Origin: Ostreococcus lucimarinus | Taxonomy: Eukaryota | Direction: 5' to 3' (one strand) | DNA length: 64,000 bases | Assembly (NCBI GenBank): GCA_000092065.1 | Contig: CP000583.1 | In this document: piece after piece, positions 1 to 64,000 of the stretch | How the letters are laid out: every line of letters begins with the position of its first letter | Numbering within the stretch: position 1 is the stretch's first letter | Made by a program: the position numbers and the translations under genes | The notes under the pieces: generated by a model | What the model was told of the DNA's origin: nothing | The model's database searches: none | What the model saw: the letters and a program-made list of their open reading frames with translations, nothing else

Positions 1-2475
1 GACTCTCCGATACTTAAACAGCGTCAACGTCTTCCGGCGTGGGCAAAGCAACAAGAACTCATCGACGCCGTCGAGCGCAACCAAGTGCTCATCGTCGCCG
101 GCGAAACGGGTTGTGGTAAGACTACACAGCTGCCGCAGTTCATTCTTGATAACGCTATCTGGCAAGGACGTGGAGCGATGACAAACATGATTTGCACACA
201 GCCGCGTCGAATCAGCGCCACGAGCGTGGCGAGTCGCGTGGCGAGTGAGCGAGGTGAACAAATTGGCAAAACAGTGGGCTATAAAATCCGTCTTGAAGGC
301 TCGATGAGCTCGAGCACGCGAATTTTGTTTTGCACCACGGGCGTGTTACTGCGTCGTTTAACCGAAGACCCTTTACTGAGCGGTACGAGTCACGTGATAG
401 TCGACGAAGTCCACGAGCGCTCGCTCGATTCTGATTTCTTACTCGTCTTGTTGCGCGATATTTTGCCGCATCGACCGACACTCAAAGTGGTGCTGATGTC
501 AGCCACGTTGAATGCGCTCGCGTTTGAAGACTATTTCAAGGGCGTTTCTGCGGTGAGCAAAATCCCTGGGTTCACTTATCCGGTGAACGAGCATTATCTC
601 GAGGACATCTTACAAGTGACCGAGTATCAACCAAACCCAGGGACGGAGTATTTTAAAAAGGCGCCGCGACGCAGGGACAACTTTGACGCCTCTAGTCGAC
701 CGGTGTCAAGTAAGGATGGCGACATACCGGATGAAGACTCGTTCAACATTACGTTGCGGGACAAGGGCTACGGTGACAACGTCGTTCGCGCTCTCCGAAA
801 CCTCGAACAGGGTTTGATCAATTACGAGTTGATGACGCTTTTAATCTCGCACATTTGCGAGTCGATGGACGAAGGCGCAATACTGGTATTTATGCCCGGT
901 TTGGCGGAGATCACGAAGCTTTACGAGGCGTGTGGGGCGAATCCTACGATCAACGCGGCAACGTCTGGAGGAAAATACCTGATTGCTTTGCACAGCACGC
1001 TGAGCACGGCCGAGCAGAGCATCGTATTCGATCACGCCCCAGACAGCGTGCGTAAGATAGTCATCGCAACAAATATCGCAGAGACGTCGATCACGATCGA
1101 CGATGTCGTGTACGTAGTCGACAGTGGCAAGTGCAAAGAAAACGGCTACGATCCAAACACTCGAATGCAGCTGCTTCTCGAGCAGTGGGTGTCTCGTGCG
1201 AGCGCTCGACAGCGTCGCGGTCGCGCGGGACGCGTGCAAGCCGGCCGATGCTTCCGAATGTACACGCGTCACGTGCACGATACGGTCTTCGCTGAACACA
1301 CGCTTCCTGAAATCAGACGCGTGCCTCTAGAAGGCTTGTGCTTGCAGATTCAGCTACAACGCATGGCTGGGGGCATCGCCGGATTTCTCGGCAAGGCGTT
1401 GGAGCCTCCGAAGGTTGAGTCTGTGGAGGCGGCGGTGGCGTCTCTCAAACGCCTTGGTGCTTTGGATGAGCGTGAATGCCTGACCCCACTCGGTCAACAC
1501 TTGGCTACGTTACCCGTGGATGTTCGCGTGGGTAAGATGCTCCTCTACGGCTCCATGCTTGGGTGCCTGGATCCCGTGCTCACGATTGCTGCCGTCTTGA
1601 GCGGTCGTTCGCCGTTTGTGGCGCCGCTCGACAAACGCGACGAAGCAGATCTCGCCAAAAAGCTCTTCGCCGAAGATCAATCGGATCATCTCACGATTCT
1701 GAATGCCTATAATGGCTGGCAAGATGCGAAGAAGCAAGGACGATCGTCTGAGTTCGCGTTCACCCGCGAAAACTTTCTCTCGTGGAGAGCACTCGAGGGC
1801 ATCGCAGATCTGCGGAACCAATTTACACAACTTCTGAATGAATCAGGTTTCCTGGGATCGTCGTCGAAGAAGAAAGGTGGTGGACGGTATCGCGGTCGCC
1901 AGCGCGGTAATGTCTTGGAAACCGACGTAGATTGGATTCGAGCGAATCGAAACTCGGAGAATAAACGACTGTTAAAGTCGGTTCTCGTGGCTGGGTTGTA
2001 TCCAAACCTCATCAAAGTCGACCCCGGTTCTCGTCCAGATGCCCCACCCCGTCTGTCTTTCCTCGCCGAGAACGGGCGGACGGAAAAAATCCAAATTCAT
2101 CCATCGAGCATCAACTTCGAGGCGAAGAAGTTTATCACCAAGTGGCTGGTGTACCACGAGCGCGTGCAGACGACGGCAATCTTCGTGCGCGATTGCACGG
2201 CGGTGACGCCTTATCAACTTCTATTGTTCGGGGGGAAAATCGAAGTGCAACACACGCAAGGAACGATAAGTATCGATCGCTGGGCGACGTTCCAAGCTCC
2301 AGCAAAAGTAGGAGTTTTGCTCAAAGAGATCCGAAACCAGCTTGACCGCGTGCTGGCGCAAAAAATTGAAAACGTCGGCAAGGACGTCGGCGAACTTTCC
2401 AACCCTCTCGTGCTCACGATTCTCGAGCTTCTCGATTCGGAGAAGATCGCGAAGATGTCCACAAAACCAAATTAG
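1..2475 (+). CDS. DEAH-box ATP-dependent RNA helicase (DHX36/DHX57-like); 5' end lies upstream of the window
   Basis: The reading frame is open from nt 1 (…LPAWAKQQELIDAVERNQVLIVAGETGCGKTTQ). Motifs GETGCGKTT (Walker A), DEVHERS (DEAH), SATLN, TNIAETSITI and QRRGRAGR are present. A long HA2/OB-type C-terminal region follows, with stop TAG at 2473-2475. Confidence 0.9.
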   Translation, partial: DSPILKQRQRLPAWAKQQELIDAVERNQVLIVAGETGCGKTTQLPQFILDNAIWQGRGAMTNMICTQPRRISATSVASRVASERGEQIGKTVGYKIRLEGSMSSSTRILFCTTGVLLRRLTEDPLLSGTSHVIVDEVHERSLDSDFLLVLLRDILPHRPTLKVVLMSATLNALAFEDYFKGVSAVSKIPGFTYPVNEHYLEDILQVTEYQPNPGTEYFKKAPRRRDNFDASSRPVSSKDGDIPDEDSFNITLRDKGYGDNVVRALRNLEQGLINYELMTLLISHICESMDEGAILVFMPGLAEITKLYEACGANPTINAATSGGKYLIALHSTLSTAEQSIVFDHAPDSVRKIVIATNIAETSITIDDVVYVVDSGKCKENGYDPNTRMQLLLEQWVSRASARQRRGRAGRVQAGRCFRMYTRHVHDTVFAEHTLPEIRRVPLEGLCLQIQLQRMAGGIAGFLGKALEPPKVESVEAAVASLKRLGALDERECLTPLGQHLATLPVDVRVGKMLLYGSMLGCLDPVLTIAAVLSGRSPFVAPLDKRDEADLAKKLFAEDQSDHLTILNAYNGWQDAKKQGRSSEFAFTRENFLSWRALEGIADLRNQFTQLLNESGFLGSSSKKKGGGRYRGRQRGNVLETDVDWIRANRNSENKRLLKSVLVAGLYPNLIKVDPGSRPDAPPRLSFLAENGRTEKIQIHPSSINFEAKKFITKWLVYHERVQTTAIFVRDCTAVTPYQLLLFGGKIEVQHTQGTISIDRWATFQAPAKVGVLLKEIRNQLDRVLAQKIENVGKDVGELSNPLVLTILELLDSEKIAKMSTKPN

Positions 2476-2530
2476 CAGACAAACACATTGATTGAATTGA
2501 TACAACACACTATACATAGTAATCTAGTCC

Positions 2531-3244
2531 CTATGACCAACTTCTCGTCTTCGCGTGCACGCGAGCCACATCCGTCATGTAATCCCCGCTCAATCGAGCG
2601 TACGCCGTGCGATTCGCGCGCTCGATCTCTCGTCGAGCGCGCTCCTCGTCACCATTAATCTCATAAAATAACCCCAAATATAACGCGCTATAAAACTCAT
2701 CGCTCGCGTTCGAGCGTCCGGCTTCGCGCAGGCGCGTCGCCGCCTCTTCCGATCCCTCCGCGAACAGCGCGAAAACGCTCGACATCACCGGTCTCGAATC
2801 CCGACCGGTGATCAACATATTTTCTCTCGCGTACGCGATCCCTTTCTCCGGATCCATCGCCTCCGAGGCGAAGCACCACACGCTCTCCTCCGTATCGTTC
2901 GGGTTCTGCGCCACGTCCAGTCGAAACTGCTTCGCCGCCTCCTCGTACGCCCCCGCGTAGTACAGCGCCAGCCCGCGCTGCCACATGTACGCGCTAAACC
3001 TCTCATCGCTCGCGATGGCGTCGTCGAACGCGTCGATCGCGCCTCTGACGTCGCCTCTGATAAACTCCCTCGCGCCGCGCTTGATCTTTTCGCTCGCCAC
3101 CGATGCGTTCGCTCGCTCCGCGCGCGCGCACGTCGCCACGATCGCCGCCGCGACGCCGCGCAGAGCGTCGCGACGATTCGTTCGTCGTCTCGCGTCGCGC
3201 GTCGCGCACGCACGCGGCGCGCGCGCGCCGCGAGCGGCGGACAT
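2531..3244 (-). CDS. Small TPR-repeat protein with an Arg/Ala-rich N-terminal presequence (possibly organelle-targeted)
   Basis: A 237-aa ORF has a true ATG at 3244. It contains TPR-like helical repeats (YMWQRGLALYYAGAYEEAAKQF…, FYSALYLGLFYEINGDEERARREIERA). Convergent AT-rich 3' ends with the helicase gene. Confidence 0.55.
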   Translation of the reverse strand: MSAARGARAPRACATRDARRRTNRRDALRGVAAAIVATCARAERANASVASEKIKRGAREFIRGDVRGAIDAFDDAIASDERFSAYMWQRGLALYYAGAYEEAAKQFRLDVAQNPNDTEESVWCFASEAMDPEKGIAYARENMLITGRDSRPVMSSVFALFAEGSEEAATRLREAGRSNASDEFYSALYLGLFYEINGDEERARREIERANRTAYARLSGDYMTDVARVHAKTRSWS

Positions 3245-3279
3245 TTAGTGACGTGTGGATGTTATCCACACGTCACTAA
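3245..3279. promoter_or_regulatory. Perfect inverted repeat (16-bp arms, 3-bp spacer) TTAGTGACGTGTGGAT-gtt-ATCCACACGTCACTAA in a bidirectional promoter
   Basis: Read directly from the sequence. It lies immediately upstream of the TPR gene ATG (3244, minus strand) and 150 bp upstream of the SufC ATG (3433, plus strand). The core TGACGTG/CACGTCA resembles ACGT-core bZIP/CRE-type sites. Confidence 0.6.
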
Positions 3280-3357
3280 TTCCGACACACTAATTCCGAC
3301 ACACTCCGACGCGCCGTTCGCGCGCTCGCCGTTCGCGCGCTCGCCGTTCGCGCCCAC
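3274..3357. repeat. Short tandem direct repeats in a promoter region: CACTAATTCCGACA x2.5, then GCCGTTCGCGCGCTC x3
   Basis: Read directly from the sequence between the divergent TPR and SufC genes. Confidence 0.7.
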
Positions 3358-3432
3358 GCGCGCGCAAGTCCGCCCGCGACACTCTCGCGCCGCTCGCGCG
3401 CGCTCGAACGCCTCGAGCGACGCGCGCGCGCG

Positions 3433-4305
3433 ATGTCCCGATGCGCAACCACGACGGTGACGGCGCGCGCGCCGACGCGCGTCCGCGCGCCGTCGAACGC
3501 GATCGCGCGACGCGCGAGCGCGCGATCGGTGCAGACACACGCCGGTCAGGGTAAAGTGCTGCTCGAGGTGAAGGACCTGCACGCGAAAGTCGCGGAGACG
3601 GGAGAGGAGATCCTGAAGGGGGTGAACCTGACGATTCGCGAGGGCGAGACGCACGCGGTGATGGGCAAGAATGGCTCGGGGAAGAGCACGCTGACGAAAG
3701 TGCTGGTCGGACACCCGGCGTATGAAGTCACGAGTGGTAGCGCGACGTTCAAGGGCGAAGCGCTGTTCGAGATGGAACCCGAGGAACGCGCGCGAAGCGG
3801 GTTGTTTTTGTCGTTTCAGTCGCCCATCGAAGTCCCGGGGGTGTCGAACACCGATTTCCTGAGAATGATGTGCAACGAACGAAGAAAGGCGCGCGGGGAG
3901 GAGGAATTGGATCCTTTGGAGTTTTATGGATATCTCACGCCCAAGTTGGAGGCGTTGAACATGGATCCGAGCTTCTTGACGCGCAACGTCAACGAAGGGT
4001 TCTCCGGTGGCGAAAAGAAGCGAAACGAAATTTTGCAGTTGGCCGTGATGGAGAGCGAGATGAGCATTTTGGATGAGATTGATTCCGGTTTGGACGTCGA
4101 TGCGTTGAGAGACGTGGCCAAGGCGGTGAACTTGTTGAGACAAGGCGACAAGGGCTTGCTCCTCATCACGCACTACCAGCGTCTTTTGGACGCCATTCAC
4201 CCCAATTTCGTGCACATCATGCAAAAGGGGCAAATCGTGCAAACCGGGGGAGTCGAGATCGCGACGCAGCTCGAGGAGGGTGGTTTCGCGTCGCTCGCGC
4301 AGTAG
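3433..4305 (+). CDS. sufC: SufC, Fe-S cluster assembly ATPase (ABC-type), nuclear-encoded with about 40-aa N-terminal extension
   Basis: Walker [13 protein letters not shown] signature FSGGEKKR, Walker [11 protein letters not shown] and H-loop ITHY are present. The sequence aligns end-to-end with SufC. True ATG at 3433. Confidence 0.9.
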
Positions 4306-4351
4306 TTACAACATAAACGATTCATTTAATGATAACACACGATATCACAAA

Positions 4352-5231
4352 TCACTCGAGCGACCACAGTTCGATGCGAGCCGTCCTGAACATGTTCTCC
4401 GAAGCCAAGGGCGGGGACTGAAAAGTCTCGCACTCTCCGCTCGAACCTTGAAGTAAATCCTCTTCTAAACGAATCGCGTGCGCGCTACCACCGCCGACGG
4501 ATAACGAGTCAGCGGCGCCGAACATGTAGTAATCGTTCGCCCCGCTCCACGCGTACTTGACGCCCTCGGGCGCGAGCGTGAACACGAAACTCTCACCCGT
4601 GCCGCCGTATCGCGAGTGCACCTTCCACGCCTCGGTGCAAAACGCGCCAAAAATAGCCCCACCACTATCGCTCACGAGGAGCACCGTGTTCGCCTTCCCG
4701 CTCGCGCGTCTGTAAAGACTCTTCAACGAAATCCCGTCGCGCTTGGTGCTGTACGCCAACGCCCACTCCCGCATGCGATACATCGCCGGCAGCGCCTCCC
4801 GCAGCGTCTCCATCTGTTCGACCGTCACTATATCACTCTTCCCATTCATTTTCATCTCCGTCTTGATCGTCCTCTCCGCCGACGTCGACAACTCGCTCGC
4901 GCCTCGCCGTCGACGCCTCGCCGTCCCGTTCCCCTCCCCCTCCTCCCTCGTCGTCCCCTCTCCCTCCTCCTCCGCCTCCATCGTCGCCGTCCACGATTCC
5001 AGCACCTTCCCTAAAAACCCCTCGTGCGCGTCGTCCGCTCGCACCCGCGCGCTCGTCGCCTTCCCGGCGCTCGTTCGATACAGCACGTCCACCGTCCCGT
5101 CGCCGTCCTCGCCGCGCACGACGCCCACGAATGACCGTTTATTAATCTCCGGGTGCTTCACCCTCGGATCCAGCACCGCGCGCGCGTCTCCCTCGCCCGC
5201 GCGCGTCGGTCGCTCGATTCGCACGCAGTTC

Positions 5232-5266
<35 letters not shown>

Positions 5267-5308
5267 CCCGAGGACGTCCCGCCAAAACGTCCCGAACACC
5301 TCCTCCAT
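4352..5308 (-). CDS. TLDc-domain protein (OXR1/NCOA7-like) with N-terminal poly-Asp tract
   Basis: The C-terminal about 165 aa match the TLDc domain (…SLYRRASGKANTVLLVSDSGGAIFGAFCTEAW…GTGESFVFTL…YYMFG…). Chosen start is MEEVFGTFWRD (ATG about 5308). The ORF-track extension to 6193 is R/A-rich low complexity. Confidence 0.7.
5233..5265. repeat. (GTC)11 microsatellite encoding D11 in the TLDc protein
   Basis: Read directly from the sequence. Confidence 0.85.
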
Positions 5309-5324
5309 TTCGCGCCCTTCGTCG

Positions 5325-5405
5325 TCGTTCGTCGTCGTTCGTCGTCGTTCGTCCGGCGTTCGTTCGTTCGCTCGCTCGTTCGTTCGTCCGGCGTTCGTCC
5401 GTCGT
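5325..5405. repeat. CGTTCG/GAACGAAC-type simple repeat in a divergent promoter region
   Basis: The repeat …cgtcgttcgtcgtcgttcgtcgtcgttcgtccggcgttcgttcgttcgctcgctcgttcgttcg… lies between the TLDc gene (minus) and the PDE gene (plus). The same GAACGAAC motif recurs at about 45318-45350 and 29600-29640. Confidence 0.7.
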
Positions 5406-5687
5406 CGTCGCGCCGCGCGACGCGCCGTGTCGCGCCGGTTCGCGCGCGCGATTGGCGCCCGAGACACCCGGAAGTGGCGCGGCCGCCCGAGACACCCGGA
5501 AGTGAGAAAAGCGCCGAAAAAGAGGGGAGACGAAGAGACACAATGACGACGCGAACGACGACGGCGCGCGCGCGGCGACGGACACACGGCGACGCGCGCG
5601 CGAGGACCGGGCGGTGACGATCGCTTCGATCGATCGTCGCGGGCGTCGATCGACGACGACGACGGCGAAACGCGGTGGTGGACGAGG

Positions 5688-8084
5688 ATGACGACGACGA
5701 CGACGACGGCGCGGACGCGCGGGACGAAGGCGGAGGACGACGACGCGACGCGCGGCGAGGAGACGGCGAGCGAGGGACGATGGCGAGCGACGCGAAGAAA
5801 GGAGCGGTCGATGTCGGTGGAGGCGGCGATCAGCGCGGCGATGCGGTCGATGCAGGGAGGGGCGATGACGCCGACGCCGAGGTGGCGGGCGGTCGGGGAC
5901 GTGGCGAGCGCGTGGGCGTTGATGACGGCGCACGAGTTGGATTGGCTCGGCGCGTCGGGGGCGCTCGGGAGCGCGGTGTGGGGGACGGCGATCGTGGGGG
6001 CGATGGTGCACTTGGTGTGCGGGTTCGCGCGGTACGCGTCGTACACGCACGCGATGGTGGACGGGTGCGCGCTGGCGGCGGCGGCGGCGGATCGGGCGCT
6101 TTCGCGAGGAGACGCCGCGGTGTGGGCGCTCGTACGACCGTTCATTCGGCTCGCGTTGCTCACGCGCGTGTGCGCGGCAAGTGCGCTCTGCATGGACGCC
6201 GGGACGTGGGCGGTGCTGAACGGGAGAGGCGTGCGAGGTGTGTTTCATCGACTCGAGCACGCCGGCGCGGTGAACATCGCGGTGTGCGTCAGCGTGGGAA
6301 TCATTTCTCTCGGTCCCGTCGCGACGGCGCAACACCGGCTCGGCGCGGAAATTCTCACGCGTTACTTTCACGTGAGAGTCGACGATGAGGTTCTTCGCGC
6401 GATCAAACGCATGGAACAGGTGTTCGCCGCCGCTGCCGCGGCGACGGCGTTCAACGCCTTGTTCAACCTCACGCGCCGATCATTACTCGGTCGTCCGCTG
6501 CAAGGAATCATCGAAACTCTCGAGTATCACGCCAAGCAGGTGTTAACCGACTTGGAGTTACGACCTGGTGAGGTGCAATCTTTGGACATCGGCGTGTTGG
6601 GATATGTGCTCGACAAGATGAGCCACATCGTCAAACGAAACGAATCCGACAACGGCGGACCGGCGCTCATCGAAGCCATTCTGGAAGATCACGAAGACGT
6701 CGACGGACGCACTCGCGAATGGTTGGTGAGTTACGAAGCGAGTAACGTCAAATATGGAAAATCAGCGTCGGTGAATTCGCAAGGAGTGAACGTGTTCAAG
6801 TCGGTGGTTTCATCCTTTGCGCGCATGTCAGACGCCGGGGGGCCGTATCTGAGCGTCGACGGGGACGCGCTCAACTCTTGGTCGTTCGATGTGTTCACCG
6901 TAGGGGAAAACAAGGAGCTATTTCCGTACGTCGTGCGCATGTTTCACGAAATGAACATGTTTGAGCTCGTCGATCAGTTCAAGTTTCGTCGCTTCTTATC
7001 TGAGGTCGAAGGCATGTACCGGGATAATCCGTACCACTGCTTCAAGCACGCCGTCGACGTCACGCACACGACGTATTTATACATTTGCGCGGTGAAAGAG
7101 CAAGTCAGTATGACGCAAGTAGAAATATTCTCTCTCCTCGTTGCCGCTTTGGTGCACGATTTGGATCATCCCGGGGTTACGAACGGGTATCTCATCGCCA
7201 CGCACGATAACATAGCGCTGACGTACAACGACGAGAGCGTGTTGGAGAATCTTCATCTCTCGCGGTTCTTTTCTTTGTGTCAAAACAACGAAGACGCAAA
7301 CATTCTCTCTGCATTTGACGAGAGTACGTACAAAGAGATTCGTCGATCTATTATAAGTTGCGTGCTACACACAGACATGGCGCATCACTTCAAGCTCGTC
7401 TCGCGATTGAACGAACTCGTCGCTCTGGGTAAGAAGAACAACATCATCAACGGTTCACCGATGAAATCGACAGTCATAACGAGCACTCGTGATGATGATC
7501 CGATAAATGTGAGCGTGACGTTCAAGACAGACGACGAGCGTCAGCTGATGCTGAATGTTCTCCTGCACTGCGCGGACATCTCCAACGCCGTCAAGCCAAA
7601 CGAGCTTTGCGTCAAGTGGGCATCGCGGGTGCTGGAAGAGTTCTTCAATCAAGGCGATCGCGAACGTTCAAGAGGAATGTCGATCAGTCCTATGATGGAT
7701 CGCGAGACCACGTCGGTGGGGCTATCGCAGATAAACTTTATTGAGTTTGTTATCGCGCCTCTCTACGTGCAATTTGTGGCGGTGTTCCCAGCCCTGAACG
7801 GCCTCTTGACGCGACTGATCGAAAATCGTCGATACTATCAGGAGACGTATGAAAACGAACTCGCCGACATGACTAAAGGCGATGGCACCGATCGCTCTCC
7901 AGAGAAAGAATCACTTCGCGCGCGATTCCGCACGCTCATCGAAAAGCACTCGCTGCGTCGCTTCGTGGATGAAAGCGATAATCTCATGAAGGCCATTCTA
8001 TCGCTTCCACACACGCGACGGTCGAGCGCGACTCGTTCTTTCAACGCGATGCTTTCATCGCCGTCGAAGAAGAAAACGATGTGA
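5688..8084 (+). CDS. Membrane-bound 3',5'-cyclic nucleotide phosphodiesterase (class I PDE catalytic domain)
   Basis: PDEase_I motifs are present: YHCFKHAVDVTH, HDLDHPGVTNGYL, HCADISNAVKP, LEEFFNQGD. The N-terminal part has hydrophobic TM segments. An alternative start ATG lies at 5811. Confidence 0.85.
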   Translation: MTTTTTTARTRGTKAEDDDATRGEETASEGRWRATRRKERSMSVEAAISAAMRSMQGGAMTPTPRWRAVGDVASAWALMTAHELDWLGASGALGSAVWGTAIVGAMVHLVCGFARYASYTHAMVDGCALAAAAADRALSRGDAAVWALVRPFIRLALLTRVCAASALCMDAGTWAVLNGRGVRGVFHRLEHAGAVNIAVCVSVGIISLGPVATAQHRLGAEILTRYFHVRVDDEVLRAIKRMEQVFAAAAAATAFNALFNLTRRSLLGRPLQGIIETLEYHAKQVLTDLELRPGEVQSLDIGVLGYVLDKMSHIVKRNESDNGGPALIEAILEDHEDVDGRTREWLVSYEASNVKYGKSASVNSQGVNVFKSVVSSFARMSDAGGPYLSVDGDALNSWSFDVFTVGENKELFPYVVRMFHEMNMFELVDQFKFRRFLSEVEGMYRDNPYHCFKHAVDVTHTTYLYICAVKEQVSMTQVEIFSLLVAALVHDLDHPGVTNGYLIATHDNIALTYNDESVLENLHLSRFFSLCQNNEDANILSAFDESTYKEIRRSIISCVLHTDMAHHFKLVSRLNELVALGKKNNIINGSPMKSTVITSTRDDDPINVSVTFKTDDERQLMLNVLLHCADISNAVKPNELCVKWASRVLEEFFNQGDRERSRGMSISPMMDRETTSVGLSQINFIEFVIAPLYVQFVAVFPALNGLLTRLIENRRYYQETYENELADMTKGDGTDRSPEKESLRARFRTLIEKHSLRRFVDESDNLMKAILSLPHTRRSSATRSFNAMLSSPSKKKTM

Positions 8085-8119
8085 ACGCAGACGATATTTC
8101 TATTGCGCTGCGTTTTGAG

Positions 8120-8138
8120 TTTGCATTGTCAATGCAAA
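8120..8138. other. 9-bp-arm palindrome TTTGCATTG-t-CAATGCAAA in the PDE 3' UTR (hairpin)
   Basis: Read directly from the sequence about 40 nt after the PDE stop. Confidence 0.5.
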
Positions 8139-8364
8139 ATGTCTTTTCATGTCCTCTCGTGTCCCGCACTCCTTTGTTAGCGTGTTGACCTCGTCCCATC
8201 GAGCGCGCGAGTTAACGGATTCGGCCTAAGGACGCGACTTCGAAAAGCGAACAACCGTTCGAAACGTTCTCGTCGCCGAGAGATCGCGTTCGCGGTCGCG
8301 CGTCGTGGTCACGTCTCGAAATGAGCGATCGATTACCTCAGTCTGCAGCGCGTCAACGGCGCGC

Positions 8365-9439
8365 ATGACGCCCGCGCGACTGACGCGAGCGGGCACGAGG
8401 CGCGAGCACAGCGACTATCACACTTCTCCGCGATCGCGAGCTTCAAACGCGCGCGACACTCGCAATGAAACGCGCGTCAGTATGAAACTCTCCGACGATG
8501 CCGCACCAGGCAGCATCGCGAGCGTCCGCGCGTCGACGCGTGCGTCGCGCAAGCGGTCGAGAGACGTCGTAATTGAGTCGGCGCAATTGTTCGTAAAATC
8601 GTCGCGTCGCCGTGCGGCGGTTTCGGACGACGAGGACGAATCAGACGTCGTCGCGACGGTTCGAGCCGCGGACGGCGGCGACGACGCGACGCCCCCGGCG
8701 AGGCGGGAGACTCCTGTCGAATCTTCCTTGGTGTGCGCGCCGCGCACGCGACGTGAAACCAAAGACCACGCTTTTCGCAAAGCTAACGAGGCGCAGAGCG
8801 CGTTGCTCGGAACGCTCTGCGAGGATGCATTGTGGAAAGTGTGCGAGTTCCTGCCGGCGAAGGACTTGGCGTCGTTGGAGTGCGCGAGCTCGTATTTCCA
8901 TCGCCCTATGCGACGCGCCGATCGAGGACTAGGGATCGCCGAGCGCGTCGCTAGAGTACGTATCAGAGGCGCGCAGATGGCCGACATGCCGCCATTTTAC
9001 AGGTAAGAATCCGTCAAAGATTTCCTCGGTCAACTCGACCTTGTCGCAAAGCTGGCGCGCGTTGACTAACACTTGCTCTTCGCTTGGCTCTAGGAAACTT
9101 TCGTGGAAGCGAAAGCTTGAAATATTTGAAAAGCGAGCGCAACCATTGAGCGCAAACGAACTAATTCCGGGGATGTGGGTCAGGGTCAAGTCCGACACGG
9201 AAGAGGTTAAGCGCATGTGCACCGGCGCAGACAAGGGTGTTTTCGGCTACCCGGTCGGATGGGAGCCTGGGATGGAGGAGACGTGTGGGAAGTGCTTTCG
9301 AGTGTGCGTCGTGAGTCTCGATTACAGACAGACGCCTGTTGTCGGCTTGTCCGTTTCTGGCGGACTCGTAGCGATTTCCCGCGGAAAGACGCCGACCTAT
9401 GGCTGGTACTTCCCATTCGAGTCGTTGACGCATCTGTAA
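8365..9439 (+). CDS. F-box protein with C-terminal YccV/HspQ-like domain (FBXO21-like); two exons 8365-9002 and 9094-9439
   Basis: F-box LCEDALWKVCEFLPAKDLASLECASSYF is present. ORF 8305-9006 ends …PPFYR at a GTAAGA donor. A 91-nt intron (9003-9093, acceptor ctctAG) restores frame into the downstream ORF. The C-terminal region (GMWVRVK…GVFGYPVGWEPG) resembles the YccV-like hemimethylated-DNA-binding domain. The first ATG in frame is at 8365. Confidence 0.55.
9003..9093 (+). other. Intron (GTAAGA…pyrimidine-rich…TAG), phase 2
   Basis: Donor and acceptor read from the sequence. Splicing joins two ORFs that are in different frames into one F-box protein. Confidence 0.55.
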
Positions 9440-9515
9440 ATGTTCGCTGGAAGCATCTTTTGTATTAATACGCTAAAAATCTGCTGCTAGTCAAGTCAAT
9501 CAACGCATCACCAAA

Positions 9516-12500
9516 CTAAATCGTTTCACCCGTGGCCTTCTCGTATTGCGTCTTGAGAGCGACGACGAGACGCCAATCATCCTTCGTCAATTCTTCACGG
9601 AAGCTTTCCTTCAACATGTCGATCGACTCGCGCGTCATTCTCGATACGAGCTGATCTTTATGATCAAAATGGCGACCGTAAAGTCGCGAAGATTCACTGG
9701 GCGTTCTCGGTTCGATCTTCATCGCCACAGATTGACCGGCAGTTGCCTTCTTCACCTCCTTGTGGTTGAGTTCCATCGAAGCAATCTTACCAATGTCGAT
9801 GTAACCTTGCGATGGGATGCAAATTTGCGTCCCCACGCGAGCGACCCCCTTGACAATGTCAACACCAACGACGATGGGATCGCGCTTGTTGAACACGCAG
9901 TTGGGCATGATTTGCAAGATGCAAGGGAAGTTGACGTGCTGCGACGCGGCTTCACGCTTGTCTGCCTTGACCTTTTCCATGTACGCCGTGAATTGATCAA
10001 ACAAGTGGTAGATGATGTCGGCGGTGAAGATGCGAACGTTGAGCTCTTCGCCCATTGCGTGCGCCTCCTTCGTCACCGGCACGTCAAAAGCCAGAATAGT
10101 AGCATACTCGGGCTTTTTGCGCTCGTGCATGACGCTCGCACCCATGACGTCCCGTTTGTTTACCGGGCCAATGGCGATGCCGGCGACGGGAATTTTGACC
10201 GCGTCAGATTTCAAGAACTCCAACAAGGCTTCCAAAGAACCGAGCGTAGACGCCTGCACGTACACGCCTTCGCCACTCTTATCAACACGAGCAAGCACGC
10301 CCTTCATATCACTTAAAACCTCTTCCCTGAGTTCCATTTCGTCGTCTTCAGGATCGAGCACCAAAAGAGACGTACCTGCGACAGCTTTCTCTAATCCAGT
10401 GGCGACGATCTTGATCCCTTGAGCGCCTTCGATTTCCTTGTGATGAATGTAGCTTCCCTTCACCCGCATCTCTCGCATGGGCTGCGGTGTAAGTAATGCA
10501 CGAATTTGAGTCGTAATCGCCCCCTCTAACCCAGCAACGACGATTGTCTGTCCTTCCTTGAGCTTACCGTTGATGAGAATGACGTCAACGCTCGTACCGA
10601 GACCTTCGATCATCTTCACTTCAAGCACGGTACACTGTACGGCAGGCACGTATTGAATGCGCTCGTTCATGCGATTTTGGCACAAGTCAACAAGCGTTTG
10701 CAAAATGTCCGGCATCCCCTCACCCGTAATAGCAGAGGTTGGGATGATGTTGATGAAAGTACGTGGGTCCGGGTTCTCCCAGTACTTCGCCACGTTCAAA
10801 CCTTGCTCAGCAAACTCGATGACGATCTTGTCGTAACGATCTTGGAACTCGCGTCGAGCGTGATCCTTTTGTAAGGACAAAGTCTCCTGTGTTGGGAAGT
10901 TGGTATTTTCCGTCCAGTCGTACATGCGATCGATTTTGTTGAGCGCAATCACAAAAGGCGTCTTTCGCGATCGAAGCATGTTCAACGATTCTATCGTTTG
11001 CGGCTCTAAGCCGTGCATGATATCAACGACGAGAATGGCGAGATCACAAAGTGACGAACCTCTCGAACGCAAGTTTGTGAAAGACTCGTGTCCTGGGGTA
11101 TCGATAACGAGCAAACCGGGAACTCGCAAGTCCCATTCACCCTTGTTTAGCTGCGCCGTTCGCTCGAGGAGAGACTCCTTGGGAATAAAAGTCGCACCAA
11201 TTTGCTGCGTAATACCGCCAGCTTCTCCGTCTTGGACGTTGGTTCGTCGAATGTTATCCAATATCTTCGTCTTACCGGTATCAACGTGCCCCATGATGCA
11301 TATAATTGGGCAACGAAGCTTGCTTGGACTGCGCTTTGCCTTGGCCAACTCGAAGCGTGCCAAACGCGCAATCTTTGCCGCCTCCATGCGCTCTTCGTGT
11401 TCACGTTGACGGACGTCATCGCTATCCTCGCGGTAATCCGAGCTATCGGAGTACTCAGAGCTGTCGCTGTCGGAATCAGAGTCAGAATCAGAGCCAGAAT
11501 CAGAGCCAGATCCTTCGTCAGATTCTTCGTCAGAGCCCGAAGCGTCAGCAGCTTCCTTGGCTGCGGCGGCCTTTTCCTTGGCTTCCTTGGCCCACGGCTT
11601 TTCAGCCGCAATCTTCGCCTTGATCGCCTTCTCCGCCGCGAATTTGGCCGCAGCCTCAGCCGCTTTCTTCTCCGTCTCGTGACGTTTCTGCTCGGCGGCC
11701 TCTTTCTCCGCCTTTTCCTTAGCCAAGCGCTCCTCCTCTTCTTTCTGACCCGGAAGGATAATCTCCTTGTCGTCCCAGTCTTCCGCTTCCCAGTCATCGG
11801 CAGCGTCGTCATCTTCAGCTTCGGCGGCGAGTCGGGCTTCTTCTTCAGCTTTAGCCTTCGCTTCAGCCTCAGCACGCTCTTGTTGTTGCTTTCGACGCTC
11901 TTCCATCTCTTTCTTCTTTTTGCGATCGTCGTAAACCGGACGTTTCGGCTTGATAACTTCGTCGAGTTTATCTGCGTCAATCCCAGACTTGGCTAACATT
12001 TGCTGGCGCATCGCGGCTAAACGCGCTTGTTCCGCCTTTTGCTTGTTGCTGAGAAGTTTGCCTTCGGCACGGAGGCGCTCCTTCTTCTCCTTCTCTTTTT
12101 GTTTCTTTGCCTCGCGACGCGCTTCCTCCTCTTCTTCTTTTTGTTTCTCAAGACGTTCAGCCTCCTCCGCCGCGGCTCTTGCCTCGGCTTCAGCTTTGGC
12201 TTGAGCCTCTTCCACCTCCTTACGCTTTTGCATTTCTGCTTGAAGGGCGAGAATTCTCGCACTTGGCGCGCCGGCAGACTTTTGCTTCTTCTCCGCCTCT
12301 GCCGCCGCCTTGGCCTTGGCTTCCTTTTCTTTTTGCTTCTTCTTGAGCTTCTTCTTTTGCGACGCCGAAAGCTCTTTGCCATCTTCAAGCGCATCGCCGT
12401 CATCATCATCATCATGATTATTGCCATCGGTAGCAGGCGCCGCATCGGCGGCATCACCGCCAGCTGCGGCTTCCGCGGCTTCGCGCTCGGCTTTCAATCG

Positions 12501-13778
12501 GCGCTTCTTTGCCGCTTTACTCTCGCCAGCCGGCTCTTCTGGCTTGGCCTCGATTTTGATGTCAAGCTCGGCCAAAAGAGCGTCGAGGTCTTCCTCGTCG
12601 TCGGCCGCTTGCTTACCACCTTTTTTCTTTTTCTTCTTGTCCTTCTTCGAGCCACCAGTTTCGTTGGCGACGAGTTCGGGTTCGGGTTCGGGTTCGGGTT
12701 CGGGCGTCTTTTCCTTCTTCGTCGTCCCGGGCGCTTTCAAAGGCACATCATCGCCGATGGAAAAAGCAGACTTATCGAGCTCGTACACGCCATCCGCGCT
12801 ATCGGCCCAACCCATCTCCACCGCGCTGAGAATCATACCTTCACTCATGACGCCGCGCAACGGCGTCTTGTCGATGACTTGGCCGCTGGCGGGGATTTTC
12901 ACGCCGACGCCTGCAAAAATCACCAACAAACCTTTTCTGGCGTTGGCACCACCGCACACGCACCGTTTCGGTTCGTCGCCGCCGAAATCGACGGTGCAAA
13001 CTTGCAGACGATCCGCCATCGGGTGCTTGCTGCATTCGATGATCTTACCCACGACGAGTTCGGGTTCGGCGACGAGCTTTTTCTTTTTCTTCTTTTTGAG
13101 ATCAATCGCGACTTCCACCGCCGCGGCTTCCTCGTCGGCATCCATGAGATCGGCAAAGCTTCCCTTCTTCTTCTTCTTTTTGTCTTTCGTGTCCGCGGTG
13201 CGAGACTCCGAGGCTTCTTCGTCGTCCTCCGCGTCCTCGTCTTCGTCGTCCGCCATCAAAGCCGCGAAGCCGCCCTTTTTGGATTTCTTCTTTTTATCCT
13301 TCTTCGGCTTGACATCCGCCTCCATCTCCTCTTCCTCGTCGTCATCATCGCCACCACCCATCAACGGATCGTTCACGTCGTCGTCCGACCCCATCAACGC
13401 CGCGAAACCACCTTTTTTGGATTTCTTCTTCTCCTTCTTCGGCTTCGTCGCCGCCGCCGCCGCGCGCACCTCCTCCTCCGACGCGTCGTCCGCGTCATCC
13501 GCGTCGTCATCCGACCCCATCAACGCCGCGAAACCTCCCTTTTTAGACGTTTTCTTCCCCTTCCTCGGTTTCACCGCGCGCGTCTCCCCCTCGTCCGCCT
13601 CCTCTTCGTCCGCCTTCTTCGCCGCCGCCGCCAGAGGGTCCAAATCCTCGTCCGAGTCCTCCCCTCGTCCTCTCCCGCCCCGCCCGCCCTTGCCCTTCGC
13701 CGCCTTTCGCGCCTTTTTCATCTCCGTCTTCGACATCGCTCTCGCGCCGTCGTCCGCGTCTTTCGCGCCGTCGTCGCG

Positions 13779-13816
<38 letters not shown>

Positions 13817-13898
13817 CCGAGGGATCGACCCCGTCGTCGTCGTCGCTCGAATCGTCCCCTCGCTTGCCCTTGCGCCCGGCTCGCTTGCCCTTCGCCAT
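9516..13898 (-). CDS. Eukaryotic translation initiation factor 5B (eIF5B) with a Myf/EMAP-II-type tRNA-binding domain embedded in its charged N-terminal region
   Basis: The C-terminal GTPase region has GHVDTGKT, DTPGH and NKID. The long K/E/D-rich N-terminal region is typical of eIF5B (start MAKGKRAGRKGKRGDD, ATG 13898). The same ORF contains an OB-fold tRNA-binding domain (…VVGKIIECSKHPMADRLQVCTVDFGG…RGVMSEGMIL…) at about 12725-13075. The ORF-track extension to 14456 is an R/A-rich artefact. Confidence 0.85.
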
Positions 13899-14034
13899 CG
13901 CGCGGCGCGCGGGAACGTTCTCTCTCGCGCGCCGTCCGTCGTCGGCGCGCGCTCGCGCGTCGCGCGCGCGTCGCGGTGTGTCCATCGCGCCGTCGCATCT
14001 TTTAAACGTCGAGACATCGCGACGCGCGCGCGCG

Positions 14035-14496
14035 ATGCGCGCCGACGCGCGCGCGCTCGGCGGCGACGACGACGCGCGCGACGTCGCGCGCGACGTCGAC
14101 GACGGCGACGCGACGCGCGCGATGGCCGACGCCGACGCCGACGCCGACGACGCGCGCGAGGACGCGACGACGACGACGACGACGACGCCGCCGACGAACG
14201 AACGACGCGACGCGCGCGAGCGCGCCGGCGACGTCGCGCGCGCGTCGCTCGCGATCGCGCTGCTCGCGGTCGCCCTCGCGAGGCTGCGACGGTGGGCGAG
14301 GGGCGACGGCGACGCGCGCGGCGGCGCGCCGGGACGCGTCAGCAGGCGCTTCGCCGCGCGGCACAGGAAGTGTAATCGATGCGGCGCGCGCGGGTCGGCG
14401 GTCAAGGTGAAGTGCGAGCGGTGTAAAAGGTGCTGGTACTGCTCGCAGACGTGCAAGAAAGCGGCGTGGGCGCTGGAAATTTGCGAGTGTTGTTGA
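14035..14496 (+). CDS. Small MYND-type zinc-finger protein (about 153 aa), divergent from eIF5B
   Basis: The C-terminus CNRCGARGSAVKVKCERCKRCWYCSQTCKKAAWALEICEC fits the MYND Cys spacing, though the conserved His is not obvious. ATG at 14035. The upstream part of ORF 12421-14496 is antisense to eIF5B and low-complexity, so it is rejected. Confidence 0.4.
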   Translation: MRADARALGGDDDARDVARDVDDGDATRAMADADADADDAREDATTTTTTTPPTNERRDARERAGDVARASLAIALLAVALARLRRWARGDGDARGGAPGRVSRRFAARHRKCNRCGARGSAVKVKCERCKRCWYCSQTCKKAAWALEICECC

Positions 14497-15473
14497 CGCC
14501 GGCGCCGGCGGCGCGGCGTTTGAAATCGCGCGCGCGGCGTCGCGCGACGCGTGAACGATCGCGTGCTCGTGCATTGTAATCGTCGCGAACGCGAATGCGT
14601 CTAAATGCGTCGCGTTTCTGCGTTCACCGAGTGCGTTTCACGGCTCGACGCGTTCGCGTTCGCGTCGGCGCGCGCGTTCGCGGCGTCGCGAACCGACCCC
14701 CCCTCCGAGCGCCGCGGCGCGCCGCACATCGCCGCGTCGAGCCATGAGCGACAAGATCGTCGAGGCGCAGAAGGTGCGACGGACGACGCGCGCGCTTCGC
14801 GACGCGCGAAAACGGCGCGACGCGCCATCGCGACGTCGGATAAAGCGTCAACGATTCGATCGCGACGCGCTAGGGCTCGACCGCGAGCGACGACGCGCGC
14901 GCGGACGACGCGCGCGCGACGCGGACGACGACGCACCTCGAGGCGCGCTAGCGCTCGACCGAACGACTGACGAGACGCGCGCGCGGCGTCGCGGCGCCGC
15001 TCGACAGTTTTTTCAATCCCGAAAGGGATTCGTGCACCTGAAGCGAGGCGGCGTCGATCGCGTCACGAGCGTGTTGATACCCGTCGGCGCGGTGTGCGTC
15101 ATGAGCGCGATGCTCGCGAAAGGTGCGCGAAACGTCAAAGCGCGGCCCGTCGACGCGCGTCGACGGCGCGACGGAAGCGCTTCCGTCGGTGGTTTCGAAG
15201 ACGCGACGGATGGGCGAGCGGGACGGGACGGCGAGACTGACGACGACGGATCGACGCGCGATCGATCGCAGGCGTGATGGATCTCACCACGGGGCGAAAT
15301 AAGAAGGAAGGGTTCTGATCGCGATCGACGCGAACGATCGAGGGCGTCGAGCGACGCGTTGTAATTACAATCGACTAGCGTAACCGAACGGCGCGACGGA
15401 CGACGACACACCTCGACGCGACGCGACGTCGATGCCGTCCGACGTCGTCGCGCGCGCGTGAAGGCGCGCGGGG

Positions 15474-18191
15474 ATGTCGACGCGCGCGAAATCGATCGCC
15501 GCGGCGACGCTCGGCGTCGTTTTCGTCGCGCTGTGCGCTGTGCGCGCTGATGGATTCGCAATCGAGCCGCGGTGCGTCGACGACGCGCGACGCTACGACG
15601 ACGTCACGCGACGCGCGCTGACGACGCGGGCGACGTGCGCGGACATCGCGCGCGGCGCGGAGGCGCTCGAAGCGCTCGGAGCGTCGACGTGCGGTGCGGT
15701 GGGCGCGCGCGCGCGATTTCTGGCGGCGAAGCTCAACGCGGCGACGGGCGCGTGGGACGACGCGAAGCGCGCGCTCGCGGGCGACGAGACGAGCGAATTA
15801 TGGAAAACAATAGATGAGATGTCGCGCGCGGCGCGGGTGGGGTCGGAGGCGGGAAGACGAGGGGATTGGGTGAAGGCGTACGCGGCGGCGAACGCGGCGG
15901 TTGAGGCGAGCGCGTGCGCTTTGGATCCGAGGACGTTTCAAGCGCGCGCGCGCGCGGCGTTGAAGTTGGCGATGCACGGAAGGGCGTTCGTGGATGCGAA
16001 ACGCGCGCTCGCGCTGGGGGGGGGGAAGTCAGAGGCGTACGAGACGATGGCGACGGCGTTGAGCGAGTTGGCGGATTCCGCCGAGCGGTTAGCCGACGCC
16101 GAGACGCTGGCGCGGCGTTGTTTGCGGTACAGCCCGGACAACGTCGAGTGTTTGGTAGTTAGAAAAAATATTAGGCGAGCGCTGTTGGTTTGGCGCGAAG
16201 CGAGCGATGCGGAATCGCTCGGGGATTGGAGTTCGGCGATCGACGCTCTGAGGGAGCTGCGAAACGCGACGCGCGGCGGCGCGTTTGAGGCGTTGAAATT
16301 CGACGCGCTCGTCGCGTCGTGTCGCGTGAATGGTAAACGAGAACGCGCGCGTTGGGAGACCAGCACGACGAGAAAGAGGGTTCCCGCCAAACTCGTCGCG
16401 GATGCGATCGATCAGTGCACAGACGCGTTGTCCGAGCTCATGTCGCGCTGCGGCGAAAGTCGCGTCGACGACGTCCCGAATTCGTATTACGCTCGCGCGT
16501 GGATGCGCGCGCTGAGCGCGAACGTAGATGGTGCGATGGCCGACGTAGCGGGGATTGAACGTTCGGTAGATGTATCGTCCGACGATTGGAAGGCGAACGT
16601 TGAGGCGTTGCGAAAAGCCATCGAAGAGGCGCGCGAAGCAAACGCTCCAAAGGATTTATACGCGATTCTGGGATTGACGCGCGAAGATGCACAAGCGGAA
16701 GATTGGCTTCGTGTTTTGAAACGTGCGTACAGAAAGCTGGCACTACTATTACATCCCGATAAAAATCCGGCGGTCGATAAAGAGGAGGCGGAGGAGAAAT
16801 TCGATGAACTCGTCAAGGCGTACAAGATTCTGTCAAGCGAGACGCTTCGTCGCGAATACGACGAGACCGGCAAGGTGAACTTGGGCGTTGACGCGCAAGC
16901 GACGAACGACTGGTTCGACAGTCACGCCGATAGCCGTCGCACGAATGACGGTCAACCGCCAAACGATGGACTTAACGAGGATGATTACATCTTCCGGTTT
17001 GATAAGCGCGACGCCGGGGCGGATGGCCGAGCGGCTGGTCAGTACGTGCACAAAGAAACGGGCGAACGGGTATTCGGTGAACGCGACGTGCGCCCAGAAG
17101 AAGATCAACAGGACGACGTCTGTGCGAAGAAAAAAGGATACTGCATCGCCGGACGAGGCGGCGCCGAGGCTCCGTCGCGCGCCAAGCACGTTCCGGGGGT
17201 CGAATCGCTCGAGGTGAAAATCGTTACGCCGAATCTGCTCCCGGGAGATACCGTGGCGGCGAGGCTCGTTCGAAACATCTTTGGACTTCACAAGCTTGAG
17301 TTCATCTTTGCTTTTGACGTCGAGTTACCGAGCGAAGAAGTTCGCGACAAGACTTTTCAAGACGCAGCGAAAACGCGTTTGAGAAGACTCGTGCGTACCC
17401 TGCACGCGTCCCTCGTCGGCCGCGACGGGGCGTCGACGCTCACGAGCATGATTGAAGAGCACATCGTGAGTTCGTCGTCTTCAGAAGACGATTCGATCGT
17501 AGACTACGTGGCATCCGCGATGAGCGGTCGCGCACCACGCGTCGGATCGCCTCACGAGACGCGGGATCTTCTGGATCGCTTTGCGTCGCGCGCCACGCGC
17601 GAGATGAGACGGCTCGGCGCCTTGGGACTCAATTCCGACGATCGCACCGATAATTTCGTGCGCGTCGCGCGTGACTTGATGTTCAACCCCTTGGTATCGT
17701 CTCACTTGCTCTCATTCACCGCCGACGACGCCGAAGACGCCTCACAGGTTCGAAGTCTCGTCGCCCTCTGGCGCGACGACGTCCCCAGCCGCGTCCTCGT
17801 CGACGGCGACGTCCTCTCCTACGAAATCAAATTCGTCGATTCCGACAAGTCTCCCGACGCCGTGCGAGCGATGTGCGCCACCTTAGACTTCGAAACCACC
17901 GCGGGCGACCGCCTCAGCGCCTTCCCCGACGCCATCGATCAATTCGGCCTCGCCGCCGCCGTCGCCGCCGTCAATTTCCGCGACGTCCTCGCGCGAGACG
18001 CCGTAAACGGTTGGATCTCGCGTCGCATCCCCATCCCTTCCGGCCTCATCGGCGCGCGCGTTTCGTCCTGGTTCATCGTCGCCGCCCGCATCGACGCCGG
18101 TCGCGCGTCCACGCGCGTCCGCGAGGTCAAAATCATCAACGCCTTCGCGGACGCCGACGACTTCGCCATCCTCGAGCCGCGCGGACCCTGA
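15474..18191 (+). CDS. DNAJC3/p58IPK-like J-protein (signal peptide, TPR-like region, J domain) with about 450-aa C-terminal extension
   Basis: Signal peptide MSTRAKSIAAATLGVVFVALCAVRA is present. The J domain DLYAILGLTREDAQ…YRKLALLLHPDKN…KFDELVKAYKILS is present. TPR-like repeats precede it. ATG at 15474. Confidence 0.75.
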   Translation: MSTRAKSIAAATLGVVFVALCAVRADGFAIEPRCVDDARRYDDVTRRALTTRATCADIARGAEALEALGASTCGAVGARARFLAAKLNAATGAWDDAKRALAGDETSELWKTIDEMSRAARVGSEAGRRGDWVKAYAAANAAVEASACALDPRTFQARARAALKLAMHGRAFVDAKRALALGGGKSEAYETMATALSELADSAERLADAETLARRCLRYSPDNVECLVVRKNIRRALLVWREASDAESLGDWSSAIDALRELRNATRGGAFEALKFDALVASCRVNGKRERARWETSTTRKRVPAKLVADAIDQCTDALSELMSRCGESRVDDVPNSYYARAWMRALSANVDGAMADVAGIERSVDVSSDDWKANVEALRKAIEEAREANAPKDLYAILGLTREDAQAEDWLRVLKRAYRKLALLLHPDKNPAVDKEEAEEKFDELVKAYKILSSETLRREYDETGKVNLGVDAQATNDWFDSHADSRRTNDGQPPNDGLNEDDYIFRFDKRDAGADGRAAGQYVHKETGERVFGERDVRPEEDQQDDVCAKKKGYCIAGRGGAEAPSRAKHVPGVESLEVKIVTPNLLPGDTVAARLVRNIFGLHKLEFIFAFDVELPSEEVRDKTFQDAAKTRLRRLVRTLHASLVGRDGASTLTSMIEEHIVSSSSSEDDSIVDYVASAMSGRAPRVGSPHETRDLLDRFASRATREMRRLGALGLNSDDRTDNFVRVARDLMFNPLVSSHLLSFTADDAEDASQVRSLVALWRDDVPSRVLVDGDVLSYEIKFVDSDKSPDAVRAMCATLDFETTAGDRLSAFPDAIDQFGLAAAVAAVNFRDVLARDAVNGWISRRIPIPSGLIGARVSSWFIVAARIDAGRASTRVREVKIINAFADADDFAILEPRGP

Positions 18192-18273
18192 AACGTCATT
18201 CCAATTCATTCCGTTCGCCCATCGCGTCACTTCGCGTCGCGTCCGCGGTCGACCGGCGTCCCGATCGCGCGCG

Positions 18274-19095
18274 ATGCACGTCGCCCTCGCGAACCTCGCG
18301 CTGTGCCCGCGCGCGCGCGCGTCGTCCGTCGTCGCGCGCGACGTCGCGAGCGGTAGGTCAACTTTCGCGGGCGTCCCCGTCGTCGTCGCGCGCGCCGCGC
18401 GCGCGCCGAGCGCCCCGCGCGCGCGCGGGATGACGCCCGTCACCGCGCGGTTCGGCGGACGCGGCGGACGCGGCGGCGGCGGACGCTCGTTCGGTGGACG
18501 TGGACGCGGCGGGGGCGGGCGCGGGCGAGGCGGACGCGGACGAGGTCGCGGACGACCGCAGATGGACCGAGGACCGATGCGAAACGAAGACATCGAGTTC
18601 GATGAATTGCGGGTGCTGGACGAGGATAAAGAGATGCTCGGGGTGATGTCCACGGACGAGGCGCTGGAACTCGCGGCGGAGAAGGAATTGGATTTGGTGG
18701 TCATGAGCCCGGACGCGGAGCCGCCGTTGGCGCGAATCATGAATTACTCAAAGTACAAGTACGAAAAGGAAAAGAAGGATCGGGAGGCGAGGAAGAAGGC
18801 GGCGGCGGTGCGCGTGGACATCAAAGAATTGAAAATGAGGTACAACATCGATACGCACGATTACGGGGTGCGACTGAGGGCGGCGCAAAAGTTTTTGGAG
18901 GGCGGGGACAAGGTTAAGGTGATTTGTCAGTTTCGCGGGCGCGAGAACGACTTCCGGGAGATTGGGCGGGAGATGTTCGCTCGATTCGTAGAGGACGTTG
19001 GCGAGGTGGGCTCGCTCGAGAGCAAGCCTAGCATGGAAGGGAACTCGATGACGATGTTACTCGCACCCACGGTCGCCAAGGGCGACAGCAAGTAA
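18274..19095 (+). CDS. Bacterial-type translation initiation factor IF-3 (organellar), with presequence and RGG-rich linker
   Basis: IF3 N- and C-domains are present (…NEDIEFDELRVLDEDKEMLGVMST…LDLVVMSPDAEPPLARIMNYSKYKYE…VKVICQFRGRE…). GGRGGRGG repeats lie upstream. ATG at 18274. Confidence 0.8.
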   Translation: MHVALANLALCPRARASSVVARDVASGRSTFAGVPVVVARAARAPSAPRARGMTPVTARFGGRGGRGGGGRSFGGRGRGGGGRGRGGRGRGRGRPQMDRGPMRNEDIEFDELRVLDEDKEMLGVMSTDEALELAAEKELDLVVMSPDAEPPLARIMNYSKYKYEKEKKDREARKKAAAVRVDIKELKMRYNIDTHDYGVRLRAAQKFLEGGDKVKVICQFRGRENDFREIGREMFARFVEDVGEVGSLESKPSMEGNSMTMLLAPTVAKGDSK

Positions 19096-19214
19096 CGAGT
19101 CGCGCGCGCGTTTGGATATCGTAATTTTTAAGACACCACACAAAAGAAATTATTGTTTTTTTATTCAACGATGAATCCCGAATGGGTCGCGCTAAAATGT
19201 ACACTTTCATTCGT

Positions 19215-22200
19215 TCACGCATTCGCGATGCGTTTTGGCGGCAGACCGCTCGGAAACGCCTGTTCTCCTTCGCCCGGGAGCACCGCTTCGGCGAACATTT
19301 CGACTTGCAACTTTGCGTTACTCAGCACGGCTTGCGTGATGTGTCTACAGGGTCGATGTTCTCGCGTGATGCCCGCATCGGAGAAAAATCTGTCCCAGAT
19401 ATCACACACCGCTTCCATTTCTCGGATGTCTTTGAGGTGAATTTTCACTTGCAGCAAGTGAGCGACGTCAGTGCCGGCCATCACGAGGAGTCTGACCAAA
19501 TTATCAAACACACGGCGCATTTGTCCCGTGAACGTGGGTTCGACCACACCGCCACAAGTAATACCAGAAAGCCACACTTGTCGTCCCCAGGTGACAACTG
19601 GAGAGCAATCCAAGCCACCAGGATTGTGGTACACGACCTGCGTGTTTGCGTCTGGCGCGTGCAACGCCAGCGCTCCACGCCCGGCGCCACGACGACGATC
19701 GCCACCTTGTGACGTACCGCTTTCTAACACCGCAATTCGATCCTCGTACTGAACGTTCGTTCGCGTTGCGATTTCATGCGAGCGCGCAAGCTCTTCGTGC
19801 GAGCGCACGAGTTCTTTGTGCGCTGCAGAAAGTTCTTTGAACGAGTTTACGAGTTGCTGGAAATTTTTCACCTCGACGATTTCGTTACCCGGTAACGCGT
19901 CGTCCAGCTCACGCGTCATTCTCTTCACTGGAACCAAGGCATGCGTTTCATCCTCCGCAGTAACGCTCGCAGCTCGAGATCTCTTACGTCTGCTCGGCGG
20001 CTCAACGGGGATGGGAATCGTCTTGTGCTTCATCCTCATGTGCGTGCACAAACCCCTATGTTGCTTCGCTTTGAACTCGCACTCTGGACATTGGAGTTGG
20101 TCCGTTAAAATTTCCATGTGTTTGGTACTAGAATGGACTCCCTTGTCGTGGACTACCGTCTCATCCACTTCCTCCATGTCAGTCTGATTGAGTGCCACCC
20201 GATCTTCGATGACGGCTGCCGCCGCAATCAGTTCAACGTTGTGTTCTTTCTTGTAGTGCGTGCAAAGCTGTCTGAACGACTTGCATTTGAAATCTCCAGC
20301 CGCACACTCGTCGCAAAACCGAACGCCAGGATCCATCTCTTTCGTGCGAGGAGGTCCCGGGAAACTAACTCCGACGTTCAGGGGCTCTTCTTCGAGTGGT
20401 GAGGTTTGGGGGTGCTTCAACTTGCAGCTGCGCAGATGAGCTGCAAACCCTGCATTCCAGAAACCCGTGTACGTCTGACAGTACTCGCACGTTATCTGCG
20501 TCTTTTTCGATTTACCACTCGGACGATCGGTATCTCTCGTCTCATGTGTGAGCTTATTCGGTTTTGACAACGAAGGTTTCGGCTCTGAAGTTGGCAACGA
20601 CGCATCACTCGACGAGTTCATCAACGCCTCCGCCTCTTTAAACTCTTTCGCGGTAATGAATGCCCGTACATTGTGCGCGTCTTTGTAGTGAGCGATCAGC
20701 CCTGAATTGTTTGGAAACTTGGCCGAGCACTCTGCACAACTTCTTTGCGTGTGAAAGATGCGTAAGATTGTCGTTTCTGTTTGCGGTCGAACGGACTGTT
20801 CTTCGACGGCAGGCTCGTCGCCGGGTGACTCTCCTTGTGCAGACTGTTTACCAATTCGCGTGACTTTAACGCCGTGTTCCACCTGCATGTGTCGCACTAA
20901 ATCATCGAAAGAAGTACCTTTGAACTCGCAACCGCTTTCTTCTCGAAGTAAACATTTTCTACTCTTCGCGCCGACGGATAGCTCTTTGAGCGGCGTGTGA
21001 GCTTCAGACGCAATTTTTGGAGGCGCCTTATCTGTTGCCTTCGTGACCACTTGGGCATTAGGGACGCTCGTAGCGGCTGATTTCGCTCCTTTGCACCATC
21101 GCGCTTTGTGCGTCACGAGCCCGGCTGGCGACTTAACTGAAACTCCACACACATCGCAAGCCGTCGAATGATTGGTGACGATGACAGACGCTTGCGTTTT
21201 GTTTTTCTTCTCTACCGCACCAGCGGTCAAAGGCACGATTAGTTCGCCGCGATGCTTCATCTTGCTCTGATGTATTTTTAGCGAGTGCGCATTCTTGAAC
21301 GACTTTCCACACTCAGTGCACGCACATTCCTGCGACTCGTTCGTAGACTTGTCGATGTCACGACCTCTGCTCGCTGCTCGCTCGTCTTCGTCGTCGATAC
21401 CTACGGTGTAACGCGAAGGTCTCGCGGCTGTTCGCCGCTTTCGATTGGGTTCAGTAGACTCGTTCGCAGTCAGCTTGTCGTCAACATTCGATACGTCGTC
21501 AAAAAGATTTTCAGGTGTCTTGAGAAGCGCAGCCTTGTTCGCTGGTCGATCATCATCGCTGTCTGCGTTGTGCGTAGCCTCTGCTTCAGCACGATGCTTC
21601 ACTGTATCGCTTCTCGGCCCATCGTCGTCGGCGTCGCTGTCGCGATCCGTCTCATCCTTGTCGTTCTCGTCCTCCATCACGAATGCGCTCACCATCTCGG
21701 CTTGGTCCATGGCGGGTTGCTCGGCCCAATACTTTTCGACGTGCTGCTGATACTCGGCGAAAGTCTCTTCGGGCTTGGCGCTGCAGTAACTCACGACGTG
21801 TTTCTTGAACGCGAGGTATCCGTTAAACTTTTTCTGCGCGCCGCAAAAGCAACACTCGATATCCTTGTAGATCTTGTACTCTCTGTTACCGTCCGGGCTC
21901 ATCTGGTCGACCCCGCGCGGCGTCGGCACTTCAACATCTATCGTCGTCGGACTCGAAACCGCGAGCGCTGGTGCCGGCGTGCGCGCCGGCGCCTCGTTCG
22001 CGACTTCGCCGTCCTTCGTCGTCTTGTCGCTATTCGGACTTCCATTCGCGCCCTGCCCCGGGCTCCGCGCCGGCGTCGCCGTCTGCACCTCGTTCCCATC
22101 ACCCGCGCCCGCGTCCACTTTCCCATCGCTCACCACCGCCGCGACCTCGCTCGCGGGCGGTTGACCCGGTAAACCTCCCTCCGCCGACATCGCGCCGTCG

Positions 22201-22289
22201 CGTCGACCTCCGCGCTCGCCTTCGCCGTCCTCCCCGCGTCGATTCGACCGTCTCGATCGAGTCCTGCGCGCGTCCGCGTCGTCAGTCAT
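19215..22289 (-). CDS. Multi-C2H2 zinc-finger protein with C-terminal RidA/YjgF (UK114-like) domain
   Basis: At least 7 C2H2-like fingers are present (e.g. CTECGKSFKNAHSLKIHQSKMKH, CAECSAKFPNNSGLIAHYKDAHN, CPECEFKAKQHRGLCTHMRMKH). The C-terminal 140 aa align to the RidA/YjgF family (…WLSGITCGG…TGQMRRVFDNL…TDVAHLLQVKIHLKDIREMEAVCDIWDRFF…PCRHITQAVLSNAKLQVEMFAEAV). There is no internal Met before the RidA part. Start chosen at MTDDADA (about 22289); upstream is low complexity. Confidence 0.65.
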   Translation of the reverse strand: MTDDADARRTRSRRSNRRGEDGEGERGGRRDGAMSAEGGLPGQPPASEVAAVVSDGKVDAGAGDGNEVQTATPARSPGQGANGSPNSDKTTKDGEVANEAPARTPAPALAVSSPTTIDVEVPTPRGVDQMSPDGNREYKIYKDIECCFCGAQKKFNGYLAFKKHVVSYCSAKPEETFAEYQQHVEKYWAEQPAMDQAEMVSAFVMEDENDKDETDRDSDADDDGPRSDTVKHRAEAEATHNADSDDDRPANKAALLKTPENLFDDVSNVDDKLTANESTEPNRKRRTAARPSRYTVGIDDEDERAASRGRDIDKSTNESQECACTECGKSFKNAHSLKIHQSKMKHRGELIVPLTAGAVEKKNKTQASVIVTNHSTACDVCGVSVKSPAGLVTHKARWCKGAKSAATSVPNAQVVTKATDKAPPKIASEAHTPLKELSVGAKSRKCLLREESGCEFKGTSFDDLVRHMQVEHGVKVTRIGKQSAQGESPGDEPAVEEQSVRPQTETTILRIFHTQRSCAECSAKFPNNSGLIAHYKDAHNVRAFITAKEFKEAEALMNSSSDASLPTSEPKPSLSKPNKLTHETRDTDRPSGKSKKTQITCEYCQTYTGFWNAGFAAHLRSCKLKHPQTSPLEEEPLNVGVSFPGPPRTKEMDPGVRFCDECAAGDFKCKSFRQLCTHYKKEHNVELIAAAAVIEDRVALNQTDMEEVDETVVHDKGVHSSTKHMEILTDQLQCPECEFKAKQHRGLCTHMRMKHKTIPIPVEPPSRRKRSRAASVTAEDETHALVPVKRMTRELDDALPGNEIVEVKNFQQLVNSFKELSAAHKELVRSHEELARSHEIATRTNVQYEDRIAVLESGTSQGGDRRRGAGRGALALHAPDANTQVVYHNPGGLDCSPVVTWGRQVWLSGITCGGVVEPTFTGQMRRVFDNLVRLLVMAGTDVAHLLQVKIHLKDIREMEAVCDIWDRFFSDAGITREHRPCRHITQAVLSNAKLQVEMFAEAVLPGEGEQAFPSGLPPKRIANA

Positions 22290-22859
22290 CCCATCGCGCG
22301 CGCGTTCCGTCGTTCCGACCCGCGCGCGCCGCGCGCCGCGCGCGTCGACCGCTCGCGCGGGTCGAAATTCTCCAATTTCAACCTCCGACCGATTCCCCGC
22401 GGTGTTCCGCGCGTCGCCGTCGCGCGCCCGACCGTCGCGCGCCCCCTCGCCCGCGCGCGATCGCCCGCGCGCGATCGCCCGCGCGCGTCCGCCCGCGCGC
22501 GCGGCGCGTCTCGCGCGCGCGCGACCGCGCGAGCGCTCGACGACGCGCATTTGACCTCGCGACCGCGGCGACCGCGCGCGCCGATGCGCCGCGCGCGCGC
22601 GCGCGAGATCGATGCGTCGCGCTCGCGCGCGCGAAGACGTCGGTCGTGATCCGTACCTCGCGTTGGATTCGCTCGCGGGGCGCGCGCGCGCGTCGAGGAG
22701 TGCGCATTGGGCGCGCATTCGATGCGGAGACGACGAGACGCCGCGAGGCGTCGCGCGAAGCGTCGCGCGAGGGCGAACGCGCGCGACGCGGCGACGACGA
22801 GAGGGAACGACGCGTCTGGACGACGCGGCGCTGATGATGATGCGTGACTAGTGAGAAAT

Positions 22860-24177
22860 CTAGCGCTGGCTAAGAGCGCGCGCGGGCGGCGGCGGTTGGG
22901 ACGCGCGCTCGCGAACGACGCGACGCTTGCGAACGCAGCCGCAACAGGAGGTTTCCTCCTCGACGGTTTCGACGAACGGCGACGGGTCGCTCGGACCCGG
23001 TGCGGTCGGCGCGGGATCGCTCGCGGGATTGAGCTCGGACGCGGCGTCGGCGTGGAGCTTGGCGCGGGCTTTGGCGGCCCATCGGTCGAGGGATCGCGCG
23101 CGCGCGAACGGCTTGGCCGCGTCGTCGGCGGCGTTCGTCGTCTCGGCGTTCGTGGTGGTGGTGGTGGTGGTGGTGGTCGTCGATCCATCGGTGAGATCGA
23201 GCTTCGTTCGCGCGACTGGGGTATCCAGAAACGACAGCGCGCGCGGCGTCGCGGGCGCGCGCGCGTCCGCGGTCGCCGGTGCGAACTCGAAGCTCGCGTC
23301 CGCGTCCTCCGTCGGCGTCGCCGCCGGCGTTCGTCGTTTGTTCTCGCTCACCGCGCTCAGCTCGTTCGGCACCAATCGCTCGCTCATCGTCTCACGCTCG
23401 CTCACGGACGCCCTGCCGTCCCCCGGGCGGTTCAAAGGCGTCGCGCCCTCGCCCCGCCGTCGAACCGACGCGTGCGCCTTGACGCGCTGCGCCTCGACGC
23501 GCGCCGCGTACGCGTCGTACTCCTCCAACGCCGCCGACCCATTCTTCGCCACGTACGCGTGAAACCATCGCAATAAATTATTATTTTCCTACGTTCGCAA
23601 ACGCCCCCCGCGCGGTCGATCGATCGATCGTCAGTCGCGCGTTCGCTCGCGCTCGCGCCTCGCGCTCGAATCCCAACCGCCTCGACTCGCCCGCGCGTCG
23701 TCGTCGTCGCCCGATCCGATCCCCGTCTTCACCGACGCCGTCCATCGCCCCCAAACGCGAGCGCGACTTCCATCCCACGCTTCCCGCGCCTCGCTCGTCG
23801 CGTCGCGTCGTCGTTTCGCGCACCGTGAACTTCCCCTTGGCCAACGCGTCGAAATCCACGTCGACGCGCGTCCCGAGCGCGCGCATCGTCTGCGCCAGCA
23901 CCCGCACGTTCCGCTCGTTATCCCCGACGAACCGCGCGTTGAAATCAAACCTATGCAGCGGCACCTTCCCCGGGTGCATCGCGTCGAGCAGCTGCGCGTA
24001 CGCGACGCCGTCGCCGCACTCTTGCACCGAGGCGTAATCGCTCCGAAGCGCGCGATTGAGCCACGCGACGAGCTCGAGCCGTCCCATCGAGCGCGACGTC
24101 GACGCCGTCGTCGTCGTCGCCGTCGGCGTCGTCGCGCGCGCGGCGCTCGCGCGTCGTCGCGTCGCGGGCGTCGACAT
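22860..24177 (-). CDS. EB1-family microtubule plus-end binding protein (CH domain); exons 23824-24177 and 22860-23588
   Basis: Exon 1 carries the CH domain (MGRLELVAWLNRALRSDYASVQECGDGVAYAQLLDAMHPGKVPLHRFDFNARF…LAKGKFT). Donor GTGCGC lies after codon T118, with intron 23589-23823 (acceptor cgTAG). Exon 2 continues ENNNLLRWFHAYVAKN…EEYDAYAARVEAQ, colinear with EB1 ([33 protein letters not shown]). The C-terminal part of exon 2 is low-complexity, so the true 3' end is uncertain. Confidence 0.6.
23589..23823 (-). other. Intron (GTGCGC donor), phase 0
   Basis: Splicing restores EB1 colinearity across two ORFs. Confidence 0.5.
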
Positions 24178-24219
24178 CGTCGTCGAGGAGTGACGCGGAC
24201 GCCATTCGCGCGCGCCACC

Positions 24220-24740
24220 ATGGCGAGCGCGCGCGGGTTCTGCGAACGCTGCGGCGCGCGCCTGCGGCTGACGACGCGCGCGCCCGACGTGCGGTGCGAC
24301 GCGTGCGGCAGGGCGCGCGCGCTCGAGGACGGTGCGACGCCGACGCGACGACGGACGAAGCGGCGGCGGCGAGGAAAAGCGACGAAAAGAAAGACGCGAC
24401 GCGACGCGACGCGACGCGACGCGACGACGGTGAACGCGGACTGACGACGCGCGATGACCGCGATGACGCCGCAGCGTTCGGGGACGGCGAGCGCGAGCTC
24501 ACGGCGGGGGCGAGGGAGTTTAAGTTTCATCACGGCGTCGAGGCGAGACATCCGAACGGGACGCGCGTGGGCGCGACGGAGGAGGTGACGCGAGAGCGCG
24601 CGACGGTGGACGAAAAGTGTCCGAAATGTAAGCATAAGGGGTTAAACTTTTACACGATGCAGTTGAGGAGCGCGGATGAGGGGCAGACGGTGTTTTATGA
24701 GTGTCCGAAGTGCTCGCACACGTTTTCGCAAAACAACTGA
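24220..24740 (+). CDS. DNA-directed RNA polymerase I subunit A12.2 (RPA12/ZNRD1-like); exons 24220-24331 and 24475-24740
   Basis: N-terminal zinc ribbon FCERCGARL…RCDACGRA is present. The C-terminal TFIIS-type ribbon KCPKCKHKGLNFYTMQLRSADEGQTVFYECPKCSHTFSQNN is nearly identical in pattern to yeast A12.2. A 143-nt intron (GTGCGA…ccgcAG, phase 1) removes a basic low-complexity stretch and joins the two frames, giving a protein of about 123 aa. Confidence 0.6.
24332..24474 (+). other. Intron (GTGCGA donor, CAG acceptor), phase 1
   Basis: Inferred from the frame change between the two zinc-ribbon ORFs and the expected A12.2 length. Confidence 0.45.
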
Positions 24741-24915
24741 GCGCGGGGACGAGGCGAGGCGACGCCGTGTAGTAAAAGTAGCGACGAAATTTTGTCAGTG
24801 ACGCATCGAAAGCGCGTGGTAGCTCATCGAAAGCGCGACGCGCGCGGTAAAAAAGGTGTGTGAGTGATTTTTACAGCGGGAAGAGAGCGCGTGTTCGCGT
24901 CGACGTCGTCGTCGC

Positions 24916-25368
24916 CTACTCCGGGTTACCCCAACTATTGACAACCTTGCACGAACCGTCGCCACCGTCGGGTCCGTACTGACGCCAGCCCGCGCTTCCT
25001 TCCTTGTAAAAGGCGCTCGCGTCGGTGCCGGTACCGTCGGCCAAGGATGCGTCGCATCCGTTCGCGTTCCCGCTCGAACCGATGTGCCACAAGTCGCTCG
25101 TCCAGTACTTGTTGACGCCGTCGCACTCGAATTCCCCGTCGCATTCCTCCTTGACGTGCTTCCAATCCGTCGCTTCGTCGTTGATGTTCGCCTTGTAGAA
25201 CAAGCACGACAACAACCACGTATCCTTGCGACAATACCGCGTCGCTCCCGACGCCGGAACTTGCGCGTGCGCCGCCGCCGCCAAATCGACCGCGCCCGAC
25301 TGCGCCATCGCCGCCGCGTCCGCCGCCATCTCCTGACCGAACTGTTGCATCGGTTCCTGTCCCAGCAT
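24916..25368 (-). CDS. Hypothetical small secreted Cys-containing protein
   Basis: The ORF C-terminal 150 aa start with an Ala-rich hydrophobic N-terminus (MAADAAAMAQSGAVDLAAAAHAQVPA), then …CRKDTWLLSCLFYKANINDEATDWKHVKEECDGEFECDGVNKYW…SCKVVNSWGNPE. No family was recognised. The upstream part of ORF 24916-26307 overlaps the sulfotransferase gene antisense and is rejected. Confidence 0.3.
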   Translation of the reverse strand: MLGQEPMQQFGQEMAADAAAMAQSGAVDLAAAAHAQVPASGATRYCRKDTWLLSCLFYKANINDEATDWKHVKEECDGEFECDGVNKYWTSDLWHIGSSGNANGCDASLADGTGTDASAFYKEGSAGWRQYGPDGGDGSCKVVNSWGNPE

Positions 25369-25852
25369 CGCGATCGAGCGCCACGAGCCCCTTTCTTCGC
25401 GCTCACCGACGCACATCAAGCTAAACTTTGACGCGTGTCCGCACGCGTCCAGGTGCGCGTCCCTCGTCAGCCCCCTCGGCGCCGCCAGCGCGAACCGCGA
25501 GCTCCCGAGCGCGGCCTCGCTCGACGTCCAACCGCGACCTCTCGCGTACTGCGCTCCATTCAGCGCCAAGCTCGCGACGAGCGCGCCCGACAGCGCCCCG
25601 ATCGTTCGTCGCGCGGTCGACCCGCGATTTTGGTGTTCGCGCCCTTCGCCCTCGCTCGCCACGTCCAATCGCAGCGACGCGTCGTCGGCCGCGCGCAGCA
25701 GGCTCCCGCGTTCGTCTTCGCTCATGTCTGCGCGCTTCGCGTCGCGTTCGCGCGCTCGCGCGTTCGCGCGCGCGCGTTTCTGCCGATCGGCTCTGACTTT
25801 TAGTGTTGGCGCGACGGTGCCGTCGGCGACCGACCGCGGCACATCGCGCGGC

Positions 25853-27022
25853 ATGGCGACGCCGACGGTGATCGAGTGCCGCGTGCGCGGCGCGTACTGG
25901 CACGTGAAAAACCACCCGATGTCCGGCGTCACGCTCGTCGGGTGGGCGAGGACGCTCTGGGCGCACGGACGGTCGATCGATGCGGTGGCGTTCGCGCCGA
26001 GGCTGATGTTTCTGACGTGCATGGCGCTCGCGAACACGCTGGCGGCGATCGCGGACGGCGCGCTGCGCCCGAGGTGGGGTCGGACGAAAGTGCGAGACGA
26101 CCCGGTGTTCGTGCTGGGACATCCGAGGACGGGGACGACGCACTTGCATAATATATTGGCGAAAGACGAGACGCGCTTCGCCGCGGCGACGACGTTCGAC
26201 GTCGGGTTTCCGAGCGGGTTTCTCTCGAGCGGGTTCGTGAAGCCGTACCTGGCGAAAATGATGGATTCGACGAGACCGATGGATAACATGGCGCTGACGA
26301 TGGACACGCCGCAGGAGGACGAGCTGGCGACGAATCAATTGAGCGGGTGCGCGTCGCCGTACGCGCCGCTGATGTTTATGCGAGACGAGGCGAAATTTCG
26401 CAAGTATTACGAGCTTCGAGAGGATCACGACGAGTATCCCATCGAGCGCGCAGAGCTGGAGGCGTGGAAATCGGCGTTCATGACGTTCATGACAAAGTTG
26501 CAGTACAAGCACGGGGAGCACAAGCGGTTGGTGTTGAAGTCGCCCGTGCACGCGGCGCGCGTCGAGGTGCTTCGCAAACTCTTTCCGCGAGCGCAATTCG
26601 TGTTCATTTCTCGTCACCCGTACGATGTTTTCAGATCTGCGGTAAACATGGCGGACAAGTACTACTGGCAGTGCTTTTTGCAACGCCCCACCGTGGCGGA
26701 CGTGCAGGAATTCATCCTCAAGCAGGGAGAAATTTTACACGACGCGTACGTGCGAGACTCGAAGTCGCTCCCGCGCGAAGCCTTGTTTGAGACGCGATTC
26801 GACGATCTCGACGCCGATCCCGTGGGCACGTTGTCGAAAATTTATAAACATTTCGGATGGGATGGATTCGACGAAACGGTCGCGCCGGTGTTGAAGGAAT
26901 ACGCGACGTCGCTCGCCGACTTTAAAAAGAATAGCTTTGCCGAGCTCTCCGACGACGCCAAGGAGGTGATCAACAGTCGCTGGGCGCGCTGGTTCACCGA
27001 CTTGAACTACGAGAAACGATAG
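25853..27022 (+). CDS. Sulfotransferase-family protein (PAPS-binding 5'-PSB GHPRTGTT and 3'-PB RHPYDVFRS motifs)
   Basis: Motifs VFVLGHPRTGTTHL and …FVFISRHPYDVFRSAV… are present. ATG at 25853 (M44 of the ORF). Confidence 0.7.
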   Translation: MATPTVIECRVRGAYWHVKNHPMSGVTLVGWARTLWAHGRSIDAVAFAPRLMFLTCMALANTLAAIADGALRPRWGRTKVRDDPVFVLGHPRTGTTHLHNILAKDETRFAAATTFDVGFPSGFLSSGFVKPYLAKMMDSTRPMDNMALTMDTPQEDELATNQLSGCASPYAPLMFMRDEAKFRKYYELREDHDEYPIERAELEAWKSAFMTFMTKLQYKHGEHKRLVLKSPVHAARVEVLRKLFPRAQFVFISRHPYDVFRSAVNMADKYYWQCFLQRPTVADVQEFILKQGEILHDAYVRDSKSLPREALFETRFDDLDADPVGTLSKIYKHFGWDGFDETVAPVLKEYATSLADFKKNSFAELSDDAKEVINSRWARWFTDLNYEKR

Positions 27023-27062
27023 CGCTGTAGCGTAGAAATAACAGTAGAAAGAAGATTGCTCA

Positions 27063-27746
27063 TTAAAGGAGCTTTTTCCGCTCAAAGAAACCCTTGAGAT
27101 AGACGATTTGCCAGACGCACATCCCGACGCACACGCTCAGGCTCAGCACGCTCAACCACGCGACTTTCGCGTTCGTCGATTCATTCATATCGCGCATCTC
27201 CGCCTCTAACGCTCGCAAATTCAACATACCATCGTGCACTTCTCTCAAATCCGCCTCTAACGCCCGCAACGTCCGCGTAAACGCGTCCAAATCCGTCGCC
27301 TTGGCCAGGCTCTTCCACTCCGTCGCCGCGACGCCGTGTTTCCAATCTACGCGCACCCTGTGCTTCGCCAGCGCCGCAGCCTTCGCCTTTTCGTCCCCCA
27401 GCGACGTCAACTCCGGTTTATAAAAGCACGCTCGGTGTTCTCCCTCCGTCTCGCTCGTGAATCCGTGCCTTCCGCTCGTCGCGTCGTTCTTCTCCCACGC
27501 CACCTTCCCCTTCGCGTCGAACACCTTCACGCTCACCTCATCTCCCTCCATCACCGTCTCGAACGCGAACAGCACCACCGCGTTCGCGTGTATGTCTTCG
27601 CTCACGCACTTCATGTCGTCGTACGCGCCGTCGCCGCGGTGCACCAGATCGATCTCCAGCGCCGTCGCCGTCGTCGTCGAAATCATCATCATCATCGCCC
27701 CACCGACGACCGCGGACGCGATCGACGCGCGTCGCGCGCGCGCCAT
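27063..27746 (-). CDS. p24/emp24/GOLD-family cargo receptor (TMED)
   Basis: A signal peptide, GOLD domain, coiled coil, single TM and C-terminal tail …YLKGFFERKKLL (COPI/COPII sorting motif) are present. ATG at 27746. Confidence 0.8.
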   Translation of the reverse strand: MARARRASIASAVVGGAMMMMISTTTATALEIDLVHRGDGAYDDMKCVSEDIHANAVVLFAFETVMEGDEVSVKVFDAKGKVAWEKNDATSGRHGFTSETEGEHRACFYKPELTSLGDEKAKAAALAKHRVRVDWKHGVAATEWKSLAKATDLDAFTRTLRALEADLREVHDGMLNLRALEAEMRDMNESTNAKVAWLSVLSLSVCVGMCVWQIVYLKGFFERKKLL

Positions 27747-28469
27747 CGCCGCACTACGCGCGCTTCACCGCCGATGACGCGGCCAAGCCGCTCGCGCGTC
27801 GCGGAACGCCGCGATTCGTGACGCGATTCATCCGCGCGCGTCCTCGCGCGTTCGATGCCCGACGACGTCGTCGTCGCGCGCGCGCGATGTCCCGCGCGCG
27901 CGCTCGCGCTGACGGCGACGATCACCGCGCGCGGCGCGCGCGCGACGATCGAGGTCGCGCGCGAGGCGCGGTCGCGTCGCGTCGCTTTCGCGCGCGGTCT
28001 CGCGGTGGCGACGCTGACGCGCGTCGCGCTGGCGCTGACGCGCGCGCGCGCGCGCGACGCGTGGCTCGCGAGCGCGATGGCGTGCGCGATGGCGACGCGC
28101 GCGATGGGACGCGCGCGCGCGGTGGCGCGGGCGACGATGGATCGAGCGTTGGGCGCGCGGTGCGCGGACGGGACGGCGGTGCCGCGCGAGGACGCGCGCG
28201 GGTTCGAAGTCGCGGAGAGGCTGAGCGCGACGGACGCGTGGTATCAGGTGGTGTGCGCGAGGGGGGGTGGGAGAGGACGCGTGGACGTCCTGGGAGGGAC
28301 GCGGTGCTCGGGAGAGATGGCGCGGGTGGTGATGGCGACGGCGCGGCGGTGCTTCGAAGACGGTTAGGGGATGGATTGAAAAAATCGTAGATTCGGCGGG
28401 GACGGGGGTTTTAATGATGGATGGATAGATGGACTGGCTAGATCTAGGAGAGGGAGGATGAATCGTTCG

Positions 28470-30026
28470 TTACTCCTCGCGCGCGAGCGCGCGCTCGTCG
28501 TCGAAGCGCTCGACGTCGAAGCGCTCGTCGTCGAGCGCGAGCGCGGGCTCGATGCTCGCCGCGGGTTCGAAAAACTCGAGAGCGCGCCACCACAGGTACG
28601 TCACCGCCGCGACGCACCACAACATCTTTCCGAACACGACGCCGCGGCGGTACAGCCTGTAAAGACGCCCCATGAACGTGTCCCACGTGTCGTACGCGCG
28701 GTCGTACGCGAGCTCGACGCGATGGGCGACGTCGTCCCAGTTGTACAACGCCTCGACGCGCTCGTGAATCCGCCACGGATCGGCGCGCGGGAGCGCTTCG
28801 AGACACTCGTCGAGAGCGTCCAGGATGGACTGCACGTCCGGCTTCGCTAAGAACATGATATCTTCTGGTAATACCTCTGGAACGCCTCCCACCGCGGTGG
28901 CGACGACGAGACATCCGCACGACGCCGCTTCGAGGACGGCGATGCAAAACGACTCCGTGAGCGAGGCGTTGAGGAACACGTCGCCTCGACGAAGCACTTC
29001 TGGGACCTTGTCGTGCGACACGCTCCCGAGAATGGTGACGCGCTCGGTCAAACCCGCATCTTCGATCGCCTTCTCCAAATGCTTCCGCATCGATCCATCG
29101 CCCGCGATTAGGAAATCTAAATCGTCGTGCTCGGCGCACGCGAGCGGAATCACCCCCGCCAACAGATGCACGCCCTTGCGATACATCAATCTCGACGTCA
29201 CCACCACCGTCCTGCGTCCTTTCTTCCGCTTCGTCACATCCGGCGTGAATCTCACGGAGTCCACGGCGTTCGGGATGACGCTCACGCGCTCCGGCGCCAA
29301 ACCTGGCTCGCCCCCGAGCAAGTACCCGCTCCGCAAAACCGTATTCTCCTTCGCCGTGTGACTGACGCAAATCGCGTGCTGCGTGTCCGCCAACGTCATG
29401 TCCAATAACTTGTTCGTGTGAATCGCCCCGACGTCCGCGAAACCAAACAACGAGTGATCGGTGAACACGCACTTCATTCCCATCGTTCGCGCGTACAGTA
29501 TGCCCTCGTGCGACATCGTGCACCCTTGGTGCGCGTGCACCAGCGTCACGCCTTCGCGAACGCACGTCTAATTCGAATCAGAATTCGCGCGTCAGTCGAC
29601 GCGAACGAAACGAACGAGCGAACGAAACGAAAGAAACTTCGCGCGCGCGCGTCGCCGTCGCCGTCGTCGTCGTCGTCGTCGTCGTCGTCGCACCTTTCTA
29701 AATAACTTGAACCCGCCGAGAAAATTTGGAAACGTACAGTTGTCGTACATGACCACCCTCGGCACGTGATACACCTTGATCCCGCGCGTGATCCACCGCA
29801 CGCCCACGCGTCCGGGATGCGCGTGCGTGTACACCACCACCTTGTGTCCGCGCGCGCGCAATCTCGCGGCGAGGGCGTAGATGTGGAGCTCGACGCCGCC
29901 GATCGACGGCAGGAAAAAGTCGCTCAGCATCAAGACGCAGTGCTTCCGACGCGCGACGACGGGCGACGACGCCGACGTCGATGGCGCGTCGTCGGCGTCG
30001 TTCGGGGCGCGACGCGCGCGCGTCAT
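28470..30026 (-). CDS. PIG-A (GPI N-acetylglucosaminyltransferase catalytic subunit, GT4); exons 29694-30026 and 28470-29567
   Basis: Exon 1 is …CVLMLSDFFLPSIGGVELHIYALAARLRARGHKVVVYTHAH…FPNFLGGFKLFRK. Donor AAG|GTGCGA follows, with intron 29568-29693 (acceptor aatTAG). Exon 2 is TCVREGVTLVHAHQ…MGMKCVFTDHSLFGFAD…EDIMFLAKPDVQSILDALDE…, colinear with human PIGA including the C-terminal TM. ATG at 30026. Confidence 0.85.
29568..29693 (-). other. Intron (GTGCGA donor), phase 0; contains (GTC)n and GAACGAAAC repeats
   Basis: Splicing restores PIG-A colinearity. Confidence 0.6.
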
Positions 30027-30239
30027 GGCGCGCGCGCGGCGGCGTGTGCGGCGGCGCGGTGCGAAAGTGAGTCGTCGTCGTGAAAAAGTTTGAGGACAAA
30101 GATGCGATTTTTCGGGCGCGCCGGCGGAGGAGGGAGACGGAGGACGAGACGACGAGGGAACGCGCGATTCGACGCGGGATGCGCGTGGAATGAATCTGAC
30201 TATTATGAACGATCGCTGAGATTCAAAATCATTCGGGAT

Positions 30240-33200
30240 TCAAAATCCTTTGGCGGCGCGAGAACGCGGGAGGATGTCGCCTCGACCGCGCTTGAGCCAT
30301 AGGTTGATGGAGGCGCGGTGCGCGCGCGTGACGTATTTCAAAACCTCGTCGATGAAGATGACGGGAATGGAGAACCAAAACACCGCGCGCCACTCTTCGT
30401 AGTTGAGCGCGGTGATGGTGAACGTCTTCGCGAAGGATGGGACGTACATGATGATGAAATGGAGCCACATGCTGATGACGATGGAGACGAGCAACCAGAC
30501 ATTCGTCGTCGGCGGGTGGGAGAATAACGATTTGTTCTCGCTCAGTGAGTTCAACGCGTTGAACATTTCGATCAATACTAGGGTCGACATCGCCATCGTG
30601 CTCGGTCGACGATCTTTGAAGGATTCACACGCGTCTCCGATGCATCGCGAGGCGCTCGTGAGCTCTGCCCACGTCATTTGCGGGCCGCCGGGGTACGACA
30701 TAAACCACCATCCGAACGACCCAACGGTCGCTATGCCGACGTAAACGCCGATAATGAGGTACCGAATCAGTAACCATCGATCAACGATCTGCTCACGCGG
30801 ACTCCGAGGTCGTTGACGCATGATGTCACCATCCGCGCGGTTGAAACCAAGCGCGGTGGCGGGTAATCCGTCGGTGACGAGATTAACCCACAAAAGTTGC
30901 ACCGGAACGAGCGTCTCCGGGAACCCAAGGGCGGCGGCGATAAAAATACACACCACTTCGCCGATATTTGAGCTCACCATGTAGCGAATAAATTGCTTCG
31001 TATTGTTGTAGATTGCGCGACCCTCCGCGACGGCTTCGACGATGGTGCTAAAGTTATCGTCTGCGAGCACCATATCGGCGGCGCCTTTGGCAACCGCGGT
31101 ACCGCTTCCCATGGCAATCCCGATGTCCGCGCATTTGAGTGCCGGAGCATCATTCACACCATCGCCCGTCATCGCGACGATGTTGTCCTGCCGCTTCAAA
31201 ATCTCGACGAGCTTGCTCTTTTGCGCGGGCTCGACGCGAGAAAAGACGCACATCGTCCGCGCCGCTTCTTCGCGCTGCTCGATCGTCATCGCCTCAAACT
31301 CCACACCGGTGAAAGATTTTCCCTTGAAACTATTTTGAGTTGAACCACCCGTCAAAGGATCGATCGAGTTGCTCAAGCCAATCTGCGATGCGATGGCTTC
31401 TGCGGTTTGTTGGTTGTCGCCGGTGACCATGATGACGCGAATACCCGCGTCTTTGCACGTTTGTAACGAATAACGCACCTCCGGGCGCGGTGGATCAATC
31501 ATTCCAACAAGACCAATGAATGTGAGATTGTTTTCGTCCGTCTCAGAGCACGTCGTTACGCCTCGACCCATGGGGCGCATCGCGAGCGCCAACACGCGTA
31601 GGGCGTCATTGGCGTAGCCTCGCATTTGCTCCGCCACTTGTTCGCGAACTTGATCCGTCATTCTTTCCGCTCGGCCGTTGCGATTAGACATAACCGACGT
31701 GCAAAGTGACAGAACACTCTCCGGTGCACCTTTGACGAATAGAATGGATTCATCATTTCGAGAGCATAGCGTTGACATGCGCTTGCGTTCGCTCGTAAAC
31801 TCCGCCGTCGCGAGCTTTGTAAATTCCGAATCCCAATATTGTGTGCTATGCATGTCCTGGTCGCTCTGAGCTCGCCCGAGTATTCCGGAATCCGAAGGTA
31901 GTCCAATCTTTTCCGTGAGCACGCGAAGAGCAATCTCTGTCGCTTCTCCAATCTTCTCAAAAGATCCCTTTTCCTTGTCGAAATTCAGCGTGGAATCGTT
32001 GCACATCGAACAGCACATGGCAACATAAGCCACCGCCGCGGCGTCGGCTGGTTCGTGCACGACCAAGCCGCGAGAGTCTAAAATTTCCCCATTCTGTGCG
32101 TAAGCCTCGCCGCGAATACCGTAGTTGGTAACTTCTGCGGTGCTCGAATTTTCGATGACGCACATGCGCATCACAGTCATGACGTTGCACGTCAGCGTAC
32201 CCGTTTTATCGCTACAAATAACCGAAGTGCACCCCAAGGTCTCCACGCTAGGAAGCGTTCGCACGAGAGCGTTCTTTTTCGCCATGCGACGCGTGCCGAG
32301 GGCGAGACACGTGGTGACGACGGCGGGTAAGCCTTCGGGAATCGCGGCCACGGCAAGCGCGACGGCAATCTTAAAGTAATAAACCGCACCTCGCAGCAAT
32401 CCTCCGTGCGCCTTGTCGGCAAAGTGTCCAATGTTCACCACCCACACTAAAATACAAATTACCGCGATGATTTTCCCGAGCAAGTTCCCGAATTCGTCCA
32501 ATTTCTTCTTCAGCGGCGTCAATTCCTCCTCCGTCTGCTCGAGCGTGTGTTGAATCTTCCCCATGGCTGTGTTACTACCCGTACCGACCACCACGCACGT
32601 AGCCTTACCCACGGTCACCGTGGTCCCACTGTACACCATGCACGTCTTGTCTTGCAGCACGCACTCGCCGAGATGTTCCACCGCCCGTTCCGTCTTCGCC
32701 ACGCTTCCGCTCTCCCCCGTCAACAGCGCCTGATCGCACCGCAGGACGTTGGAGTGAATCTTAACCAATCGGCAATCCGCGGGCACCTTTTCTCCCGTCG
32801 CAATCTCCACGATGTCTCCGGGCACGAGCGCCTCCGCGTTCACCTTGCGTTTCTCGCCGTCGCGCGTGCACGTGGCGACGTCCGCCTCGTACTTTTTCAA
32901 TTCCTCAATCGCGCGCTCCGCGTTCTTCTCCGTCGCCACTCCCACCGCGGCGTTCGCGATTAATATCGCCACGATCACTCCCGGTTCCAGGAACGCCTCC
33001 GAGCCACCCTCACCGTCCCACAGCGCGAGCGCCAACGACACGAACGCCGCGAGCAACAGCACCTTCACCATCGTGTCGTCGAATTGCTTAATCACCAACG
33101 ACGCGAACGACGTCTCCCGCTGCGCCGGCAGCGCGTTCGCCCCGCACGCATCTCTCCGTCGCTGCACGTCCGCGCGATCGAGCCCGTGCGCGAGATCGAG

Positions 33201-33317
33201 GACGCCCAACCGCGCCAAGGTTTCAGTCGCGCTCAATCGATGCGCGTCTTCCGCGTGTCTTCGCCACGCCGTCGCCGCCGCCGCGCTCTCGGGATTGACA
33301 TCGCGCGCGTGAGGCAT
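30240..33317 (-). CDS. SERCA-type P-type Ca2+-ATPase (type IIA)
   Basis: Motifs ICSDKTGTLT, KGAPE and TGDGVNDAPALK and 10 TM segments are present. The sequence aligns over its full length with SERCA. ATG at 33317. Confidence 0.9.
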   Translation of the reverse strand: MPHARDVNPESAAAATAWRRHAEDAHRLSATETLARLGVLDLAHGLDRADVQRRRDACGANALPAQRETSFASLVIKQFDDTMVKVLLLAAFVSLALALWDGEGGSEAFLEPGVIVAILIANAAVGVATEKNAERAIEELKKYEADVATCTRDGEKRKVNAEALVPGDIVEIATGEKVPADCRLVKIHSNVLRCDQALLTGESGSVAKTERAVEHLGECVLQDKTCMVYSGTTVTVGKATCVVVGTGSNTAMGKIQHTLEQTEEELTPLKKKLDEFGNLLGKIIAVICILVWVVNIGHFADKAHGGLLRGAVYYFKIAVALAVAAIPEGLPAVVTTCLALGTRRMAKKNALVRTLPSVETLGCTSVICSDKTGTLTCNVMTVMRMCVIENSSTAEVTNYGIRGEAYAQNGEILDSRGLVVHEPADAAAVAYVAMCCSMCNDSTLNFDKEKGSFEKIGEATEIALRVLTEKIGLPSDSGILGRAQSDQDMHSTQYWDSEFTKLATAEFTSERKRMSTLCSRNDESILFVKGAPESVLSLCTSVMSNRNGRAERMTDQVREQVAEQMRGYANDALRVLALAMRPMGRGVTTCSETDENNLTFIGLVGMIDPPRPEVRYSLQTCKDAGIRVIMVTGDNQQTAEAIASQIGLSNSIDPLTGGSTQNSFKGKSFTGVEFEAMTIEQREEAARTMCVFSRVEPAQKSKLVEILKRQDNIVAMTGDGVNDAPALKCADIGIAMGSGTAVAKGAADMVLADDNFSTIVEAVAEGRAIYNNTKQFIRYMVSSNIGEVVCIFIAAALGFPETLVPVQLLWVNLVTDGLPATALGFNRADGDIMRQRPRSPREQIVDRWLLIRYLIIGVYVGIATVGSFGWWFMSYPGGPQMTWAELTSASRCIGDACESFKDRRPSTMAMSTLVLIEMFNALNSLSENKSLFSHPPTTNVWLLVSIVISMWLHFIIMYVPSFAKTFTITALNYEEWRAVFWFSIPVIFIDEVLKYVTRAHRASINLWLKRGRGDILPRSRAAKGF

Positions 33318-33459
33318 GCTTTCGCGACGCGCGGTCGGCGCGACGCGCGCTCGAGCGACGCGCGCGCGTCGTCGTTCGCGGATAAGCGTCGCCGGGTGTC
33401 CCGTCCAGCCGAACGTTCGGGACGCCCGACCGCAGTGTTCGCCGCGCGCGACGACCGCG

Positions 33460-34047
33460 ATGCCGTCCTCGACGTCCCGCGCGCTCGTCGCGGCGTCCGG
33501 AATCGTTCTGGCGATCGTCGCGAGCGATATCTACGGCGCGTACGCGTCCACGGCGACGGAGACGGCGCCGTCCGAGACGTTTCGCGCGATGTCCCGAGGC
33601 GCCGGGAAAGTCGTCGTCGGGTTTTGCACCTCGTGATCTTACCGCGGCGGGTTCAACCAGCTCGCGCGCGCGATCGAAAATGAATTCGGGATGGCCACGA
33701 CCGGTGGGCACTGGCCGCCGAGCGCGACGGCGGTGGCGCTCGGTCGAGCGTTCTCGTGGGTGCAAATCGCGCTCTGGACGGCTACGTTTTTCGGCGAGCG
33801 GGCGGCGACGCGCGTCTTCGGCGAGAGCGCGGTCGTCCCGGCGTGGTTGAAGTCGATGAGCGAGAATAAGTTTCAAACCGCCATCATGACTTTTTGGGTG
33901 TTCAACATCGTGAGCGCGAACGTGTTGAACACCGGGGCGTTTGAGGTGTTTTACGACGGCGAGCTCGTGTCTTCAAAGTTGCAGAGCGGGAAATTGCCGA
34001 GGGTCGATACGATATTCGAAGGGATTCGCGCGATTCAGGGGAAGTAG
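33460..34047 (+). CDS. Selenoprotein T (SelT, Rdx family) with in-frame Sec-UGA at 33634-33636
   Basis: A signal peptide MPSSTSRALVAASGIVLAIVASDIYGAYA is present. The motif …VVVGFCTS-U-SYRGG… places UGA inside the CxxU redox motif. The downstream ORF is in the same frame and aligns to the SelT C-terminal domain (…NTGAFEVFYDGELVSSKLQSGKLPRVDTIFEGI…). The ORF track splits the gene at the UGA. Confidence 0.8.
33634..33636 (+). other. UGA selenocysteine codon of SelT
   Basis: An in-frame TGA separates two same-frame ORFs at the CTSU motif. Confidence 0.75.
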
Positions 34048-34251
34048 TGTCATCGCATGGAACGATGAGATGCGATGCTCGTCGTGGTTAGCGATGCGAT
34101 GGGCGCGCGGGATGAAACGAACGGTGACGACGCGCGCGGAAAACTCGGTCGAAGAAATCGGCCAGTCGCGCGCGTTTGACTTCTTCGGTTCGTCCACGCG
34201 CTTCGCTCGTCGTCGTCGTCTGGAAGATGAATCAATATATCATCATCATGT

Positions 34252-34310
34252 AATAAAAACTAACGTAGTTCTCTCGCGCGAATAAAACTAACGTAGTTCT
34301 CTCGTGCGAG
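34252..34310. repeat. Tandem duplication of about 29 bp (AATAAAA(A)CTAACGTAGTTCTCTCG[C/T]GCGA) in a convergent 3' UTR region
   Basis: Read directly from the sequence between the SelT stop (34047) and the LHC stop (34431). It contains AATAAA-like motifs. Confidence 0.7.
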
Positions 34311-34430
34311 TCGAAGACCGACCGCGGGGCGATGATGGGCGACGTCGACGGCGCTCGCGCGGCGCGTTCGTCGCTCAAATTTTATATAACGACCTTGCCG
34401 TCGAAAATTACAACGCTAAACCGTAAGTGA

Positions 34431-35401
34431 TTACCACGGGATCGGACGGAACTCCTCGTCGCTGCCGTCACCGAGCGTCTTTTGCGCGAGCAAGAACGTC
34501 GGGGCGGTGGACAAGAAGGCGATGAAGGCGACGGCTTCGCCGCCGACGGAGCTCGTGAACAAGTTGACGGCTTGCGGGTTGGCCATGTGCGCCTCCAAGC
34601 CCTCCAACGGGGAGAGACCGGTGACGGCGTATTGGGAAACCATACCGAGGAACGCAACCATCGCGAGGCGCGCGTTCTTCACTTCCTTCACGCGCTTGTC
34701 CGGAGCATCGAGTCCAGCCGGGTCGAACGGGAACGCGTTCAACACGCCGGATTCGCCCGACTTCATGAAACCGCGCGTGCGCGCCGCCTCGAGAATGCTC
34801 ATCGCCACGACTTGGAACCCGACGAGCTGTTGGAAGTCCATACCGTAATCCACGGCACCGGCTTCCCACCACTTCGGCAAACCAACCGCGTCGGTGAACA
34901 AAATACCCGCCGTCGCCGCCATGGCCCAGCGCCCGTTCATGAGCTCCGCCTCTTGCAAGTACGGCAGCGTCTCCGGGTTCGCCCCGAGTCGCAACGGGTC
35001 AAAGCCTGCGCGCGCACCGCATCCGTCAGTCACACATCCACGCGCGCCTCCATTCGTCCCGCGTCCCGCCCTCTTCCGCTCGCGTAGGCGCGTCTCCCCG
35101 CGCCGCCGCCCCGCGCGTCCGCCGCCTTCGAATCGCCATCCCAGCCGTATCCGACCGTATCGTATCTCCCATCGCCCGCCATCGCGCGCGTCCTCGCGCG
35201 TCGCTCGCGTCGCGCACCGTAATCGCCGGCCATCGTCCCATCGAGATATTTCGGCGCCACCGCTCCCGGGTACCACAGCTCGCGGTCCGCGTTCGCCGCG
35301 CGCGCGGCGACGCGCGCGCGCGGCGCGCGCGTCGTCGATCGCGCGTCGACGATCGTCGCGCGGTTCGCGATGGCGTGTCGAGCCGTCGTGAGGGAGAACA
35401 T
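34431..35401 (-). CDS. Light-harvesting complex protein (FCP/LHC family); exons 35218-35401 and 34431-35005
   Basis: Exon 1 is MFSL…ELWYPGAVAPKYLDGTMAGDYG. Donor GTGCGC (phase 1), intron 35006-35217 and acceptor gcgcAG follow. Exon 2 is FDPLRLGANPETLPYLQEAELMNGRWAMAATAGILFTD…KNARLAMVAFLG… (helices 1 and 3 with conserved E/R). There is an extra C-terminal hydrophobic segment GEAVAFIAFLSTAPTFLLAQ. Confidence 0.8.
35006..35217 (-). other. Intron (GTGCGC donor), phase 1
   Basis: Splicing creates the canonical GDYGFDPLRLG junction. Confidence 0.6.
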
Positions 35402-35712
35402 CGCGTTCGTCGGGTGTTCGCGCGCGAGAATTTACGCGTTCACGGGTCCGTCGTCGTCGACGGGTGCGCGCGGCTCGTGCGAGGCGCGGGCGTGTGAAGA
35501 CGCGCGCGCGTCCGCGCGCGGCGCGCGCCAATCCGCGCGCGCGATCCGTCGCGATGGATGGGCCGCGTTCGCGTTTGATCGCCTTCGCGCGCGCTCGAAT
35601 ACGGGGGATTCGAATACGCGCGCGGCTGAGTGTCCGTGTGTGAGACGCACCACGATTGAGACGCCGCGCGGCATCGCGACCGCGGACCGCGACGCCGTCG
35701 CGGCGCGGCGCG

Positions 35713-37257
35713 ATGCCGCGCGCGCGCGACGCGCGCGCGCGCGTACGAGCGCTCTTTCTCGCGTGCGTCGTTCTCGCGACGCGCGGCGCGCGCGCGAGCG
35801 ACGCGAAAGCCGACGCGCGAGGACGAGCGCTCGCGCTCGAGCGCTGGGCGCGGACGCCGACGCGACGCTGGGACGCGGCGGCGCGAGAGGAAGACGCGAC
35901 GACGGCCGCGCGCGTGTCGGAATCGATTCGAATCGTCGCGGAGGCGCGAGGCGCGGGTCGAGGCGTGGCGACGACGAGGAACGTGAGCGCGGGGGAGCTC
36001 CTGGCGGAGGTGCCGCTGGAGAAGTGCCTGTGCGCGGCGAGCGCGAGGATGGACGCGCGGCTGTGGCGCGCGATCGGGGCGAGCGGGGCGAGCGGGGACG
36101 CGATATTGGCGGCGCACGTGCTGCGGGAGGCGTTCGATGCGGGATCGAAGAGCGCGTATTGGCCGTGGTTGCGGTTGCTGCCGAGAGACGTGGACAGCAC
36201 GGTGGGGTGGAACGAGGACGAGTTGAGCGAGCTGAGCGGATCGAACGTCGTGGTGTTCACGCGAGCGATCAAGGCGCAGTGGAGGATGGAATACGACGCG
36301 CTCGACGTGCCGACGCTTGGGGAAAAATTTCCAGACGTCTTCGGGGGCGAGCGCGCGGCGCATTACACGTTTGACAAGTTTACGTGGGCGCGGTTTATTA
36401 TTTGGTCGCGCGCGATCGATTTATCCACCGAAAGCGCCGAGGCGCCGACGATTCGCGTGCTGGTACCGTTGTTGGACATGGCGAACCACGCGCCAGGGGG
36501 TAAGTTGCGCCCGGAGTGGGACGCGCGCTCGAACGCGGTCAAGGTGTACGCGGCGAGCGCGTTTCGGGAGCACACGGAATTAAGGTTCAACTACGACACC
36601 AAGCCGTCGCAGTACTTTTTGTTACAATACGGTTTCATTCCGGAAACGAATCCCGCCGAGTGCGTCGAGGCGACGGTGCGCGTGAGCGATCACGACTCCC
36701 TTCGAGACGCCAAAGAGGAGCTCTTACGTCTGCACGGTCTCGATCCGAAGAAGAGAAACTTCGAATGGAAACCGCGAAGTATTGATTACGACTTGCTCGC
36801 GGCGACGCGAGTCATAACTATGGACGAGGCAGAAATGAGCGACGCGACGTCGTTGACGCTCGCCGTCAGTGGCGCCTCGGTGAGCGCCAAGAACGACGCG
36901 CGCACGAAAGCCGTACTCCTCAAATCTTTGGCGAGCTTTTTAGAGTCGTATACGACGACTCTCGCGGAAGACAACGAATACGTCGCACGTGTCGATGACG
37001 AATCGAACGATGAGCCGCTTCCAGGAAAGCGAAAGCGCTTCGCCGTGTTGCTGCGCATGCGCGAAAAGCAAATCTTGCTCGCATCCGCGGACGCCTTGTT
37101 CAAGGAATTACCAGACGAAGATCAAGAGCTCGTGAAGTCGACGTGCGAAGAGATCTTCATGAATGAATTCGACGCGTGCATGACGCGCGCGAACGGGACG
37201 GTGTTCGCGTCGTACGAGAAAAAAACCGAGGAGGAGAGGGTGGATGAATCATCGTAA
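35713..37257 (+). CDS. SET-domain protein-lysine methyltransferase (Rubisco LSMT/SETD3-like) with signal-peptide-like N-terminus
   Basis: The SET domain (…RGVATTRNVSAGELLAEVPLEKC…LVPLLDMANH…ELRFNYD…) and a Rubisco-LSMT substrate-binding-like C-terminal region are present. ATG at 35713. Confidence 0.7.
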   Translation: MPRARDARARVRALFLACVVLATRGARASDAKADARGRALALERWARTPTRRWDAAAREEDATTAARVSESIRIVAEARGAGRGVATTRNVSAGELLAEVPLEKCLCAASARMDARLWRAIGASGASGDAILAAHVLREAFDAGSKSAYWPWLRLLPRDVDSTVGWNEDELSELSGSNVVVFTRAIKAQWRMEYDALDVPTLGEKFPDVFGGERAAHYTFDKFTWARFIIWSRAIDLSTESAEAPTIRVLVPLLDMANHAPGGKLRPEWDARSNAVKVYAASAFREHTELRFNYDTKPSQYFLLQYGFIPETNPAECVEATVRVSDHDSLRDAKEELLRLHGLDPKKRNFEWKPRSIDYDLLAATRVITMDEAEMSDATSLTLAVSGASVSAKNDARTKAVLLKSLASFLESYTTTLAEDNEYVARVDDESNDEPLPGKRKRFAVLLRMREKQILLASADALFKELPDEDQELVKSTCEEIFMNEFDACMTRANGTVFASYEKKTEEERVDESS

Positions 37258-37330
37258 ATCGGTATTATGTATCAACACAACATTAACTAGGTGTAGTCAA
37301 AGTAGCTTGTAGCGCAGCGCGTCAAATTAT

Positions 37331-38569
37331 TTAGTAAGGACGGTGTCTGTTATCGCGACCTCGGCCATTGCGTCGGTTGTCTCGTCCACGGCCGCCGCCG
37401 CCGCCGATGGCGTAGGCAACTTGGCCGGTGGGAAGGATGACTGGCGTTGCGTTCACTTGTCTGGCGCCAGACCAAGAGCCGCGCGGGGCGAGACCGCCGC
37501 CGTACTTGGAGTCGCCACTTCTGTATTTAGACCAATCGTCCCGACCACCGCCGCGAGAAGGACCGCCGCGGCCCGAGTTTGGCTCTCGACCTCGATTGCC
37601 GGCGTCCGAGCGGTACGATTTGCGCGACGACATCACCTTGATGGTGGAGCCGTCGACGCTGGAGATGAAGGCACCACCCTTGTCACCTTCGGCCGCGCCT
37701 TCAACCGGTTCGCACTCCGCGAGAGCTTTTTCGACGCTCTCGGCGGAATCGTAAAACACCCAGCCTCTCGTGCGATCTTTTTCCATAATCTGCGTGCCGA
37801 GAATTGTACCGTAACGCTCGAAAGCCTCGCGCAAGCCCTGATCTGTGGCGTTCGCTTCGTTCATCTCGGTGACGTGCAACGTCTTGATTTCGATTTCTTT
37901 CTTCTGCGGTCTTGGTCCGACAAATTCGCACACAAGACCTCTCTTGTCCTTGTCGTCCGCCACGGGCAACTTTTCTTCGCGGTTCGCCGCCATGTTCTTC
38001 ATAAAGCGTTCCGCGCACGCCTCGTTGTAAAACGAAGCCCAACCCCGGCCGCCGTTGTGATCTCCACTTTCAACGACCGCGTTCTCGGCGTTCTTCTTCG
38101 CCGATCGCGGTCGCGAGAGCGCGAAAAACTCCAAACCCGCGCCTCGCGAGCGCAACGCCTCCACGATCTCCTCTCGCGTCGCGTCCTTTCGCAGCCCGGT
38201 CACCATCACCCGATACTTGCTCGGTTTCACGCTCGCCGTAATCTTCATCTTCTTCACCTCGCACTCCGCCTTCGCGATCGCCGCCACCGCGTTCGCCGCG
38301 CTCTCCCTCGAGTCGTACCTCGCGAACGCGTACCCGCGATGCGTCCCCGTCGTCCTATCCGTCACCAATTCGAACCCCGTCGCCCCGCTCTCCGCCCCGC
38401 ACTCCCGCAGCGCCGCGTGCACGTCCTTCTCGCTCGCCTCCGCCGCGATTCCCTTCACGAACACCTCCGTCTCCCGTCCCGGTTTCCCCGCGATCAGCGC
38501 ATCCGTCGCGTCCGATTCCAGAAGCACGCTTCGGCGCTCGTCGAAGTCGTACGCGTCGTCCTCGTCCAT
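37331..38569 (-). CDS. RNA-binding protein with multiple RRM domains and C-terminal RGG/GAR region (nucleolin-like)
   Basis: RRM-like blocks (…ETEVFVKGIAAEASEKDVHAAL…, …YRVMVTGLRKDATREEIVEAL…, …KTLHVTEMNEANATDQGLREAFERYGTILG…RGWVFYDSAESVEKAL) are present. The tail is GGGRDDW…GGGGRGRDNRRNGRGRDN. Start at MDEDDAYDF (ATG 38569). Confidence 0.65.
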   Translation of the reverse strand: MDEDDAYDFDERRSVLLESDATDALIAGKPGRETEVFVKGIAAEASEKDVHAALRECGAESGATGFELVTDRTTGTHRGYAFARYDSRESAANAVAAIAKAECEVKKMKITASVKPSKYRVMVTGLRKDATREEIVEALRSRGAGLEFFALSRPRSAKKNAENAVVESGDHNGGRGWASFYNEACAERFMKNMAANREEKLPVADDKDKRGLVCEFVGPRPQKKEIEIKTLHVTEMNEANATDQGLREAFERYGTILGTQIMEKDRTRGWVFYDSAESVEKALAECEPVEGAAEGDKGGAFISSVDGSTIKVMSSRKSYRSDAGNRGREPNSGRGGPSRGGGRDDWSKYRSGDSKYGGGLAPRGSWSGARQVNATPVILPTGQVAYAIGGGGGRGRDNRRNGRGRDNRHRPY

Positions 38570-38733
38570 CGCCGCCGTCGCCGTTTCGCCTCGCGCGTCG
38601 CGAGTCTCAGTCGTCGTCGCGTCGCGCGCGCGCGTGTGCCGACGCGATCGCGCGCGCGATTCGCGATCGCGCGTCGTCAATCGTTTTCGCGGGAACGGCG
38701 CGCGCTACAAAAAGCGACTCGACGACGCGCGCG

Positions 38734-40116
38734 ATGTCGCGCGCGGACGCTCGAAACGCGTACGACGCCATCCTCGACGCGCGCACGCGCGACGCGGCGT
38801 CGATGGAGCGGTTCGCCGCGCTCGCGACGGCGCCGAGCGCGGTGCCGCGCGCCGCCGTCGAAGCGGTCGTCGACGCGGGCGCGCGCGCGGCGCTCGTCGA
38901 CGTGCGCTCGCCGGGAGAGCACGCGCGAGGACGCGCGCCGCGCGCGATAAACGCGCCGCTGTTCGATGACGACGAACGCGCGGCGGTGGGGACGGCGTAC
39001 AAGACGAGAGGACGAGGCGAGGCGCTGGTGCTGGGGATGGCGGCGGCGGCGCCGCGGTTGGAGGCGATCGTGGAGCGCGCGAAGCGAGCGGTGGAGACGG
39101 TGGCGACGACGCGAGGGAACGGTGACGGCGAAGACGATGGTGAGATTGATGTGTACGTGATGTGCTTTCGAGGAGGGATGCGGAGCTCGTGCGTGGGGTG
39201 GTTGTTGAAGGAACGGTTGCGCGGCGCGAGAGTCCACGTGGTCGAGGGCGGATACAAGGCGTTTCGGAGGTGGGCGCTCGAGCGGTGCGGACCGACGCGC
39301 GGATTGCCCGCGCCGAGGGTGTGCGTCGTCGGTGGACGCACGGGGGTGGGGAAGACGCGCGCGCTGTTGGCGCTGCGCGCGAAAGGGGAACAGATTATCG
39401 ATTTAGAGGGGTTGGCGAACCACGCCGGGAGCGCGTTCGGGTGGGTCGGGCGAGAGCCGCAGCCGACTTCGGAGCACTACTCTAATTTAGTCGCCTGCGA
39501 GTGGCACGCGTTGGATGCGAGCAGATGGGTGTTCATCGAGGATGAGGGACCGCACGTCGGGCGGTGCTCGGTGGATCCGTTGTTGTTTGAGCGCATGCGA
39601 AACGCTCCTCTGGTGCTTCGCATGGTCGCCCCGCGCGAGGTGCGGTTGCACACTTTAGTGGAAGATTACGCGACGTCAGAGTTGCGTTCTCATCCGGAAT
39701 GGATGCCCACAATGCGTGAAAGCGTCGATAAGCTCGTCAAGCGGCTCGGTGGCGACCGCGTGCGCGACATTCGAGAAAAGCTCGAAGCCGGCGATTTCAC
39801 CGCCGTCGCCGAAGGTTTGCTCGAGTATTACGACGGTTTGTACGACAAGCACCTCATGAGCAAGCGCAAAGACCGTCGCGCGGCGCGGGCCGCCAACGCC
39901 AACGCCGCCAACGCCAACGCCAACGACGACGCGTGTTCGGTGCAATCCTTCACGTCGTCCACCACCGAAGACGAGGCCCGAGCCGGCGTCGTCGTCGACG
40001 TCAACTGCGTCGCCAACGCCTCGGGTGGCCTCGACGAGGACCTTCTCGTCCGCGATGTTCTGTGCGCCGTCGCTCTGTTCGAATGCGAAGGACCGAACGA
40101 CCCCGAACGCGCGTAG
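38734..40116 (+). CDS. selU: tRNA 2-selenouridine synthase (SelU/MnmH/YbbB-type: rhodanese domain plus P-loop)
   Basis: The protein aligns along its whole length with E. coli SelU. Matches include VDVRSPGEH…AINAPLFDDDERAAVGTAYK, rhodanese Cys MCFRGGMRS, GGYKAFRRWA, P-loop VVGGRTGVGKT, DLEGLANHAGSAFG and LLEYYDGLYDKHL. ATG at 38734. Confidence 0.85.
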   Translation: MSRADARNAYDAILDARTRDAASMERFAALATAPSAVPRAAVEAVVDAGARAALVDVRSPGEHARGRAPRAINAPLFDDDERAAVGTAYKTRGRGEALVLGMAAAAPRLEAIVERAKRAVETVATTRGNGDGEDDGEIDVYVMCFRGGMRSSCVGWLLKERLRGARVHVVEGGYKAFRRWALERCGPTRGLPAPRVCVVGGRTGVGKTRALLALRAKGEQIIDLEGLANHAGSAFGWVGREPQPTSEHYSNLVACEWHALDASRWVFIEDEGPHVGRCSVDPLLFERMRNAPLVLRMVAPREVRLHTLVEDYATSELRSHPEWMPTMRESVDKLVKRLGGDRVRDIREKLEAGDFTAVAEGLLEYYDGLYDKHLMSKRKDRRAARAANANAANANANDDACSVQSFTSSTTEDEARAGVVVDVNCVANASGGLDEDLLVRDVLCAVALFECEGPNDPERA

Positions 40117-40270
40117 TCGATTCGATTCGCGTCTCGTCTCGAGCGCCGACTCGAGGCTGACTCAGCACGGTCGTGCCGACACGCTTTGCAATAATCCACG
40201 CGCGAGTTCGTCACAAACGCGCGCGTCTCACGCACGTTCGAACGCGCGAACGCTCAAATCCACGAAAAAG

Positions 40271-40696
40271 ATGTTCTCTCTGTCCTCTACCGCCGCTCTC
40301 GCCCGCGCGCGCGTCTCGGCGCCGCGTAAAACCGCGCGAAAGTTGACGATTCGCGCCTCCGTCAACTACATTCTCGATCGCGAGGGATGTTCGAGCGCGC
40401 GGTCCGACGACGACGGCGCGCTGCTCCAGACGGCGGCGAAGACGTGCCTGGCGGTTCCGATCGACGTGAACGCGCTCGTGGCGCAAAATAAGGGTGACTT
40501 GGAGTTTGAGAACGAGCAGTTGAAGTTTGAGCTCGACGACTCGAGCGCGCTCGTCGTGCAATCGCTCAAAGGCAAAACTCTGATCGACGGGAAAGCGGCG
40601 CCCAAGGGACGAAAATTGAAACTTCGCGCGGGATCGAAGATTAAGATCGCCGACGAGGAATTCACGGTGTATCGAAACACGCACGCGCACGCGTGA
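40271..40696 (+). CDS. Small FHA-domain-like protein with presequence
   Basis: A 141-aa ORF starts MFSLSSTAALARARVSAPRK… It ends with FHA-like strands (…LKGKTLIDGKAAPKGRKLKLRAGSKIKIADEEFTVYR). Confidence 0.4.
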   Translation: MFSLSSTAALARARVSAPRKTARKLTIRASVNYILDREGCSSARSDDDGALLQTAAKTCLAVPIDVNALVAQNKGDLEFENEQLKFELDDSSALVVQSLKGKTLIDGKAAPKGRKLKLRAGSKIKIADEEFTVYRNTHAHA

Positions 40697-40996
40697 GACG
40701 CGAGTCGCCGAACGCGAGTCGCCGAACGCGAATCGAATCAAGACCACACTCTTTGACTCCGCACCTTTTATCGTTGTACCATCGCTGTATAGCTACTAAC
40801 TCTGTTGTAAAACACGAGCGGACCTTACTCGATCACTCAAGTGCTCCACCGCGGATCCGGGGCGTGTGCGGCCGTCGGCGAATGGCGAAAGAATATAAAT
40901 GAATACGTATTAAAATCGATTCGAGTCAATTCATTAATAGGCCAGTTCGGGCTGGTCCACGTACTAATCAAATAATAAGATTTTTACAAGGGGCGT

Positions 40997-42814
40997 TCAG
41001 ACGCGCAGGACTTTGACGACGCCGTTTGAGTTCGCGGCGACGAGCACGGATTCATCGCTTCGCCACGCGCACGCGCTGATGAAACCGCGAGGTTCGTTCG
41101 CGTCCCGAGCGAACCCGATGGACGCGATGGGCGACGAAAGATCCTTGCGGTAAATGAATACCTCGTTCGTTTCGCTCCCGCACGCGACGTGGTCGCCGAC
41201 GGCGGTGAGGCCGACAAAGTTTCGTTCGTTGACGTGTCCTTTGAGCGCGCACGTGAGTTCGCCTGTGTTGACGTTCCACACGTTGATGGTGTTATCCGTC
41301 GATGCGCTCGCGATTTCGTTGGCGTTGAGGTACTTGACGTAACTGACCGCCTTGCGATGGCTGTCGAGGATTTGCACCGGCTCGGCCAAGCGTCGCAAAT
41401 CAAAAATATACACCTTTTGGTCGACGCAACCGACCGCGATGCAATGCGCGTTCTCGGGTGAATACTGCGCACAGCAGACGTTCGCTTTCATGTCGATCTC
41501 GTGCACGCTGTTCGGTTGATCGGTGTTCCAAATCTTCACCAAGTAATCATCCGAGCCACTCACTAAAAGTCGCGGATCCGTGCGACAGTAGTCAACGGTC
41601 CAGATTCGCTTTTCATGCTCCTCAAAATCTATGATGCTGCACTTTTTCTCGACATCCCACACCGAAACGACACCTTCGTAATCACTCGCCGCTATGTGAT
41701 GCTTAACAAACTTGTTGTAAGACAAGCACGTCAGCTTGGACCGAGTGTTGATTTCATCCGCGGGTTGCTGTGACCCCTCGAGCACGTGCTCGAGGTTGTA
41801 AAACTGAATTCGTTTGGACACACCTGCGGTAGCGAAGTACTCTTGCGTCGAATCGAACTCAATGCTGCTGACGGGCGCGCCTGGGTTTGACGCGTCTTCT
41901 TCGCCGCGAATCTCCGCCGCGATGGAAATGTTCGAGTATCGTTTAAACGTGTCAATAATCGTCGAAAACTCCTCCATAGTCGTCGAGTCCGGGGCGTACC
42001 CTCGACCACCATTGAGCGCGCTACCACTCGACTTACCACCATCGCTGGTGACATCGTCTCGTTCTGCGCTTCTTCTCTTGGAATACCAGCTCTGCAATTC
42101 GCTAAACTGCCTCAACACTCTGCGTCGCTTCGACTCGTCGATGACGATTTGCGACTCACCCGGCCGCGTCAAACCCAGCGCTTCCATCGCGTGCGCGATC
42201 ACTTCTTTATCGTGCAAATCACTACGTTCGTGCGACACTCGTGCACCGCCACCCAAGGCCTCAATTTCCCTTCGCACCGCGTCGATGTCGGCGTCTAAAC
42301 ACCTCAACTCTCGCTCGAGCGCCACCGCGCTCGCCTGCTTCCTCGCTCGGCTCTCTACTAAGAACTCCTTCAACACCTCTCGCGACACTGCGCGTGATTC
42401 CAGCACCAAACTTCGATGTTTCTCGCTCAAAGTCTTCACCAAAGGTGTCAATCGTTCCAAATCGTCTTCGCCGTCCTCGGCGCTCGTCGAAGCCGCCGCC
42501 GCTTCGCTCGCCCCTGACTTCATAGCCGCAACCATCGCGTTCACCGCCGCATTTGGCACTAACTGTGCGCTGGTAAACATCGACGAGCATGTCGGGCACC
42601 GAGCGCTCACCCCGGCGTCCGCGCCGCCGTCTCGGGGCGCCGCCGCCGCCGCGTCGAGCGCCGCGCTCGCGCACCCGTGACAAAACGTGTGTCCGCACGT
42701 CGCCACGCAGTGCGCGTCCGTGAACGGTTCGAGACATATCGGACACGTAACGTGTGCGAGCATTGCTGACGTCGCGCGCGCGTGCGCGCCTCGCGGTAGC
42801 GTTAACGCCGACAT
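40997..42814 (-). CDS. COP1/RFWD2-like E3 ubiquitin ligase (RING, coiled coil, WD40)
   Basis: RING CPICLEPFTDAHCVATCGHTFCHGCA…CPTC is present. A coiled-coil region and C-terminal WD40 repeats (…LVSGSDDYLVKIWN…) follow. ATG at 42814. Confidence 0.8.
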   Translation of the reverse strand: MSALTLPRGAHARATSAMLAHVTCPICLEPFTDAHCVATCGHTFCHGCASAALDAAAAAPRDGGADAGVSARCPTCSSMFTSAQLVPNAAVNAMVAAMKSGASEAAAASTSAEDGEDDLERLTPLVKTLSEKHRSLVLESRAVSREVLKEFLVESRARKQASAVALERELRCLDADIDAVRREIEALGGGARVSHERSDLHDKEVIAHAMEALGLTRPGESQIVIDESKRRRVLRQFSELQSWYSKRRSAERDDVTSDGGKSSGSALNGGRGYAPDSTTMEEFSTIIDTFKRYSNISIAAEIRGEEDASNPGAPVSSIEFDSTQEYFATAGVSKRIQFYNLEHVLEGSQQPADEINTRSKLTCLSYNKFVKHHIAASDYEGVVSVWDVEKKCSIIDFEEHEKRIWTVDYCRTDPRLLVSGSDDYLVKIWNTDQPNSVHEIDMKANVCCAQYSPENAHCIAVGCVDQKVYIFDLRRLAEPVQILDSHRKAVSYVKYLNANEIASASTDNTINVWNVNTGELTCALKGHVNERNFVGLTAVGDHVACGSETNEVFIYRKDLSSPIASIGFARDANEPRGFISACAWRSDESVLVAANSNGVVKVLRV

Positions 42815-43110
42815 GCGCTCACGCTGACGTCACACGAATCACGTCAGAGATATCCGACGTGCGCGTCGCGTTCTAGCGTCTGTGAAGCGTGTGCGCGCGC
42901 TCGAAGCGGCGCACGTTCGTGTTTGGACGCACTCAAACGCGCTCGAGCGTCGCGTTCGAGGCGCGCGGCGAGGTTTGAGGCTGTGCTCACACTCGCCGCC
43001 GTCGCGACGCTTTTTCGTCGACGCGACGCGGTTGTGACTAGGCTACGCTCGCTACATCATACGCTATTGGTGCTAGGACACACTACGATGCGCGCGGTAA
43101 ACGGAATATA

Positions 43111-44247
43111 TCAACGAGGAATCTTCCTGCACTCGACCAATCGATCGCGGATGTCGTCCCAAAATGCTGCCTCCTCGGCGTCTGCGTCTGCGTCGACGCC
43201 GCGCTCGCGAATAAGCTCGAACCTACTGTCACGACGGTAAGCGACGGATGCGAACGTGATCGTTCGCGTTCGCACCTTCGTGCCTTCGCTTCTGTGGATG
43301 CTCTCCACGATGTCTGGGCGTACCCAATCCGCACCGAGACGCAGGACACCCTTGAATCGCGCGACGTCGACGCGTCGCAACACAAACTCTTCAAAAAACG
43401 CCTTCAACTTCGGTCGCACGAAGACGTCGTCGACGTGAAACGCGTATCCACACGAGGCGTATCGATCACTTTCCTGCTTCACCATCCAAGGCGGCGCGTT
43501 GGCGGTGAGGCGCGGCTCCAAAGTGAACGGTCTCGAGCTCGTCGTCGTCGTCGTCGTCGTCGTCGCCTCGGTCGGGAGCTCGCTCGGCTCCCACCCGCAT
43601 CGACCATCGAGAAGCGCCAAATCCATCCCATTCGCGCGATCACGCGCCAAAAACACAGCACTCTTCTTCGGCCAAAACCCACGCCCGAACGCCAAGAACG
43701 CCTCCACCTCTGCCTCGCTCGCGGCGTCCGCGAACGACCCGCACATCGCGTCTGCGCACTCCGTCTGCGCCTTGAACAATTCCGACCGCAACACCGCCGC
43801 TTTCCCTTCGTCTTCCCCGAAAACCCGCACATCGACCACACAAATCGTCGCTCGCACGTCCACGCTCGCTTCCAGGTGTTCCGATCGCAGCGCGTCGATC
43901 ACGCGTCCCGCGTCGCCCATCCCGCTCGGCTCCACGAGCACGCGCGCCGGTCGATACCGCCGCAGCACCTGCGTCACCGCCACCACGAACGGCGCCGCCG
44001 TCGCGCAGCACGCGCACCCTCCCGACACCTCTCGAACGATCGTCCTCCCACTCGCGTCCGCGTCGCGCTCGCGCGTTCCCACCGCGTCATCGAGCAGCGC
44101 CCCGTCGATGCCCAGCGCACCGAAATCGTTCACCACCACCGCCCACGTCTCGTTCGCCGGCTTCGCGCTCGCCAGCGCGCGCAGAACGTGCGTCGTCTTC
44201 CCCGCGCCGAGCGCGCCGGTGATGACGTTCACCGGCGTGCGCGCCAT
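43111..44247 (-). CDS. CobW/COG0523-family GTPase (zinc metallochaperone-like)
   Basis: GALGAGKTT, VNDFG and SGGCACC (CxCC) motifs and a CobW_C-like C-terminus are present. There is an internal poly-Thr from (GTC)n. ATG at 44247. Confidence 0.75.
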   Translation of the reverse strand: MARTPVNVITGALGAGKTTHVLRALASAKPANETWAVVVNDFGALGIDGALLDDAVGTRERDADASGRTIVREVSGGCACCATAAPFVVAVTQVLRRYRPARVLVEPSGMGDAGRVIDALRSEHLEASVDVRATICVVDVRVFGEDEGKAAVLRSELFKAQTECADAMCGSFADAASEAEVEAFLAFGRGFWPKKSAVFLARDRANGMDLALLDGRCGWEPSELPTEATTTTTTTTSSRPFTLEPRLTANAPPWMVKQESDRYASCGYAFHVDDVFVRPKLKAFFEEFVLRRVDVARFKGVLRLGADWVRPDIVESIHRSEGTKVRTRTITFASVAYRRDSRFELIRERGVDADADAEEAAFWDDIRDRLVECRKIPR

Positions 44248-44297
44248 GCGTCGTCGAGTGTCACCGCGCGCGCCTCGCTCGGCACGCCTCGGCGCGC

Positions 44298-45221
44298 ATG
44301 CGCGTCGCCGCCGCCGCGGCCGCGGACGCGCGCGCCGCGTGCGTCTCCACGATGTGCCCGCGGATCGACGACGCGCTGCGCGGGGGCGTGCGCGCGCGCC
44401 ACGTGACGGAGATCGCGGGCGAGAGCGCGAGCGCGAAGACGACGCTGTGCGCGCAGCTCGCGGTGCGCGCGACCGCGCGCGGCGGCGCGGCGGTGTACGT
44501 GCACACCGACGGGCCGGCGCCGACGGCGCTGATGCGACGGATCGCGTCGTCGGCGCGGTTCGTCGCGGAAGCGTGCGACGGGGACGAAGACGCGGCGACG
44601 GCGGCGCTGGAGCGCGTGTACGTGGTCAAGGCGCTGGGCGACGCGGACGCGCTGCGAGAGACGCTGACGGCGGTCAGCGCGGTCCTCAGAGCGCCGGTGA
44701 GCGAAGACGCGGTGGTGAGGATGATCGTGGTGGATTCGATCGCGGCGCCGTTTCGAGACGACGCGACGAACGGAGGATGGACGTACGCGGCGAAACGGGC
44801 GGGCGCGCTGCACAAGTTGACGATGCTGTTGAAGGAGTACGCGACGAAACACGACGTGGCGGTCGTCGTGACGAATCACGTGGTGGATAGCGTGAGAGAA
44901 AATGGAACCGGAGCGCACGGTGACGGCGCCGTGGCGACGCGGGCGATGGGGGAGTTCACGACGAGCGGACGACGAGTGGTGCCGGCGCTCGGTTTGATGT
45001 GGTCGAATTGCGTCAACGCGCGATTGTTTCTCACGAGACGCGCGACGCGCGGTCAAGGGTACGTCGTGGGCGGTGATGACGGCGATGATGGAAACGCGGG
45101 CGTCGCGCGGACGTTACACGTCGTGTACGCGCCGCATTTGCCCGAGTCGAGCGTCGATTTCGTCGTGCGCGAAGACGGCGCGTGGGACGTCGCCGCGCCG
45201 CGCCCGCGCGCCGTGGCCTAG
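44298..45221 (+). CDS. RAD51 paralogue (XRCC3/RAD51C-like RecA-fold ATPase)
   Basis: Walker A GESASAKTT and Walker B MIVVDSIAAPFR are present in a RecA-like core. ATG at 44298, 50 bp from the divergent CobW start. Confidence 0.65.
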   Translation: MRVAAAAAADARAACVSTMCPRIDDALRGGVRARHVTEIAGESASAKTTLCAQLAVRATARGGAAVYVHTDGPAPTALMRRIASSARFVAEACDGDEDAATAALERVYVVKALGDADALRETLTAVSAVLRAPVSEDAVVRMIVVDSIAAPFRDDATNGGWTYAAKRAGALHKLTMLLKEYATKHDVAVVVTNHVVDSVRENGTGAHGDGAVATRAMGEFTTSGRRVVPALGLMWSNCVNARLFLTRRATRGQGYVVGGDDGDDGNAGVARTLHVVYAPHLPESSVDFVVREDGAWDVAAPRPRAVA

Positions 45222-45265
45222 CGCACGCGTACCGCGCGCTACGCGCGGCGCGTGTACGATAGTAG

Positions 45266-45350
45266 TGAATGAATGAATGAATGTGTTAGCGAATGATTGT
45301 ATTTTTATCGTCGGATTGACGAACGAACGAACGAACGAACGACCGAACGC
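45266..45350. repeat. (GAAT)4 followed by (GAACGAAC)n simple repeats upstream of UBA3
   Basis: Read directly from the sequence. Confidence 0.7.
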
Positions 45351-45435
45351 GTTCGCGTCGGTTACGCCGCACTCTCACCCTCGACGTTCCAAAATTCCTC
45401 TCGACGCCCCCGCCGTCGAGCCTCCCGCCGAGGCG

Positions 45436-46825
45436 ATGTCTCGCCTCGACGTCGATTTCTGCGTCGACGAACGCGCGCGCTGGCGCTCCATCGACGCGCT
45501 TTTACTTCGCCGTGGGAGATTCACCGGTCCAGATTTTGAGCCGGGAGAAGACGTCGCGCGCGTGCTCCGCGAGCACGTCCGCGTGCTCGTCGTCGGCGCC
45601 GGAGGACTCGGGTGTGAACTGTTGAAAGGGCTCGGTGCGTGACGACGGCGCGAGAGACGCGCGGACGTTGGTGGTGATGAAGGACGCGCGACTGACGAGA
45701 CGAACGCGACGACGCCGCGCAGCGCTGAGCGGATTCACGACTCTGGACGTGATCGATATGGACACGATCGACGTGACGAATTTAAATAGACAGTTTTTGT
45801 TTCGCGCGGAGGACGTGGGGAAGAGTAAGGCGGAGACGGCGGCGAGACGAGTGCGGGAACGCGTGCGCGGGTGCGCGGTGAACGCGCATCACGGACGAAT
45901 AGAAGAGAAAGAGGATGGGTGGTATAAACAGTTTGATATCATCGCTCTGGGATTGGATTCTCTGGAAGCGCGGGCATACATCAACGCGGTGTGCTGTGGG
46001 TTCTTGGATTACGACGAGGATGGGAACGTGGATCCGGCGACGATTAAACCGCTCGTGGACGGCGGTACGGAGGGATTCAAGGGACACGCGCGCGTCATCG
46101 TTCCGGGAATGACACCGTGTTTCAATTGCACAATGTGGCTGTTCCCTCCGCAAACGACGTTTCCGTTGTGCACGCTGGCAGAGACGCCGAGGAACGCAGC
46201 GCACTGCATTGAATACGCAAAATTAATTCAGTGGCCGGCGGAGCGATACGGGGAGACGTTTGACGCGGATGTCGTCGAGCACATGACGTGGGTGTACACG
46301 AAAGCGCTCAAACGCGCCGAGACATTTGGTATTCCAGGCGTAACGTACGCTCACACGCAAGGTGTGACGAAGAACATCATTCCGGCGATTCCTAGCACGA
46401 ACGCAATCATAGCCGCGGCGTGCGTCATCGAAACGTTGAAAATGGCGACGATGTGCGCCAAGGGAATGAACAATTACATGATGTACGTGGGCACGGATGG
46501 TGTGTACTCGCACACTGTGGAGTACGAACGCGATCCATCGTGCGTGGTGTGCTCACCCGGGATCGCTCACGCGTTGAACGCGAACGCGACACTCGAAGAA
46601 TTCATGGCTTCCATCGTCGCCGCGTATCCAGATTCTCTCGCCGAACCGAGCGTGAGTTTCGGCGGGAAAAATCTGTACTTGCGCGGCGTGCTCGAGTCCG
46701 AATTCGCGGAAAACTTGAATAAACCTATGATTGAGCTCATGAATGGGCGCAAAGAAGGCTTAGTCGTGGTGAATGACAAGAAAATGAAGAAGACGTCGAT
46801 GCGGTTGCGACTGTCGTTAAAATGA
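45436..46825 (+). CDS. NEDD8-activating enzyme E1 catalytic subunit (UBA3); exons 45436-45634 and 45723-46825
   Basis: Exon 1 is …FTGPDFEPGEDVARVLREHVRVLVVGAGGLGCELLKGL. Donor g|GTGCGTGA and an 88-nt intron (acceptor gcgcAG) follow. Exon 2 is ALSGFTTLDVIDMDTIDVTNLNRQFLFR…PLVDGGTEGFKGHARVIVPGMTPCFNCT… The spliced junction LLKGLALSGF matches human UBA3 exactly. Confidence 0.85.
45635..45722 (+). other. Intron (GTGCGT donor, CAG acceptor), phase 1
   Basis: Splicing gives the conserved LLKGLALSGF junction. Confidence 0.7.
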
Positions 46826-46856
46826 TAGAAATGTGATTTGAATAGCAATACAGTGA

Positions 46857-49082
46857 CTAAGGGTTAAGCTCTGCGTGCGATTCTTCTATGAACGCCATCG
46901 CCTTTTTCACACTAGCCGCGTCTCCATCGAAATACTTCGAGAGGCCTGCCTCGATGCTCTTTCGATACTCGCCGAGCCCCTCGATTTCCCAAGCGTCGTC
47001 AGCCTCTTTAATCTCTTCTTTCGCGTCCGGATTTTCCAAATCTTTCCCAGAAGGATCGTCCTCGCTAACAACAGTAACGTTCATACCGCTAGAGTTCGTC
47101 TTCTCGGCGAAACCTCCGTTCATCGTCGACGCCTCGAGCGCTTTCATGTCGACGACGCCTTCTTCGAAGAGTGTGACGTTTTCGACGCCGTAGTACTCGT
47201 GATGACCAATTCGACAGCACCAGATGCCCATTCTGATCTGTTTCGCATTTTCCGCTTGCTTGGACGTCGTCGCGCCGATGATGGTATCAAAGTGTAAAAA
47301 CTTTACGTCTCGCGCCGACTCTAGCGACTTCGCCAGCGCGTCGAGTGACTCCGCCGCCGCCGTCAACTTGATGCTCGGCGCCGAGCGGAACACTTCATTT
47401 CTCGCCGGCACACACGCATCACCGGCAGGGCTGACGATTGCGCCCGTCTTTGGGTCACGTCGATGGAAGCACATACCGTACTCTTCGGGAATGAGTGTCG
47501 TCTTCGAGAAAGAGACAGTTGGCGGAACTTCGACGCGACGCACGTTGTCCGCGGACACTGCGCCTGCAGGCATGTGTGGATGACCCAAGAAGGCGTACTC
47601 ACGGTACTCTTTCATGAAATCGCCGCCATAACTCTCCATCCCCATAACGTGATCACCAGGGCAAATGAATGGCAAGCCGAGCATGGAACCCGGGAAGCGA
47701 CCGGCGTGGGGAAACCAAACGCGATCCAACCCGCAAAAGAATGGCGGCAAAATCACCACTCTCCCCAGATTTTTGGCGATCGCCACGGCTTCGTAAAGCT
47801 GCGCAATTTGGTGTTGCACCAGTCGCATGTGCTCCAAAACTACGTGTTCACCCTGTTTCAACGTCTCGAACGCGCCATCAGGCGAAGGGTATCCGCGTTG
47901 TGCAAACTCTTGCAAGTCGACGTCGGAGAGCACGCGAGGCGTGTACGAGAGGAACTTTTGATCGAAATACGACGGATCATCGCGATCTCCGAGCCACTGA
48001 TTCGCCTCTCGCATGCGATTCCGCTTACCTGGGGTACCATCGTACTGGAAAGTCGCGTGCATAGCGTACGGGTTCACGTTGATGAGTTCCGGAAGGCGTT
48101 GCGTAAAGTACGTGTGCCCGTTGTTGAACAACGCCACGGGAAGCGTGCCCATTTGTACTTTACCCTCGTACGCCGAGCCGACGCCGGACCCATCCGGTGA
48201 CGGCGTACCGCACCCACCACGCTGAACCAAAGTATTAAATTCCGCCTGATCCCAAATCTTTTCATCTTTCTCGAGATTACGCACCCATTCGCCCGTGAGT
48301 TGCTGACTCGCCTCCGTCGCCCGAAACCACATCATCCCGATGTTTACCGTCCCCGCGCACGGCGTCGACTCCAACCCTTCACCGTCGACCATGTGCGATA
48401 TTTGCCTCGCATCCTGATGCGTTCTATTTTGCAAGTTATCCGTGCTCACCAGGATGTCCGCCTTGGGATATCGTCGAAAGAATGGAATCGGATTTCTCAA
48501 CCACGCGACGTCGATGTCCGAAATCAACACGTCCACCCCAGTCTTCGTGAAATCATGAATCAAACGTATCTTATCCCGTCCCATCTTATGAAAATTCTTC
48601 GACCCCCACCCAAAATCCTTCTTCACCGCGTCCGCGTCGATCGATTTCGACCCCATCAGCCACGTGTTGACGCCGATTTTCCGCAGCGCCGCGTACAGCT
48701 CCTCGTCCATCGCCCCGATCAAGTAATTCGTCACCTCCAGCGCGTCCAGGTGGCTCAAAAAATTCAGCGCGAAATCGTAGTAGTGCATGTTCGCCCACGT
48801 CACGATCACCGCCCCGTCGACGGCGACGCGGTCGACCAGTTCCTTCGATATCCCCGTGCTCAGGTGTTCGCGGTGCGTCGCCGTCGACGCCCCCGCGGGC
48901 GCTCTCGCCCGCAGCGCTCGCGCGTGCGCGCGCGGCGCTCGCGCGTCGCGCCCGCGATTTCCATCGCTCAGATCGCGCGCCGCGTCTCCGCGCGCGACGC
49001 ACCGCGCCGCCGCGACGACGATCGCGATCGCCAAACCAATCGCCCGCGCCCGCGTCGCCCTCGCGCGCGTCCACCGCGCCAT
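46857..49082 (-). CDS. Type-II membrane glycosyltransferase (nucleotide-diphospho-sugar transferase/GT77-like domain) with an additional C-terminal domain
   Basis: A signal anchor MARWTRARATRARAIGLAIAIVVAAARCVA is present. The Nucleotid_trans-like region is …VIVTWANMHYYDFALNFLSHL…DVLISDIDVAWLRNP…ILVSTD… A second domain of about 350 aa (…VVILPPFFCGLDRVWFPH…) is present. ATG at 49082. The ORF-track N-terminal 319 aa are antisense to the GTPase gene and rejected. Confidence 0.65.
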   Translation of the reverse strand: MARWTRARATRARAIGLAIAIVVAAARCVARGDAARDLSDGNRGRDARAPRAHARALRARAPAGASTATHREHLSTGISKELVDRVAVDGAVIVTWANMHYYDFALNFLSHLDALEVTNYLIGAMDEELYAALRKIGVNTWLMGSKSIDADAVKKDFGWGSKNFHKMGRDKIRLIHDFTKTGVDVLISDIDVAWLRNPIPFFRRYPKADILVSTDNLQNRTHQDARQISHMVDGEGLESTPCAGTVNIGMMWFRATEASQQLTGEWVRNLEKDEKIWDQAEFNTLVQRGGCGTPSPDGSGVGSAYEGKVQMGTLPVALFNNGHTYFTQRLPELINVNPYAMHATFQYDGTPGKRNRMREANQWLGDRDDPSYFDQKFLSYTPRVLSDVDLQEFAQRGYPSPDGAFETLKQGEHVVLEHMRLVQHQIAQLYEAVAIAKNLGRVVILPPFFCGLDRVWFPHAGRFPGSMLGLPFICPGDHVMGMESYGGDFMKEYREYAFLGHPHMPAGAVSADNVRRVEVPPTVSFSKTTLIPEEYGMCFHRRDPKTGAIVSPAGDACVPARNEVFRSAPSIKLTAAAESLDALAKSLESARDVKFLHFDTIIGATTSKQAENAKQIRMGIWCCRIGHHEYYGVENVTLFEEGVVDMKALEASTMNGGFAEKTNSSGMNVTVVSEDDPSGKDLENPDAKEEIKEADDAWEIEGLGEYRKSIEAGLSKYFDGDAASVKKAMAFIEESHAELNP

Positions 49083-49247
49083 CGCGCCTCTATCGCGCGC
49101 GCGCGCGTCGCGCCGCGCGCGATCGCGCCTCGCCGCGCCTCGCGCCTCGCCTCGCGCGTCGCGCGCGACGCGCGCGGCGTCGCGAAGTCTCGCGGCGCGC
49201 GTCGTCGTGCGTCGTCGAATCCTTCGTCCCGCACACGCGCGCGCGCG

Positions 49248-50357
49248 ATGCGCGTCGCGTTCCCTCGCGCGCGCGCGCTCGCGCTCGCGAAGACGCCCTC
49301 CGATCGAGCGCGCGCGTCGTCGTCGTCGCGCGCGCTCGCGTCGCGTCGCGATCCGCGCGCGCGATTCGCCGCCGCCGCCGGCGCGCGCGAGCCGACGCGA
49401 CGCGACGCGAGCGCGCGCGCGCGCGAGCCGACGCGACGCGTCGAGGACGCCGAGGACGCGAACGCGCGTCGCATCGCGAGCGCTGGGAGCGTGCGCCTGG
49501 TGCAGTGGTACCCGGGGCACATCGCGCGCGCGGAGCGACTGCTCAAGGCGCAGCTCAAGGGCGTGGACGCGGTGCTGGAGGTGCGAGACGCGCGATTGCC
49601 GCTCGCGACGAGTCACCCGGAGATCGCGAGCTGGTGCGGAGATAAGATGCGAATCGTGGTGCTGAATCGAGCGGACATGGTGAGCGACGGGGAGCGAGCG
49701 CGATGGGTGAGTCATCTGAAGAGGGAGGGAGAGACGAGGGTGGTGCTGACGGACGCGCGAGCGGGGAAGGGGACGCGAAGGGTGAAAGAGATGGCGATGG
49801 AGATGAGCGAGGAGATAAACGCGAAGAGAGCGGCGAAGGGGTTGCTGCCGCGACCGGTGCGAGCGGCGGTGGTGGGGTACCCGAACGTGGGGAAGAGCGC
49901 GTTGATAAATAGGCTGGTGGGGAAGGCGGCGTGCGCGAGCGCGCCGAGACCGGGAGTGACGAGAGATTTGCGGTGGGTGCGCATCGGGGGGGATTTGGAT
50001 CTTTTGGACGCACCGGGGGTGCTGCCGGCGCGCATGCACGATCAGCGCGCGGCGTCGCGGTTGGCGATGGCGAACGACATCGGCGAGGCGAGTTACATCG
50101 CGAGTTCCATGGCGGCGGCGATGATCGAAGAGCTGAAACGTTTGCCGACGTGGAAATCAATCAGACCGGGAATCATCAAAAGATTTAAAGACGAACGCGT
50201 GGACGACATGACTGGAGAGGAATTCGTGCAGTATTTCGCCGATAAGACGTGCGGCGGCGACGTCGAGCGCGCGGGGACGCGAATGCTAAACGACTTTCGC
50301 GGAGGGCACATCGGGAACTTTTGCTTAGAATTGCCGCCGTCGGCGGACGGTTCTTAA
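49248..50357 (+). CDS. Circularly permuted ribosome-biogenesis GTPase (RbgA/YlqF/MTG1-like), organelle-targeted
   Basis: Permuted G motifs occur in the order LNRADM (G4), GYPNVGKSALIN (G1) and DAPG (G3). ATG at 49248. Confidence 0.8.
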   Translation: MRVAFPRARALALAKTPSDRARASSSSRALASRRDPRARFAAAAGAREPTRRDASARAREPTRRVEDAEDANARRIASAGSVRLVQWYPGHIARAERLLKAQLKGVDAVLEVRDARLPLATSHPEIASWCGDKMRIVVLNRADMVSDGERARWVSHLKREGETRVVLTDARAGKGTRRVKEMAMEMSEEINAKRAAKGLLPRPVRAAVVGYPNVGKSALINRLVGKAACASAPRPGVTRDLRWVRIGGDLDLLDAPGVLPARMHDQRAASRLAMANDIGEASYIASSMAAAMIEELKRLPTWKSIRPGIIKRFKDERVDDMTGEEFVQYFADKTCGGDVERAGTRMLNDFRGGHIGNFCLELPPSADGS

Positions 50358-50454
50358 ACACATTCAACGCATCATCGCATCACACCGATAGAGCTGTATA
50401 ATTTATGTGCTACATTTTTGACTTCATTCGACTTCACATTCTCTTCGCGACGCC

Positions 50455-51720
50455 TCACCACTGTTCGCCGACCTCCTCGCTTCGCATCTTGCGGCCTCGC
50501 CCGCGCGCGCCGCGTTGCATGAATCGCGTCGGCGAGAACGGTTTGATGTCGATCGAACTCTTGCCTTTCGTGATGAGATCGGCGATTATTTCTCCCGCGA
50601 CGGGCGACCAAAGGATGCCCCAACAGTTTCCAGCGGTCGCCATGTACGCGTTTTCGATGCCGTCCACGGGGCCTAGAATCGGAAGCGCGTCCGGGGCGCA
50701 GGGACGCATGCACGCCTGAGTCACCAACGGCGCCTTGCCGTCGCCGCCGATGCTGCGCGACATGCCTCCGAAACTGCGCATCGCTGCGGCGACGCGACTG
50801 GGATCCTCGACGATCTTTTCGCTTCGATCGCAGTCGCCGCCCGGCAACAATCGTTCCTCGTCGATGTATTGGGATCCCCCGATCCCGCAAATGTACACCT
50901 CCCCGGTGCTCCGAGGATACACCTCCAAGTGGCACCCATTTTCATCTTCACCGCAAAACAACGCCGCCGGTTCCCTCATCACCGCCTCCGACGCCTCGTA
51001 CATCACGCTCGTCGAACGAATGCCCGTCATCGGTACTTTAATCCCAAACCATTCGCTCGCGCGCGTCGCCCACGGACCCATGGCCACGACGACGTGATCC
51101 GCTTCAATTTCTTCCACCGTTCCATCGTCCTCATTTTTATACACCAATCCGCGCACTTTCGCGCCATCATCCGCGAACGTCACCCCAGTGACTTCGCCCT
51201 TGACGCACGTGGCGCCGAGTCGCACGGCGGCGTCGTGCAATTTTTCGCACAATTCCTTCGGTGTCACCTGCGCCGTGCCGAATTCGTCCATCATTCGACA
51301 CATTTGAATGTCGCCGTCGAGCCACGACACGAGGGGAGTCGGTCCACCGTCCAGCGCCGATCCGCCCAGCACGCTCAGCGTCGGGATTTTTCGATACGTC
51401 TCCAGCAGCAACTCCTCCGCGAGCGTCTCGTGCAGCTCAAACGCGCGCTTATGCAGCGGCGCGGTCGGCGTGCCGTCTCCCCAGTCCCTGGCGAGGAAAC
51501 CTCCGCCCTTACCGCTCGCCGCGCTCGCCACGCGCGATCGCTCGACGATGACGACGTCGCAGTGGGAGGTGCGCTGACAAAAATACGCGCACGCGCATCC
51601 CCAAAGGCCGCCTCCGGCGATCGCGACGACGGGTTTGTCGCGAGCGACGCTCGCGTTGACCGCGCGGTTGGCCTCGGCGCGCGGAATCACGGCGGGCGCG
51701 CGGTGATGGACGGCGCGCAT
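50455..51720 (-). CDS. FAD-dependent oxidoreductase (DAO family)
   Basis: The Rossmann motif VVAIAGGGLWGCACA is present in a DAO-type fold, with …CWGILWSPVAGE… at the C-terminus. Start chosen at MRAVHH (ATG 51720) to avoid overlap with the TAP42 gene. Confidence 0.7.
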   Translation of the reverse strand: MRAVHHRAPAVIPRAEANRAVNASVARDKPVVAIAGGGLWGCACAYFCQRTSHCDVVIVERSRVASAASGKGGGFLARDWGDGTPTAPLHKRAFELHETLAEELLLETYRKIPTLSVLGGSALDGGPTPLVSWLDGDIQMCRMMDEFGTAQVTPKELCEKLHDAAVRLGATCVKGEVTGVTFADDGAKVRGLVYKNEDDGTVEEIEADHVVVAMGPWATRASEWFGIKVPMTGIRSTSVMYEASEAVMREPAALFCGEDENGCHLEVYPRSTGEVYICGIGGSQYIDEERLLPGGDCDRSEKIVEDPSRVAAAMRSFGGMSRSIGGDGKAPLVTQACMRPCAPDALPILGPVDGIENAYMATAGNCWGILWSPVAGEIIADLITKGKSSIDIKPFSPTRFMQRGARGRGRKMRSEEVGEQW

Positions 51721-51805
51721 CGAGACTGAGCGCCGGCGAGTGGCGCGCGCGTCCCGCTCGGGACGCGACGCGAGGAGAGTTTGAACAAAGTTTACAGTCG
51801 CTAAG

Positions 51806-52846
51806 TCATCCGCACGGGCGAAGTTTTGAGTTACCGCCGCCGTAGGGGTTATCATCCTTGAACTCGTCCCACGCGCGCGCCTTTCGAAGCGCCTCTTCCT
51901 CGAGCTGGTCTTCGGATTTCGAAGCGCGGTCGATTTCGGCGAGACGCGCGCGCTCGACTTCCCGCGCCCGGCGCTCGAGCATCTCCGCGCGTTCGATCTC
52001 TCCCGCCTGCTCGATCGTCATCGTCGGTAAGATGTGCGATGGACGAAACACCTCCGAGCGCATGCGCGCGCGCGGGTCGACTCGGACGACGTCCGCGGCG
52101 AGCGACATCGCGGCGGCGTCGCGTTCGATTGTATAAATCTCCGGCGCGCGCCGCCCGACGCGCTCGTCTTCGTTCGCCATGCGCTCGCGTTCGCGCTCGC
52201 GCGCGTCCTCCAGCTCAGACCGTCGCGCCAACATCTCGCTCTCCACTCGCAGCGTCGGGAGCTCATCCAGAGATTCATACACCGCGCGCTCCAACGTCAG
52301 CGTCCAAAACTCGCGCTCGAGCGCGTCCCCGTCCTCGTCCTCTTCATCCTCATCCCCATCTCCACCGTCCCTTCGCGCCAGCGTCGCTCGAATCGTCTCC
52401 AACCGCGTCTCCACCGTTCGTTTCGCCCTGTACCGTCGCACTTTCTCTTCCCTCGCGTCGTTTCTTCCCGTCGTCCCGTCGCCTCCGCGCGTCCCCGCGC
52501 GCGTCGTCGCCTCGTCTCGCCCGTCCGCGTTCGCCTCCCTCTCGTACGCCTCCACCTCCGCTCGCGGCATCGCCTCGATCGCGCGCGTCAGCGCCAGAAA
52601 CCTCTCGTGCGCGTCCACGGCCTCCGCGATCGCGCCCGCGCGTCGCAGCGCGTCCGCCTCGCGTCGGCTCGCGAGCGCGTACTTGACGTCCGCCGTCGGC
52701 CACGCGTCGAGCGTCTCCGTCGCGCCCGCGACGCTCGATCGCGCGACGGCGCGTCGCAGGCGCGCGCAGTCGTCGACGCTCGCGGTCGGCGCGCTCGCGC
52801 GCGCGTACAGCGTCGGCAGCGGCGCGTCGTCGTCGCGCGTCGCCAT
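51806..52846 (-). CDS. TAP42/alpha4 (IGBP1) PP2A-associated protein
   Basis: The TAP42-family C-terminus …EVFRPSHILPTMTIEQ…KARAWDEFKDDNPYGGGN is present. ATG at 52846 (M54 of the ORF). Confidence 0.65.
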   Translation of the reverse strand: MATRDDDAPLPTLYARASAPTASVDDCARLRRAVARSSVAGATETLDAWPTADVKYALASRREADALRRAGAIAEAVDAHERFLALTRAIEAMPRAEVEAYEREANADGRDEATTRAGTRGGDGTTGRNDAREEKVRRYRAKRTVETRLETIRATLARRDGGDGDEDEEDEDGDALEREFWTLTLERAVYESLDELPTLRVESEMLARRSELEDARERERERMANEDERVGRRAPEIYTIERDAAAMSLAADVVRVDPRARMRSEVFRPSHILPTMTIEQAGEIERAEMLERRAREVERARLAEIDRASKSEDQLEEEALRKARAWDEFKDDNPYGGGNSKLRPCG

Positions 52847-52947
52847 CGCGCGCGCGTGTGTCGACCGCGCTTTGTCCGTGCGTCGCGTCCACTCGACGAC
52901 GCGCGCGGCGCGAGCGACGCGAGGGAAGGCGCGACGAACGACGAGAG

Positions 52948-55563
52948 ATGACGCGCGGGAAGACGGCGTCCGCGGGCGCGACGCGATGGACGCGAACGCT
53001 CGCACTGGCGCTCATCGCGATGGTGTTGGGCGCGGTCAGGGGGGATTCGACGACGGGCGCGACGCGAAAGTTGCTCGGCGGTGGCGGCGGTGGGAACGTC
53101 ATAGACACCGTCGTGGAAACGGCGGAAGATTTCGGGGAAACGGTGAGCGAGGTGATCGAACCGGTGGTGTCGGAAGTGATGAACGACGCGACGGTGCAAT
53201 CCATGGTCACGGAGACGGTGAGCTTCGCGGAGGCGGAGTACCAAGCGTCTTACGACTGGACCGAAGACGCGTACCACACGGTTCGACAAGACGAGATTTG
53301 TCAACTCGTGGGTCAGGCCACCGTGGATGCGTTTGAATCGACCGAAATCGTGTCTCGAATGGATGAGTATTACGACGACGCTAAGGGTTGGACCGAAGGA
53401 GCGGTCCAAAAGCTCGAAGAAACCGCGGTGGAACTCGCCAAGGACATTGAAAAAGTCGCCGAAATGATCGCAGCCTTCTTCAACGGCTTACAATGTCTTG
53501 AAGTCGCAGACACTTTACAAGACATGTTAAAATCTGTCCTGAAGGACGTCAGTTCCGGGAACGTGAAAAATTTGCTCGACGATGTCAGCAAGCGAGTGGA
53601 CAAATACAAGAATAATCTCGACGGCCCACTGTGCGAATCCATGTGGGCTCTGACTCTTGGTCCACAAGCGATCGTCATCGCAGAAATGATGAGATCTTTC
53701 ATCTCGACGCTCAAAGATAAATGTCCGGCTGCCATGTCTGGCTCCGATCTGCCCGCGTTTGCGCTCGGATTCATAGCGAGTGGCGACGCTTACGCCCTCG
53801 CTTCCACCGGTGCGGGTATCGAGCTCGCCATCGGCATGGATTTGCACGGTGAACGCTTTTGCTACGTCGCAGGCTGTGCGTACGGCGGCATCACCTTCGG
53901 TGATGCCGGTTACGGTGGTACCGCTGGCATACAAGTCACGGGATACAAATCTATTTCGTCGGTTCCCGGTACGGCAAACTTCATCTCCCTCGGGCTCGGT
54001 GTCGATATTCCGCTCACTCCTATCGGTGCAGAAGCCGGTGTGACTTACGTGTATTCTGGTAATGACATGTCCGATCCCATTGGGGTGGCATTTATGGGTG
54101 GGGGGAGCTTGAGCGCGAGCACGTCCTTGCTTCCGGCGTCAGTTTCCCTCATGCACGGTATTTGTCACACACCAGTCTGCGTGACCGTTCAGGGAACAGA
54201 ATGCGGCGCAAAGGAACCAATCTTGGCGATCGGAAATAAACACAAAAACGTCGCATGCGAAGGCAGTAGTAAAACGCTTTCGTGTCCAGCTGGTAAGACG
54301 ATAAGCGTGAACGCAGCGTCGTATGGGCGACATGATGGAACCACGTGCCCGCACAGCGCGACTTCGAATCGAAACTGCCACGCCACCAATTCGCTCGAAA
54401 AAGTGAAGAAAATGTGCGAAGGCAAGACCTCCTGCACGGTCACGGCGAGTCATGGTATTTTCGGTGATCCCTGTGCAGGTACGTACAAGTACTTGAGTGT
54501 TGACTACGAATGTACAGATTCGAAAACAGCGCTCGCGTGTGAAAGCCAATATACCGACTTGTCTTGCCCGGAAGGTCACACCATCAGCGTGCACACTGCA
54601 TCGTATGGGCGACATGATGGAACCACGTGCCCGCACAGCGCGACTTCAAATCGAAATTGCCACGCATCTGGCAGTATGAAGTATGTCAATGAAATGTGCG
54701 GGGGCAAGAATAAGTGCACGGTTCGGGCAGATCATAAAATCTTGGGTGACCCTTGTGGCGGAACCTACAAGTATCTGGAGGTGACATACGGCTGCGTGCT
54801 TAGTGTCATGAGTAGATCGACTCTCACGTGTGAAGGTGGTACAGATGCTCTTGAGTGTCCACCTGGATACGTAATCGATCTGCAAGATGCGCTCTACGGT
54901 AGAGTCGATCGTGACGTCTGTCCTCACCCCGCTATTCACACTGACACGTGCAGTGCGAACGGTGTCTTCGACAAGATTGCAGCCGAATGTAACGGCAGGT
55001 CAACCTGCTCTCCAAGTGCGTCGAACTCAAGGTTTGGAGATCCTTGCGGTGGGACATATAAATACTTGAGCACGAAGTACCAATGCGTTCCACCATCTAC
55101 ATCGACGAGCGCGCTCGCTTGCGAAGGACGTCCAGCGTCGATGTCATGTCCATCAGGACAAACTGTTTCGGTCATCTCGGCATCCTATGGACGACACAAC
55201 GCACACACGTGTCCCCACTCGGCCGTATCGAACCAGAACTGTCACGCGAGCAACTCTCTCGAAAAAGTCAAAAGTCAGTGCGACGGACGGCGCAGTTGCT
55301 CGCCGCACGCGAGTCACCACACTTTCGGTGATCCCTGCGGAGGCACATACAAGTATCTCGAAGCTGCGTACACGTGCGTCTCAGACTCAGCGTCCGCCGG
55401 GTTGGGGAGCGGCCCACTGACGACCAGAGTGTCCTGGTTGCAAACGTTTTGCCTCGCCGTCGCGGCCGTCGGATTCGCGCTCTACGGACGCGCCGACCGC
55501 CGAGACGCCGCCCTTCGCCCAGCCGCGCTCCGCGACGCGCGAGACTACGGCGCGAGACGCTGA
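52948..55563 (+). CDS. Secreted/membrane-anchored protein with an N-terminal domain and four tandem SUEL-type (galactose/rhamnose-binding) lectin domains
   Basis: A signal peptide (…TRTLALALIAMVLGAV) is present. Four repeats follow of C..G..ISV..ASYGR.DGTTCPHSA.SN.NCHA…C.GK..C.V.A…FGDPC.GTYKYL…Y.C. A C-terminal hydrophobic tail (LQTFCLAVAAVGFALY) is present. ATG at 52948. Confidence 0.75.
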   Translation: MTRGKTASAGATRWTRTLALALIAMVLGAVRGDSTTGATRKLLGGGGGGNVIDTVVETAEDFGETVSEVIEPVVSEVMNDATVQSMVTETVSFAEAEYQASYDWTEDAYHTVRQDEICQLVGQATVDAFESTEIVSRMDEYYDDAKGWTEGAVQKLEETAVELAKDIEKVAEMIAAFFNGLQCLEVADTLQDMLKSVLKDVSSGNVKNLLDDVSKRVDKYKNNLDGPLCESMWALTLGPQAIVIAEMMRSFISTLKDKCPAAMSGSDLPAFALGFIASGDAYALASTGAGIELAIGMDLHGERFCYVAGCAYGGITFGDAGYGGTAGIQVTGYKSISSVPGTANFISLGLGVDIPLTPIGAEAGVTYVYSGNDMSDPIGVAFMGGGSLSASTSLLPASVSLMHGICHTPVCVTVQGTECGAKEPILAIGNKHKNVACEGSSKTLSCPAGKTISVNAASYGRHDGTTCPHSATSNRNCHATNSLEKVKKMCEGKTSCTVTASHGIFGDPCAGTYKYLSVDYECTDSKTALACESQYTDLSCPEGHTISVHTASYGRHDGTTCPHSATSNRNCHASGSMKYVNEMCGGKNKCTVRADHKILGDPCGGTYKYLEVTYGCVLSVMSRSTLTCEGGTDALECPPGYVIDLQDALYGRVDRDVCPHPAIHTDTCSANGVFDKIAAECNGRSTCSPSASNSRFGDPCGGTYKYLSTKYQCVPPSTSTSALACEGRPASMSCPSGQTVSVISASYGRHNAHTCPHSAVSNQNCHASNSLEKVKSQCDGRRSCSPHASHHTFGDPCGGTYKYLEAAYTCVSDSASAGLGSGPLTTRVSWLQTFCLAVAAVGFALYGRADRRDAALRPAALRDARDYGARR
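54250..55380 (+). repeat. Four tandem SUEL-lectin domain repeats with near-identical nucleotide stretches (recent intragenic duplication)
   Basis: The segment tcgtatgggcgacatgatggaaccacgtgcccgcacagcgcgacttc…aatcgaaa.tgccacgc is repeated at about 54325 and about 54600. Confidence 0.7.
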
Positions 55564-55706
55564 CCTCACCGCGGATCGCCTTTTTTCCTTTTGTCATATC
55601 TATTTTTGTCTCCTTTACGTTTACATCGTTTACGTTTCGTCGACGGCGCGTCGTCGCGTCGTCGTCCCGGCGACCTCTCGCGGTCTCGCGACCGCAGACG
55701 GCGACG

Positions 55707-55956
55707 ATGTCCGAGCGCTTCTCGGCCAAGGGCGCGGCGCTGATGCGCGCGTGCGGGTACAAGGGACACGGGGGACTGGGCGCGCGCGAGCGCGGGCGCG
55801 AGGCGCCCGTGGAGGCGCGCGTGAAGCGCGACCGCGCGGGATTGGGAAGCGCGCGCGAGAGAGATTACGAAATCGTCGGTGCGACGACGACGCGCGCGCG
55901 ATCGACGACGACGACGACGACGACGACGCGCGCGAGGAAACGCGCGAAGTCGACGC

Positions 55957-55990
<34 letters not shown>

Positions 55991-56288
55991 GACGGTGAAG
56001 GCGAAGGCGAAGGCGATTCGCGCGAACGCCGAGGCCAAGGCGAGGCGGGACGCGAACCTCGCGCGAGCGGTGTATCGAGCGTTCAAGAGCGAGGACGGCG
56101 AGGAGAGAGCGAACGAGAATCCCGTCGCGCGCGCGACGCTGAGCGGGATGTCGGCGAGGAATCCGTTGCGCGGGAAGAGTTTCGAGCGGTCGAGCGGCGG
56201 AACGCGCGGTTACGGCGGAACGGTGAGTTACAGTGGTTACAGTGGTCTCGGCGCGCGCCTCGGCGGCGTCGCGCGAGGTAAAGAATAG
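55707..56288 (+). CDS. G-patch domain protein with poly-Thr/poly-Asp tracts
   Basis: The G-patch AALMRACGYKGHGGLGARERGREAPVEARVKRDRAGLG is present. (GAC)n encodes T8 and D10. Confidence 0.5.
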
Positions 56289-56355
56289 ATCGTAGTCGTA
56301 GCGTTTGTGCGTCGGATAGAGAGTACAGTAGTGTATAACGCGAGACGACGACGAA

Positions 56356-56832
56356 TTAGACGTTGGTGTCGTCGCCCGTCGTCTTCGCGTCGTCGTCGTC
56401 GCCCGCCTCGCGCAGCGTCACCACGCACGTCACCGCATCGCGCGCGCGCGCGTCGTCACCGTTCTCGATCGTCTCGTCGTCGTCGTCGTCGTCGTCGTCG
56501 CGCGTCTCGATCGCGATCATCACCTCGCCTCCCGGCATCGCGAACGCCGCGCATCGCCCCCTCCACGCCTCGTGCGCGCGTTCCTTCTCCTCCAGCGCCC
56601 TTCGCCGCGCCTCCGCCGCCGCGCGCGCCTCCATCGCCGCCGCGCGCGTTTTCGCGCGCTTCACTCGGCACAGGCACACCAGCATCCACGCCACGACCGC
56701 CATCAGCGCGGCGGCGACGACGAACAGCATCGCCCCGCCGTCGTCGTCGCGCGGCGGCGACCGCGCGACCGCGTCCGCGCGCGTCGCGTTCGCGCTCGAC
56801 GCGCGCGGCGCGTCGACGACGCTCGTCGACAT
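56356..56832 (-). CDS. Hypothetical single-pass membrane protein with acidic C-terminal tail
   Basis: A TM segment MLFVVAAALMAVVAWMLVCLC, a coiled-coil-like region and a D8 tract are present. No family was recognised. Confidence 0.25.
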   Translation of the reverse strand: MSTSVVDAPRASSANATRADAVARSPPRDDDGGAMLFVVAAALMAVVAWMLVCLCRVKRAKTRAAAMEARAAAEARRRALEEKERAHEAWRGRCAAFAMPGGEVMIAIETRDDDDDDDDETIENGDDARARDAVTCVVTLREAGDDDDAKTTGDDTNV

Positions 56833-57179
56833 CGCGCGCGCGCGTCGTCGTCGGTCGTCGCGCGCGCGTCGCGGCGCGCGCGTGTGACGACCGTCGCGCG
56901 GTCGGTGTCGACCCGAACGGCAGGCGAAGCGACGTTTTCGACGACGAAACGGCGCGCAGTGGGCAAACAGTGCGACGCGAACGATGGGCGCGGTCGGTCG
57001 CGGTCGACCGCCCGCTTCCACGGGTGACATTCCACGACGACGCGGGCGGGACGACGGCACGGTCGACGACGGAACGACCGACGCCGACGCGGACGGCGGC
57101 GCCGACGGTGCGGGAGGCGGAGGCGCGGGCGCGGAGGTGGCGGACGCGACGCTCGACGCGCGCGCTCGCGGCGACGGAG

Positions 57180-58231
57180 CGGTCGGCGAGGGAGAGGACG
57201 GGGACGACGACGGGAGGTTTGGTGGTGGCGATCCCGTCGGCGTCGTCTTCGCCGACGACGGTGGTCACGACGGTCCATTCGTTGAGGTACGCGTCGAGGG
57301 AGGCGGAGAGGACGCCGGCGTAGCGAACGCTTCGATCCGGGTTGGTCGTCGACGGCGCGAGGAAGCTTTGCTCGCGGCGCCTTTCGATTCGCGACGCCTC
57401 TCCGCTCGTTCGTCTCGGCACGGCGCGTCTGATGCGCGCAGACAAGGTCAAATCGTGAAACATGAGTGAGCTCGTGGAGTGCGTCAACAGCGTTTTGACG
57501 ATGAGCAAAGATTCGACGATCCAGCGAGAAAGCGAGACGAGGATTTCACGTAGCTCTTCGTCTTCGCTCGCGACGCCGACGAACTCTTCGTCCATCGTAT
57601 TCACCTGTAAAGCGGTGATGACGGATGAGATCCTCATTAATTCTTTCAGCAGATTCGTCCAAGCGGTCGTTTGAAAGTACTGGCGCCTCACGCTCTCGCG
57701 TAAATACGCCTCGGCGCTTGCGGGGTACAGGAGCGCTTGCGCGGCGGAGATGCTCTTGGCGATCGCGACGCACTCGTCGAGCTTCACCTCGCGAATGTCG
57801 TCTCCTTCGCTGATGTGATTCATCGTCAGCGCGTGATACGCGCTCGAGAGACTGCCGACGATGACGCCGGTTTGTAATCGTAACGTCTTACGCGCGTAAT
57901 TCGGAAACACCACGCGCGACGTCGCGACGATGATGACGCACCCCAAAGCCACGTGAACCGTGCGCCACAGCGCCGTTTCGAAACTGTGAGAAATCACGTT
58001 GTCCCCCGCGACGACTTTCCAGCCGTCGTTCACGACGATTAAAAACGTGAGCATGAAAATCAACCACGCGTACCCCGTCTTCGGCGATTTCGCCGTGTGA
58101 AATCTGCCAAACATCACGATACCACCGCTCAGAATCGCCCCAGCCAAGTTCTGCTTCCACCGTCCACCGACGGCGTCGACGACGTACGAGAAAACCGACC
58201 CGGTCGACGCCCCGCCGATCGTCCCCGCCAT
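57180..58231 (-). CDS. Membrane protein resembling the ALMT/FUSC (ArAE) transporter family; 3' end uncertain
   Basis: The protein begins MAGTIGGASTGSVFSYVVDAVGGRWKQNLAGAILSGGIVMFGRF…, with TM segment WLIFMLTFLIVVN. The remaining about 900 nt of ORF 56456-58306 are R/A/G low-complexity and not credible, so an undetected intron is possible. Confidence 0.3.
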
Positions 58232-58317
58232 GACGCCGTGACGACCGCGCGTCGGCGCCGCGCGGTGACGCGAAACGAACCGGCGGCGGCGCTCGACGCC
58301 CGACACCGCCGCGCGCG

Positions 58318-59631
58318 ATGCCGCCGCCGCGCGACGCGCGCCGCGGGGTGTTCGAACGCGACGCGCTCGTCGCGTTCGTGCGCGAACGCGCGTCGTGCGA
58401 CGCGGAAAAGGCGGAGAAACACGCGAAGACGCTGCGACATCGCTGCGCGGTGGCGTGTCGCGGCGGCGCGATGACGCTCGATGACGTCGAGAACGTGCGC
58501 GCGCTGGGGCTGCCGCGCGCGGTGGTGGACGCGCTGAGAGCGAACTTTGTGCTGTACACGACGAAAGTGCGACACGAGTCGCGGTCGGGGGATGGGACGA
58601 CGACGAAGATGATCGTGGAGCTCGCGGGCGGGGACGTCGTGGAGGCGTGCGTGATGCGACACGCCAAGGGAAGGACGACGCTGTGCGTGAGCTCGCAGGT
58701 CGGATGTAAGATGGGATGCACGTTTTGCGCGACGGGAACGCTCGGAGAGCTCGGGAATCTGAGCGCGGGGGAGATTTGTGAACAGTTGGCGCACGCGAGT
58801 CGAGGCGACGCGGTGAGAAACGTCGTGTTCATGGGGATGGGCGAACCGTTGAATAATTACAGAAACGTGATCGACGCGATCGAGGCGATGACGAGCGATA
58901 AGGGGTTTGGATTGTCGCCGGCGAAAATAACGGTGAGCACGGTGGGGGTGATTCCGAGGATGCGGACGCTGCGGCGAGACGCGCCGGGGACGCGCTTGGC
59001 GCTGTCGCTGCACGCGCCGAACCAGGCGCTGAGACAAAAGATTGTGCCGACGGCGACGGCGTACAAATTGGAGGATTTAATGGCGACTTTGGATGAGCAC
59101 ATGGCCAGTGGACCAAAGATGAAGACGATGATCGAGTATTGCGTCTTGGGAGGCGTGAACGACGACGAGGCGTGCGCGCGAGAGCTCGGCGCCCTGTTGC
59201 GCGGTAAGGAGGTAATCGTGAACTTGATACCGTTGAACCCGACGGATACGCCGGCTGGGCACGTGCCGCCGACGCGCGAGGCGGTGCAAAAAATGTTGGA
59301 AATTTTGACGTCGCCGGAGTTCGATTTGTTCACCACCGTGCGTCACGAGATGGGGCAAGACATCGCCGGGGCGTGCGGGCAACTCGCGCTAAAGACGCCC
59401 GATGCGCCGGACATGGAGGACATGATTGCGCCCAAGAAAAAGACGCGTGCGGTGGCGAAGAAGTTCAAATCATCATCTTCGTCAACGAAATCACCCGAAG
59501 AATTAAGTATTTCGTCTTCGGTGGTGCCATCGCGAGATTGGTCTCGAGTCGAGTGCGCGCTCGTCGCCGCCACGGCGTTGAGCGCCGTCGTCTTGGCGGT
59601 GACGATATCGAACCGAAAAGCCCGAGCGTAG
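58318..59631 (+). CDS. rlmN: RlmN/Cfr-family radical-SAM RNA methyltransferase with C-terminal hydrophobic anchor
   Basis: The radical-SAM motif CVSSQVGCKMGCTFCATG and conserved RlmN blocks (MGMGEPLNN, VSTVG, SLHAPN, EYCVLGGVND, NLIPLNP) are present. The C-terminal segment is ALVAATALSAVVLAVTI. ATG at 58318. Confidence 0.85.
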   Translation: MPPPRDARRGVFERDALVAFVRERASCDAEKAEKHAKTLRHRCAVACRGGAMTLDDVENVRALGLPRAVVDALRANFVLYTTKVRHESRSGDGTTTKMIVELAGGDVVEACVMRHAKGRTTLCVSSQVGCKMGCTFCATGTLGELGNLSAGEICEQLAHASRGDAVRNVVFMGMGEPLNNYRNVIDAIEAMTSDKGFGLSPAKITVSTVGVIPRMRTLRRDAPGTRLALSLHAPNQALRQKIVPTATAYKLEDLMATLDEHMASGPKMKTMIEYCVLGGVNDDEACARELGALLRGKEVIVNLIPLNPTDTPAGHVPPTREAVQKMLEILTSPEFDLFTTVRHEMGQDIAGACGQLALKTPDAPDMEDMIAPKKKTRAVAKKFKSSSSSTKSPEELSISSSVVPSRDWSRVECALVAATALSAVVLAVTISNRKARA

Positions 59632-59740
59632 CACTAGCGATGTAATTTTACAAGTAGGATAGGAAATCAAATGTGTCGCTGAGTTTCGCGAGAACTCACA
59701 TCGTCGGCGTCGGTTAAGTGATTGTGCATCAAATCGTCCA

Positions 59741-62700
59741 TCAAATCATCGCCCGGTCGTCGTCGCCGTGCGCGTCGAGCACATCCAAAGCAAAACGTCC
59801 ATCAGGACAATCTCGAGACCTAGTCGCTATGAACGTTCGACCGAGGTTGTCAATAGACCACATGCTTGCGTTTTCAAAATGCTTACGATCCGATCGTCGC
59901 ATCGTTTCGTCCACTTCGGGCATCCACGACGCGTCGTCGTCGAACGGAGCCAACGTGAGGAAATCCGTTCGTACGCACGTGACCAGGTCTTTCTTGGGCG
60001 GTTCGACACCTTTGACGACGACGGCACCAAGGGCGCGGAATCTCGCGGGAGCCACGGGCATCCACACCGTAAAATCGGACTGCTCGCGATATATGAGCTC
60101 AAATCGAACTGGTGGACTGAGCACAACGCTGTTGCCGCCGCTTCGTAAAACCATACTCACAGGCTCGGACGGAGGATTTGTGCCACCGATGACGTGACCG
60201 AACGCGATGTACTTATCTACTGGTGGGATGGGTGCCCAAAAACACGTCTGACCTCGGCTTACCACGCATTTCCAGTTGACACAAGGCATGTATGGAGGAA
60301 GAGGTTCGCCGTCGTCGTCGTACTCGTCCTCATCAAACTTTGAGTTTGATCGTCGCGTCATTTCGTCTGCAATCATCGCCGTCAGCTCCTCCGGTTGATT
60401 CGTACCAGGAGTCGTTTTGATCACACGTGTGATTCGTTGCTTTTCGAAAAGTCGCTTCTTTCGACTGTACTCTTTTAGGTGCAGTACACAATTCGCCGGG
60501 GCTTGCACTTCGACGTGAAGTAACTCGTGCCATCCCACGTGCCAAAGGGCGACGTACTTGTCTGCCGCCGTTCGTTTCAACGTCACCACGCGCTGATCGG
60601 TGAGAACGATCAAATAAGCCCTCGAGTTGACCTCAACGCTTCCGAGATACTTGTCTCGGCCGTAGTACCCTTTGTGTGTGAACACTTCATCGATTCCACC
60701 GCCCAACTTTCCTCGCTCGGCGGTCCGCAATGCGCGCTGCGAGCGCGCGGCGTTCGCGTCGTACGTGCGCAAAATACCGTCGGCATGCTGAGCGCGAGGT
60801 TCCCGAATTCGATGTTGCGGCGCCGACGAGTTAACGCCAAGCGCACTTTTCACTCCATCGACACCCGACGCAATACCTTCCGCAGTTCGACCTACGGCGG
60901 CTAAACCGCCGGCGATGGGTTGCGTCACGGCTCCAACCAAACCTTTACCGACACCTTTGACGAAGCCAAGCGCGCCGCCTTTCGTAGCACCTTCGATCGG
61001 TTTTCGGAAAACCCCGGTAAAACCTCGGAAGACGCCCTTGGCGAGCATCTCGGTGCCGGAAGCTAAACCATTTTTGATGGAATCAGCCTTTTGGGCGTCG
61101 GGTCCAAGCGTAGCGTTCATAGAGTGCGAAAACTTTTTGTCAAGACTTAAAGCGGCGACTCCCGCGGACGCCTGACTAAGCGCCTGTGAAAACGAGTCCA
61201 AAACATCGACACCGACGAGCAACAAGAGTGCTTGTCTGGCGACTTGTCGAGAGTAAGAATCCGATATCATCCTCATGAAGGCTTGCTCGAGCGTGCGCAC
61301 TCTCCTTACTCGAAGCGCATGCAGATACAATTGACCGTCATCGATGTTTACGAAAGCCATGCCAGCCATAAAAGCAGGCATCGCGTGCTTCGGCCTTGAA
61401 TAAAGCGCAGAACGGAATCGCAATCGCAATTTCAGTTCACTCACGTGGAAGCTACCGATAGCTATCGGAAGGTTGACGACTTCGAGACGTTCTCCTCCAT
61501 CTTTTGATGACGTCGTGTTCATCACCTCTGAAAAGTTTACCAGTCGCCAAATGAGCGGTTCGTGCACGGCGAGTTGCACGTCAAGCGGAGCGAAGGTAAC
61601 GTCGATGAATGGATAAATGCGCATTTCCAACCCAGCAGATGTCTTGGTGACCACTTTAACGGTCAAGAATGAATGTTCTCGCGTGTCCCCAAGCAAACGC
61701 ACGACGACAGGATACTGAGAGCCATCATTCATATCGTCGACTTGTAATGATTTCACCGTGAGTGCCATGCGTTCAATTCCCCCACCGACGCCTGAGAGAT
61801 ACTCGAAACCAACGCCACTGGTAGTGCAATTGATAATTTCACTCATCGCACCATCGACAATAGCAAGGCTGCTTTCTGTGATAAGCACTGAGATGCGCGA
61901 CTCCGTCGAGCTCGCGCGGCTTGCGGAGACCAAATGCTTGGAGACTGTCGAGCTGCCGTATGACTTGATACGCACAATACGCCTTCCTCTTCTTAACCGA
62001 CGGGTGACCGGCAGGAAATTGAAGTAAACTGAATCACCACCGTCAATGTCGAGTTCCGCCGTCGTCTTCAGCTCGATCTTTGGTACGGGCAAACCGGGCA
62101 ACATTTCGTTCTCTGTTCCGAGATCCAAGTGGTCGAAATCATAGACGCGTTGAATCGAACTTTGAAACGAGCCTTTCTGAAGCACTCGCACTGCAAGTTT
62201 TCTCGCATCTCGCGGTCGAGACCACGCGAAAGCTTTCGCTGATTGCGGAGGTACCACGATCCACGCTTCCAAATTGTCTTCAATCGCACAAGCTTGTCTG
62301 AAGGCGACGAAATCGACATCGCTGGCGTTCTCAATGAGAATGTTTGCGGTGAAACGAGGTTCGATCGCACAGCTGACTCTTGACACTCCGAGTTTTGACG
62401 TATCCAAATGTAAACTCAACAAATCGAACTCTTCGGGATTGACTGAACTCCGTATCGGGATTTTCATGGAATCCTTGATCGTCTTGATGCCGTACAAGTC
62501 TATCGGAGCAGACCATTTTGCGTGTGGAAGTTTGATTCGAACCAAACCGTCGTCGTTCGCGGTTTGCATCTTCAGAGGCACGGTGATATCAGTCGCCTTC
62601 AAAATTAGTGCGGAAGCGTCTTTGTCATCAGAACTTTGAGCCAGCAAAATATCCATGCCAGTTTGATTCGTAACCGTACATCGCGGCTCAATGAAAACAA

Positions 62701-63982
62701 CCTGCGCGCCCTCCTTCGAGTATTCACTGCCAGTTTCCATTCGCACCGTGAGAGAGTAGAAAGAACCATCTTTGCAAAGTGCTCGCACGACGACGGCGCC
62801 ACGAAGAAGTTCGCGTTCATCTATGGGAATGCCAGGCGATAAATGTACGTGAGCGTTCGAATTGTCGATGCCAACTTCAAGCATGATTACTTGGTTCTCC
62901 TTTGGCGCTTTGCGAATCGCGCAATGATGAAGCGATTGAATGCCTCTCTTGGATTTTGGAGCGTAAGTTTCGACCATTTTGACTTTAGAAATAGACGAAT
63001 CCTCATCCGTTGACGGTATTTCCATCGTCGAAGTTCTAATGGCGAGATTGACACCGCTTTTGTTCACTATGATCAAGGATGCGGAGAAAACTGTTTTGCG
63101 CGCAGAGCGCGAGAGGAAACCAAAGTCAGTGCGTGCGTCCAAAACCGCAGTCCTTCCGTCTGAGCTCCGCAAATTCACTTCATCTAACGAAGTCGCATCA
63201 TCATCAGTTTTGACTGCATCAGTTAATGGCATTTCGAAAGCATCAAAAGCATCCAGTGTTCCGGCTGACGCCAACGCTTCGACCGCCATCGGGGACACTG
63301 GTATCAAACGTCTCGGAGGAACCATGACTTCGAAACCATCATCAAGCGCGAGACGCAAGTAATACGGCGTTTCAGGATGCACACTGTGTATCGGTAGAGA
63401 GTTCCAAGGGGTGATGGTCGCAGTGCTTATCGCCTTGACGCTCAGCGGTGTATCTACTTGTCCTTGAAACACAGTCAGCGTCATCGTATGCGGAGAATGA
63501 TTTGTGATGATGTGCGGAGCGCCGGCAGTGATTTTCCACTCCATTGCCTCTGGGTTGAGGTTGTAATATCCGTCTTCCAATAGCTCACAGTCTTCGAAAC
63601 CTGTACCATCATCTGCAGCTTTACAGTCAGGTGTGACCGCGTCGGCTTCGACTTGAATGCCGATGAATCTGTTTTTACCCTCAGCGTCGGTTGTGCAAGC
63701 AATTTCGGCGCCTTCCATGGCACTATGAATCATACAAGACCACGTGCTTCCATGGTCGTCGACATTTGCCCCCCATGATGATTGTCCTCGCAATGTGATG
63801 TTACGCACAAACAGTTCCGCTCGGGCATCCGGTCCAATAATCGCGGGAATCAATCCCACGGTTTCATTTGGCTTGACGACAACACTCTGACGAAGCGCAG
63901 CGTCATCTTCGGCGTCGAGCACGACTGGTCGATTTTCTTCGATAGGCACTCGTCGACGAACCCAGCGACGCATGCGCACCAT
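59741..63982 (-). CDS. VPS13-like lipid-transfer protein, C-terminal portion; gene continues beyond the window edge
   Basis: A 1413-aa ORF has a Gly-rich VPS13/ATG2 C-terminal motif region (…GVFRGFTGVFRKPIEGATKGGALGFVKGVGKGLVGAVTQPIAGGLAAVG…) and a PH-like C-terminus. The upstream part must lie in further exon(s) or beyond nt 64000. Confidence 0.5.
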   Translation of the reverse strand: MVRMRRWVRRRVPIEENRPVVLDAEDDAALRQSVVVKPNETVGLIPAIIGPDARAELFVRNITLRGQSSWGANVDDHGSTWSCMIHSAMEGAEIACTTDAEGKNRFIGIQVEADAVTPDCKAADDGTGFEDCELLEDGYYNLNPEAMEWKITAGAPHIITNHSPHTMTLTVFQGQVDTPLSVKAISTATITPWNSLPIHSVHPETPYYLRLALDDGFEVMVPPRRLIPVSPMAVEALASAGTLDAFDAFEMPLTDAVKTDDDATSLDEVNLRSSDGRTAVLDARTDFGFLSRSARKTVFSASLIIVNKSGVNLAIRTSTMEIPSTDEDSSISKVKMVETYAPKSKRGIQSLHHCAIRKAPKENQVIMLEVGIDNSNAHVHLSPGIPIDERELLRGAVVVRALCKDGSFYSLTVRMETGSEYSKEGAQVVFIEPRCTVTNQTGMDILLAQSSDDKDASALILKATDITVPLKMQTANDDGLVRIKLPHAKWSAPIDLYGIKTIKDSMKIPIRSSVNPEEFDLLSLHLDTSKLGVSRVSCAIEPRFTANILIENASDVDFVAFRQACAIEDNLEAWIVVPPQSAKAFAWSRPRDARKLAVRVLQKGSFQSSIQRVYDFDHLDLGTENEMLPGLPVPKIELKTTAELDIDGGDSVYFNFLPVTRRLRRGRRIVRIKSYGSSTVSKHLVSASRASSTESRISVLITESSLAIVDGAMSEIINCTTSGVGFEYLSGVGGGIERMALTVKSLQVDDMNDGSQYPVVVRLLGDTREHSFLTVKVVTKTSAGLEMRIYPFIDVTFAPLDVQLAVHEPLIWRLVNFSEVMNTTSSKDGGERLEVVNLPIAIGSFHVSELKLRLRFRSALYSRPKHAMPAFMAGMAFVNIDDGQLYLHALRVRRVRTLEQAFMRMISDSYSRQVARQALLLLVGVDVLDSFSQALSQASAGVAALSLDKKFSHSMNATLGPDAQKADSIKNGLASGTEMLAKGVFRGFTGVFRKPIEGATKGGALGFVKGVGKGLVGAVTQPIAGGLAAVGRTAEGIASGVDGVKSALGVNSSAPQHRIREPRAQHADGILRTYDANAARSQRALRTAERGKLGGGIDEVFTHKGYYGRDKYLGSVEVNSRAYLIVLTDQRVVTLKRTAADKYVALWHVGWHELLHVEVQAPANCVLHLKEYSRKKRLFEKQRITRVIKTTPGTNQPEELTAMIADEMTRRSNSKFDEDEYDDDGEPLPPYMPCVNWKCVVSRGQTCFWAPIPPVDKYIAFGHVIGGTNPPSEPVSMVLRSGGNSVVLSPPVRFELIYREQSDFTVWMPVAPARFRALGAVVVKGVEPPKKDLVTCVRTDFLTLAPFDDDASWMPEVDETMRRSDRKHFENASMWSIDNLGRTFIATRSRDCPDGRFALDVLDAHGDDDRAMI

Positions 63983-64000
63983 AGATAAAGGGCCTTGCTG

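Follow-up and report, generated by a model that had tools for sequence, protein, structure and literature searches.

The perfect palindrome found in the spacer between a TPR protein gene and the divergent gene for SufC, the Fe-S cluster assembly ATPase, is probably a young, derived structural variant and not a conserved dyad element. The locus constitutes a natural series of at least four promoter variants at a mutational hot spot. Judging from what is retained across this series and in a sister species, the functional part of the spacer is probably the pair formed by a conserved ACGT box and a GGATAA box.

The palindrome and the spacer shared by TPR and SufC

The window, by which we mean the entire 64-kb stretch of DNA analyzed, carries tightly packed eukaryotic genes and has a G+C content of 61%. 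The features of the locus are summarized in Table 1. Since the spacer between the divergent genes measures only 188 bp, it must hold both promoters as well as both 5' UTRs. The SufC protein matched TIGR01978 with 335 bits (cut-off 212.8) and displayed an N-terminal extension of ~43 aa. The N-terminus of the TPR protein is Arg/Ala-rich and follows an RR-hydrophobic-AxA pattern; by eye, this part (residues 1-48, 3100-3244; …RRRTNRRDALRGVAAAIVATCARAERANA/SV) resembles a short transit peptide with a twin-arginine thylakoid-lumen signal after it. In the Arg/Ala-rich presequence, one contig (L021, allele B) showed a 15-nt in-frame insertion, ACGCGGCGCGCGCGC, at window position 3227, and small indels were also observed at 2525-2528, where a 3' spacer separates TPR from the helicase gene.

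Many marine metagenome contigs encoded SufC and TPR proteins identical to those of the window, with the exact TPR protein occurring on 492 contigs in all, and the TPR homologues beyond the closest marine metagenome groups belonged to land plants and green algae. Judging from the composition of the window and the genes on it, the source is probably a picoalga of the Mamiellales, most likely Ostreococcus. The divergent TPR/SufC order was also found in five other lineages (L009, L017, L018, L026, and L028). Two divergent genes less than 1 kb apart in a conserved arrangement agree with the short bidirectional promoter proposed in the preliminary description of this DNA. The TPR homologue of L024 (2300-3300) was not located beside SufC, indicating that not every lineage of the group has kept the two genes as a divergent pair.

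Several features were recorded elsewhere in the window. The N-terminal part of ORF 9516-13985, at 12786-13985 on the minus strand, has a strongly A-rich coding strand with an AT skew down to -0.5 and encodes a low-complexity Lys/Asp/Glu region comprising about four repeats of K-rich...KKGGFAALMGSDDD; the sequence after this region resembles, by eye, a tRNA-binding (EMAP/Trbp111-like) domain. On a crude gene map, 51856-55706 and 59632-64000 contained no long high-GC3 ORFs, and toward the 3' end of the window the G+C content was lower, at 0.49-0.56. These stretches may represent intron-containing genes or a compositionally different segment.

A perfect palindrome with 16-bp arms and a TGACGTG core had been described at the ATG of the TPR gene. 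Both the structure and its placement were confirmed, the palindrome directly adjoining the TPR start codon, which reads CAT at 3242-3244 on the plus strand. The first three bases of the palindrome (TTA) create an in-frame TAA on the minus strand just upstream of the TPR ATG. At loops of up to 8, it was the longest perfect inverted repeat in the 64-kb window; the other inverted repeats with arms of 12 or 13 were all of the (CG)n type, and no other inverted repeat outside low-complexity sequence had arms longer than 11. When the window was resampled with a first-order Markov model (n = 60), the longest arm ranged from 9 to 13, and 16 was never reached. The DNA fold of the 35-mer amounted to -17.1 kcal/mol (z = -9.0).

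The two tandem repeats that had been reported beside the palindrome were also present with 100% matches; their copy numbers, previously given as 2.5 and 3, had been set slightly too high and were found to be 2.3 and 2.8. The 15-mer repeat was the same in alleles A-D (see below) and degenerate in the sister species L009. We take its core, GTTCGCGCGC, to resemble an E2F-type site; in this CG-rich window it occurred 8 times versus 4.6 expected.

Table 1. Coordinates of features at the TPR-SufC locus, and the structural alleles of the spacer
Feature	Position or source	Strand	Description
TPR protein gene, 237 aa	2531-3244	-	Pfam TPR_2 match
Intergenic spacer, 188 bp	3245-3432	.	Common to the divergent TPR and SufC genes
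Perfect palindrome TTAGTGACGTGTGGAT-GTT-ATCCACACGTCACTAA	3245-3279	.	Arms of 16 nt, 3245-3260 and 3264-3279, 100% complementary
ACGT-core box GTGACGT (TGACGTG, C/G-box hybrid), original copy	3248-3254	+	GTGACGTC in allele B and L009
Palindrome loop GTT	3261-3263	.	Inverted AAC of the conserved GGATAAC box
19-mer module TTAGTGACGTGTGGATAAC, inverted copy	3261-3279	-	Second GTGACGT at 3270-3276, GTGGATAAC box at 3261-3269
14-mer tandem repeat CACTAATTCCGACA	3274-3305	+	Tandem Repeats Finder: 2.3 copies, 100% matches; allele A only
15-mer tandem repeat CGCCGTTCGCGCGCT	3312-3353	+	Tandem Repeats Finder: 2.8 copies, 100% matches
SufC gene (Fe-S cluster assembly ATPase), 290 aa	3433-4305	+	NCBIfam TIGR01978; JGI name
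Allele A	window, L001-L008, L019, L020		TTAGTGACGTGTGGAT GTT ATCCACACGTCACTAA TTCCGACACACTAATTCC
Allele B	L011-L016, L021		TTGTGACGTCGCGCGCCGTGTGTGGATAAC
Allele C	L022		TTAGTGACGTGTGGGGATAAC
Allele D	L023		TTAGTGACGTGTGGGTGTGGATAGAGTGACGTGTG

Four structural alleles and the origin of the palindrome

Reading the spacers from the TPR CAT to the common GACACACTCCGACGCG distinguished at least four structural alleles within one species, and the palindrome and the 14-mer repeat were confined to allele A. The palindrome was found neither in alleles B, C, and D nor in the sister species L009; within allele A, it was base-for-base identical in ten independent metagenome contigs (ENA, Logan, JGI). Alleles B and C possess a single GTGACGT(C/G) box, then GTGGATAAC (B) or GGGGATAAC (C), the ACGT box and the GGATAAC box of allele B being 11 nt apart. 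Allele D shows a direct duplication of GTGACGTGTGG.

Eight contigs were fetched via the exact SufC protein, and these were identical to the window over the spacer. The allele B contigs L011-L016 were fetched via P0002, a TPR protein extended upstream by a prokaryote-style gene caller, and alleles C and D were exposed by the upstream-extended SufC calls P0130 (L022) and P0131 (L023). These extensions across the spacer, which lengthened the TPR protein from 237 to 267 aa (P0002) and SufC from 290 to 341 (P0130) or 336 aa (P0131), are annotation artefacts of the alleles without the palindrome; in allele A, the palindrome supplies the in-frame TAA upstream of the TPR ATG. Retrieval by exact-protein look-ups biases this sample of contigs with respect to allele frequencies. 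In a scan of JGI metagenome contigs with a pattern bridging the variable region, three loci were recovered, two of allele A and one of allele B, with zero intermediates.

Over 4-12 kb, contigs of all four alleles exhibited 98.8-99.9% identity to the window. Compared with the window over 7 kb, allele C carried 9 substitutions and allele D carried 15, about half of the latter lying inside the variable segment. Among the A, C, and D haplotypes (~7 kb), all indels fell within 3259-3297, and 7 of the 8 indel blocks between the allele B contig L012 and the window lay within 3247-3296. This concentration of indels in a segment of ~50 bp on near-identical backgrounds marks the segment as a mutational hot spot.

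The sister species L009 (L010 was identical) provided the polarity of these changes. It shares 84-87% DNA identity, 77% TPR amino acid identity, and the same gene order with the window, and its spacer reads CAT CGT GTGACGTC TCACACGCCACGA GTGGATAAC AGCACAT TTCGACGCG, with 13 nt between GTGACGTC and GTGGATAAC. Since this is the layout of alleles B and C, namely one ACGT box, a spacer, and GTGGATAAC in the forward direction, allele A is derived. The allele A contigs L019 and L020 have the flanking SNPs 3739 and 4258 in common with allele C, which makes allele C the closest sampled relative of allele A.

The inverted segment, 3261-3279, is the exact reverse complement (rc) of TTAGTGACGTGTGGATAAC at 19 of 19 positions, the complement GTTATCCACACGTCACTAA beginning at position 17 of allele A, and removing GG from the allele C module yields TTAGTGACGTGTGGATAAC itself. 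Single-switch solutions were searched exhaustively, and the best one composes allele A, reduced to a single 14-mer copy, of preA[1-16] + rc(preA[1-19]) + 3 nt + rest, in which preA is allele C minus GG, a hypothetical precursor absent from the sampled alleles. This solution leaves unexplained three untemplated bases (TTC), the GG indel that separates preA from allele C, and the 14-nt tandem duplication that came later. The segment is thus an exact reverse complement of adjacent older sequence, and the outgroup lacks the inverted copy. Perfect hairpins and inverted repeats are known to arise in one step through template switching, as formulated in the four-point model (Loytynoja and Goldman, 2017, PMC5453318; Monttinen and Loytynoja, 2022, PMC8794818).

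From these sequence relations, we infer a template switch as the mechanism that gave rise to allele A. The ancestor would have carried a single GTGACGT(C/G) box, then GTGGATAAC, immediately upstream of the TPR start codon. A template switch during replication, with fold-back copying of the opposite strand, would have appended an inverted copy of the 19-mer to the original, and this would have produced the perfect palindrome with its 16-bp arms and a loop stemming from the AAC of GGATAAC. A 14-nt tandem duplication beginning inside the new arm would have come next; since the 14-mer unit opens with the bases that close the new arm, CACTAA, the tandem duplication is placed after the palindrome.

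Alternative readings of the palindrome

It is conceivable, though unlikely, that the palindrome of allele A, and independently the duplication of allele D, were selected as adaptive cis-regulatory variants. With a spacing of about two helical turns, a pair of ACGT boxes would then bind bZIP dimers more strongly or cooperatively, and the expression of SufC and/or TPR would be raised or re-tuned in some ocean populations. The adaptive reading draws on the two independent duplications of GTGACGTGTGG, inverted in A and direct in D, on near-identical backgrounds, on the recovery of allele A in 10 contigs from several projects in addition to the window, and on the uniformity of all allele A contigs, which varied neither in the palindrome nor in the 14-mer copy number. 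However, such a microhomology-rich GT/GTG sequence would be expected to rearrange again and again at a mutational hot spot by itself, the exact-protein look-ups biased the retrieval of allele A, and alleles B and C as well as the sister species function with one box. That allele A was recovered most often, in a retrieval biased in this way, could reflect selection rather than neutrality, and the independent doubling of GTGACGTGTGG in A and D fits selection for site number equally well as mutational instability. We consider it rather improbable that the allelic series is under selection so as to tune plastid SufC and/or TPR expression across ocean populations, for example under different iron or light regimes. 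If the series is selected, template switching would have generated the palindrome in the course of adaptive cis-regulatory evolution.

The palindrome had also been suggested to act as a hairpin in a 5' UTR. As it adjoins the TPR AUG, it is very probably transcribed, and in allele A the 76 nt of RNA upstream of the AUG indeed folded at -32.4 kcal/mol (z = -4.3). The same upstream RNA showed no significant fold in alleles B, C, and D or in the sister species (z = -1.1, +0.3, +0.1, and +1.6, respectively), and an Rfam search of 3000-3600 (E <= 1) returned two sub-threshold bacterial sRNA matches, with no family threshold reached. Moreover, a stable stem at the AUG is expected to hinder initiation. 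A functional, conserved 5'-UTR hairpin governing translation or stability of the TPR mRNA is therefore very unlikely, and this earlier suggestion was not upheld. An allele-specific side effect is possible: if the region is transcribed, a hairpin of roughly -30 kcal/mol would stand immediately before the TPR AUG in allele A and would presumably lower TPR translation.

A perfect inverted repeat beside short direct repeats might also bring to mind the remnant of a mobile (MITE-like) element, that is, a terminal inverted repeat or an excision footprint. This origin is highly improbable, given that both arms consist of local ancestral promoter sequence, that the 35-mer lacks a flanking target-site duplication, and that the 11-mer GTGACGTGTGG has no exact copy in the 64-kb window beyond the two arms; the JGI contig scan, being anchored in the flanks, could recover this locus only and not dispersed copies. 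Finally, although library preparation can generate palindromes, an assembly or sequencing artefact such as a fold-back chimera can be practically dismissed, since the identical palindrome is present in the window and in ten assemblies that were produced independently, by various projects and with various pipelines.

The ACGT and GGATAA boxes and their known counterparts

Derivation of the palindrome as a recent variant directs attention to the sequence shared by all forms of the spacer. All four alleles, and the sister species too, retain GTGACGT(C/G) at a distance of 2-4 nt from the start codon of the TPR gene, in the form TGACGTG in A, C, and D and TGACGTC in B and L009. A GGATA(A/G) box is likewise present in all of them, as GGATAAC in B, C, and the sister species, inverted in A, and as GGATAG in D, and the sequence between the ACGT and GGATAA boxes varies freely. 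The preliminary description had proposed the whole dyad as a cis-regulatory element. This proposal is reasonable for the ACGT core, which is retained in four alleles and a sister species, and failed for the 35-bp dyad, which occurs in only one of the four alleles.

The combination of GTGACGT with GGATAA at a distance of <=30 nt was found once each in the window (64 kb), L009 (12.7 kb), L012, and L018 (4.9 kb), in every case in the TPR-SufC spacer, the TPR protein of L018 being 52% identical. After block shuffling of the L018 locus, such a pair appeared in 0.6% of trials (0.006). In L017, TTATCC lies 20 nt from GTCACGTG, and the spacer contains two further GTGACGT sites. In L029, TGACGTTCGCGCGCCGTG precedes the likely TPR ATG by 5 nt (215-247, minus strand). 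The ACGT box thus occupies the same position in L009 and probably in L029, and lies at other points of the spacer in L017 and L018; both boxes are absent from the spacers of L026 and L027. The true TPR start is ambiguous in L028, and L024 and L025 are uninformative for the boxes owing to a TPR gene without adjacent SufC or a contig cut at the gene. As a separate observation, TGACGTTCGCGCGCCGTG of L029, whose TPR protein is 52% identical, agrees with TGACGTCGCGCGCCGTG of allele B at 17 of 18 positions when a single 1-nt indel is allowed. This match hints that the B-type spacer is old, an inference weakened by the CG-rich sequence.

The window-wide frequencies of these motifs were unremarkable. 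A motif search for the 11-mer had been recommended, and when run over the window it disclosed no exact copy other than those at the palindrome. GTGACGT was not enriched in the window (18 observed versus 15.4 expected), GTGGATAAC occurred at chance frequency, and the density of TGACGT was not clearly higher outside ORFs (1.11/kb in non-ORF DNA versus 0.90/kb in ORFs, on a crude ORF map of the window). With motifs at chance frequency, the window supports no claim of a genome-wide regulatory motif.

Taken together, the comparison of spacers is suggestive of, but not conclusive for, a functional bipartite element at the TPR/SufC promoter. Such a module would most likely bind a bZIP (HY5-like) dimer at the ACGT core and a Myb/GATA-type factor at GGATAA, both being candidate interactions. 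It would serve the shared promoter, lying ~155-185 nt before the ATG on the SufC side and, on the TPR side, in or at the very start of the 5' UTR. In allele A the module is doubled with its two ACGT cores inverted and 19 nt apart, measured between their starts, and in allele D it is doubled with direct cores at 22 nt; in either allele, the second site could raise bZIP occupancy.

A lead to the factor reading the ACGT box was obtained from another gene of the window. The ORF at 40997-42814 on the minus strand was identified as a COP1 orthologue with RING and WD40 domains (PDB 7vgg, E = 2.8e-112), and residues 23-604 of this COP1-like ORF matched the COP1 chains 9lul and 9ltr. An ACGT cluster comprising TGACGTCA, CACGTCA, GAGATATCC, and GACGTG is located at 42825-42862, 11-45 nt upstream of the COP1 orthologue, and represents the only other TGACGT-type cluster in the non-ORF DNA of the window. 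The Arabidopsis COP1 promoter contains three HY5-bound ACGT elements (PMC12903397), and the COP1 orthologue of the window likewise has three ACGT boxes upstream. In addition, HY5/HYH orthologues exist in Ostreococcus (PMC5508029). The ACGT cluster of COP1 and the presence of HY5/HYH together suggest a HY5-type bZIP as the most plausible reader of the ACGT box. Within the COP1-like coding region, a 20-nt perfect palindrome, CCTCGAGCACGTGCTCGAGG, with the G-box core CACGTG was also noted at 41776-41795.

The series comprises one ACGT box in allele C, one with an 11-nt spacer in B, two direct boxes in D, and two inverted boxes with a hairpin in A. In a transformable picoalgal genus, the four alleles could be used directly as a ready-made experiment to study ACGT-box function and the effects of 5'-UTR hairpins. 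Outside animals, yeast, and bacteria, the locus would offer a clean case of template-switch mutagenesis, and it illustrates that a striking promoter dyad can be the by-product of one mutation and not a selected binding site, as well as that comparison within a population and with a sister species tells a conserved core from an accident.

With respect to its architecture, the locus resembles the bidirectional promoters of the compact Mamiellales genomes, in that the divergent genes lie 188 bp apart and the arrangement is kept across several lineages; the sole oddity here is the hypervariability of one segment of ~50 bp. As for the palindrome, its likeness to described template-switch mutations (PMC5453318, PMC8794818) consists in the exact reverse complement of adjacent sequence, the perfect stem, the clustered complex changes, and an ancestral state without the inverted copy, which is represented here by the sister alleles and the outgroup. 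In contrast to those cases, extra events (3 nt, the GG indel, and the 14-nt duplication) are needed and the direct precursor is unsampled; moreover, whereas those cases concern RNA genes, the present one is situated in a picoalgal promoter. Classic quasi-palindrome mutation hot spots are also counted among the closest known kinds.

The boxes themselves find their counterparts in the plant ACGT elements bound by bZIP factors such as HY5 (C-box GACGTC, G-box CACGTG, and the C/G hybrid GACGTG), with which they share the TGACGT(C/G) core, the closeness to the start of nuclear plastid-type genes, and conservation in a sister species. They differ from those elements in the lack of motif enrichment in the window, in patchy conservation beyond the genus, and in a location 2-5 nt from the ATG, hence probably inside the TPR 5' UTR and not upstream of the start site. 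We also take the arrangement of a GGATAA-type box and an ACGT box 11-20 nt apart, seen in the window species, L009, and L018, to resemble the I-box/G-box light-responsive units of plant photosynthesis-gene promoters; box order and orientation vary here between lineages, and the resemblance serves as a lead only. Nothing at the locus falls outside known kinds, namely template-switch hairpins, quasi-palindrome hot spots, and plant ACGT bZIP elements.

Follow-up and report, generated by a model that had tools for sequence, protein, structure and literature searches.

We found that translation initiation factor 5B (eIF5B) of the chlorophyte Ostreococcus lucimarinus carries an additional OB-fold domain of the tRNA_bind superfamily within its disordered N-terminal region, and profile scores together with a predicted structure clearly assign this domain to the PheRS-beta B2/YtpR subtype. 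The gene lies in a 64,000-nucleotide stretch of contig CP000583.1 (assembly GCA_000092065.1), hereafter the window, i.e., the whole stretch of DNA that was analysed and to which all coordinates refer. The domain was confirmed as a real feature of eIF5B, far beyond chance, because the ORF is uninterrupted, the Pfam domains fall in one polypeptide, and the domain peptide quoted in an earlier note on this DNA matches the translation exactly (aa 281-363, window 12810-13058).

The minus-strand ORF that harbors the gene (9516..14456) is uninterrupted. Within it, the eIF5B CDS (9516..13898, minus strand) runs without interruption from an ATG at 13898 to a stop at 9516 and encodes 1460 amino acids plus the stop; the single ORF and the start codon given in the earlier note therefore stand, and only its length of 1461 aa needed correction. 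The start at 13898 was confirmed by the existence of homologues of 1458-1460 aa that are 99% identical over their full coverage, and one such homologue is labelled translation initiation factor 5B. A Pfam search of this single polypeptide identified tRNA_bind at aa 281-377, GTP_EFTU at 864-1074, domain II at 1101-1176, IF-2 at 1193-1303 and D4 at 1325-1398. The G domain (GTP_EFTU) maps to 10677..11309 (minus strand; E 1.2e-36), and domains II, III (IF-2) and IV (GTP_EFTU_D4), together covering aa 1101-1398, map to 9705..10598 (minus strand; E 3.8e-07, 7.7e-20 and 6.2e-14, respectively). The presence of GTP_EFTU, II, IF-2 and IV in one polypeptide marks membership of the eIF5B/IF2 family, and the best named matches, which include the eIF5B proteins of O. 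tauri, Mantoniella, Marchantia and others (E = 0), indicate orthology to annotated eukaryotic eIF5B. Judged by its sequence, the whole protein is a bona fide eIF5B. Its closest named orthologue, Ostreococcus tauri eIF5B (XP_022838602, found within the 90% cluster of a 76%-identical match), is a chlorophyte (mamiellophyte) protein, and the suggestion that the relatives of this organism are stramenopiles was thus mistaken. In canonical eIF5B, the acceptor end of Met-tRNAi is contacted by domain IV (PMC4342817).

The OB domain scored 63.6 bits against PF01588 (E 1.9e-17, gathering cutoff 27), with the match covering profile positions 1-90 of 96 and spanning aa 281-377 (12768-13058, minus strand), which bears out the proposal that a tRNA_bind profile would recognize these residues. 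An AlphaFold2 model built from an alignment of 25 algal orthologues predicted a five-stranded OB barrel at aa 276-391 (12726..13073, minus strand) with a block-mean pLDDT of 85-93, nearly identical in extent to the 12725-13075 proposed from the sequence. In a second AlphaFold2 model, of aa 100-400, the OB domain was the sole ordered element, with a pLDDT <55 upstream of it. The top matches returned by a structure search with the OB model were all members of the tRNA_bind family, and the predicted barrel has the extended L12 and L45 loops seen in this superfamily (PF01588/IPR002547). The net charge of the domain is approximately -3, a value that does not tell RNA-binding from other members of the tRNA_bind OB fold. 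As anticipated in the earlier note, the domain is embedded in-frame in the disordered N-terminal region; however, it does not border the GTPase core, since it begins ~275 aa from the N-terminus and is followed by ~465 aa of charged low-complexity sequence before the G domain.

Both flanks of the domain are low in complexity and rich in charge. The N-terminal segment (aa 1-275, 13074..13898, minus strand) is predicted to be disordered (pLDDT <55 over aa 100-275 in AlphaFold2), consists of 49% K/R/D/E, and contains four repeats in which a K-rich stretch, GGFAALM and an acidic stretch follow one another (13143-13538, minus strand). The second linker, which connects the OB domain to the GTPase core (aa 392-855, 11334..12725, minus strand; 50% K/R/D/E), opens directly after the OB domain with (PE)5 and a K-tract, and includes a DLDALLAEL motif (12564-12590, minus strand). 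In the Ostreococcus protein, a K7 tract immediately precedes the OB domain and a KKDKKKKKK tract follows ~25 residues after it; such adjoining lysine tracts are not universal, and many chlorophyte orthologues have acidic flanks. We also considered whether the GGFAALM repeats are tied to the OB domain, and rejected this, as eIF5B proteins of fungi, plants and a tick have similar motifs without having the domain. Docking of the repeats onto the OB domain was likewise rejected, as AlphaFold2 leaves them undocked.

To follow selection along the protein, we used codon alignments with two independently assembled Ostreococcus orthologues, one 93% identical (L002) and one 76% identical and O. tauri-like (L001). 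Across the OB domain, dN/dS was 0.15 versus L002 and 0.07 versus L001, with at most one gap column, as compared to 0.52 and 0.22, respectively, with many indels, in the N-terminal low-complexity segment, and to no more than 0.02 in the GTPase core in the same alignments. The sequence flanking the OB domain evolves three times faster than the domain itself, which is under purifying selection; moreover, dN/dS values of 0.07-0.15 in the eIF5B frame indicate that it is translated in that frame. In transcriptome-derived orthologues, namely that of Stichococcus MMETSP1473 (P0064) and an MMETSP transcript (P0181), a single product contains both the OB domain and the P-loop. The OB domain therefore resides in the same ORF as the GTPase and, in relatives, in the same mRNA. 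At the protein level, native proteomics of Chlamydomonas has given hints of N-terminal proteoforms of eIF5B (PMC11297038). On the opposite strand, two long ORFs (12027..14375 and 12421..14496) yield low-complexity, R/S/F-rich translations.

We next asked which branch of the superfamily the domain belongs to. A sequence search of the PDB returned E. coli PheRS beta (residues 45-147, E 4e-18) and the YtpR-like 3bu2 (3e-13), with weaker matches to MetRS-C (9e-06) and to EMAP-II-like TyrRS-C and Arc1p (3e-4 to 4e-4). Among NCBIfam models, pheT_bact (TIGR00472) matched at its positions 45-150 with 95.9 bits and YtpR scored 92.6 bits, as opposed to 24.9 bits for metG_C_term (cutoff 116.65) and 22.6 bits for the Trbp/CsaA-type model (cutoff 150). 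When 1.84 billion representatives were scanned exhaustively with HMMER, the nearest relatives outside eIF5B were mostly proteins of ~760-870 aa, matched at residues ~45-145 with 37-53% identity, and NCBIfam scored the two that were checked, P0199 and P0203, as full-length PheT. Foldseek superimposed 104 columns of the OB model on E. coli PheRS beta, at 1.3 A. Since the PDB, NCBIfam, HMMER and Foldseek matches all favor PheT/YtpR, and an EMAP-II extension is absent, the PheRS-beta B2/YtpR subtype is clearly indicated by both the sequence comparisons and the model. The protein is nevertheless neither a PheT nor a YtpR, because its scores lie below the family cutoffs (95.9 bits versus 402.65 and 92.6 versus 100, respectively) and the remaining domains are missing; Pfam detected no other PheT domain in the eIF5B polypeptide. 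The Myf/Trbp111/CsaA/MetRS-C type was rejected as well, its models giving 24.9 bits or less, below their profile cutoffs. As for the EMAP-II/Arc1p/AIMP1 type, its hallmark is a C-terminal pseudo-dimer extension (PMC11286949), yet in eIF5B aa 391 is followed by (PE)5 and K-tracts that are predicted to be disordered, and this type was rejected too; nor are EMAP-II, Arc1p or TyrRS-C the closest neighbours of the domain in sequence or structure.

We then surveyed the distribution of the fusion among the best 120 eIF5B matches. The domain was found in 74 of these, always N-terminally (residues ~27-398), and every OB-bearing match with a source name came from a green alga; conversely, no green-algal eIF5B that was recovered is without it. 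These comprise Mamiellophyceae (Ostreococcus, including O. tauri, Mantoniella, and many marine metagenome clusters), Trebouxiophyceae (Coccomyxa, Symbiochloris, Elliptochloris, Stichococcus and Parachlorella), Chlorophyceae (Volvox africanus), and Zygnematophyceae, i.e., streptophyte algae (Closterium and Mesotaenium). The remaining 46 of the 120, including those from Marchantia, Riccia, rice, barley, oak, Euphorbia, many fungi and a tick, lack the domain. The expectation that such a fusion would be unusual for eIF5B was thereby upheld, liverworts, angiosperms and fungi all being represented among the matches without it, and orthologues in related organisms do share the insertion, albeit in green algae rather than in the stramenopiles in which the earlier note proposed to look for it. 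Its description as a possible lineage-specific innovation proved too narrow: because the fusion is common to Chlorophyta and to zygnematophyte streptophyte algae, it appears to be ancient in the green lineage.

In a neighbour-joining tree (~110 columns) the algal domains group together, with a few PheT sequences straying in. Exact monophyly of the algal domains was recovered in only 23 of 100 bootstraps (a Jaccard value of at least 0.9 in 63 of 100), and the argument for a single origin consequently leans on the shared position within eIF5B and on a tryptophan, W364, described below. The most parsimonious history is that a bacterial-type domain was fused to eIF5B once, early in the green lineage, and was later lost on the stem of the land plants. 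A scan of bacterial genomes for the donor lineage with the single protein gave one match, in an alphaproteobacterial MAG (44% identity); a word-indexed homologue search with the domain only gave one fragment; and a profile search with 19 algal domains did not widen the taxonomic range, as it retrieved nothing but short fragments and small OB proteins that stand alone.

The 2024 co-crystal of Trbp111 with tRNA established that OB domains of this class capture the single-stranded 3' CA of mature tRNA by means of the L12 and L45 loops, the contact residues being E32, K33, K73, R75, I77, F78, S82 and M85 (PMC11286949); their Arc1p equivalents are D226, S227, K269, V271, M273, R274, S278 and M281 (PMC11286949). 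We aligned this pocket across Trbp111, E. coli Trbp, P. abyssi MetRS-C, E. coli PheT B2, 25 algal domains and 78 PheT B2 sequences. In Ostreococcus, the eight Trbp111 positions correspond to D296, R297, D343, T345, L347, R348, S352 and M355, of which six (D296, R297, L347, R348, S352 and M355) are kept relative to Trbp111/Arc1p, as they are in PheT B2. The L12-loop motif HPMADRL (aa 292-298, 13005..13025, minus strand) supplies D296 and R297, which align with E32/K33 of Trbp111 and D226/S227 of Arc1p (the C75 site), and the L45-loop motif LRGVMSEGM (aa 347-355, 12834..12860, minus strand) supplies R348, S352 and M355, which align with F78/S82/M85 and R274/S278/M281 (the C75 stacking site and A76 pocket).

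Among the 25 algal eIF5B domains, S352, an R or K at 348 and a hydrophobic residue at 347 are present in all, M355 in 24, D/E296 in 23 and R/K297 in 21. The position of Trbp111 K73 (Arc1p K269) is acidic in 15 of the 25, and that of R75 is variable, as it also is in Arc1p and E. coli Trbp. Altogether, at least 88% of the algal sequences agree at sixteen positions, of which seven are invariant. The conserved loop residues are kept equally throughout the 78 PheT B2 sequences, and their conservation may for this reason reflect requirements of the fold rather than RNA binding. Residue 364 (12807..12809, minus strand) behaves differently: all 25 algal domains have a tryptophan there, but none of the 78 PheT B2 sequences does, their residue being L, I, F or M. 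On the evidence of this alignment, W364 is a shared derived character of green-algal eIF5B OB domains.

As to what the domain does, the reading we favor, and to which we give an even chance, is that of a tethered, low-affinity OB module that would bind the acceptor end of tRNA and aid the transfer of Met-tRNAi to domain IV. Flexibly tethered between disordered flanks, the domain would bind tRNA at its single-stranded 3' CCA end or at the acceptor arm, thereby raising the local tRNA concentration around eIF5B, and could help to hand the acceptor (CCA) end of Met-tRNAi to domain IV during subunit joining. The flanking lysine tracts could provide non-specific contacts to the tRNA body, as the basic middle domain of Arc1p does. 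There are precedents for such an arrangement: enzymes fused to a tRNA-binding OB fold have a higher local concentration of tRNA and a lower Km for it, and in Arc1p a neighbouring basic region makes extra contacts to the body of the tRNA (PMC11286949).

Several facts count against binding of this kind. The 3' end of Met-tRNAi is esterified, and tolerance of 3'-end adducts has only been suggested, for Trbp111 (PMC11286949). Most algal domains have an acidic residue at the K73-equivalent site, the domain carries a net charge of about -3, and its flanks are acidic in many chlorophytes. In the available portions of accounts of bacterial PheRS-tRNA complexes, the tRNA contacts are assigned to other domains and B2 is unmentioned, and the conserved loop residues are kept equally in PheT B2. 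Finally, YtpR has been found bound to a protein, GatB, its sole reported partner.

Because of these facts, we kept as a serious rival the reading in which the domain is functional without binding tRNA and acts as a docking module for protein or for ribosome/rRNA contacts; its partners may be a synthetase, an amidotransferase-like factor or a ribosomal site. We deem this possible, if doubtful. It would account for the PheRS-tRNA complexes being described, in those same portions, without a B2 contact, for the association of the free-standing relative YtpR with GatB, for the invariance in the algal domains of W364, a surface candidate missing in PheT, and for the loss of the lysine at the Trbp111 K73/Arc1p K269 position from a domain that is slightly acidic overall. 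It fits less well with the loops of the CA-dinucleotide pocket being the best-conserved blocks of the OB domain, with S352, M355 and R/K348 essentially invariant, and with tRNA being the ligand of every experimentally studied free or appended member cited in PMC11286949.

The N-terminal region of eIF5B is dispensable in yeast and human. It is also extended, with a sequence and length that vary between lineages (PMC4342817), and land plants apparently lost the OB domain and kept eIF5B, all of which would suit a neutral relic, in which a pheT fragment acquired from an endosymbiont or horizontally was captured in a dispensable region and serves no function. We consider this very improbable, as the domain has been kept at the same position across Chlorophyta and Zygnematophyceae, retains sixteen positions at 88% conservation or above (seven invariant) over 25 algal sequences, and shows a dN/dS of 0.07-0.15 with at most one gap column between flanks that evolve three times faster and are full of indels. 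The type proposed in the earlier note, a generic Myf/EMAP-II/Arc1p-like tRNA-binding module recently inserted into a stramenopile eIF5B, was right as to the superfamily, as those proteins are included in the Pfam tRNA_bind family whose threshold the domain passes, and weak but significant matches to MetRS-C, EMAP-II-like TyrRS-C and Arc1p were indeed obtained. The subtype, however, did not hold up: PheT and YtpR score 96 and 93 bits against 22-25 for MetRS-C and Trbp/CsaA, no EMAP-II C-terminal extension follows aa 391, the host is a chlorophyte, and the fusion spans Chlorophyta and Zygnematophyceae, leaving this proposal scarcely tenable. Least probable of all is an artefact, in which the OB domain belongs to a separate nested gene, to a spliced-out intron or to a chimeric assembly. 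Two long ORFs do exist on the opposite strand (12027..14375 and 12421..14496), but these are low-complexity R/S/F-rich strings. In addition, the reading frame is open and continuous across the domain, the domain is under selection in the eIF5B frame (dN/dS 0.07-0.15), and the same in-frame layout recurs in more than 70 independently assembled orthologues, transcriptome-derived ones included, all of which makes each of these three forms of artefact very unlikely.

A more far-reaching version of the tRNA-binding reading, which we regard as improbable, is that the green-algal domain is a working sensor or carrier of the tRNA 3' end, giving eIF5B a second, IF2-like hold on tRNA. In one form, eIF5B may recruit or retain Met-tRNAi independently of eIF2; in another, the domain may bind uncharged CCA ends and tune subunit joining to the charging state of tRNA. 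If this were true, green algae would possess a control point of initiation that is absent from land plants, fungi and animals, derived from a salvaged bacterial-type (possibly organellar) PheRS-beta domain that eukaryotes otherwise discarded.

Full-text literature searches retrieved no paper describing an eIF5B-tRNA_bind fusion; eIF5B is absent from the list of fusion hosts in a paper on tRNA-binding OB folds (PMC11286949), and a survey of trGTPase diversity makes no mention of the fusion (PMC4342817). A public protein collection already tags OB-bearing eIF5B proteins with PF01588. What is apparently new, then, is the host, in that an initiation factor here carries the tRNA-binding-type OB appendage; the architecture itself is already visible in databases. 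Aminoacyl-tRNA synthetases and their cofactors are known to carry appended tRNA-binding OB folds, which lower the Km for tRNA and gate tRNA flow, and a tRNA-binding OB fold inside a universally conserved initiation GTPase would extend this appendage principle to initiation. The domain, kept across Chlorophyta and Zygnematophyceae, sits in a stretch of the protein that tends to be written off as disordered and dispensable, and the sampled land plants lack it. The case offers a natural experiment on the role of the eIF5B N-terminal region. It also offers a testable handle, namely a 116-aa domain with defined point mutants. Ostreococcus and Chlamydomonas are both genetically tractable.

In comparison with known systems, the eIF5B OB domain represents a free-standing instance of the PheRS B2 fold. 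The B2 domain of bacterial PheRS beta (PheT ~45-150) is its closest relative by every measure, with 40-53% identity and 15 of 16 highly conserved positions in common. PheT B2, however, sits together with B1 and B3-B8, whereas the algal domain stands alone between disordered linkers in a translational GTPase, and where PheT B2 has Leu or Ile at the W364 site and Lys at the Trbp111 K73 site, the eIF5B domain has Trp and an acidic residue. In the human PheRS structure, the eukaryotic cytosolic beta subunit reportedly lacks B2. A PheRS review, in the part available, mentions B2 for the bacterial beta subunit only, and calls the mitochondrial enzyme of eukaryotes universally a monomer. The green algae would have re-used elsewhere in the translation apparatus a bacterial-type domain that is absent from eukaryotic PheRS enzymes. 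YtpR/TapR (PDB 3bu2; B. subtilis YtpR) is a free-standing bacterial protein of ~200 aa with its own N-terminal domain, i.e., another host, and the eIF5B domain falls below the YtpR family cutoff of 100 bits.

Canonical eIF5B proteins (yeast Fun12, human, and land plants) are orthologous over domains G, II, III and IV, with a core identity of 55-63% for most matches. Their N-terminal region is also long, charged and disordered, and shares short motifs with the Ostreococcus protein, GFAAL-like ones widely and DLDALLAEL in plants; the sampled eIF5B proteins from outside the green algae differ in having no folded domain of the tRNA_bind kind in this region. Trbp111, Arc1p, AIMP1/EMAP-II, MetRS-C and TyrRS-C, lastly, belong to the same superfamily (PF01588) and have the residues of the CA pocket largely in common with the algal domain, and the Trbp111, Arc1p and synthetase appendages embody the logic that the eIF5B domain would follow, that of a tRNA-binding OB fold placed on translation proteins to raise the local concentration of tRNA.

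The N-terminal region of eIF5B that precedes the tRNA_bind (OB) domain carries a repetitive array on the minus strand (13143-13538, aa 121-252), in which a unit consisting of a lysine tract, the motif GGFAALM and an acidic tract occurs four times, the motif reading GSFADLM in the fourth copy. In the DNA, part of this array is a tandem repeat of 126 bp. At least one GFAAL-like motif was also found in the N-terminal regions of fungal, plant and tick eIF5B proteins that have no OB domain, so it appears to be a short linear motif common among eIF5B proteins and not linked to that domain.

A further motif, DLDALLAEL, lies on the other side of the OB domain, in the charged linker leading to the GTPase core (minus strand, 12564-12590, aa 437-445). 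It is retained in the eIF5B N-terminal regions of green algae and land plants, frequently in two to three copies, and is mostly missing from the fungal eIF5B sequences checked. The linker also contains two in-frame minus-strand repeats: a 6-bp unit present five times immediately after the OB domain (12674-12704), which encodes (PE)5, and a 12-bp unit present three times within the Ser/Asp-rich tract immediately ahead of the GTPase core (11473-11510).

Immediately 5' of the eIF5B start codon is a very GC-rich stretch (~70%; 14018-14280) made up of degenerate CG-rich repeats whose periods are 3, 12, 21, 27 and 41 bp. The eIF5B reading frame is open across this stretch, as far as a TTG at 14456; despite this, full-length eIF5B homologues start at the position of ATG 13898. 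Antisense to the N-terminal region, the plus strand has two very long ORFs, of 782 aa (12027-14375) and 691 aa (12421-14496). Both yield low-complexity translations rich in R, S, F and L; most likely they are not genes but a side effect of the sense strand's biased and repetitive codon content. Elsewhere, a single ARAGORN call, a 94-nt 'tRNA-???' with a four-base anticodon (aacg) on the minus strand (3122-3215), is probably a false positive or else an odd or intron-containing tRNA.

In bacteria (proteins P0398, P0399, P0410, P0417, P0247 and P0204), PheT-B2-like OB domains also exist as stand-alone proteins of ~135 aa, in Patescibacteria (Doudnabacteria and relatives) and in a Verrucomicrobiae MAG, and one 913-aa PheT has an additional OB copy at its N-terminus. 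Given these stand-alone and additional copies, this OB subtype is a modular, mobile unit in bacteria too.

Native proteomics is reported to have found truncated eIF5B proteoforms in human, Arabidopsis and Chlamydomonas, which correspond to processing of the disordered terminus (PMC11297038). In algae, processing of this kind could release or remove the N-terminal fragment bearing the OB domain.

Follow-up and report, generated by a model that had tools for sequence, protein, structure and literature searches.

Rid (YjgF/YER057c/UK114) domains form obligate homotrimers, whose three pockets are located at the subunit interfaces. Rid proteins are typically trimers (PMC4433059), and the view expressed in the sources cited here is that they are small free enzymes clearing reactive imines, with the subfamilies Rid1-7 being prokaryotic. 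As described in PMC4433059, Arg105 of RidA binds carboxylate and is needed for deaminase activity, and it is replaced in the Rid subfamilies without deaminase function; Rid4-7 are described as having lost this Arg while keeping the fold and the trimer. The residue has been used as a criterion of the deaminase-competent group comprising RidA and Rid1-3 (PMC4433059, PMC5619798), and PSPTO_0102 and PA5083 have been classed as Rid2 (PMC5619798). As for larger polypeptides, the passages of the 2015 family survey considered here describe tandem Rid-domain fusions only.

Herein we describe a Rid domain at the C-terminus of a long zinc-finger protein from the picoalga Ostreococcus lucimarinus. As the preliminary description of this locus had supposed, our literature search found no account of a zinc-finger/Rid fusion, and the protein appears to have been studied by nobody.

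Gene structure and conservation of the fusion

The window analyzed, a stretch of 64,000 nucleotides from contig CP000583.1, contains on its minus strand an open frame without stop at 19215-22718 (open reading frame list and scan). All features given below lie on this strand. The complete CDS (19215..22190) encodes 991 residues followed by a single stop codon (19215-19217) with no interruption, and an exact-sequence cluster look-up identified its product as XP_001417056.1 (UniProt A4RV11) of O. lucimarinus CCE9901, which is already present in public databases under automatic labels ("predicted protein"). The start was assigned to the ATG at 22190 (MSAEGG...), the same Met being used in all orthologues and in the 991-residue NCBI model, and the 5' limit of 22289 proposed earlier was not borne out. 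The in-frame extension upstream (22191..22718, taking in 22191-22289) is Arg-rich and GC-rich, contains 14/28-bp tandem repeats at 22423-22501, is missing in the orthologues of 89%, 39% and 35% identity, and was taken in by prokaryote-style gene calls only (P0001, 1111 aa). It is probably 5' UTR or intergenic sequence rather than coding.

The single-gene fusion of multiple zinc fingers with a Rid-family domain claimed in the preliminary description is real, as supported by PF01042, AF2, Foldseek and the orthologues, and it is under purifying selection. The fusion was colinear in full-length orthologues at 89, 39, 39 and 35% identity and in P0079, and the orthologues were syntenic, all adjoining the same IF3 and DnaJ genes; the fusion was also found in a low-GC (Bathycoccus-like) and a very high-GC (Micromonas-like) relative, with the IF3 synteny holding on the respective contigs of 44.5% and 72.9% GC. 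The wider family comprises proteins of 911-1646 aa having C2H2 fingers, in some cases with WRC domains, and a C-terminal Rid domain. The C-terminal Rid domains of such fusion proteins scored 89-102 bits, and stand-alone Rid proteins 40-50 bits. The lowest dN values of the gene were those of the coiled coil (0.024) and the Rid domain (0.028), and across genera no other part is as well conserved as this module. The dN/dS ratio was 0.49 over the whole gene and approximately 1.3 in the acidic linker, and such high values indicated that constraint is weak over much of the protein. One nuclear-type gene for a long, largely disordered protein is the best explanation of these data.

An annotation artefact, in which two adjoining genes, a missed intron or an internal transcription start would yield a separate small Rid protein, is hardly credible. 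Many metagenome gene calls of approximately 230-234 aa do start at M758, a Met situated after finger 8 and ahead of the coiled coil, and an in-frame TAA splits the orthologue on one low-GC contig. However, M758 lacks conservation and the Met that follows it (M891) is inside the Rid domain, while the short calls were made by prokaryote-style callers on metagenome contigs and are most readily taken as call artefacts; the TAA-split gene is unbroken (1646 aa) in other samples. Furthermore, the fingers and the Rid domain share strand and frame, free of stops, in every Ostreococcus-type orthologue, and the transcriptome-derived P0087 carries finger, coil and Rid parts on one ORF. The earlier statement that neither Met nor stop separates the fingers from the Rid domain was hence correct for the stop, but not for the Met.

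Zinc-finger region

A pattern scan of the ORF identified eight widely spaced Cys/His fingers, and the ligand residues of six of them were invariant across orthologues of 38-42% identity (alignment A1). Finger 1 (C-x2-C-x14-H-x4-C, aa 113-136, 21783..21854) retained all four ligands in the orthologues and showed a pLDDT of approximately 70-79 in the full-length AF2 model. Finger 2 (aa 289-313, 21252..21326), a classical C2H2 module, was the sole Pfam zf-C2H2 match, its ligands being kept only in part among distant orthologues. The three Cys ligands of finger 3 (C-x2-C-x12-H-x4-C, aa 345-366, 21093..21158; weak zf-met match) were invariant and its His was kept in 5 of 6 aligned sequences, and all four ligands of finger 4 (C-x7-C-x12-H-x4-H, aa 413-439, 20874..20954), for which AF2 gave a beta-beta-alpha element with pLDDT of approximately 55-73, were invariant. 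Most inter-genus matches fell on finger 5 (C-x2-C-x12-H-x4-H, aa 485-506, 20673..20738; pattern scan and A1), where A1 profile positions of about 454-527 matched P0087, P0094 and P0095. The motif of the DUF7501-like finger 6 (C-x2-C-x13-H-x3-C(-x3-H), aa 568-593, 20412..20489; pattern scan and A1) has 14 copies in XP_001416846.1, a paralogue that matches Pfam DUF7501. The remaining two were finger 7 (C-x2-C-x15-H-x4-H, aa 626-650, 20241..20315), with invariant ligands and a pLDDT of approximately 74-85, and finger 8 (C-x2-C-x12-H-x4-H, aa 701-722, 20025..20090; pattern scan and A1), with weak Zn_SUZ12 and zf-H2C2_5 matches and a pLDDT of approximately 81-85.

Fingers 2, 5 and 8 fit C-x2-4-C-x12-H-x3-5-H exactly, the others being C2HC or spacing variants, and most fingers scored under the Pfam thresholds. 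For the whole protein, zf-C2H2 (PF00096) scored 25.2 bits, equal to its threshold of 25.2, and zf-met 22.6 bits, just over its threshold of 21.2. Neither short conserved linkers nor canonical TGEKP spacers were found between adjacent fingers, which are separated by 30-170 residues of disordered linker of low confidence. Since each finger is a single module set well apart from the next and no tandem DNA-reading array is formed, the label "nucleic-acid-binding" is an assumption, and the fingers could mediate protein contacts.

Three further conserved elements were located around the fingers. The linear motif VPTPRGVDQMSPDGN (aa 88-102, 21885..21929) consists mostly of invariant A1 columns and falls within a stretch bearing several SP/TP sites invariant in the orthologues. 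The basic patch NRKRRTAARPSRY (aa 249-261, 21408..21446), with invariant R/K/P/Y columns in A1, is a candidate nuclear localisation signal, and a second basic patch, PPSRRKRSRAAS (aa 731-742), together with ALVPVKR (aa 751-757), occupies 19920..20000 with invariant A1 columns.

Weak zf-met, zf-C2H2_jaz and zf-Di19 matches in A4RV11 and its relatives would also suit an RNA-directed protein combining zf-met/JAZ-like dsRNA-binding fingers with a Rid domain that acts as an L-PSP/HRSP12 "ribonuclease" or adaptor, and the PDB relatives of the domain include chains called ribonuclease YabJ or UK114. We nevertheless consider such a protein improbable: these matches lie near or under threshold, RNase activity has been claimed for canonical RidA members whereas the domain here is Rid2-like, and WRC domains (PF08879), which are described in the DNA-binding GRF proteins of plants, were found in three relatives (P0095, P0097 and P0282), with a match just under threshold in P0090. 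In A4RV11 itself, the Pfam search gave no WRC match even at E<=1.

Coiled coil and C-terminal Rid domain

Downstream of M758, AF2 and a heptad register scan revealed an amphipathic heptad helix of 49 residues (aa 776-824, 19719..19865), which had been missing from the preliminary description. The core positions are a = F F H H H N I and d = L L L L A Y L, and AF2 modelled one helix over residues 2-49 of a 216-aa construct, with block-mean pLDDT of 91-94 over its residues 1-40, falling to 74 over residues 41-50. At the helix end, a motif scan found that RIAVLE fits the R-h-x-x-h-E trimerisation motif defined in PMC3653964, whose effect varies with context (PMC3653964); the motif is absent from the coil of several relatives, while a coiled coil as such precedes the Rid domain in 16 of 16 aligned members. 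The linker that follows (aa 825-849, 19644..19718; pLDDT <50) varies in length and sequence and is in frame and stop-free in all orthologues.

The Rid domain itself covers aa 850-972 (approximately 123 residues, 19275..19643), as supported by Pfam, PDB matches, AF2, Foldseek and HHalign, and is followed by a 19-residue tail (aa 973-991, 19218..19274) with low pLDDT at the extreme end. The tail pattern G-E-G-E...P-x-G-x-P-P is kept in the Ostreococcus clade with invariant E, A, G, P and P columns. The earlier assignment of the last 140 or so residues to the domain thus held as to its C-terminal placement, the folded part being somewhat shorter.

PF01042 (Ribonuc_L-PSP) matched the C-terminus over profile positions 12-120 of 121 and scored 46 bits, the cutoff being 27.3 (E=6.4e-12), and the HMM support suggested as a check was therefore good; the Rid domains of relatives scored 39-61 bits with this profile. 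The mean pLDDT of the 216-aa construct was 81.8, exceeding 90 over most of the Rid domain, and the AF2 model together with Foldseek revealed the chorismate-mutase-like alpha/beta fold. Foldseek returned 166 PDB matches at E<=0.001, the best 50 of these 166 all being Rid-family chains. Among the matches listed, the best TM values (0.84-0.88) were to Rid2-type structures, with PSPTO_0102 and PA5083 in the lead (TM 0.84-0.86, rmsd 2.3-2.4, 27-30% identity), and both were also the best matches in the PDB sequence search. Direct sequence scores were 40.7 bits to Rid2 and 38.5 bits to RidA chains, a small margin. The nearest stand-alone relatives scored 140-154 bits against PSPTO_0102/PA5083, 75-108 against RidA chains, 31-42 against Rid3 and 48 against YjgH, and HHalign aligned the domain to Rid2-like stand-alone proteins with 99.9% probability (E=7e-35). 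These sequence and model comparisons suggested that the domain is closest to the Rid2/YoaB-like subfamily, with only a small direct margin over RidA.

A canonical RidA identity was rejected, TIGR00004 scoring 30-33 bits against a cutoff of 106.25; the RidA label given previously does not hold in the strict sense (30 bits against 106).

Putative active site

Arg949 (codon 19344..19346), which is equivalent to Arg105 of RidA/TdcF, fell in the alignments on the Arg of P-A-R in Rid2, and Glu964 (codon 19299..19301), equivalent to RidA/TdcF Glu120, aligned to V-E-I of Rid2-like proteins. Arg was found at this position in 15 of 16 family members, at domain identities of just 26-45%, and V-E with the Glu120 equivalent was invariant in 16 of 16. 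Both residues that mark the deaminase-competent Rid group are hence present. The position of RidA Tyr17, in contrast, would be occupied in the family alignment by Cys862 (19605..19607), as read from the G-P-Y-S and G-Y-S-P motifs and the HHalign alignment; most relatives have Y or F here, in a G-Y-S-P motif, and the position is unconserved within Ostreococcus. Cys107 corresponds to Ile951, partly by motif reading. The pair of Tyr17 and Cys107 equivalents that distinguishes RidA proper was thus not found in A4RV11 (Cys862, Ile951), and of the Arg, Glu and Cys that were to be checked, only the Cys is not retained. In the picoalgal family, five family-specific residues are further inserted ahead of the Arg strand of the Rid domain, and some of the invariant residues, among them the FGR Arg and His136, are likewise specific to the family, which suggests altered specificity or altered contacts.

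Retention of Arg and Glu is what would be expected if the domain were mainly an enzyme, that is, a working Rid2-type imine/enamine deaminase placed by the fingers, for example at chromatin or an RNP, with no sensor role; all tested Rid1-3 proteins with the Arg, including PSPTO_0102 and PA5083, deaminated imines in vitro (PMC5619798). We regard a purely enzymatic role as rather unlikely, as the insertion, the FGR Arg and His136 hint at altered specificity or contacts, and a soluble stand-alone enzyme could serve equally. Moreover, we know of no obvious source of free imino acids at chromatin.

The domain might instead be a trimerisation scaffold only, having a ligand-free pocket whose Arg and Glu are kept for folding or for the interface. 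The coiled coil preceding it in all aligned members and the lack of conservation at the Tyr17 position within Ostreococcus fit such a scaffold, as do the tandem 3x-Rid fusions, described in PMC4433059, in which the fold serves as a covalent trimer unit, and conservation of the pocket may have purely structural reasons. However, since Rid4-7, as described, keep fold and trimer yet lose the Arg, this residue is not needed for structure, and its retention by 15 of 16 deeply diverged sequences makes a mere scaffold doubtful.

Proposed function

Given these considerations, we put forward, with about even confidence, that A4RV11 is a trimeric, presumably nuclear zinc-finger protein in which the coil and Rid module provides trimerisation and a putative small-acid pocket. 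A trimer is proposed because Rid proteins form trimers and because the protein combines a clean heptad helix with the R-h-x-x-h-E motif; most likely, the C-terminal module would assemble the protein into a trimer showing 24 fingers. The Arg949/Glu964 pocket would most likely bind, and perhaps hydrolyse, a small 2-imino, 2-oxo or amino acid, and would tie this metabolite to whatever the finger region binds. That region would probably bind nucleic acid or chromatin in the nucleus, which is proposed because of the basic patches and the WRC domains in relatives; the nuclear location itself is probable from the same two features, the Ostreococcus protein being without WRC. The metabolite-sensing transcription factor or RNA-associated role raised in the preliminary description would be compatible with the data.

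A more far-reaching version, which we consider quite unlikely, holds that the Mamiellales ancestor captured a Rid2-type domain, probably bacterial, which now serves as the ligand-gated trimerisation head of a zinc-finger chromatin/DNA-binding protein, so that a nuclear regulator would be under the direct control of a 2-oxo/2-imino acid reporting the status of amino acids or nitrogen. If true, a Rid fold would for the first time have been found to act as sensor domain in a eukaryotic transcription-type factor, and a Rid2 member would for the first time have been shown to work in a eukaryote.

Irrespective of the reading, a Rid2-like domain with intact Arg and Glu has been built into a large eukaryotic zinc-finger protein, and the design has been retained by several genera of marine picoalgae that are ecologically dominant. 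The locus thus offers a concrete, testable case for a non-housekeeping Rid role, be it as sensor, targeted enzyme or oligomerisation head, and possibly an instance of a bacterial domain captured by the green lineage. In practice, the payoff would be modest unless a ligand or target is found.

Comparison with known systems

Within the alga, the paralogue XP_001416846.1, with 14 DUF7501-type fingers, has finger types in common with A4RV11 but no Rid domain, and acidic, low-complexity linkers are common to A4RV11 and the spaced C2H2/C2HC proteins of the Mamiellales. Orthologues in other genera differ in having WRC domains, which A4RV11 lacks.

The Rid-family protein YabJ of Bacillus ("purine regulatory protein", PDB 1qd9) offers a functional analogy only, its link to gene regulation being by name, and it is a free canonical RidA-type protein not joined covalently to a nucleic-acid-binding region. 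Canonical RidA, TdcF, UK114 and HRSP12 share with the algal domain the fold, the Pfam family and the Arg105 and Glu120 equivalents, and the G-Y-S-P motif of the relatives resembles G-P-Y-S of RidA. Unlike them, the algal protein has Ile951 in place of Cys107 and Cys in place of Tyr17, and is no free small protein.

Among the matches listed, the best in both sequence and structure were the Rid2 proteins PSPTO_0102 (PDB 9bk1) and PA5083 (PDB 9bjv). Rid2 and the algal domain share the N-terminal I-x-R strand, AGTD, DIR/DI, W-D-x-[WF], P-x-R and V-E, with the catalytic Arg and Glu both kept. Whereas Rid2 proteins are stand-alone, of approximately 115 residues and reported as prokaryotic in the accounts of PMC5619798 and PMC4433059, the algal domain is the C-terminal part of a 991-aa eukaryotic zinc-finger protein and differs by the coiled coil before it, the 5-residue insertion before the Arg strand and the 19-residue tail.

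Several three-domain Rid proteins occurred among the weaker matches of the family search. The 3x-RidA tandem fusions (e.g. EF_0115) resemble the algal protein in that a Rid domain is part of a larger polypeptide and the trimer principle is exploited; as described in PMC4433059, however, they are bacterial Rid-Rid fusions, whereas the alga joins one Rid domain to fingers and a coiled coil.

Gene model and integrity of the fusion

On the minus strand, positions 19215-22718 form an uninterrupted open reading frame (ORF) having a single stop codon, at its end. The sequence cluster retrieved for the target protein by a cluster look-up contains XP_001417056.1 / UniProt A4RV11 (991 aa), and the neighbouring ORF at 15474-18191 exactly matched XP_001416761.1, a J-domain protein of O. 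lucimarinus CCE9901; these matches therefore identified the window (GC 60.6%) as picoalgal nuclear DNA. The sequence is thus already public, under automatic labels only: A4RV11 is named "predicted protein" or "C2H2-type domain-containing protein", and members of its cluster carry the JGI automatic label "enamine deaminase RidA". Although the preliminary description had placed the start codon at 22289, the MSAEGG start (ATG at 22190) is common to all orthologues and the NCBI model, giving a CDS at 19215-22190. Position 22289 sits in an in-frame, Arg-rich and GC-rich extension, which also holds the ORF maximum at 22718 and, a short way upstream of the ATG at 22190, 14- and 28-bp tandem repeats (TCGCCCGCGCGCGA, 22423-22501). 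Divergent orthologues are devoid of this extension, and prokaryote-style gene callers take it into the gene.

The fusion of zinc fingers with a C-terminal Rid domain, as previously proposed, turned out to be real and conserved. Both parts lie on one strand and in one frame of the uninterrupted ORF, with eight Cys/His fingers detected by a pattern scan. The suggested HMM check of the C-terminal region confirmed PF01042, the Endoribonuclease L-PSP (Rid/YjgF) family, at 46 bits (cutoff 27.3, E = 6.4e-12) over profile positions 12-120 of 121; in the Pfam search, zf-C2H2 gave exactly its threshold score, zf-met slightly exceeded its own, and several other finger models fell below theirs. A word-indexed search retrieved four further clusters (89%, 39%, 39% and 35% identity; 963-991 aa), all of which contain a finger match and PF01042 and are colinear over their entire length, first Met to final residue, and an exhaustive profile search added P0079, another full-length orthologue (948 aa, 540 bits). 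In every orthologue, the two parts share strand and frame with zero stops between them. While the lack of an intervening stop was borne out, that of an intervening Met was not: M758, the sole Met in the stretch from finger 8 to the Rid domain, is present but not conserved, and the next one, M891, lies inside the Rid domain.

RNA-level support for the fusion, from a relative of O. lucimarinus, is provided by P0087, an MMETSP transcriptome-derived partial ORF (447 aa) that contains a coil and the Rid domain along with a finger that matches finger 5. The Logan contig of P0001, a prokaryote-style gene call (1111 aa) that takes in the upstream extension, was dismissed as transcript evidence, since it carries flanking genes and is genomic. 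A hidden intron in the linker between coil and Rid domain was also considered as a threat to the fusion and discarded, because both flanks are in one frame and the two parts would stay joined even across an in-frame intron. An annotation artefact, in which the Rid domain would be a separate small product, is very unlikely, its probability being close to negligible.

Domain organization

The protein begins with a Pro/Ser/Thr-rich N-terminus (aa 1-112) having invariant SP/TP sites and a VPTPRGVDQMSPDGN motif at 88-102, followed by finger 1 (aa 113-136, C2HC), an acidic stretch in the linker between fingers 1 and 2 (aa 141-285; window 21336-21770, minus strand), a basic patch NRKRRTAARPSRY (aa 249-261), and fingers 2-8 (aa 289-722), which are 30-170 residues apart. 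Next come a basic patch PPSRRKRSRAAS (aa 731-742), the invariant motif ALVPVKR (aa 751-757), a helix with a heptad coiled coil (aa 776-824), a variable linker (aa 825-849), the Rid2-like Rid domain (aa 850-972), and a tail (aa 973-991) conserved within the Ostreococcus clade. The fingers stand singly, at wide spacing, instead of forming a tandem array, and their metal ligands are invariant in fingers 1 and 4-8 and mostly kept in fingers 2 and 3 among orthologues at 38-42% overall identity. A full-length AlphaFold (AF2) model, used for the folded fingers and the long helix and left out of the fold search, had a mean pLDDT of 45, with most fingers folding at about 70-85 and one long helix preceding the Rid domain.

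Finger 6 is of the DUF7501 type. A 1279-aa paralogue, XP_001416846.1 (P0246), encoded outside the window on the same 983-kb O. lucimarinus chromosome record, contains 14 finger-6-type units (C-x2-C-x13-H-x3-C) in tandem (DUF7501, 94 bits), and Pfam detected no Rid domain in it.

Assignment of the Rid domain

Membership of the C-terminal domain in the RidA/YjgF family, as initially noted, was upheld, whereas canonical RidA was not, the TIGR00004 score being 30-33 bits against a cutoff of 106. The best PDB sequence match, with either the single sequence or the Ostreococcus profile, was PSPTO_0102, closely followed by PA5083, both experimentally characterised Rid2 members (PMC5619798); the margin of PSPTO_0102 over true RidA chains was small (40.7 vs 38.5 bits). 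The nearest stand-alone relatives found in the exhaustive search are mostly 115-122 residues long, and their profile scored 140-154 bits to Rid2 structures, as compared with 75-108 for RidA chains, 31-42 for Rid3 and 48 for YjgH. A profile-profile alignment of the fused family with this stand-alone Rid2-like group gave 99.9% probability (E = 7e-35, 119 columns), with a 5-residue insertion as the sole notable indel. On the basis of the PDB matches, profile scores and profile-profile result, the domain is therefore called Rid2-like, a placement by sequence and structure similarity. Word-indexed searches contributed little here: the Rid domain alone, too divergent for the index, yielded only 18 candidates and 1 match, and the family profile nothing beyond short fragments. 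The Rid1-7 subfamilies are described as occurring "primarily in bacteria" in PMC4433059 and "only in prokaryotes" in PMC5619798, and a bacterial origin of the domain is plausible.

Pocket residues

According to PMC4433059, loss of Arg105, which binds the carboxylate of the substrate, abolishes activity, Glu120 and Tyr17 are suggested helpers whose replacement with Ala has little effect, Arg and Glu are kept in Rid1-3, Arg is missing in Rid4-7, and Tyr is variable in Rid2. Among the RidA residues proposed for inspection, the Arg and Glu are retained as Arg949 (codon 19344-19346) and Glu964 (codon 19299-19301), while the Cys is not, Ile951 occupying the Cys107 position. In a 16-member family alignment (26-45% identity to the window sequence, excluding its 93% orthologue), the Arg was present in 15 members and the Glu in all 16, and the two residues align to the Rid2 Arg and Glu; the Arg/Glu pair is intact. 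The Tyr17 position is Cys862 in O. lucimarinus and Y or F in most relatives (G-Y-S-P).

A HMMER pairwise alignment to TdcF had pointed to the first Arg of R-P-C-R as the Arg105 equivalent. This candidate was rejected for the second Arg because the latter is favoured by the profile-profile alignment and by alignment to the closer Rid2 proteins; the first gives way to Leu or Gly in several relatives, whereas the second hardly varies. The FGR Arg, His136 and Phe161 (numbering of a 216-aa construct, aa 776-991, covering coil and Rid domain) are invariant and family-specific, suggesting additional constraints on the domain; the D-I-R Arg is family-invariant too, but is common to many Rid2-like stand-alone proteins. 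Most likely, the pocket would still bind a small carboxylate such as a 2-imino, 2-oxo or amino acid. That it also catalyses, making the protein a targeted enzyme, seems rather unlikely.

Coil and fold of the C-terminal module

The 216-aa construct, modelled by AF2 with the 16-sequence family alignment, gave a mean pLDDT of 81.8, with the Rid domain above 90 along most of its length and a single helix at residues 2-49 (block-mean pLDDT 91-94 for residues 1-40). In a Foldseek search against the PDB, the matches listed were Rid-family chains, and the best among them, PSPTO_0102 (9bk1), PA5083 (9bjv/9bjy), NMB1025, A6V7T0 and 3gtz, superimposed with TM 0.84-0.88 and rmsd 2.2-2.4 Å at 22-30% identity. 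As modelled, the Rid fold is intact.

The heptad register of the coil is clean (a = F F H H H N I; d = L L L L A Y L), and its C-terminal end, RIAVLE, fits the Arg-h-x-x-h-Glu trimerisation motif (PMC3653964), which is kept in three orthologues and missing from several more distant relatives. Consecutive "a" core positions are occupied by H791, H798 and H805 (window 19776-19820, minus strand), invariant in the five orthologues of the Ostreococcus-type alignment (A-H...S-H...R-x-H) and not kept in the low-GC and high-GC relatives; in a trimer, the three stacked His3 layers could possibly act as a metal site or a pH switch. Rid proteins form trimers with inter-subunit pockets (PMC4433059). Given this mode of assembly and a heptad helix that runs directly into the domain, trimerisation of the protein is the most likely role of the module. 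A pure scaffold, whose pocket does nothing, is about as doubtful as the targeted enzyme.

Selection and the wider family

Relative to the 89% orthologue, the whole gene evolves fast (dN/dS 0.49 at dS 0.12), a ratio that looks high for a conserved protein-coding gene. The acidic stretch (aa 141-285) reached a dN/dS of about 1.3, at a dS of only 0.064, and the lowest dN values in the gene were those of the coil (0.024) and the Rid domain (0.028).

The exhaustive profile search further identified long proteins that score 89-102 bits over about 130 residues at the C-terminus, as compared with about 40-50 for ordinary stand-alone Rid proteins: P0090 (1076 aa), P0094 (911), P0095 (1305), P0097 (1371), P0100 (1002) and P0282 (1646). 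In Pfam, they combine PF01042 at the C-terminus with fingers of the C2H2 type and, in some cases, WRC domains. Between groups, strong conservation is limited to the coil and Rid module, and matches in the finger region are weak and come from individual fingers; this module is the evolutionary core of the protein. We infer a Bathycoccus-like genome for a contig of 44.5% GC from its GC content and a neighbouring GT29 glycosyltransferase gene, a family expanded in Bathycoccus (PMC3491373), and a Micromonas-like genome for one of 72.9% GC from its GC content.

In the low-GC, Bathycoccus-like contig L006, a single in-frame TAA (about 3019-3024) splits the orthologue within a GAA/TCA acidic repeat; the same frame continues on either side, and other samples hold the continuous 1646-aa protein (P0282). 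The TAA may reflect a sequencing error or a polymorphism, or may be a genuine nonsense allele. The P0100 cluster includes MDA9097634.1 (1002 aa), labelled "Rid family hydrolase [bacterium]", which belongs to the zinc-finger-Rid family and very probably derives from a contig of a picoeukaryote that was wrongly assigned to a bacterial MAG. This Rid clade occurs in two other contexts: P0116 (366 aa) has the coil and Rid module at its N-terminus, an unrelated C-terminal half, and Pro in place of the Arg, and in P0295 (324 aa) a partial Rid domain is attached to a ClpP protease, a link that gene calling may have created.

Genomic neighbourhood

In the window, an IF3 gene (IF3_N and IF3_C, with an N-terminal RGG-rich extension) lies at 18274-19095 on the plus strand. 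On three orthologue contigs (89%, one of 39%, and 35%), IF3 is arranged tail-to-tail with the Rid end and is followed, where the contig is long enough, by a DnaJ gene; the fourth ends at the target gene and has an upstream CH-domain gene in common with the window. With the same neighbours around them, the orthologues are thus positional. IF3 occupies 4258-4776 on related contig L004, 9096-9614 on L005, 4369-5574 on L006 and about 1900-2700 (minus strand) on L007. It lies tail-to-tail with the Rid end on every sufficiently long contig, those of the relatives with 44.5% GC and 72.9% GC among them; the gene position is thus kept beyond Ostreococcus, and the two genes stay paired across genera. 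Rid proteins were once mislabelled "translation initiation inhibitors", and the match between this label and the IF3 adjacency is probably a coincidence.

Elsewhere in the window (9516-14456, minus strand), an ORF of 1646 aa carries a tRNA_bind domain (PF01588) at its N-terminus and, with it, a complete IF-2/eIF5B-type GTPase (GTP_EFTU, D2, IF-2, D4), a combination also found on L005. Strand composition is strongly skewed in this region (AT skew -0.44 at 12-14 kb), and positions 13376-14254 hold CG-rich tandem repeats.

Proposed function and relation to known proteins

The finger region, with its basic patches here and WRC domains in relatives, most likely would have a nuclear role, acting on chromatin or nucleic acid. 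A role combining sensing with trimerisation ranks first, and we give it about an even chance. An RNA-directed role ranks after the enzyme and the scaffold and appears improbable. To Rid specialists, the gene offers some surprise and a clean experimental handle, its function being predicted only. The notion that the architecture is undescribed agreed with our literature search, which covered Rid fusions with zinc fingers, Rid2 structures, and RidA or C2H2 proteins in Ostreococcus or Micromonas, and found no paper on zinc fingers joined to a Rid domain or on a Rid2-type domain in a eukaryote. The fold and the finger types of the protein are known, and their combination is undescribed and lineage-wide.

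What the first reader, a model, noticed from the sequence alone, without database searches (positions are those of the whole stretch)
23589..45722. Six ORF-splitting short introns, five of which use a GTGCG(A/C/T) donor
Manual reconstruction of EB1, RPA12, PIG-A, LHC and UBA3 each required one short intron (88-235 nt) whose donor is GTGCGC, GTGCGA, GTGCGA, GTGCGC and GTGCGT respectively, with (C/T)AG acceptors. Only the F-box gene uses the textbook GTAAGA. Each splice restores near-perfect colinearity with orthologues. Examples are the junctions LLKGL|ALSGF in UBA3, GDYG|FDPLRLG in LHC and FKLFRK|TCVREGVTLVHAHQ in PIG-A. A GTGCG donor consensus in a very GC-rich genome means generic gene finders trained elsewhere will systematically split genes here.
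Basis: partly seen in the sequence, partly recalled or inferred. Interest (0 to 1): 0.5.

Follow-up and report, generated by a model that had tools for sequence, protein, structure and literature searches.

The report
Known GTGCG-donor introns of Ostreococcus lucimarinus
The six short introns are real, but they are ordinary spliceosomal introns of the green picoalga Ostreococcus lucimarinus, whose unusual GTGCG donor and GACTGACG branch-site consensus was published for this genome in 2008.

Summary
All six coordinates carry the stated donor and acceptor, and each splice restores an open frame.

The window comes from Ostreococcus lucimarinus CCE9901. Five of the six spliced models (RPA12, LHC, UBA3, the EB1-like protein and PIG-A) are identical to annotated NCBI proteins. 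For RPA12, LHC and UBA3, public assembled contigs that look like transcripts lack exactly the proposed intron. The F-box-like intron has no annotated protein and no transcript evidence. It is supported by conserved position and a conserved exon 2 in two syntenic relatives.

They are G-rich, mostly T-poor and lack a polypyrimidine tract. The window holds at least two more GTGCG introns, in a 63-aa COX7a-like gene that exact look-up did not find. It also holds a probable 5'UTR intron.

Irimia and Roy (2008) reported GTGCGTG and GACTGACG as the consensus for O. lucimarinus introns outside chromosome 2. Later papers report the same donor in Micromonas and an unchanged U1 snRNA pairing region in Mamiellales. 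Verdict: real, ordinary, already known.

The parts
23589..23823 (-). Intron of the EB1-like CH-domain gene (exon 1 23824-24177 or from M31; exon 2 22860-23588). Donor ACG|GTGCGC, branch site CGACTGACGA 42 nt from the 3' splice site, acceptor TAG. 235 nt, phase 0.
   Evidence: The spliced protein from M31 is identical to XP_001417057.1. It aligns without a gap across the junction to the human EB1 CH domain, E = 8e-17. The orthologous intron in L014 sits at the same position with GTGCGA, GGACTGACGA and TAG. No transcript contig was found.
24332..24474 (+). Intron of the RPA12 (Pol I subunit) gene (exon 1 24220-24331; exon 2 24475-24740). Donor ACG|GTGCGA, branch site GGACTGACGA 30 nt from the 3' splice site, acceptor CAG. 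143 nt, phase 1.
   Evidence: The spliced 125-aa protein equals XP_001416763.1. Contig L010 joins 24331 directly to 24475. It aligns end to end with S. pombe RPA12, E = 3.5e-21. The L014 ortholog has GTGCGT and TGACTGACG.
29568..29693 (-). Intron of the PIG-A gene (exon 1 29694-30026; exon 2 28470-29567). Donor AAG|GTGCGA, branch site CGACTGACGC 24 nt from the 3' splice site, acceptor TAG. 126 nt, phase 0.
   Evidence: The annotated O. lucimarinus protein P0044 (444 aa, from M33) contains the same junction FKLFRKTCVREG. The Pfam PIGA domain is complete (1-90/90) across the junction. The ortholog L020 has an intron at the same position, with donor GTGTGT and branch site GAGACTGACGG. No transcript contig was found.
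35006..35217 (-). Intron of the LHC (chlorophyll a/b-binding) gene (exon 1 35218-35401; exon 2 about 34450-35005). Donor ACG|GTGCGC, branch site TGACTGACGG 20 nt from the 3' splice site, acceptor CAG. 212 nt, phase 1.
   Evidence: The spliced 252-aa protein equals XP_001417062.1. Eight mRNA-sized contigs, L002-L009, from different sequencing runs join 35218 to 35005; the protein is indexed in 68 blocks of the collection.
45635..45722 (+). Intron of the UBA3 (NEDD8 E1 catalytic subunit) gene (exon 1 45436-45634; exon 2 45723-46825). Donor TCG|GTGCGT, branch site CGACTGACGA 27 nt from the 3' splice site, acceptor CAG. 88 nt, phase 1.
   Evidence: The spliced 433-aa protein from M54 equals XP_001416771.1. 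Contig L001 joins 45634 to 45723.
9003..9093 (+). Intron of the F-box-like gene (exon 1 about 8365/8479-9002; exon 2 9094-9439). Donor CAG|GTAAGA, branch site TGACTAACA 24 nt from the 3' splice site, pyrimidine-rich tail, acceptor TAG. 91 nt, phase 2. Its signals differ from the GTGCG class.
   Evidence: Exon 2 is conserved at the protein level and the intron sits at the identical position in syntenic L011 (GTTCGT..TGACTGAC..TAG, about 64 nt) and L012 (GTAAGT, about 57 nt). No annotated protein was found and no spliced junction in the metagenome scan.
14774..15007 (+). Donor AAG|GTGCGA, branch site CGACTGACGA 37 nt from the 3' splice site, acceptor CAG.
   Evidence: Pfam COX7a hit at E = 2.7e-4, just under the curated cut-off. 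A 98%-identical intron-less copy exists in contig L019. Intron 1 is at the same position in L011 and L012, both with GTGCGT.
15123..15271 (+). Additional GTGCG intron: intron 2 of the COX7a-like gene. Donor AAG|GTGCGC, branch site AGACTGACGA 31 nt from the 3' splice site, acceptor CAG.
   Evidence: It is precisely absent from L019. It is also absent from the L011 and L012 orthologs, which instead have an intron after KKGG(V/T).
22264..22656 (-). Probable 5'UTR intron of the C2H2/RidA-domain gene (annotated start ATG 22190). Donor GAG|GTACGG, branch site TGACTGACGA 18 nt from the 3' splice site, acceptor CAG. 393 nt.
   Evidence: The annotated 991-aa protein XP_001417056.1 starts downstream of it. 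The L014 ortholog has GAG|GTGCGC..(about 380 nt)..TGACTGACGA..CAG about 60 nt upstream of its ATG. This rests on signals and conservation only; there is no transcript.

Best explanation
These are ordinary U2-type (GT-AG) spliceosomal introns. They belong to the 'canonical' intron class of Mamiellophyceae, in the Ostreococcus lucimarinus CCE9901 nuclear genome.

This intron-poor genome has converged on unusually strict splicing signals:
- an exon ending in G;
- donor GTGCG(N);
- an extended branch site GACTGACG, 20-42 nt upstream of a YAG acceptor in this window;
- a G-rich intron body, T-poor in most cases, with no polypyrimidine tract.

Shown here: the signals, restoration of the reading frames, identity to annotated proteins, and precise absence of three introns from public assembled contigs that look like transcripts.

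Inferred from established spliceosome knowledge and the literature: recognition uses the standard machinery. The U1 5' end would pair with G-1, G+1, U+2 and G+5, with a wobble at +3 and a mismatch at +4C. The strong U2:branch-site pairing (ACUGAC, with one G.U against the U2 GUAGUA box) and the fixed branch-to-acceptor distance probably carry much of the specificity.

The F-box-like intron (GTAAGA, ACTAAC, pyrimidine-rich tail) is a real intron that does not follow the GTGCG consensus.
For: Organism and annotation. Spliced RPA12, LHC and UBA3 are exact matches to O. lucimarinus XP_001416763.1, XP_001417062.1 and XP_001416771.1. The EB1-like protein from M31 equals XP_001417057.1. PIG-A from M33 equals P0044.

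Contig evidence. L001 for UBA3, L002-L009 for LHC and L010 for RPA12 each lack exactly the proposed intron.

Colinearity. Human EB1 and S. pombe RPA12 align across the junctions. The Pfam PIGA, Chloroa_b-bind and ThiF domains span the junctions.

Signals. All five GTGCG introns have GACTGACG 20-42 nt from the acceptor. The composite signal occurs 7 times against 1.1 expected. Binomial P is about 7e-7 for 5 of 6.

Conservation. Orthologous introns sit at the same positions in divergent lineages.

Literature. PMC2483917 reports GTGCGTG and GACTGACG for O. lucimarinus introns outside chromosome 2, with 87% containing ACTGAC and 66.5% GACTGACG. PMC3879977 reports AG|GTGCGT and NCTGAC in Micromonas. 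bioRxiv 10.1101/2022.06.08.495308 reports GYGCGY donors in Mamiellales with a standard U1 pairing region.
Against: The EB1-like and PIG-A junctions rest on annotation, homology, signals and orthologous conservation; I found no contig spanning them. The F-box-like intron has no transcript and no annotated protein.

Whether the Logan contigs come from RNA was not checked against run metadata. It is inferred from their mRNA-like size and intron-less structure.

Orthologous introns do not always keep GTGCG: GTGTGT in L020, GTACGC in L012 and GTACGG at 22656. The consensus is strong but not obligatory.

The snRNA pairing scheme is inference. No snRNA gene lies in the window.
Confidence: 0.95

Rival explanations
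1. The interruptions are not introns. They are frameshifts, assembly errors or pseudogene lesions, and the GT..AG ends were picked by eye from many available GT and AG dinucleotides.
For: GTGCG is frequent in this 61% GC sequence (321 copies), so a suitable donor can often be found near any frame break.
Against: Independent contigs lack exactly these intervals for three genes. All five also carry GACTGACG at a fixed distance from the acceptor. Orthologs in diverged lineages are interrupted at the same codon, with different intron lengths and sequences.
Confidence: 0.01
2. The introns are copies of a mobile intron family (introner elements, as in Micromonas pusilla CCMP1545). The shared GTGCG and GACTGACG would then reflect common descent rather than selection on splicing signals.
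For: Micromonas introner elements IE-A1 and IE-A2 use AG|GYGCGT donors, and IE-C carries GACTGACG (PMC3879977). The same paper suggests that some 'canonical' introns may be decayed introner elements.
Against: All-against-all BLAST of the nine introns finds only short, low-complexity matches (15-52 nt, E >= 3e-5 in a tiny database) and the branch motif itself. Intron positions are shared with diverged Ostreococcus lineages, so the introns are old. Introner elements were reported absent from the other published mamiellophycean genomes.
Confidence: 0.03
3. The atypical donor is read by a co-evolved U1 snRNA, or a second spliceosome, with a pairing region complementary to GUGCG.
For: Irimia and Roy raised this possibility in 2008. 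Co-evolved U1 snRNAs exist in Entamoeba, and in Mastigamoeba for a GUGCGC donor.
Against: [quoted passage not shown] I could not test this: no snRNA gene is in the window.
Confidence: 0.03

Closest known systems
Canonical (non-chromosome-2) spliceosomal introns of Ostreococcus lucimarinus, as described by Irimia & Roy 2008 (PMC2483917)
   Same: Same genome. Same donor consensus (GTGCG, then T/A/C, then G in 4 of 7). Same extended branch site GACTGACG. GT-AG ends and short length.
   Different: Nothing substantive. The window adds individual examples. Position +6 is more variable here (A, C or T) than the published GTGCGTG logo suggests.
Canonical introns of Micromonas RCC299 and CCMP1545 (Verhelst et al. 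2013, PMC3879977)
   Same: AG|GTGCGT donor preference and an NCTGAC branch motif.
   Different: In Micromonas the branch motif lies 43-52 nt from the acceptor, against 18-42 nt here. The last exon bases here are often CG rather than AG (4 of 9).
Low-GC outlier-region (chromosome 2 / BOC1) introns of Mamiellophyceae
   Same: The F-box-like intron shares the more typical GTRNGT-style donor reported for that class.
   Different: BOC1 introns are described as numerous, small, AT-rich and without a discernible branch motif. The F-box-like intron is 91 nt, 52% GC, has a clear TGACTAAC branch site, and sits among GTGCG-type genes.
Mastigamoeba balamuthi GUGCGC donors with a compensating U1 (bioRxiv 10.1101/2022.06.08.495308)
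   Same: Nearly the same donor hexamer.
   Different: There the U1 pairing region changed to ACGUAC. In Mamiellales it is reported unchanged.

Membership tests
U2-type GT-AG spliceosomal introns | GT at the 5' end and AG at the 3' end, with removal restoring the reading frame | tested here: met
   for all six introns; for the three additional ones.
U2-type GT-AG spliceosomal introns | Precise absence from mature transcripts | tested here: met
   Met for RPA12, LHC and UBA3. For the two COX7a-like introns there is an intron-less 98% copy. No contig was found for the EB1-like, PIG-A or F-box-like introns. The RNA origin of the Logan contigs is inferred, not checked.
Mamiellophyceae canonical intron class (Ostreococcus non-chromosome-2 type) | Donor consensus GTGCG(T) | tested here: met
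   Five of the six claimed introns and seven of nine in the window. The F-box-like intron (GTAAGA) and the 5'UTR candidate (GTACGG) deviate.
Mamiellophyceae canonical intron class (Ostreococcus non-chromosome-2 type) | ACTGAC or extended GACTGACG branch motif shortly upstream of the acceptor | tested here: met
   GACTGACG is present in all five claimed GTGCG introns, 20-42 nt from the acceptor, and in the three extra introns. The F-box-like intron has GACTAAC.
Mamiellophyceae canonical intron class (Ostreococcus non-chromosome-2 type) | Located in the normal-GC, intron-poor part of the genome | tested here: inconclusive
   The window is 60.6% GC with about 35 genes and about 9 introns, which fits the intron-poor compartment. 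The identity of the 982,987-bp chromosome was not established with these tools.
Introner elements (Micromonas IE families) | Sequence similarity among many introns of the same genome | tested here: not met
   Only short low-complexity matches among the nine window introns. Genome-wide clustering is not possible with these tools.
U12-type (minor spliceosome) introns | RTATCCTT donor and TCCTTAAC branch site | tested here: not met
   The donors are GTGCGN or GTAAGA and the branch sites are GACTGACG or GACTAAC.
BOC1 / chromosome-2 low-GC introns | Very short, AT-rich, no discernible branch motif | tested here: not met
   The introns are 88-235 nt and 52-74% GC, and every one has a clear branch motif.

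The most novel reading that the evidence does not exclude
Two signal classes of intron coexist in the normal-GC compartment. One is the strict class: GTGCG, GACTGACG, purine-rich. The other is a minority 'textbook' class: GTAAG, ACTAAC, with a polypyrimidine tail. The F-box-like intron is the example of the second class. Its donor drifts freely between lineages (GTAAGA, GTAAGT, GTTCGT, possibly GCAAGA) while its branch site stays fixed. Together with the lineage-specific intron replacement in the COX7a-like gene, this would give a small natural system for asking how one spliceosome with a standard U1 serves two signal sets. It would also allow asking whether branch-site recognition, not donor recognition, is the dominant determinant in this genome.
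Probability: 0.15. Interest if true: 0.3.

Novelty: already known. Interest (0 to 1): 0.1.

Why it matters
There is little new biology here. The atypical donor and branch-site consensus of Ostreococcus and other Mamiellophyceae has been in the literature since 2008, and the reference annotation already contains five of the six introns.

The practical value is limited to three points:
- Intron-unaware gene callers applied to marine metagenomes produce truncated Ostreococcus proteins that populate public protein databases.
- For two small intron-containing genes in this window, the F-box-like and the COX7a-like, I found no annotated O. lucimarinus protein.

Tried and rejected
1. Exact look-up of full-length EB1 (360 aa), PIG-A (476 aa), long UBA3 (486 aa) and two F-box starts failed. 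For EB1 and PIG-A the only reason was start-codon choice: M31 and M33 match.

2. The look-up of encoding contigs on the NCBI-only proteins P0001 and P0044 returned nothing, so the official gene table around the window could not be retrieved.

3. A metagenome scan for the spliced F-box junction (24-mer) gave 0 hits.

4. An Rfam scan of the window for snRNAs or other RNAs found nothing at gathering threshold.

5. I looked for further missed introns between overlapping same-strand ORF pairs: 38734-40116 with 40025-40696, 50455-51855 with 51806-53005, and 52858-55563 with 55374-56288. I also scanned the overlapping opposite-strand pair 24916-26307 (-) and 25724-27022 (+). Pfam shows unrelated domains (TAP42 and DAO; SUEL lectin and G-patch; sulfotransferase), so these are adjacent genes and not split ones. 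A codon-usage score was too noisy in this GC-rich sequence to serve as a gene finder.

6. Two GACTGACG matches, at 8378 (+) and 29360 (+), lack a usable donor or acceptor and lie inside coding sequence. I treat them as chance.

7. The introner-element idea was rejected for lack of similarity between introns.
Full report
**Observation**

- EB1-like, 23589-23823 (-): GTGCGC..TAG
- RPA12, 24332-24474 (+): GTGCGA..CAG
- PIG-A, 29568-29693 (-): GTGCGA..TAG
- LHC, 35006-35217 (-): GTGCGC..CAG
- UBA3, 45635-45722 (+): GTGCGT..CAG
- F-box-like, 9003-9093 (+): GTAAGA..TAG

The lengths are 235, 143, 126, 212, 88 and 91 nt, as claimed. Read without splicing, each frame stops 74-233 codons from the start used.

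**Identity of the sequence**

An exact-sequence look-up of the spliced models identifies the window as Ostreococcus lucimarinus CCE9901, on a 982,987-bp chromosome.
- Spliced RPA12 (125 aa), LHC (252 aa) and UBA3 (433 aa from M54) are identical to XP_001416763.1, XP_001417062.1 and XP_001416771.1.
- The EB1-like model from its second methionine equals XP_001417057.1.
- The annotated PIG-A protein (P0044, 444 aa, from M33) contains the same FKLFRK|TCVREG junction.

Five of the six introns are therefore already in the reference annotation.

**Transcript-type evidence**

Public assemblies of sequencing runs (Logan) hold contigs in which the intron is precisely absent.
- L001 joins window 45634 to 45723, for UBA3.
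- Eight mRNA-sized contigs, L002-L009, from different runs join 35218 to 35005, for LHC. They start near 35495 and end near 34380. The protein is indexed in 68 blocks of the collection.
- L010 joins 24331 to 24475, for RPA12.

The one- or two-base overlaps in the BLAST coordinates are the expected alignment ambiguity at G|GT..AG|G junctions. I infer an RNA origin from the size and structure of these contigs. The run metadata could not be consulted.

**Homology across the junctions**
- The EB1-like protein aligns to the human EB1 CH domain without a gap at the junction: KGKFTENNNLLRWF against [14 protein letters not shown], E = 8e-17.
- RPA12 aligns end to end with S. pombe RPA12, E = 3.5e-21.
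- The Pfam PIGA (1-90/90), Chloroa_b-bind (1-161/162) and ThiF (18-236/238) matches span their junctions.

Pfam finds no EB1 C-terminal domain in the 'EB1' protein. It finds the F-box only at E = 0.15-0.2. Both names should be read as 'EB1-like CH-domain protein' and 'F-box-like'.

**The F-box-like intron**

This is the only intron without annotation support. The homology search returned only exon-1 ORFs from metagenomic DNA and no NCBI protein. A scan for the spliced junction found nothing.

Comparative evidence supports it. Two syntenic loci from diverged Ostreococcus lineages are interrupted after the same codon (..MPPFYR|). Their introns differ in length and sequence:
- L011: GTTCGT..TTGACTGAC..TAG, about 64 nt
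- L012: GTAAGT..TTTTAG, about 57 nt

In both, a strongly conserved exon 2 follows, ending ..GKTPTYGWYFPFE(S/A)LT... In L011 exon 2 is in a different frame from exon 1.

This intron looks like a textbook intron. It has GTAAGA, TGACTAAC 24 nt from the acceptor, a 70% pyrimidine tail and 52% GC.

All five GTGCG introns also contain the octamer GACTGACG, with the branch A 20-42 nt upstream of the acceptor. They are G-rich (32-50% G). All but PIG-A (23% T) are T-poor (3-11% T). All lack a polypyrimidine tract, with 35-48% pyrimidine between branch site and acceptor.

Half of the ten GACTGACG occurrences in the window fall in these five introns.
- Two lie in a 63-aa COX7a-like gene (CDS 14744-14773, 15008-15122, 15272-15318). 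The introns are 14774-15007, with AAG|GTGCGA, and 15123-15271, with AAG|GTGCGC.
- One is a probable 393-nt 5'UTR intron at 22264-22656 (-), with GAG|GTACGG and TGACTGACGA. It lies upstream of the annotated start of XP_001417056.1. Its donor, branch site and acceptor recur at the equivalent place in the diverged locus L014.

The COX7a-like protein is not in the protein collection by exact look-up. A JGI contig, L019, carries a 98%-identical copy lacking both introns exactly.

**Is it more than chance?**

GTGCG as a word is not enriched: 321 copies against 349 +/- 18 expected from dinucleotide composition. It follows only 4.1% of GT dinucleotides. Five of six gives P of about 7e-7, and seven of nine gives P of about 7e-9. 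The second figure is inflated because I used the motif to find the extra introns.

The composite pattern GTGCG..GACTGACG..YAG occurs seven times against 1.1 +/- 1.0 expected, and all seven are supported introns.

**Conservation of the signals**

In diverged lineages the same intron positions are kept.
- EB1-like in L014: GTGCGA, GGACTGACGA, TAG
- RPA12 in L014: GTGCGT, TGACTGACG
- PIG-A in L020: GTGTGT, GAGACTGACGG
- COX7a-like intron 1 in L011 and L012: GTGCGT

Read-through translations of four EB1-like orthologs all continue with 'VR' after the junction, which corresponds to GTNCGN. The consensus is strong, but GTGTGT, GTACGC and GTACGG variants occur.

**Comparison with what is known**

Irimia and Roy (2008, PMC2483917) analysed this very genome with 560 EST-confirmed introns. 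Outside chromosome 2 they reported the 'atypical consensus GTGCGTG' (4.8 bits). ACTGAC was present in 87.2% of these introns and GACTGACG in 66.5%. Introns in the low-GC half of chromosome 2 preferred GTRNGT and had a weak branch signal.

Verhelst et al. (2013, PMC3879977) report AG|GTGCGT and NCTGAC for canonical Micromonas introns.

A 2022 preprint (10.1101/2022.06.08.495308) describes GYGCGY donors across Mamiellales. O. lucimarinus was among the five genomes it searched. [quoted passage not shown]

The finding is thus a correct rediscovery of a published property.

**Mechanism**

Shown here: these are GT-AG introns, absent from contigs that look like transcripts, with a fixed donor and branch-site architecture.

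Inferred from general spliceosome knowledge and the literature above: standard U1 pairs with G-1, G+1, U+2 and G+5, with a G.U wobble at +3 and a mismatch at +4C. The extended branch site pairs with U2, and the short, fixed branch-to-acceptor distance replaces the polypyrimidine tract as the 3' determinant.

The introner-element alternative is not supported. The nine introns share only low-complexity stretches and the signals themselves, and their positions predate the divergence of the Ostreococcus lineages sampled.

**On 'gene finders will split genes'**

Public metagenome annotations do contain exon-only fragments of every one of these genes. Examples are P0034 and P0031 for the EB1-like gene, P0017 and P0026 for UBA3, P0006 for LHC, P0045 for PIG-A and P0207 for the F-box-like gene. 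Those callers model no introns at all, so this says nothing about the donor hexamer. The JGI/NCBI reference models five of the six correctly.

**Verdict**

The novelty is 'already known' and the interest is low.

Noticed in passing
window 14744-15318 (+): A 63-aa COX7a-like gene (MSDKIVEAQKFFQSRKGF...GRNKKEGF) with a 30-nt first exon and two GTGCG/GACTGACG introns. The exact protein is not in the 15-billion-sequence collection, so it may be missing from the reference annotation. The Pfam COX7a hit is 21.7 bits against a cut-off of 22.1.
   Followed up: partly
window 15123-15271, compared with L011:14655-14784 and L012:15356-15497: Intron turnover in the COX7a-like gene. All three lineages share intron 1 (after ..EAQK). 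The window has its second intron after ..MLAK. L011 and L012 instead have one after ..KKGG(V/T) and none at the window's position.
   Followed up: partly
window 22264-22656 (-): Probable 393-nt 5'UTR intron (GAG|GTACGG .. TGACTGACGA .. CAG) upstream of the annotated ATG (22190) of the C2H2/RidA-domain gene XP_001417056.1. The same arrangement, with a GTGCGC donor, occurs in the diverged locus L014:3273-3656. Its length is a multiple of 3 and it has no stops, so prokaryotic callers extend the ORF through it (1111-aa variants such as P0193).
   Followed up: partly
window 9003-9004; protein P0207: An environmental relative (98% aa identity; cluster of 65 sequences) reads ..FYRQESVKDF.. through the F-box-like intron. 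This implies CAA where the window has TAA, so a GC (GCAAGA) donor replaces GT at this intron.
   Followed up: no
L019:1-3950: The intron-less COX7a-like copy sits at the end of a 4.2-kb JGI contig. The rest of the contig (50-55% GC) encodes an ELYS-like nucleoporin domain protein and another ORF that do not match the window. The window match begins only 9 nt upstream of the ATG. This could be a chimeric metatranscriptome contig or a retrocopy; it is unresolved.
   Followed up: partly
window 24104-24220: The EB1-like and RPA12 genes are head to head, with start codons 43 nt apart (24177 on the minus strand, 24220 on the plus strand). The RPA12 contig L010 begins at 24104, inside EB1-like exon 1. 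The two transcription units therefore overlap or share a very short bidirectional promoter.
   Followed up: no
introns listed in parts; window-wide: GTGCG-class introns are strongly strand-asymmetric on the sense strand (G 32-50%; T 3-11% in all but PIG-A, which has 23%), with GACG/GCGACG-type low-complexity runs. The F-box-like intron is compositionally balanced.
   Followed up: partly
L001:1-279: The UBA3 contig starts with an Illumina adapter fragment and 279 nt of unrelated low-GC sequence. It is a chimeric assembly, which is a caution when using such contigs beyond the region that matches the window.
   Followed up: yes
window 22860-23588 (-): The C-terminal two thirds of the EB1-like protein is low-complexity, with a run of 10 threonines, and Pfam detects no EB1 C-terminal (EBH) domain. 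It is conserved only among Ostreococcus-like sequences (44-51% identity in P0036-P0041), ending in a conserved ..VETVEEET(S/T)CCGC.. motif.
   Followed up: no
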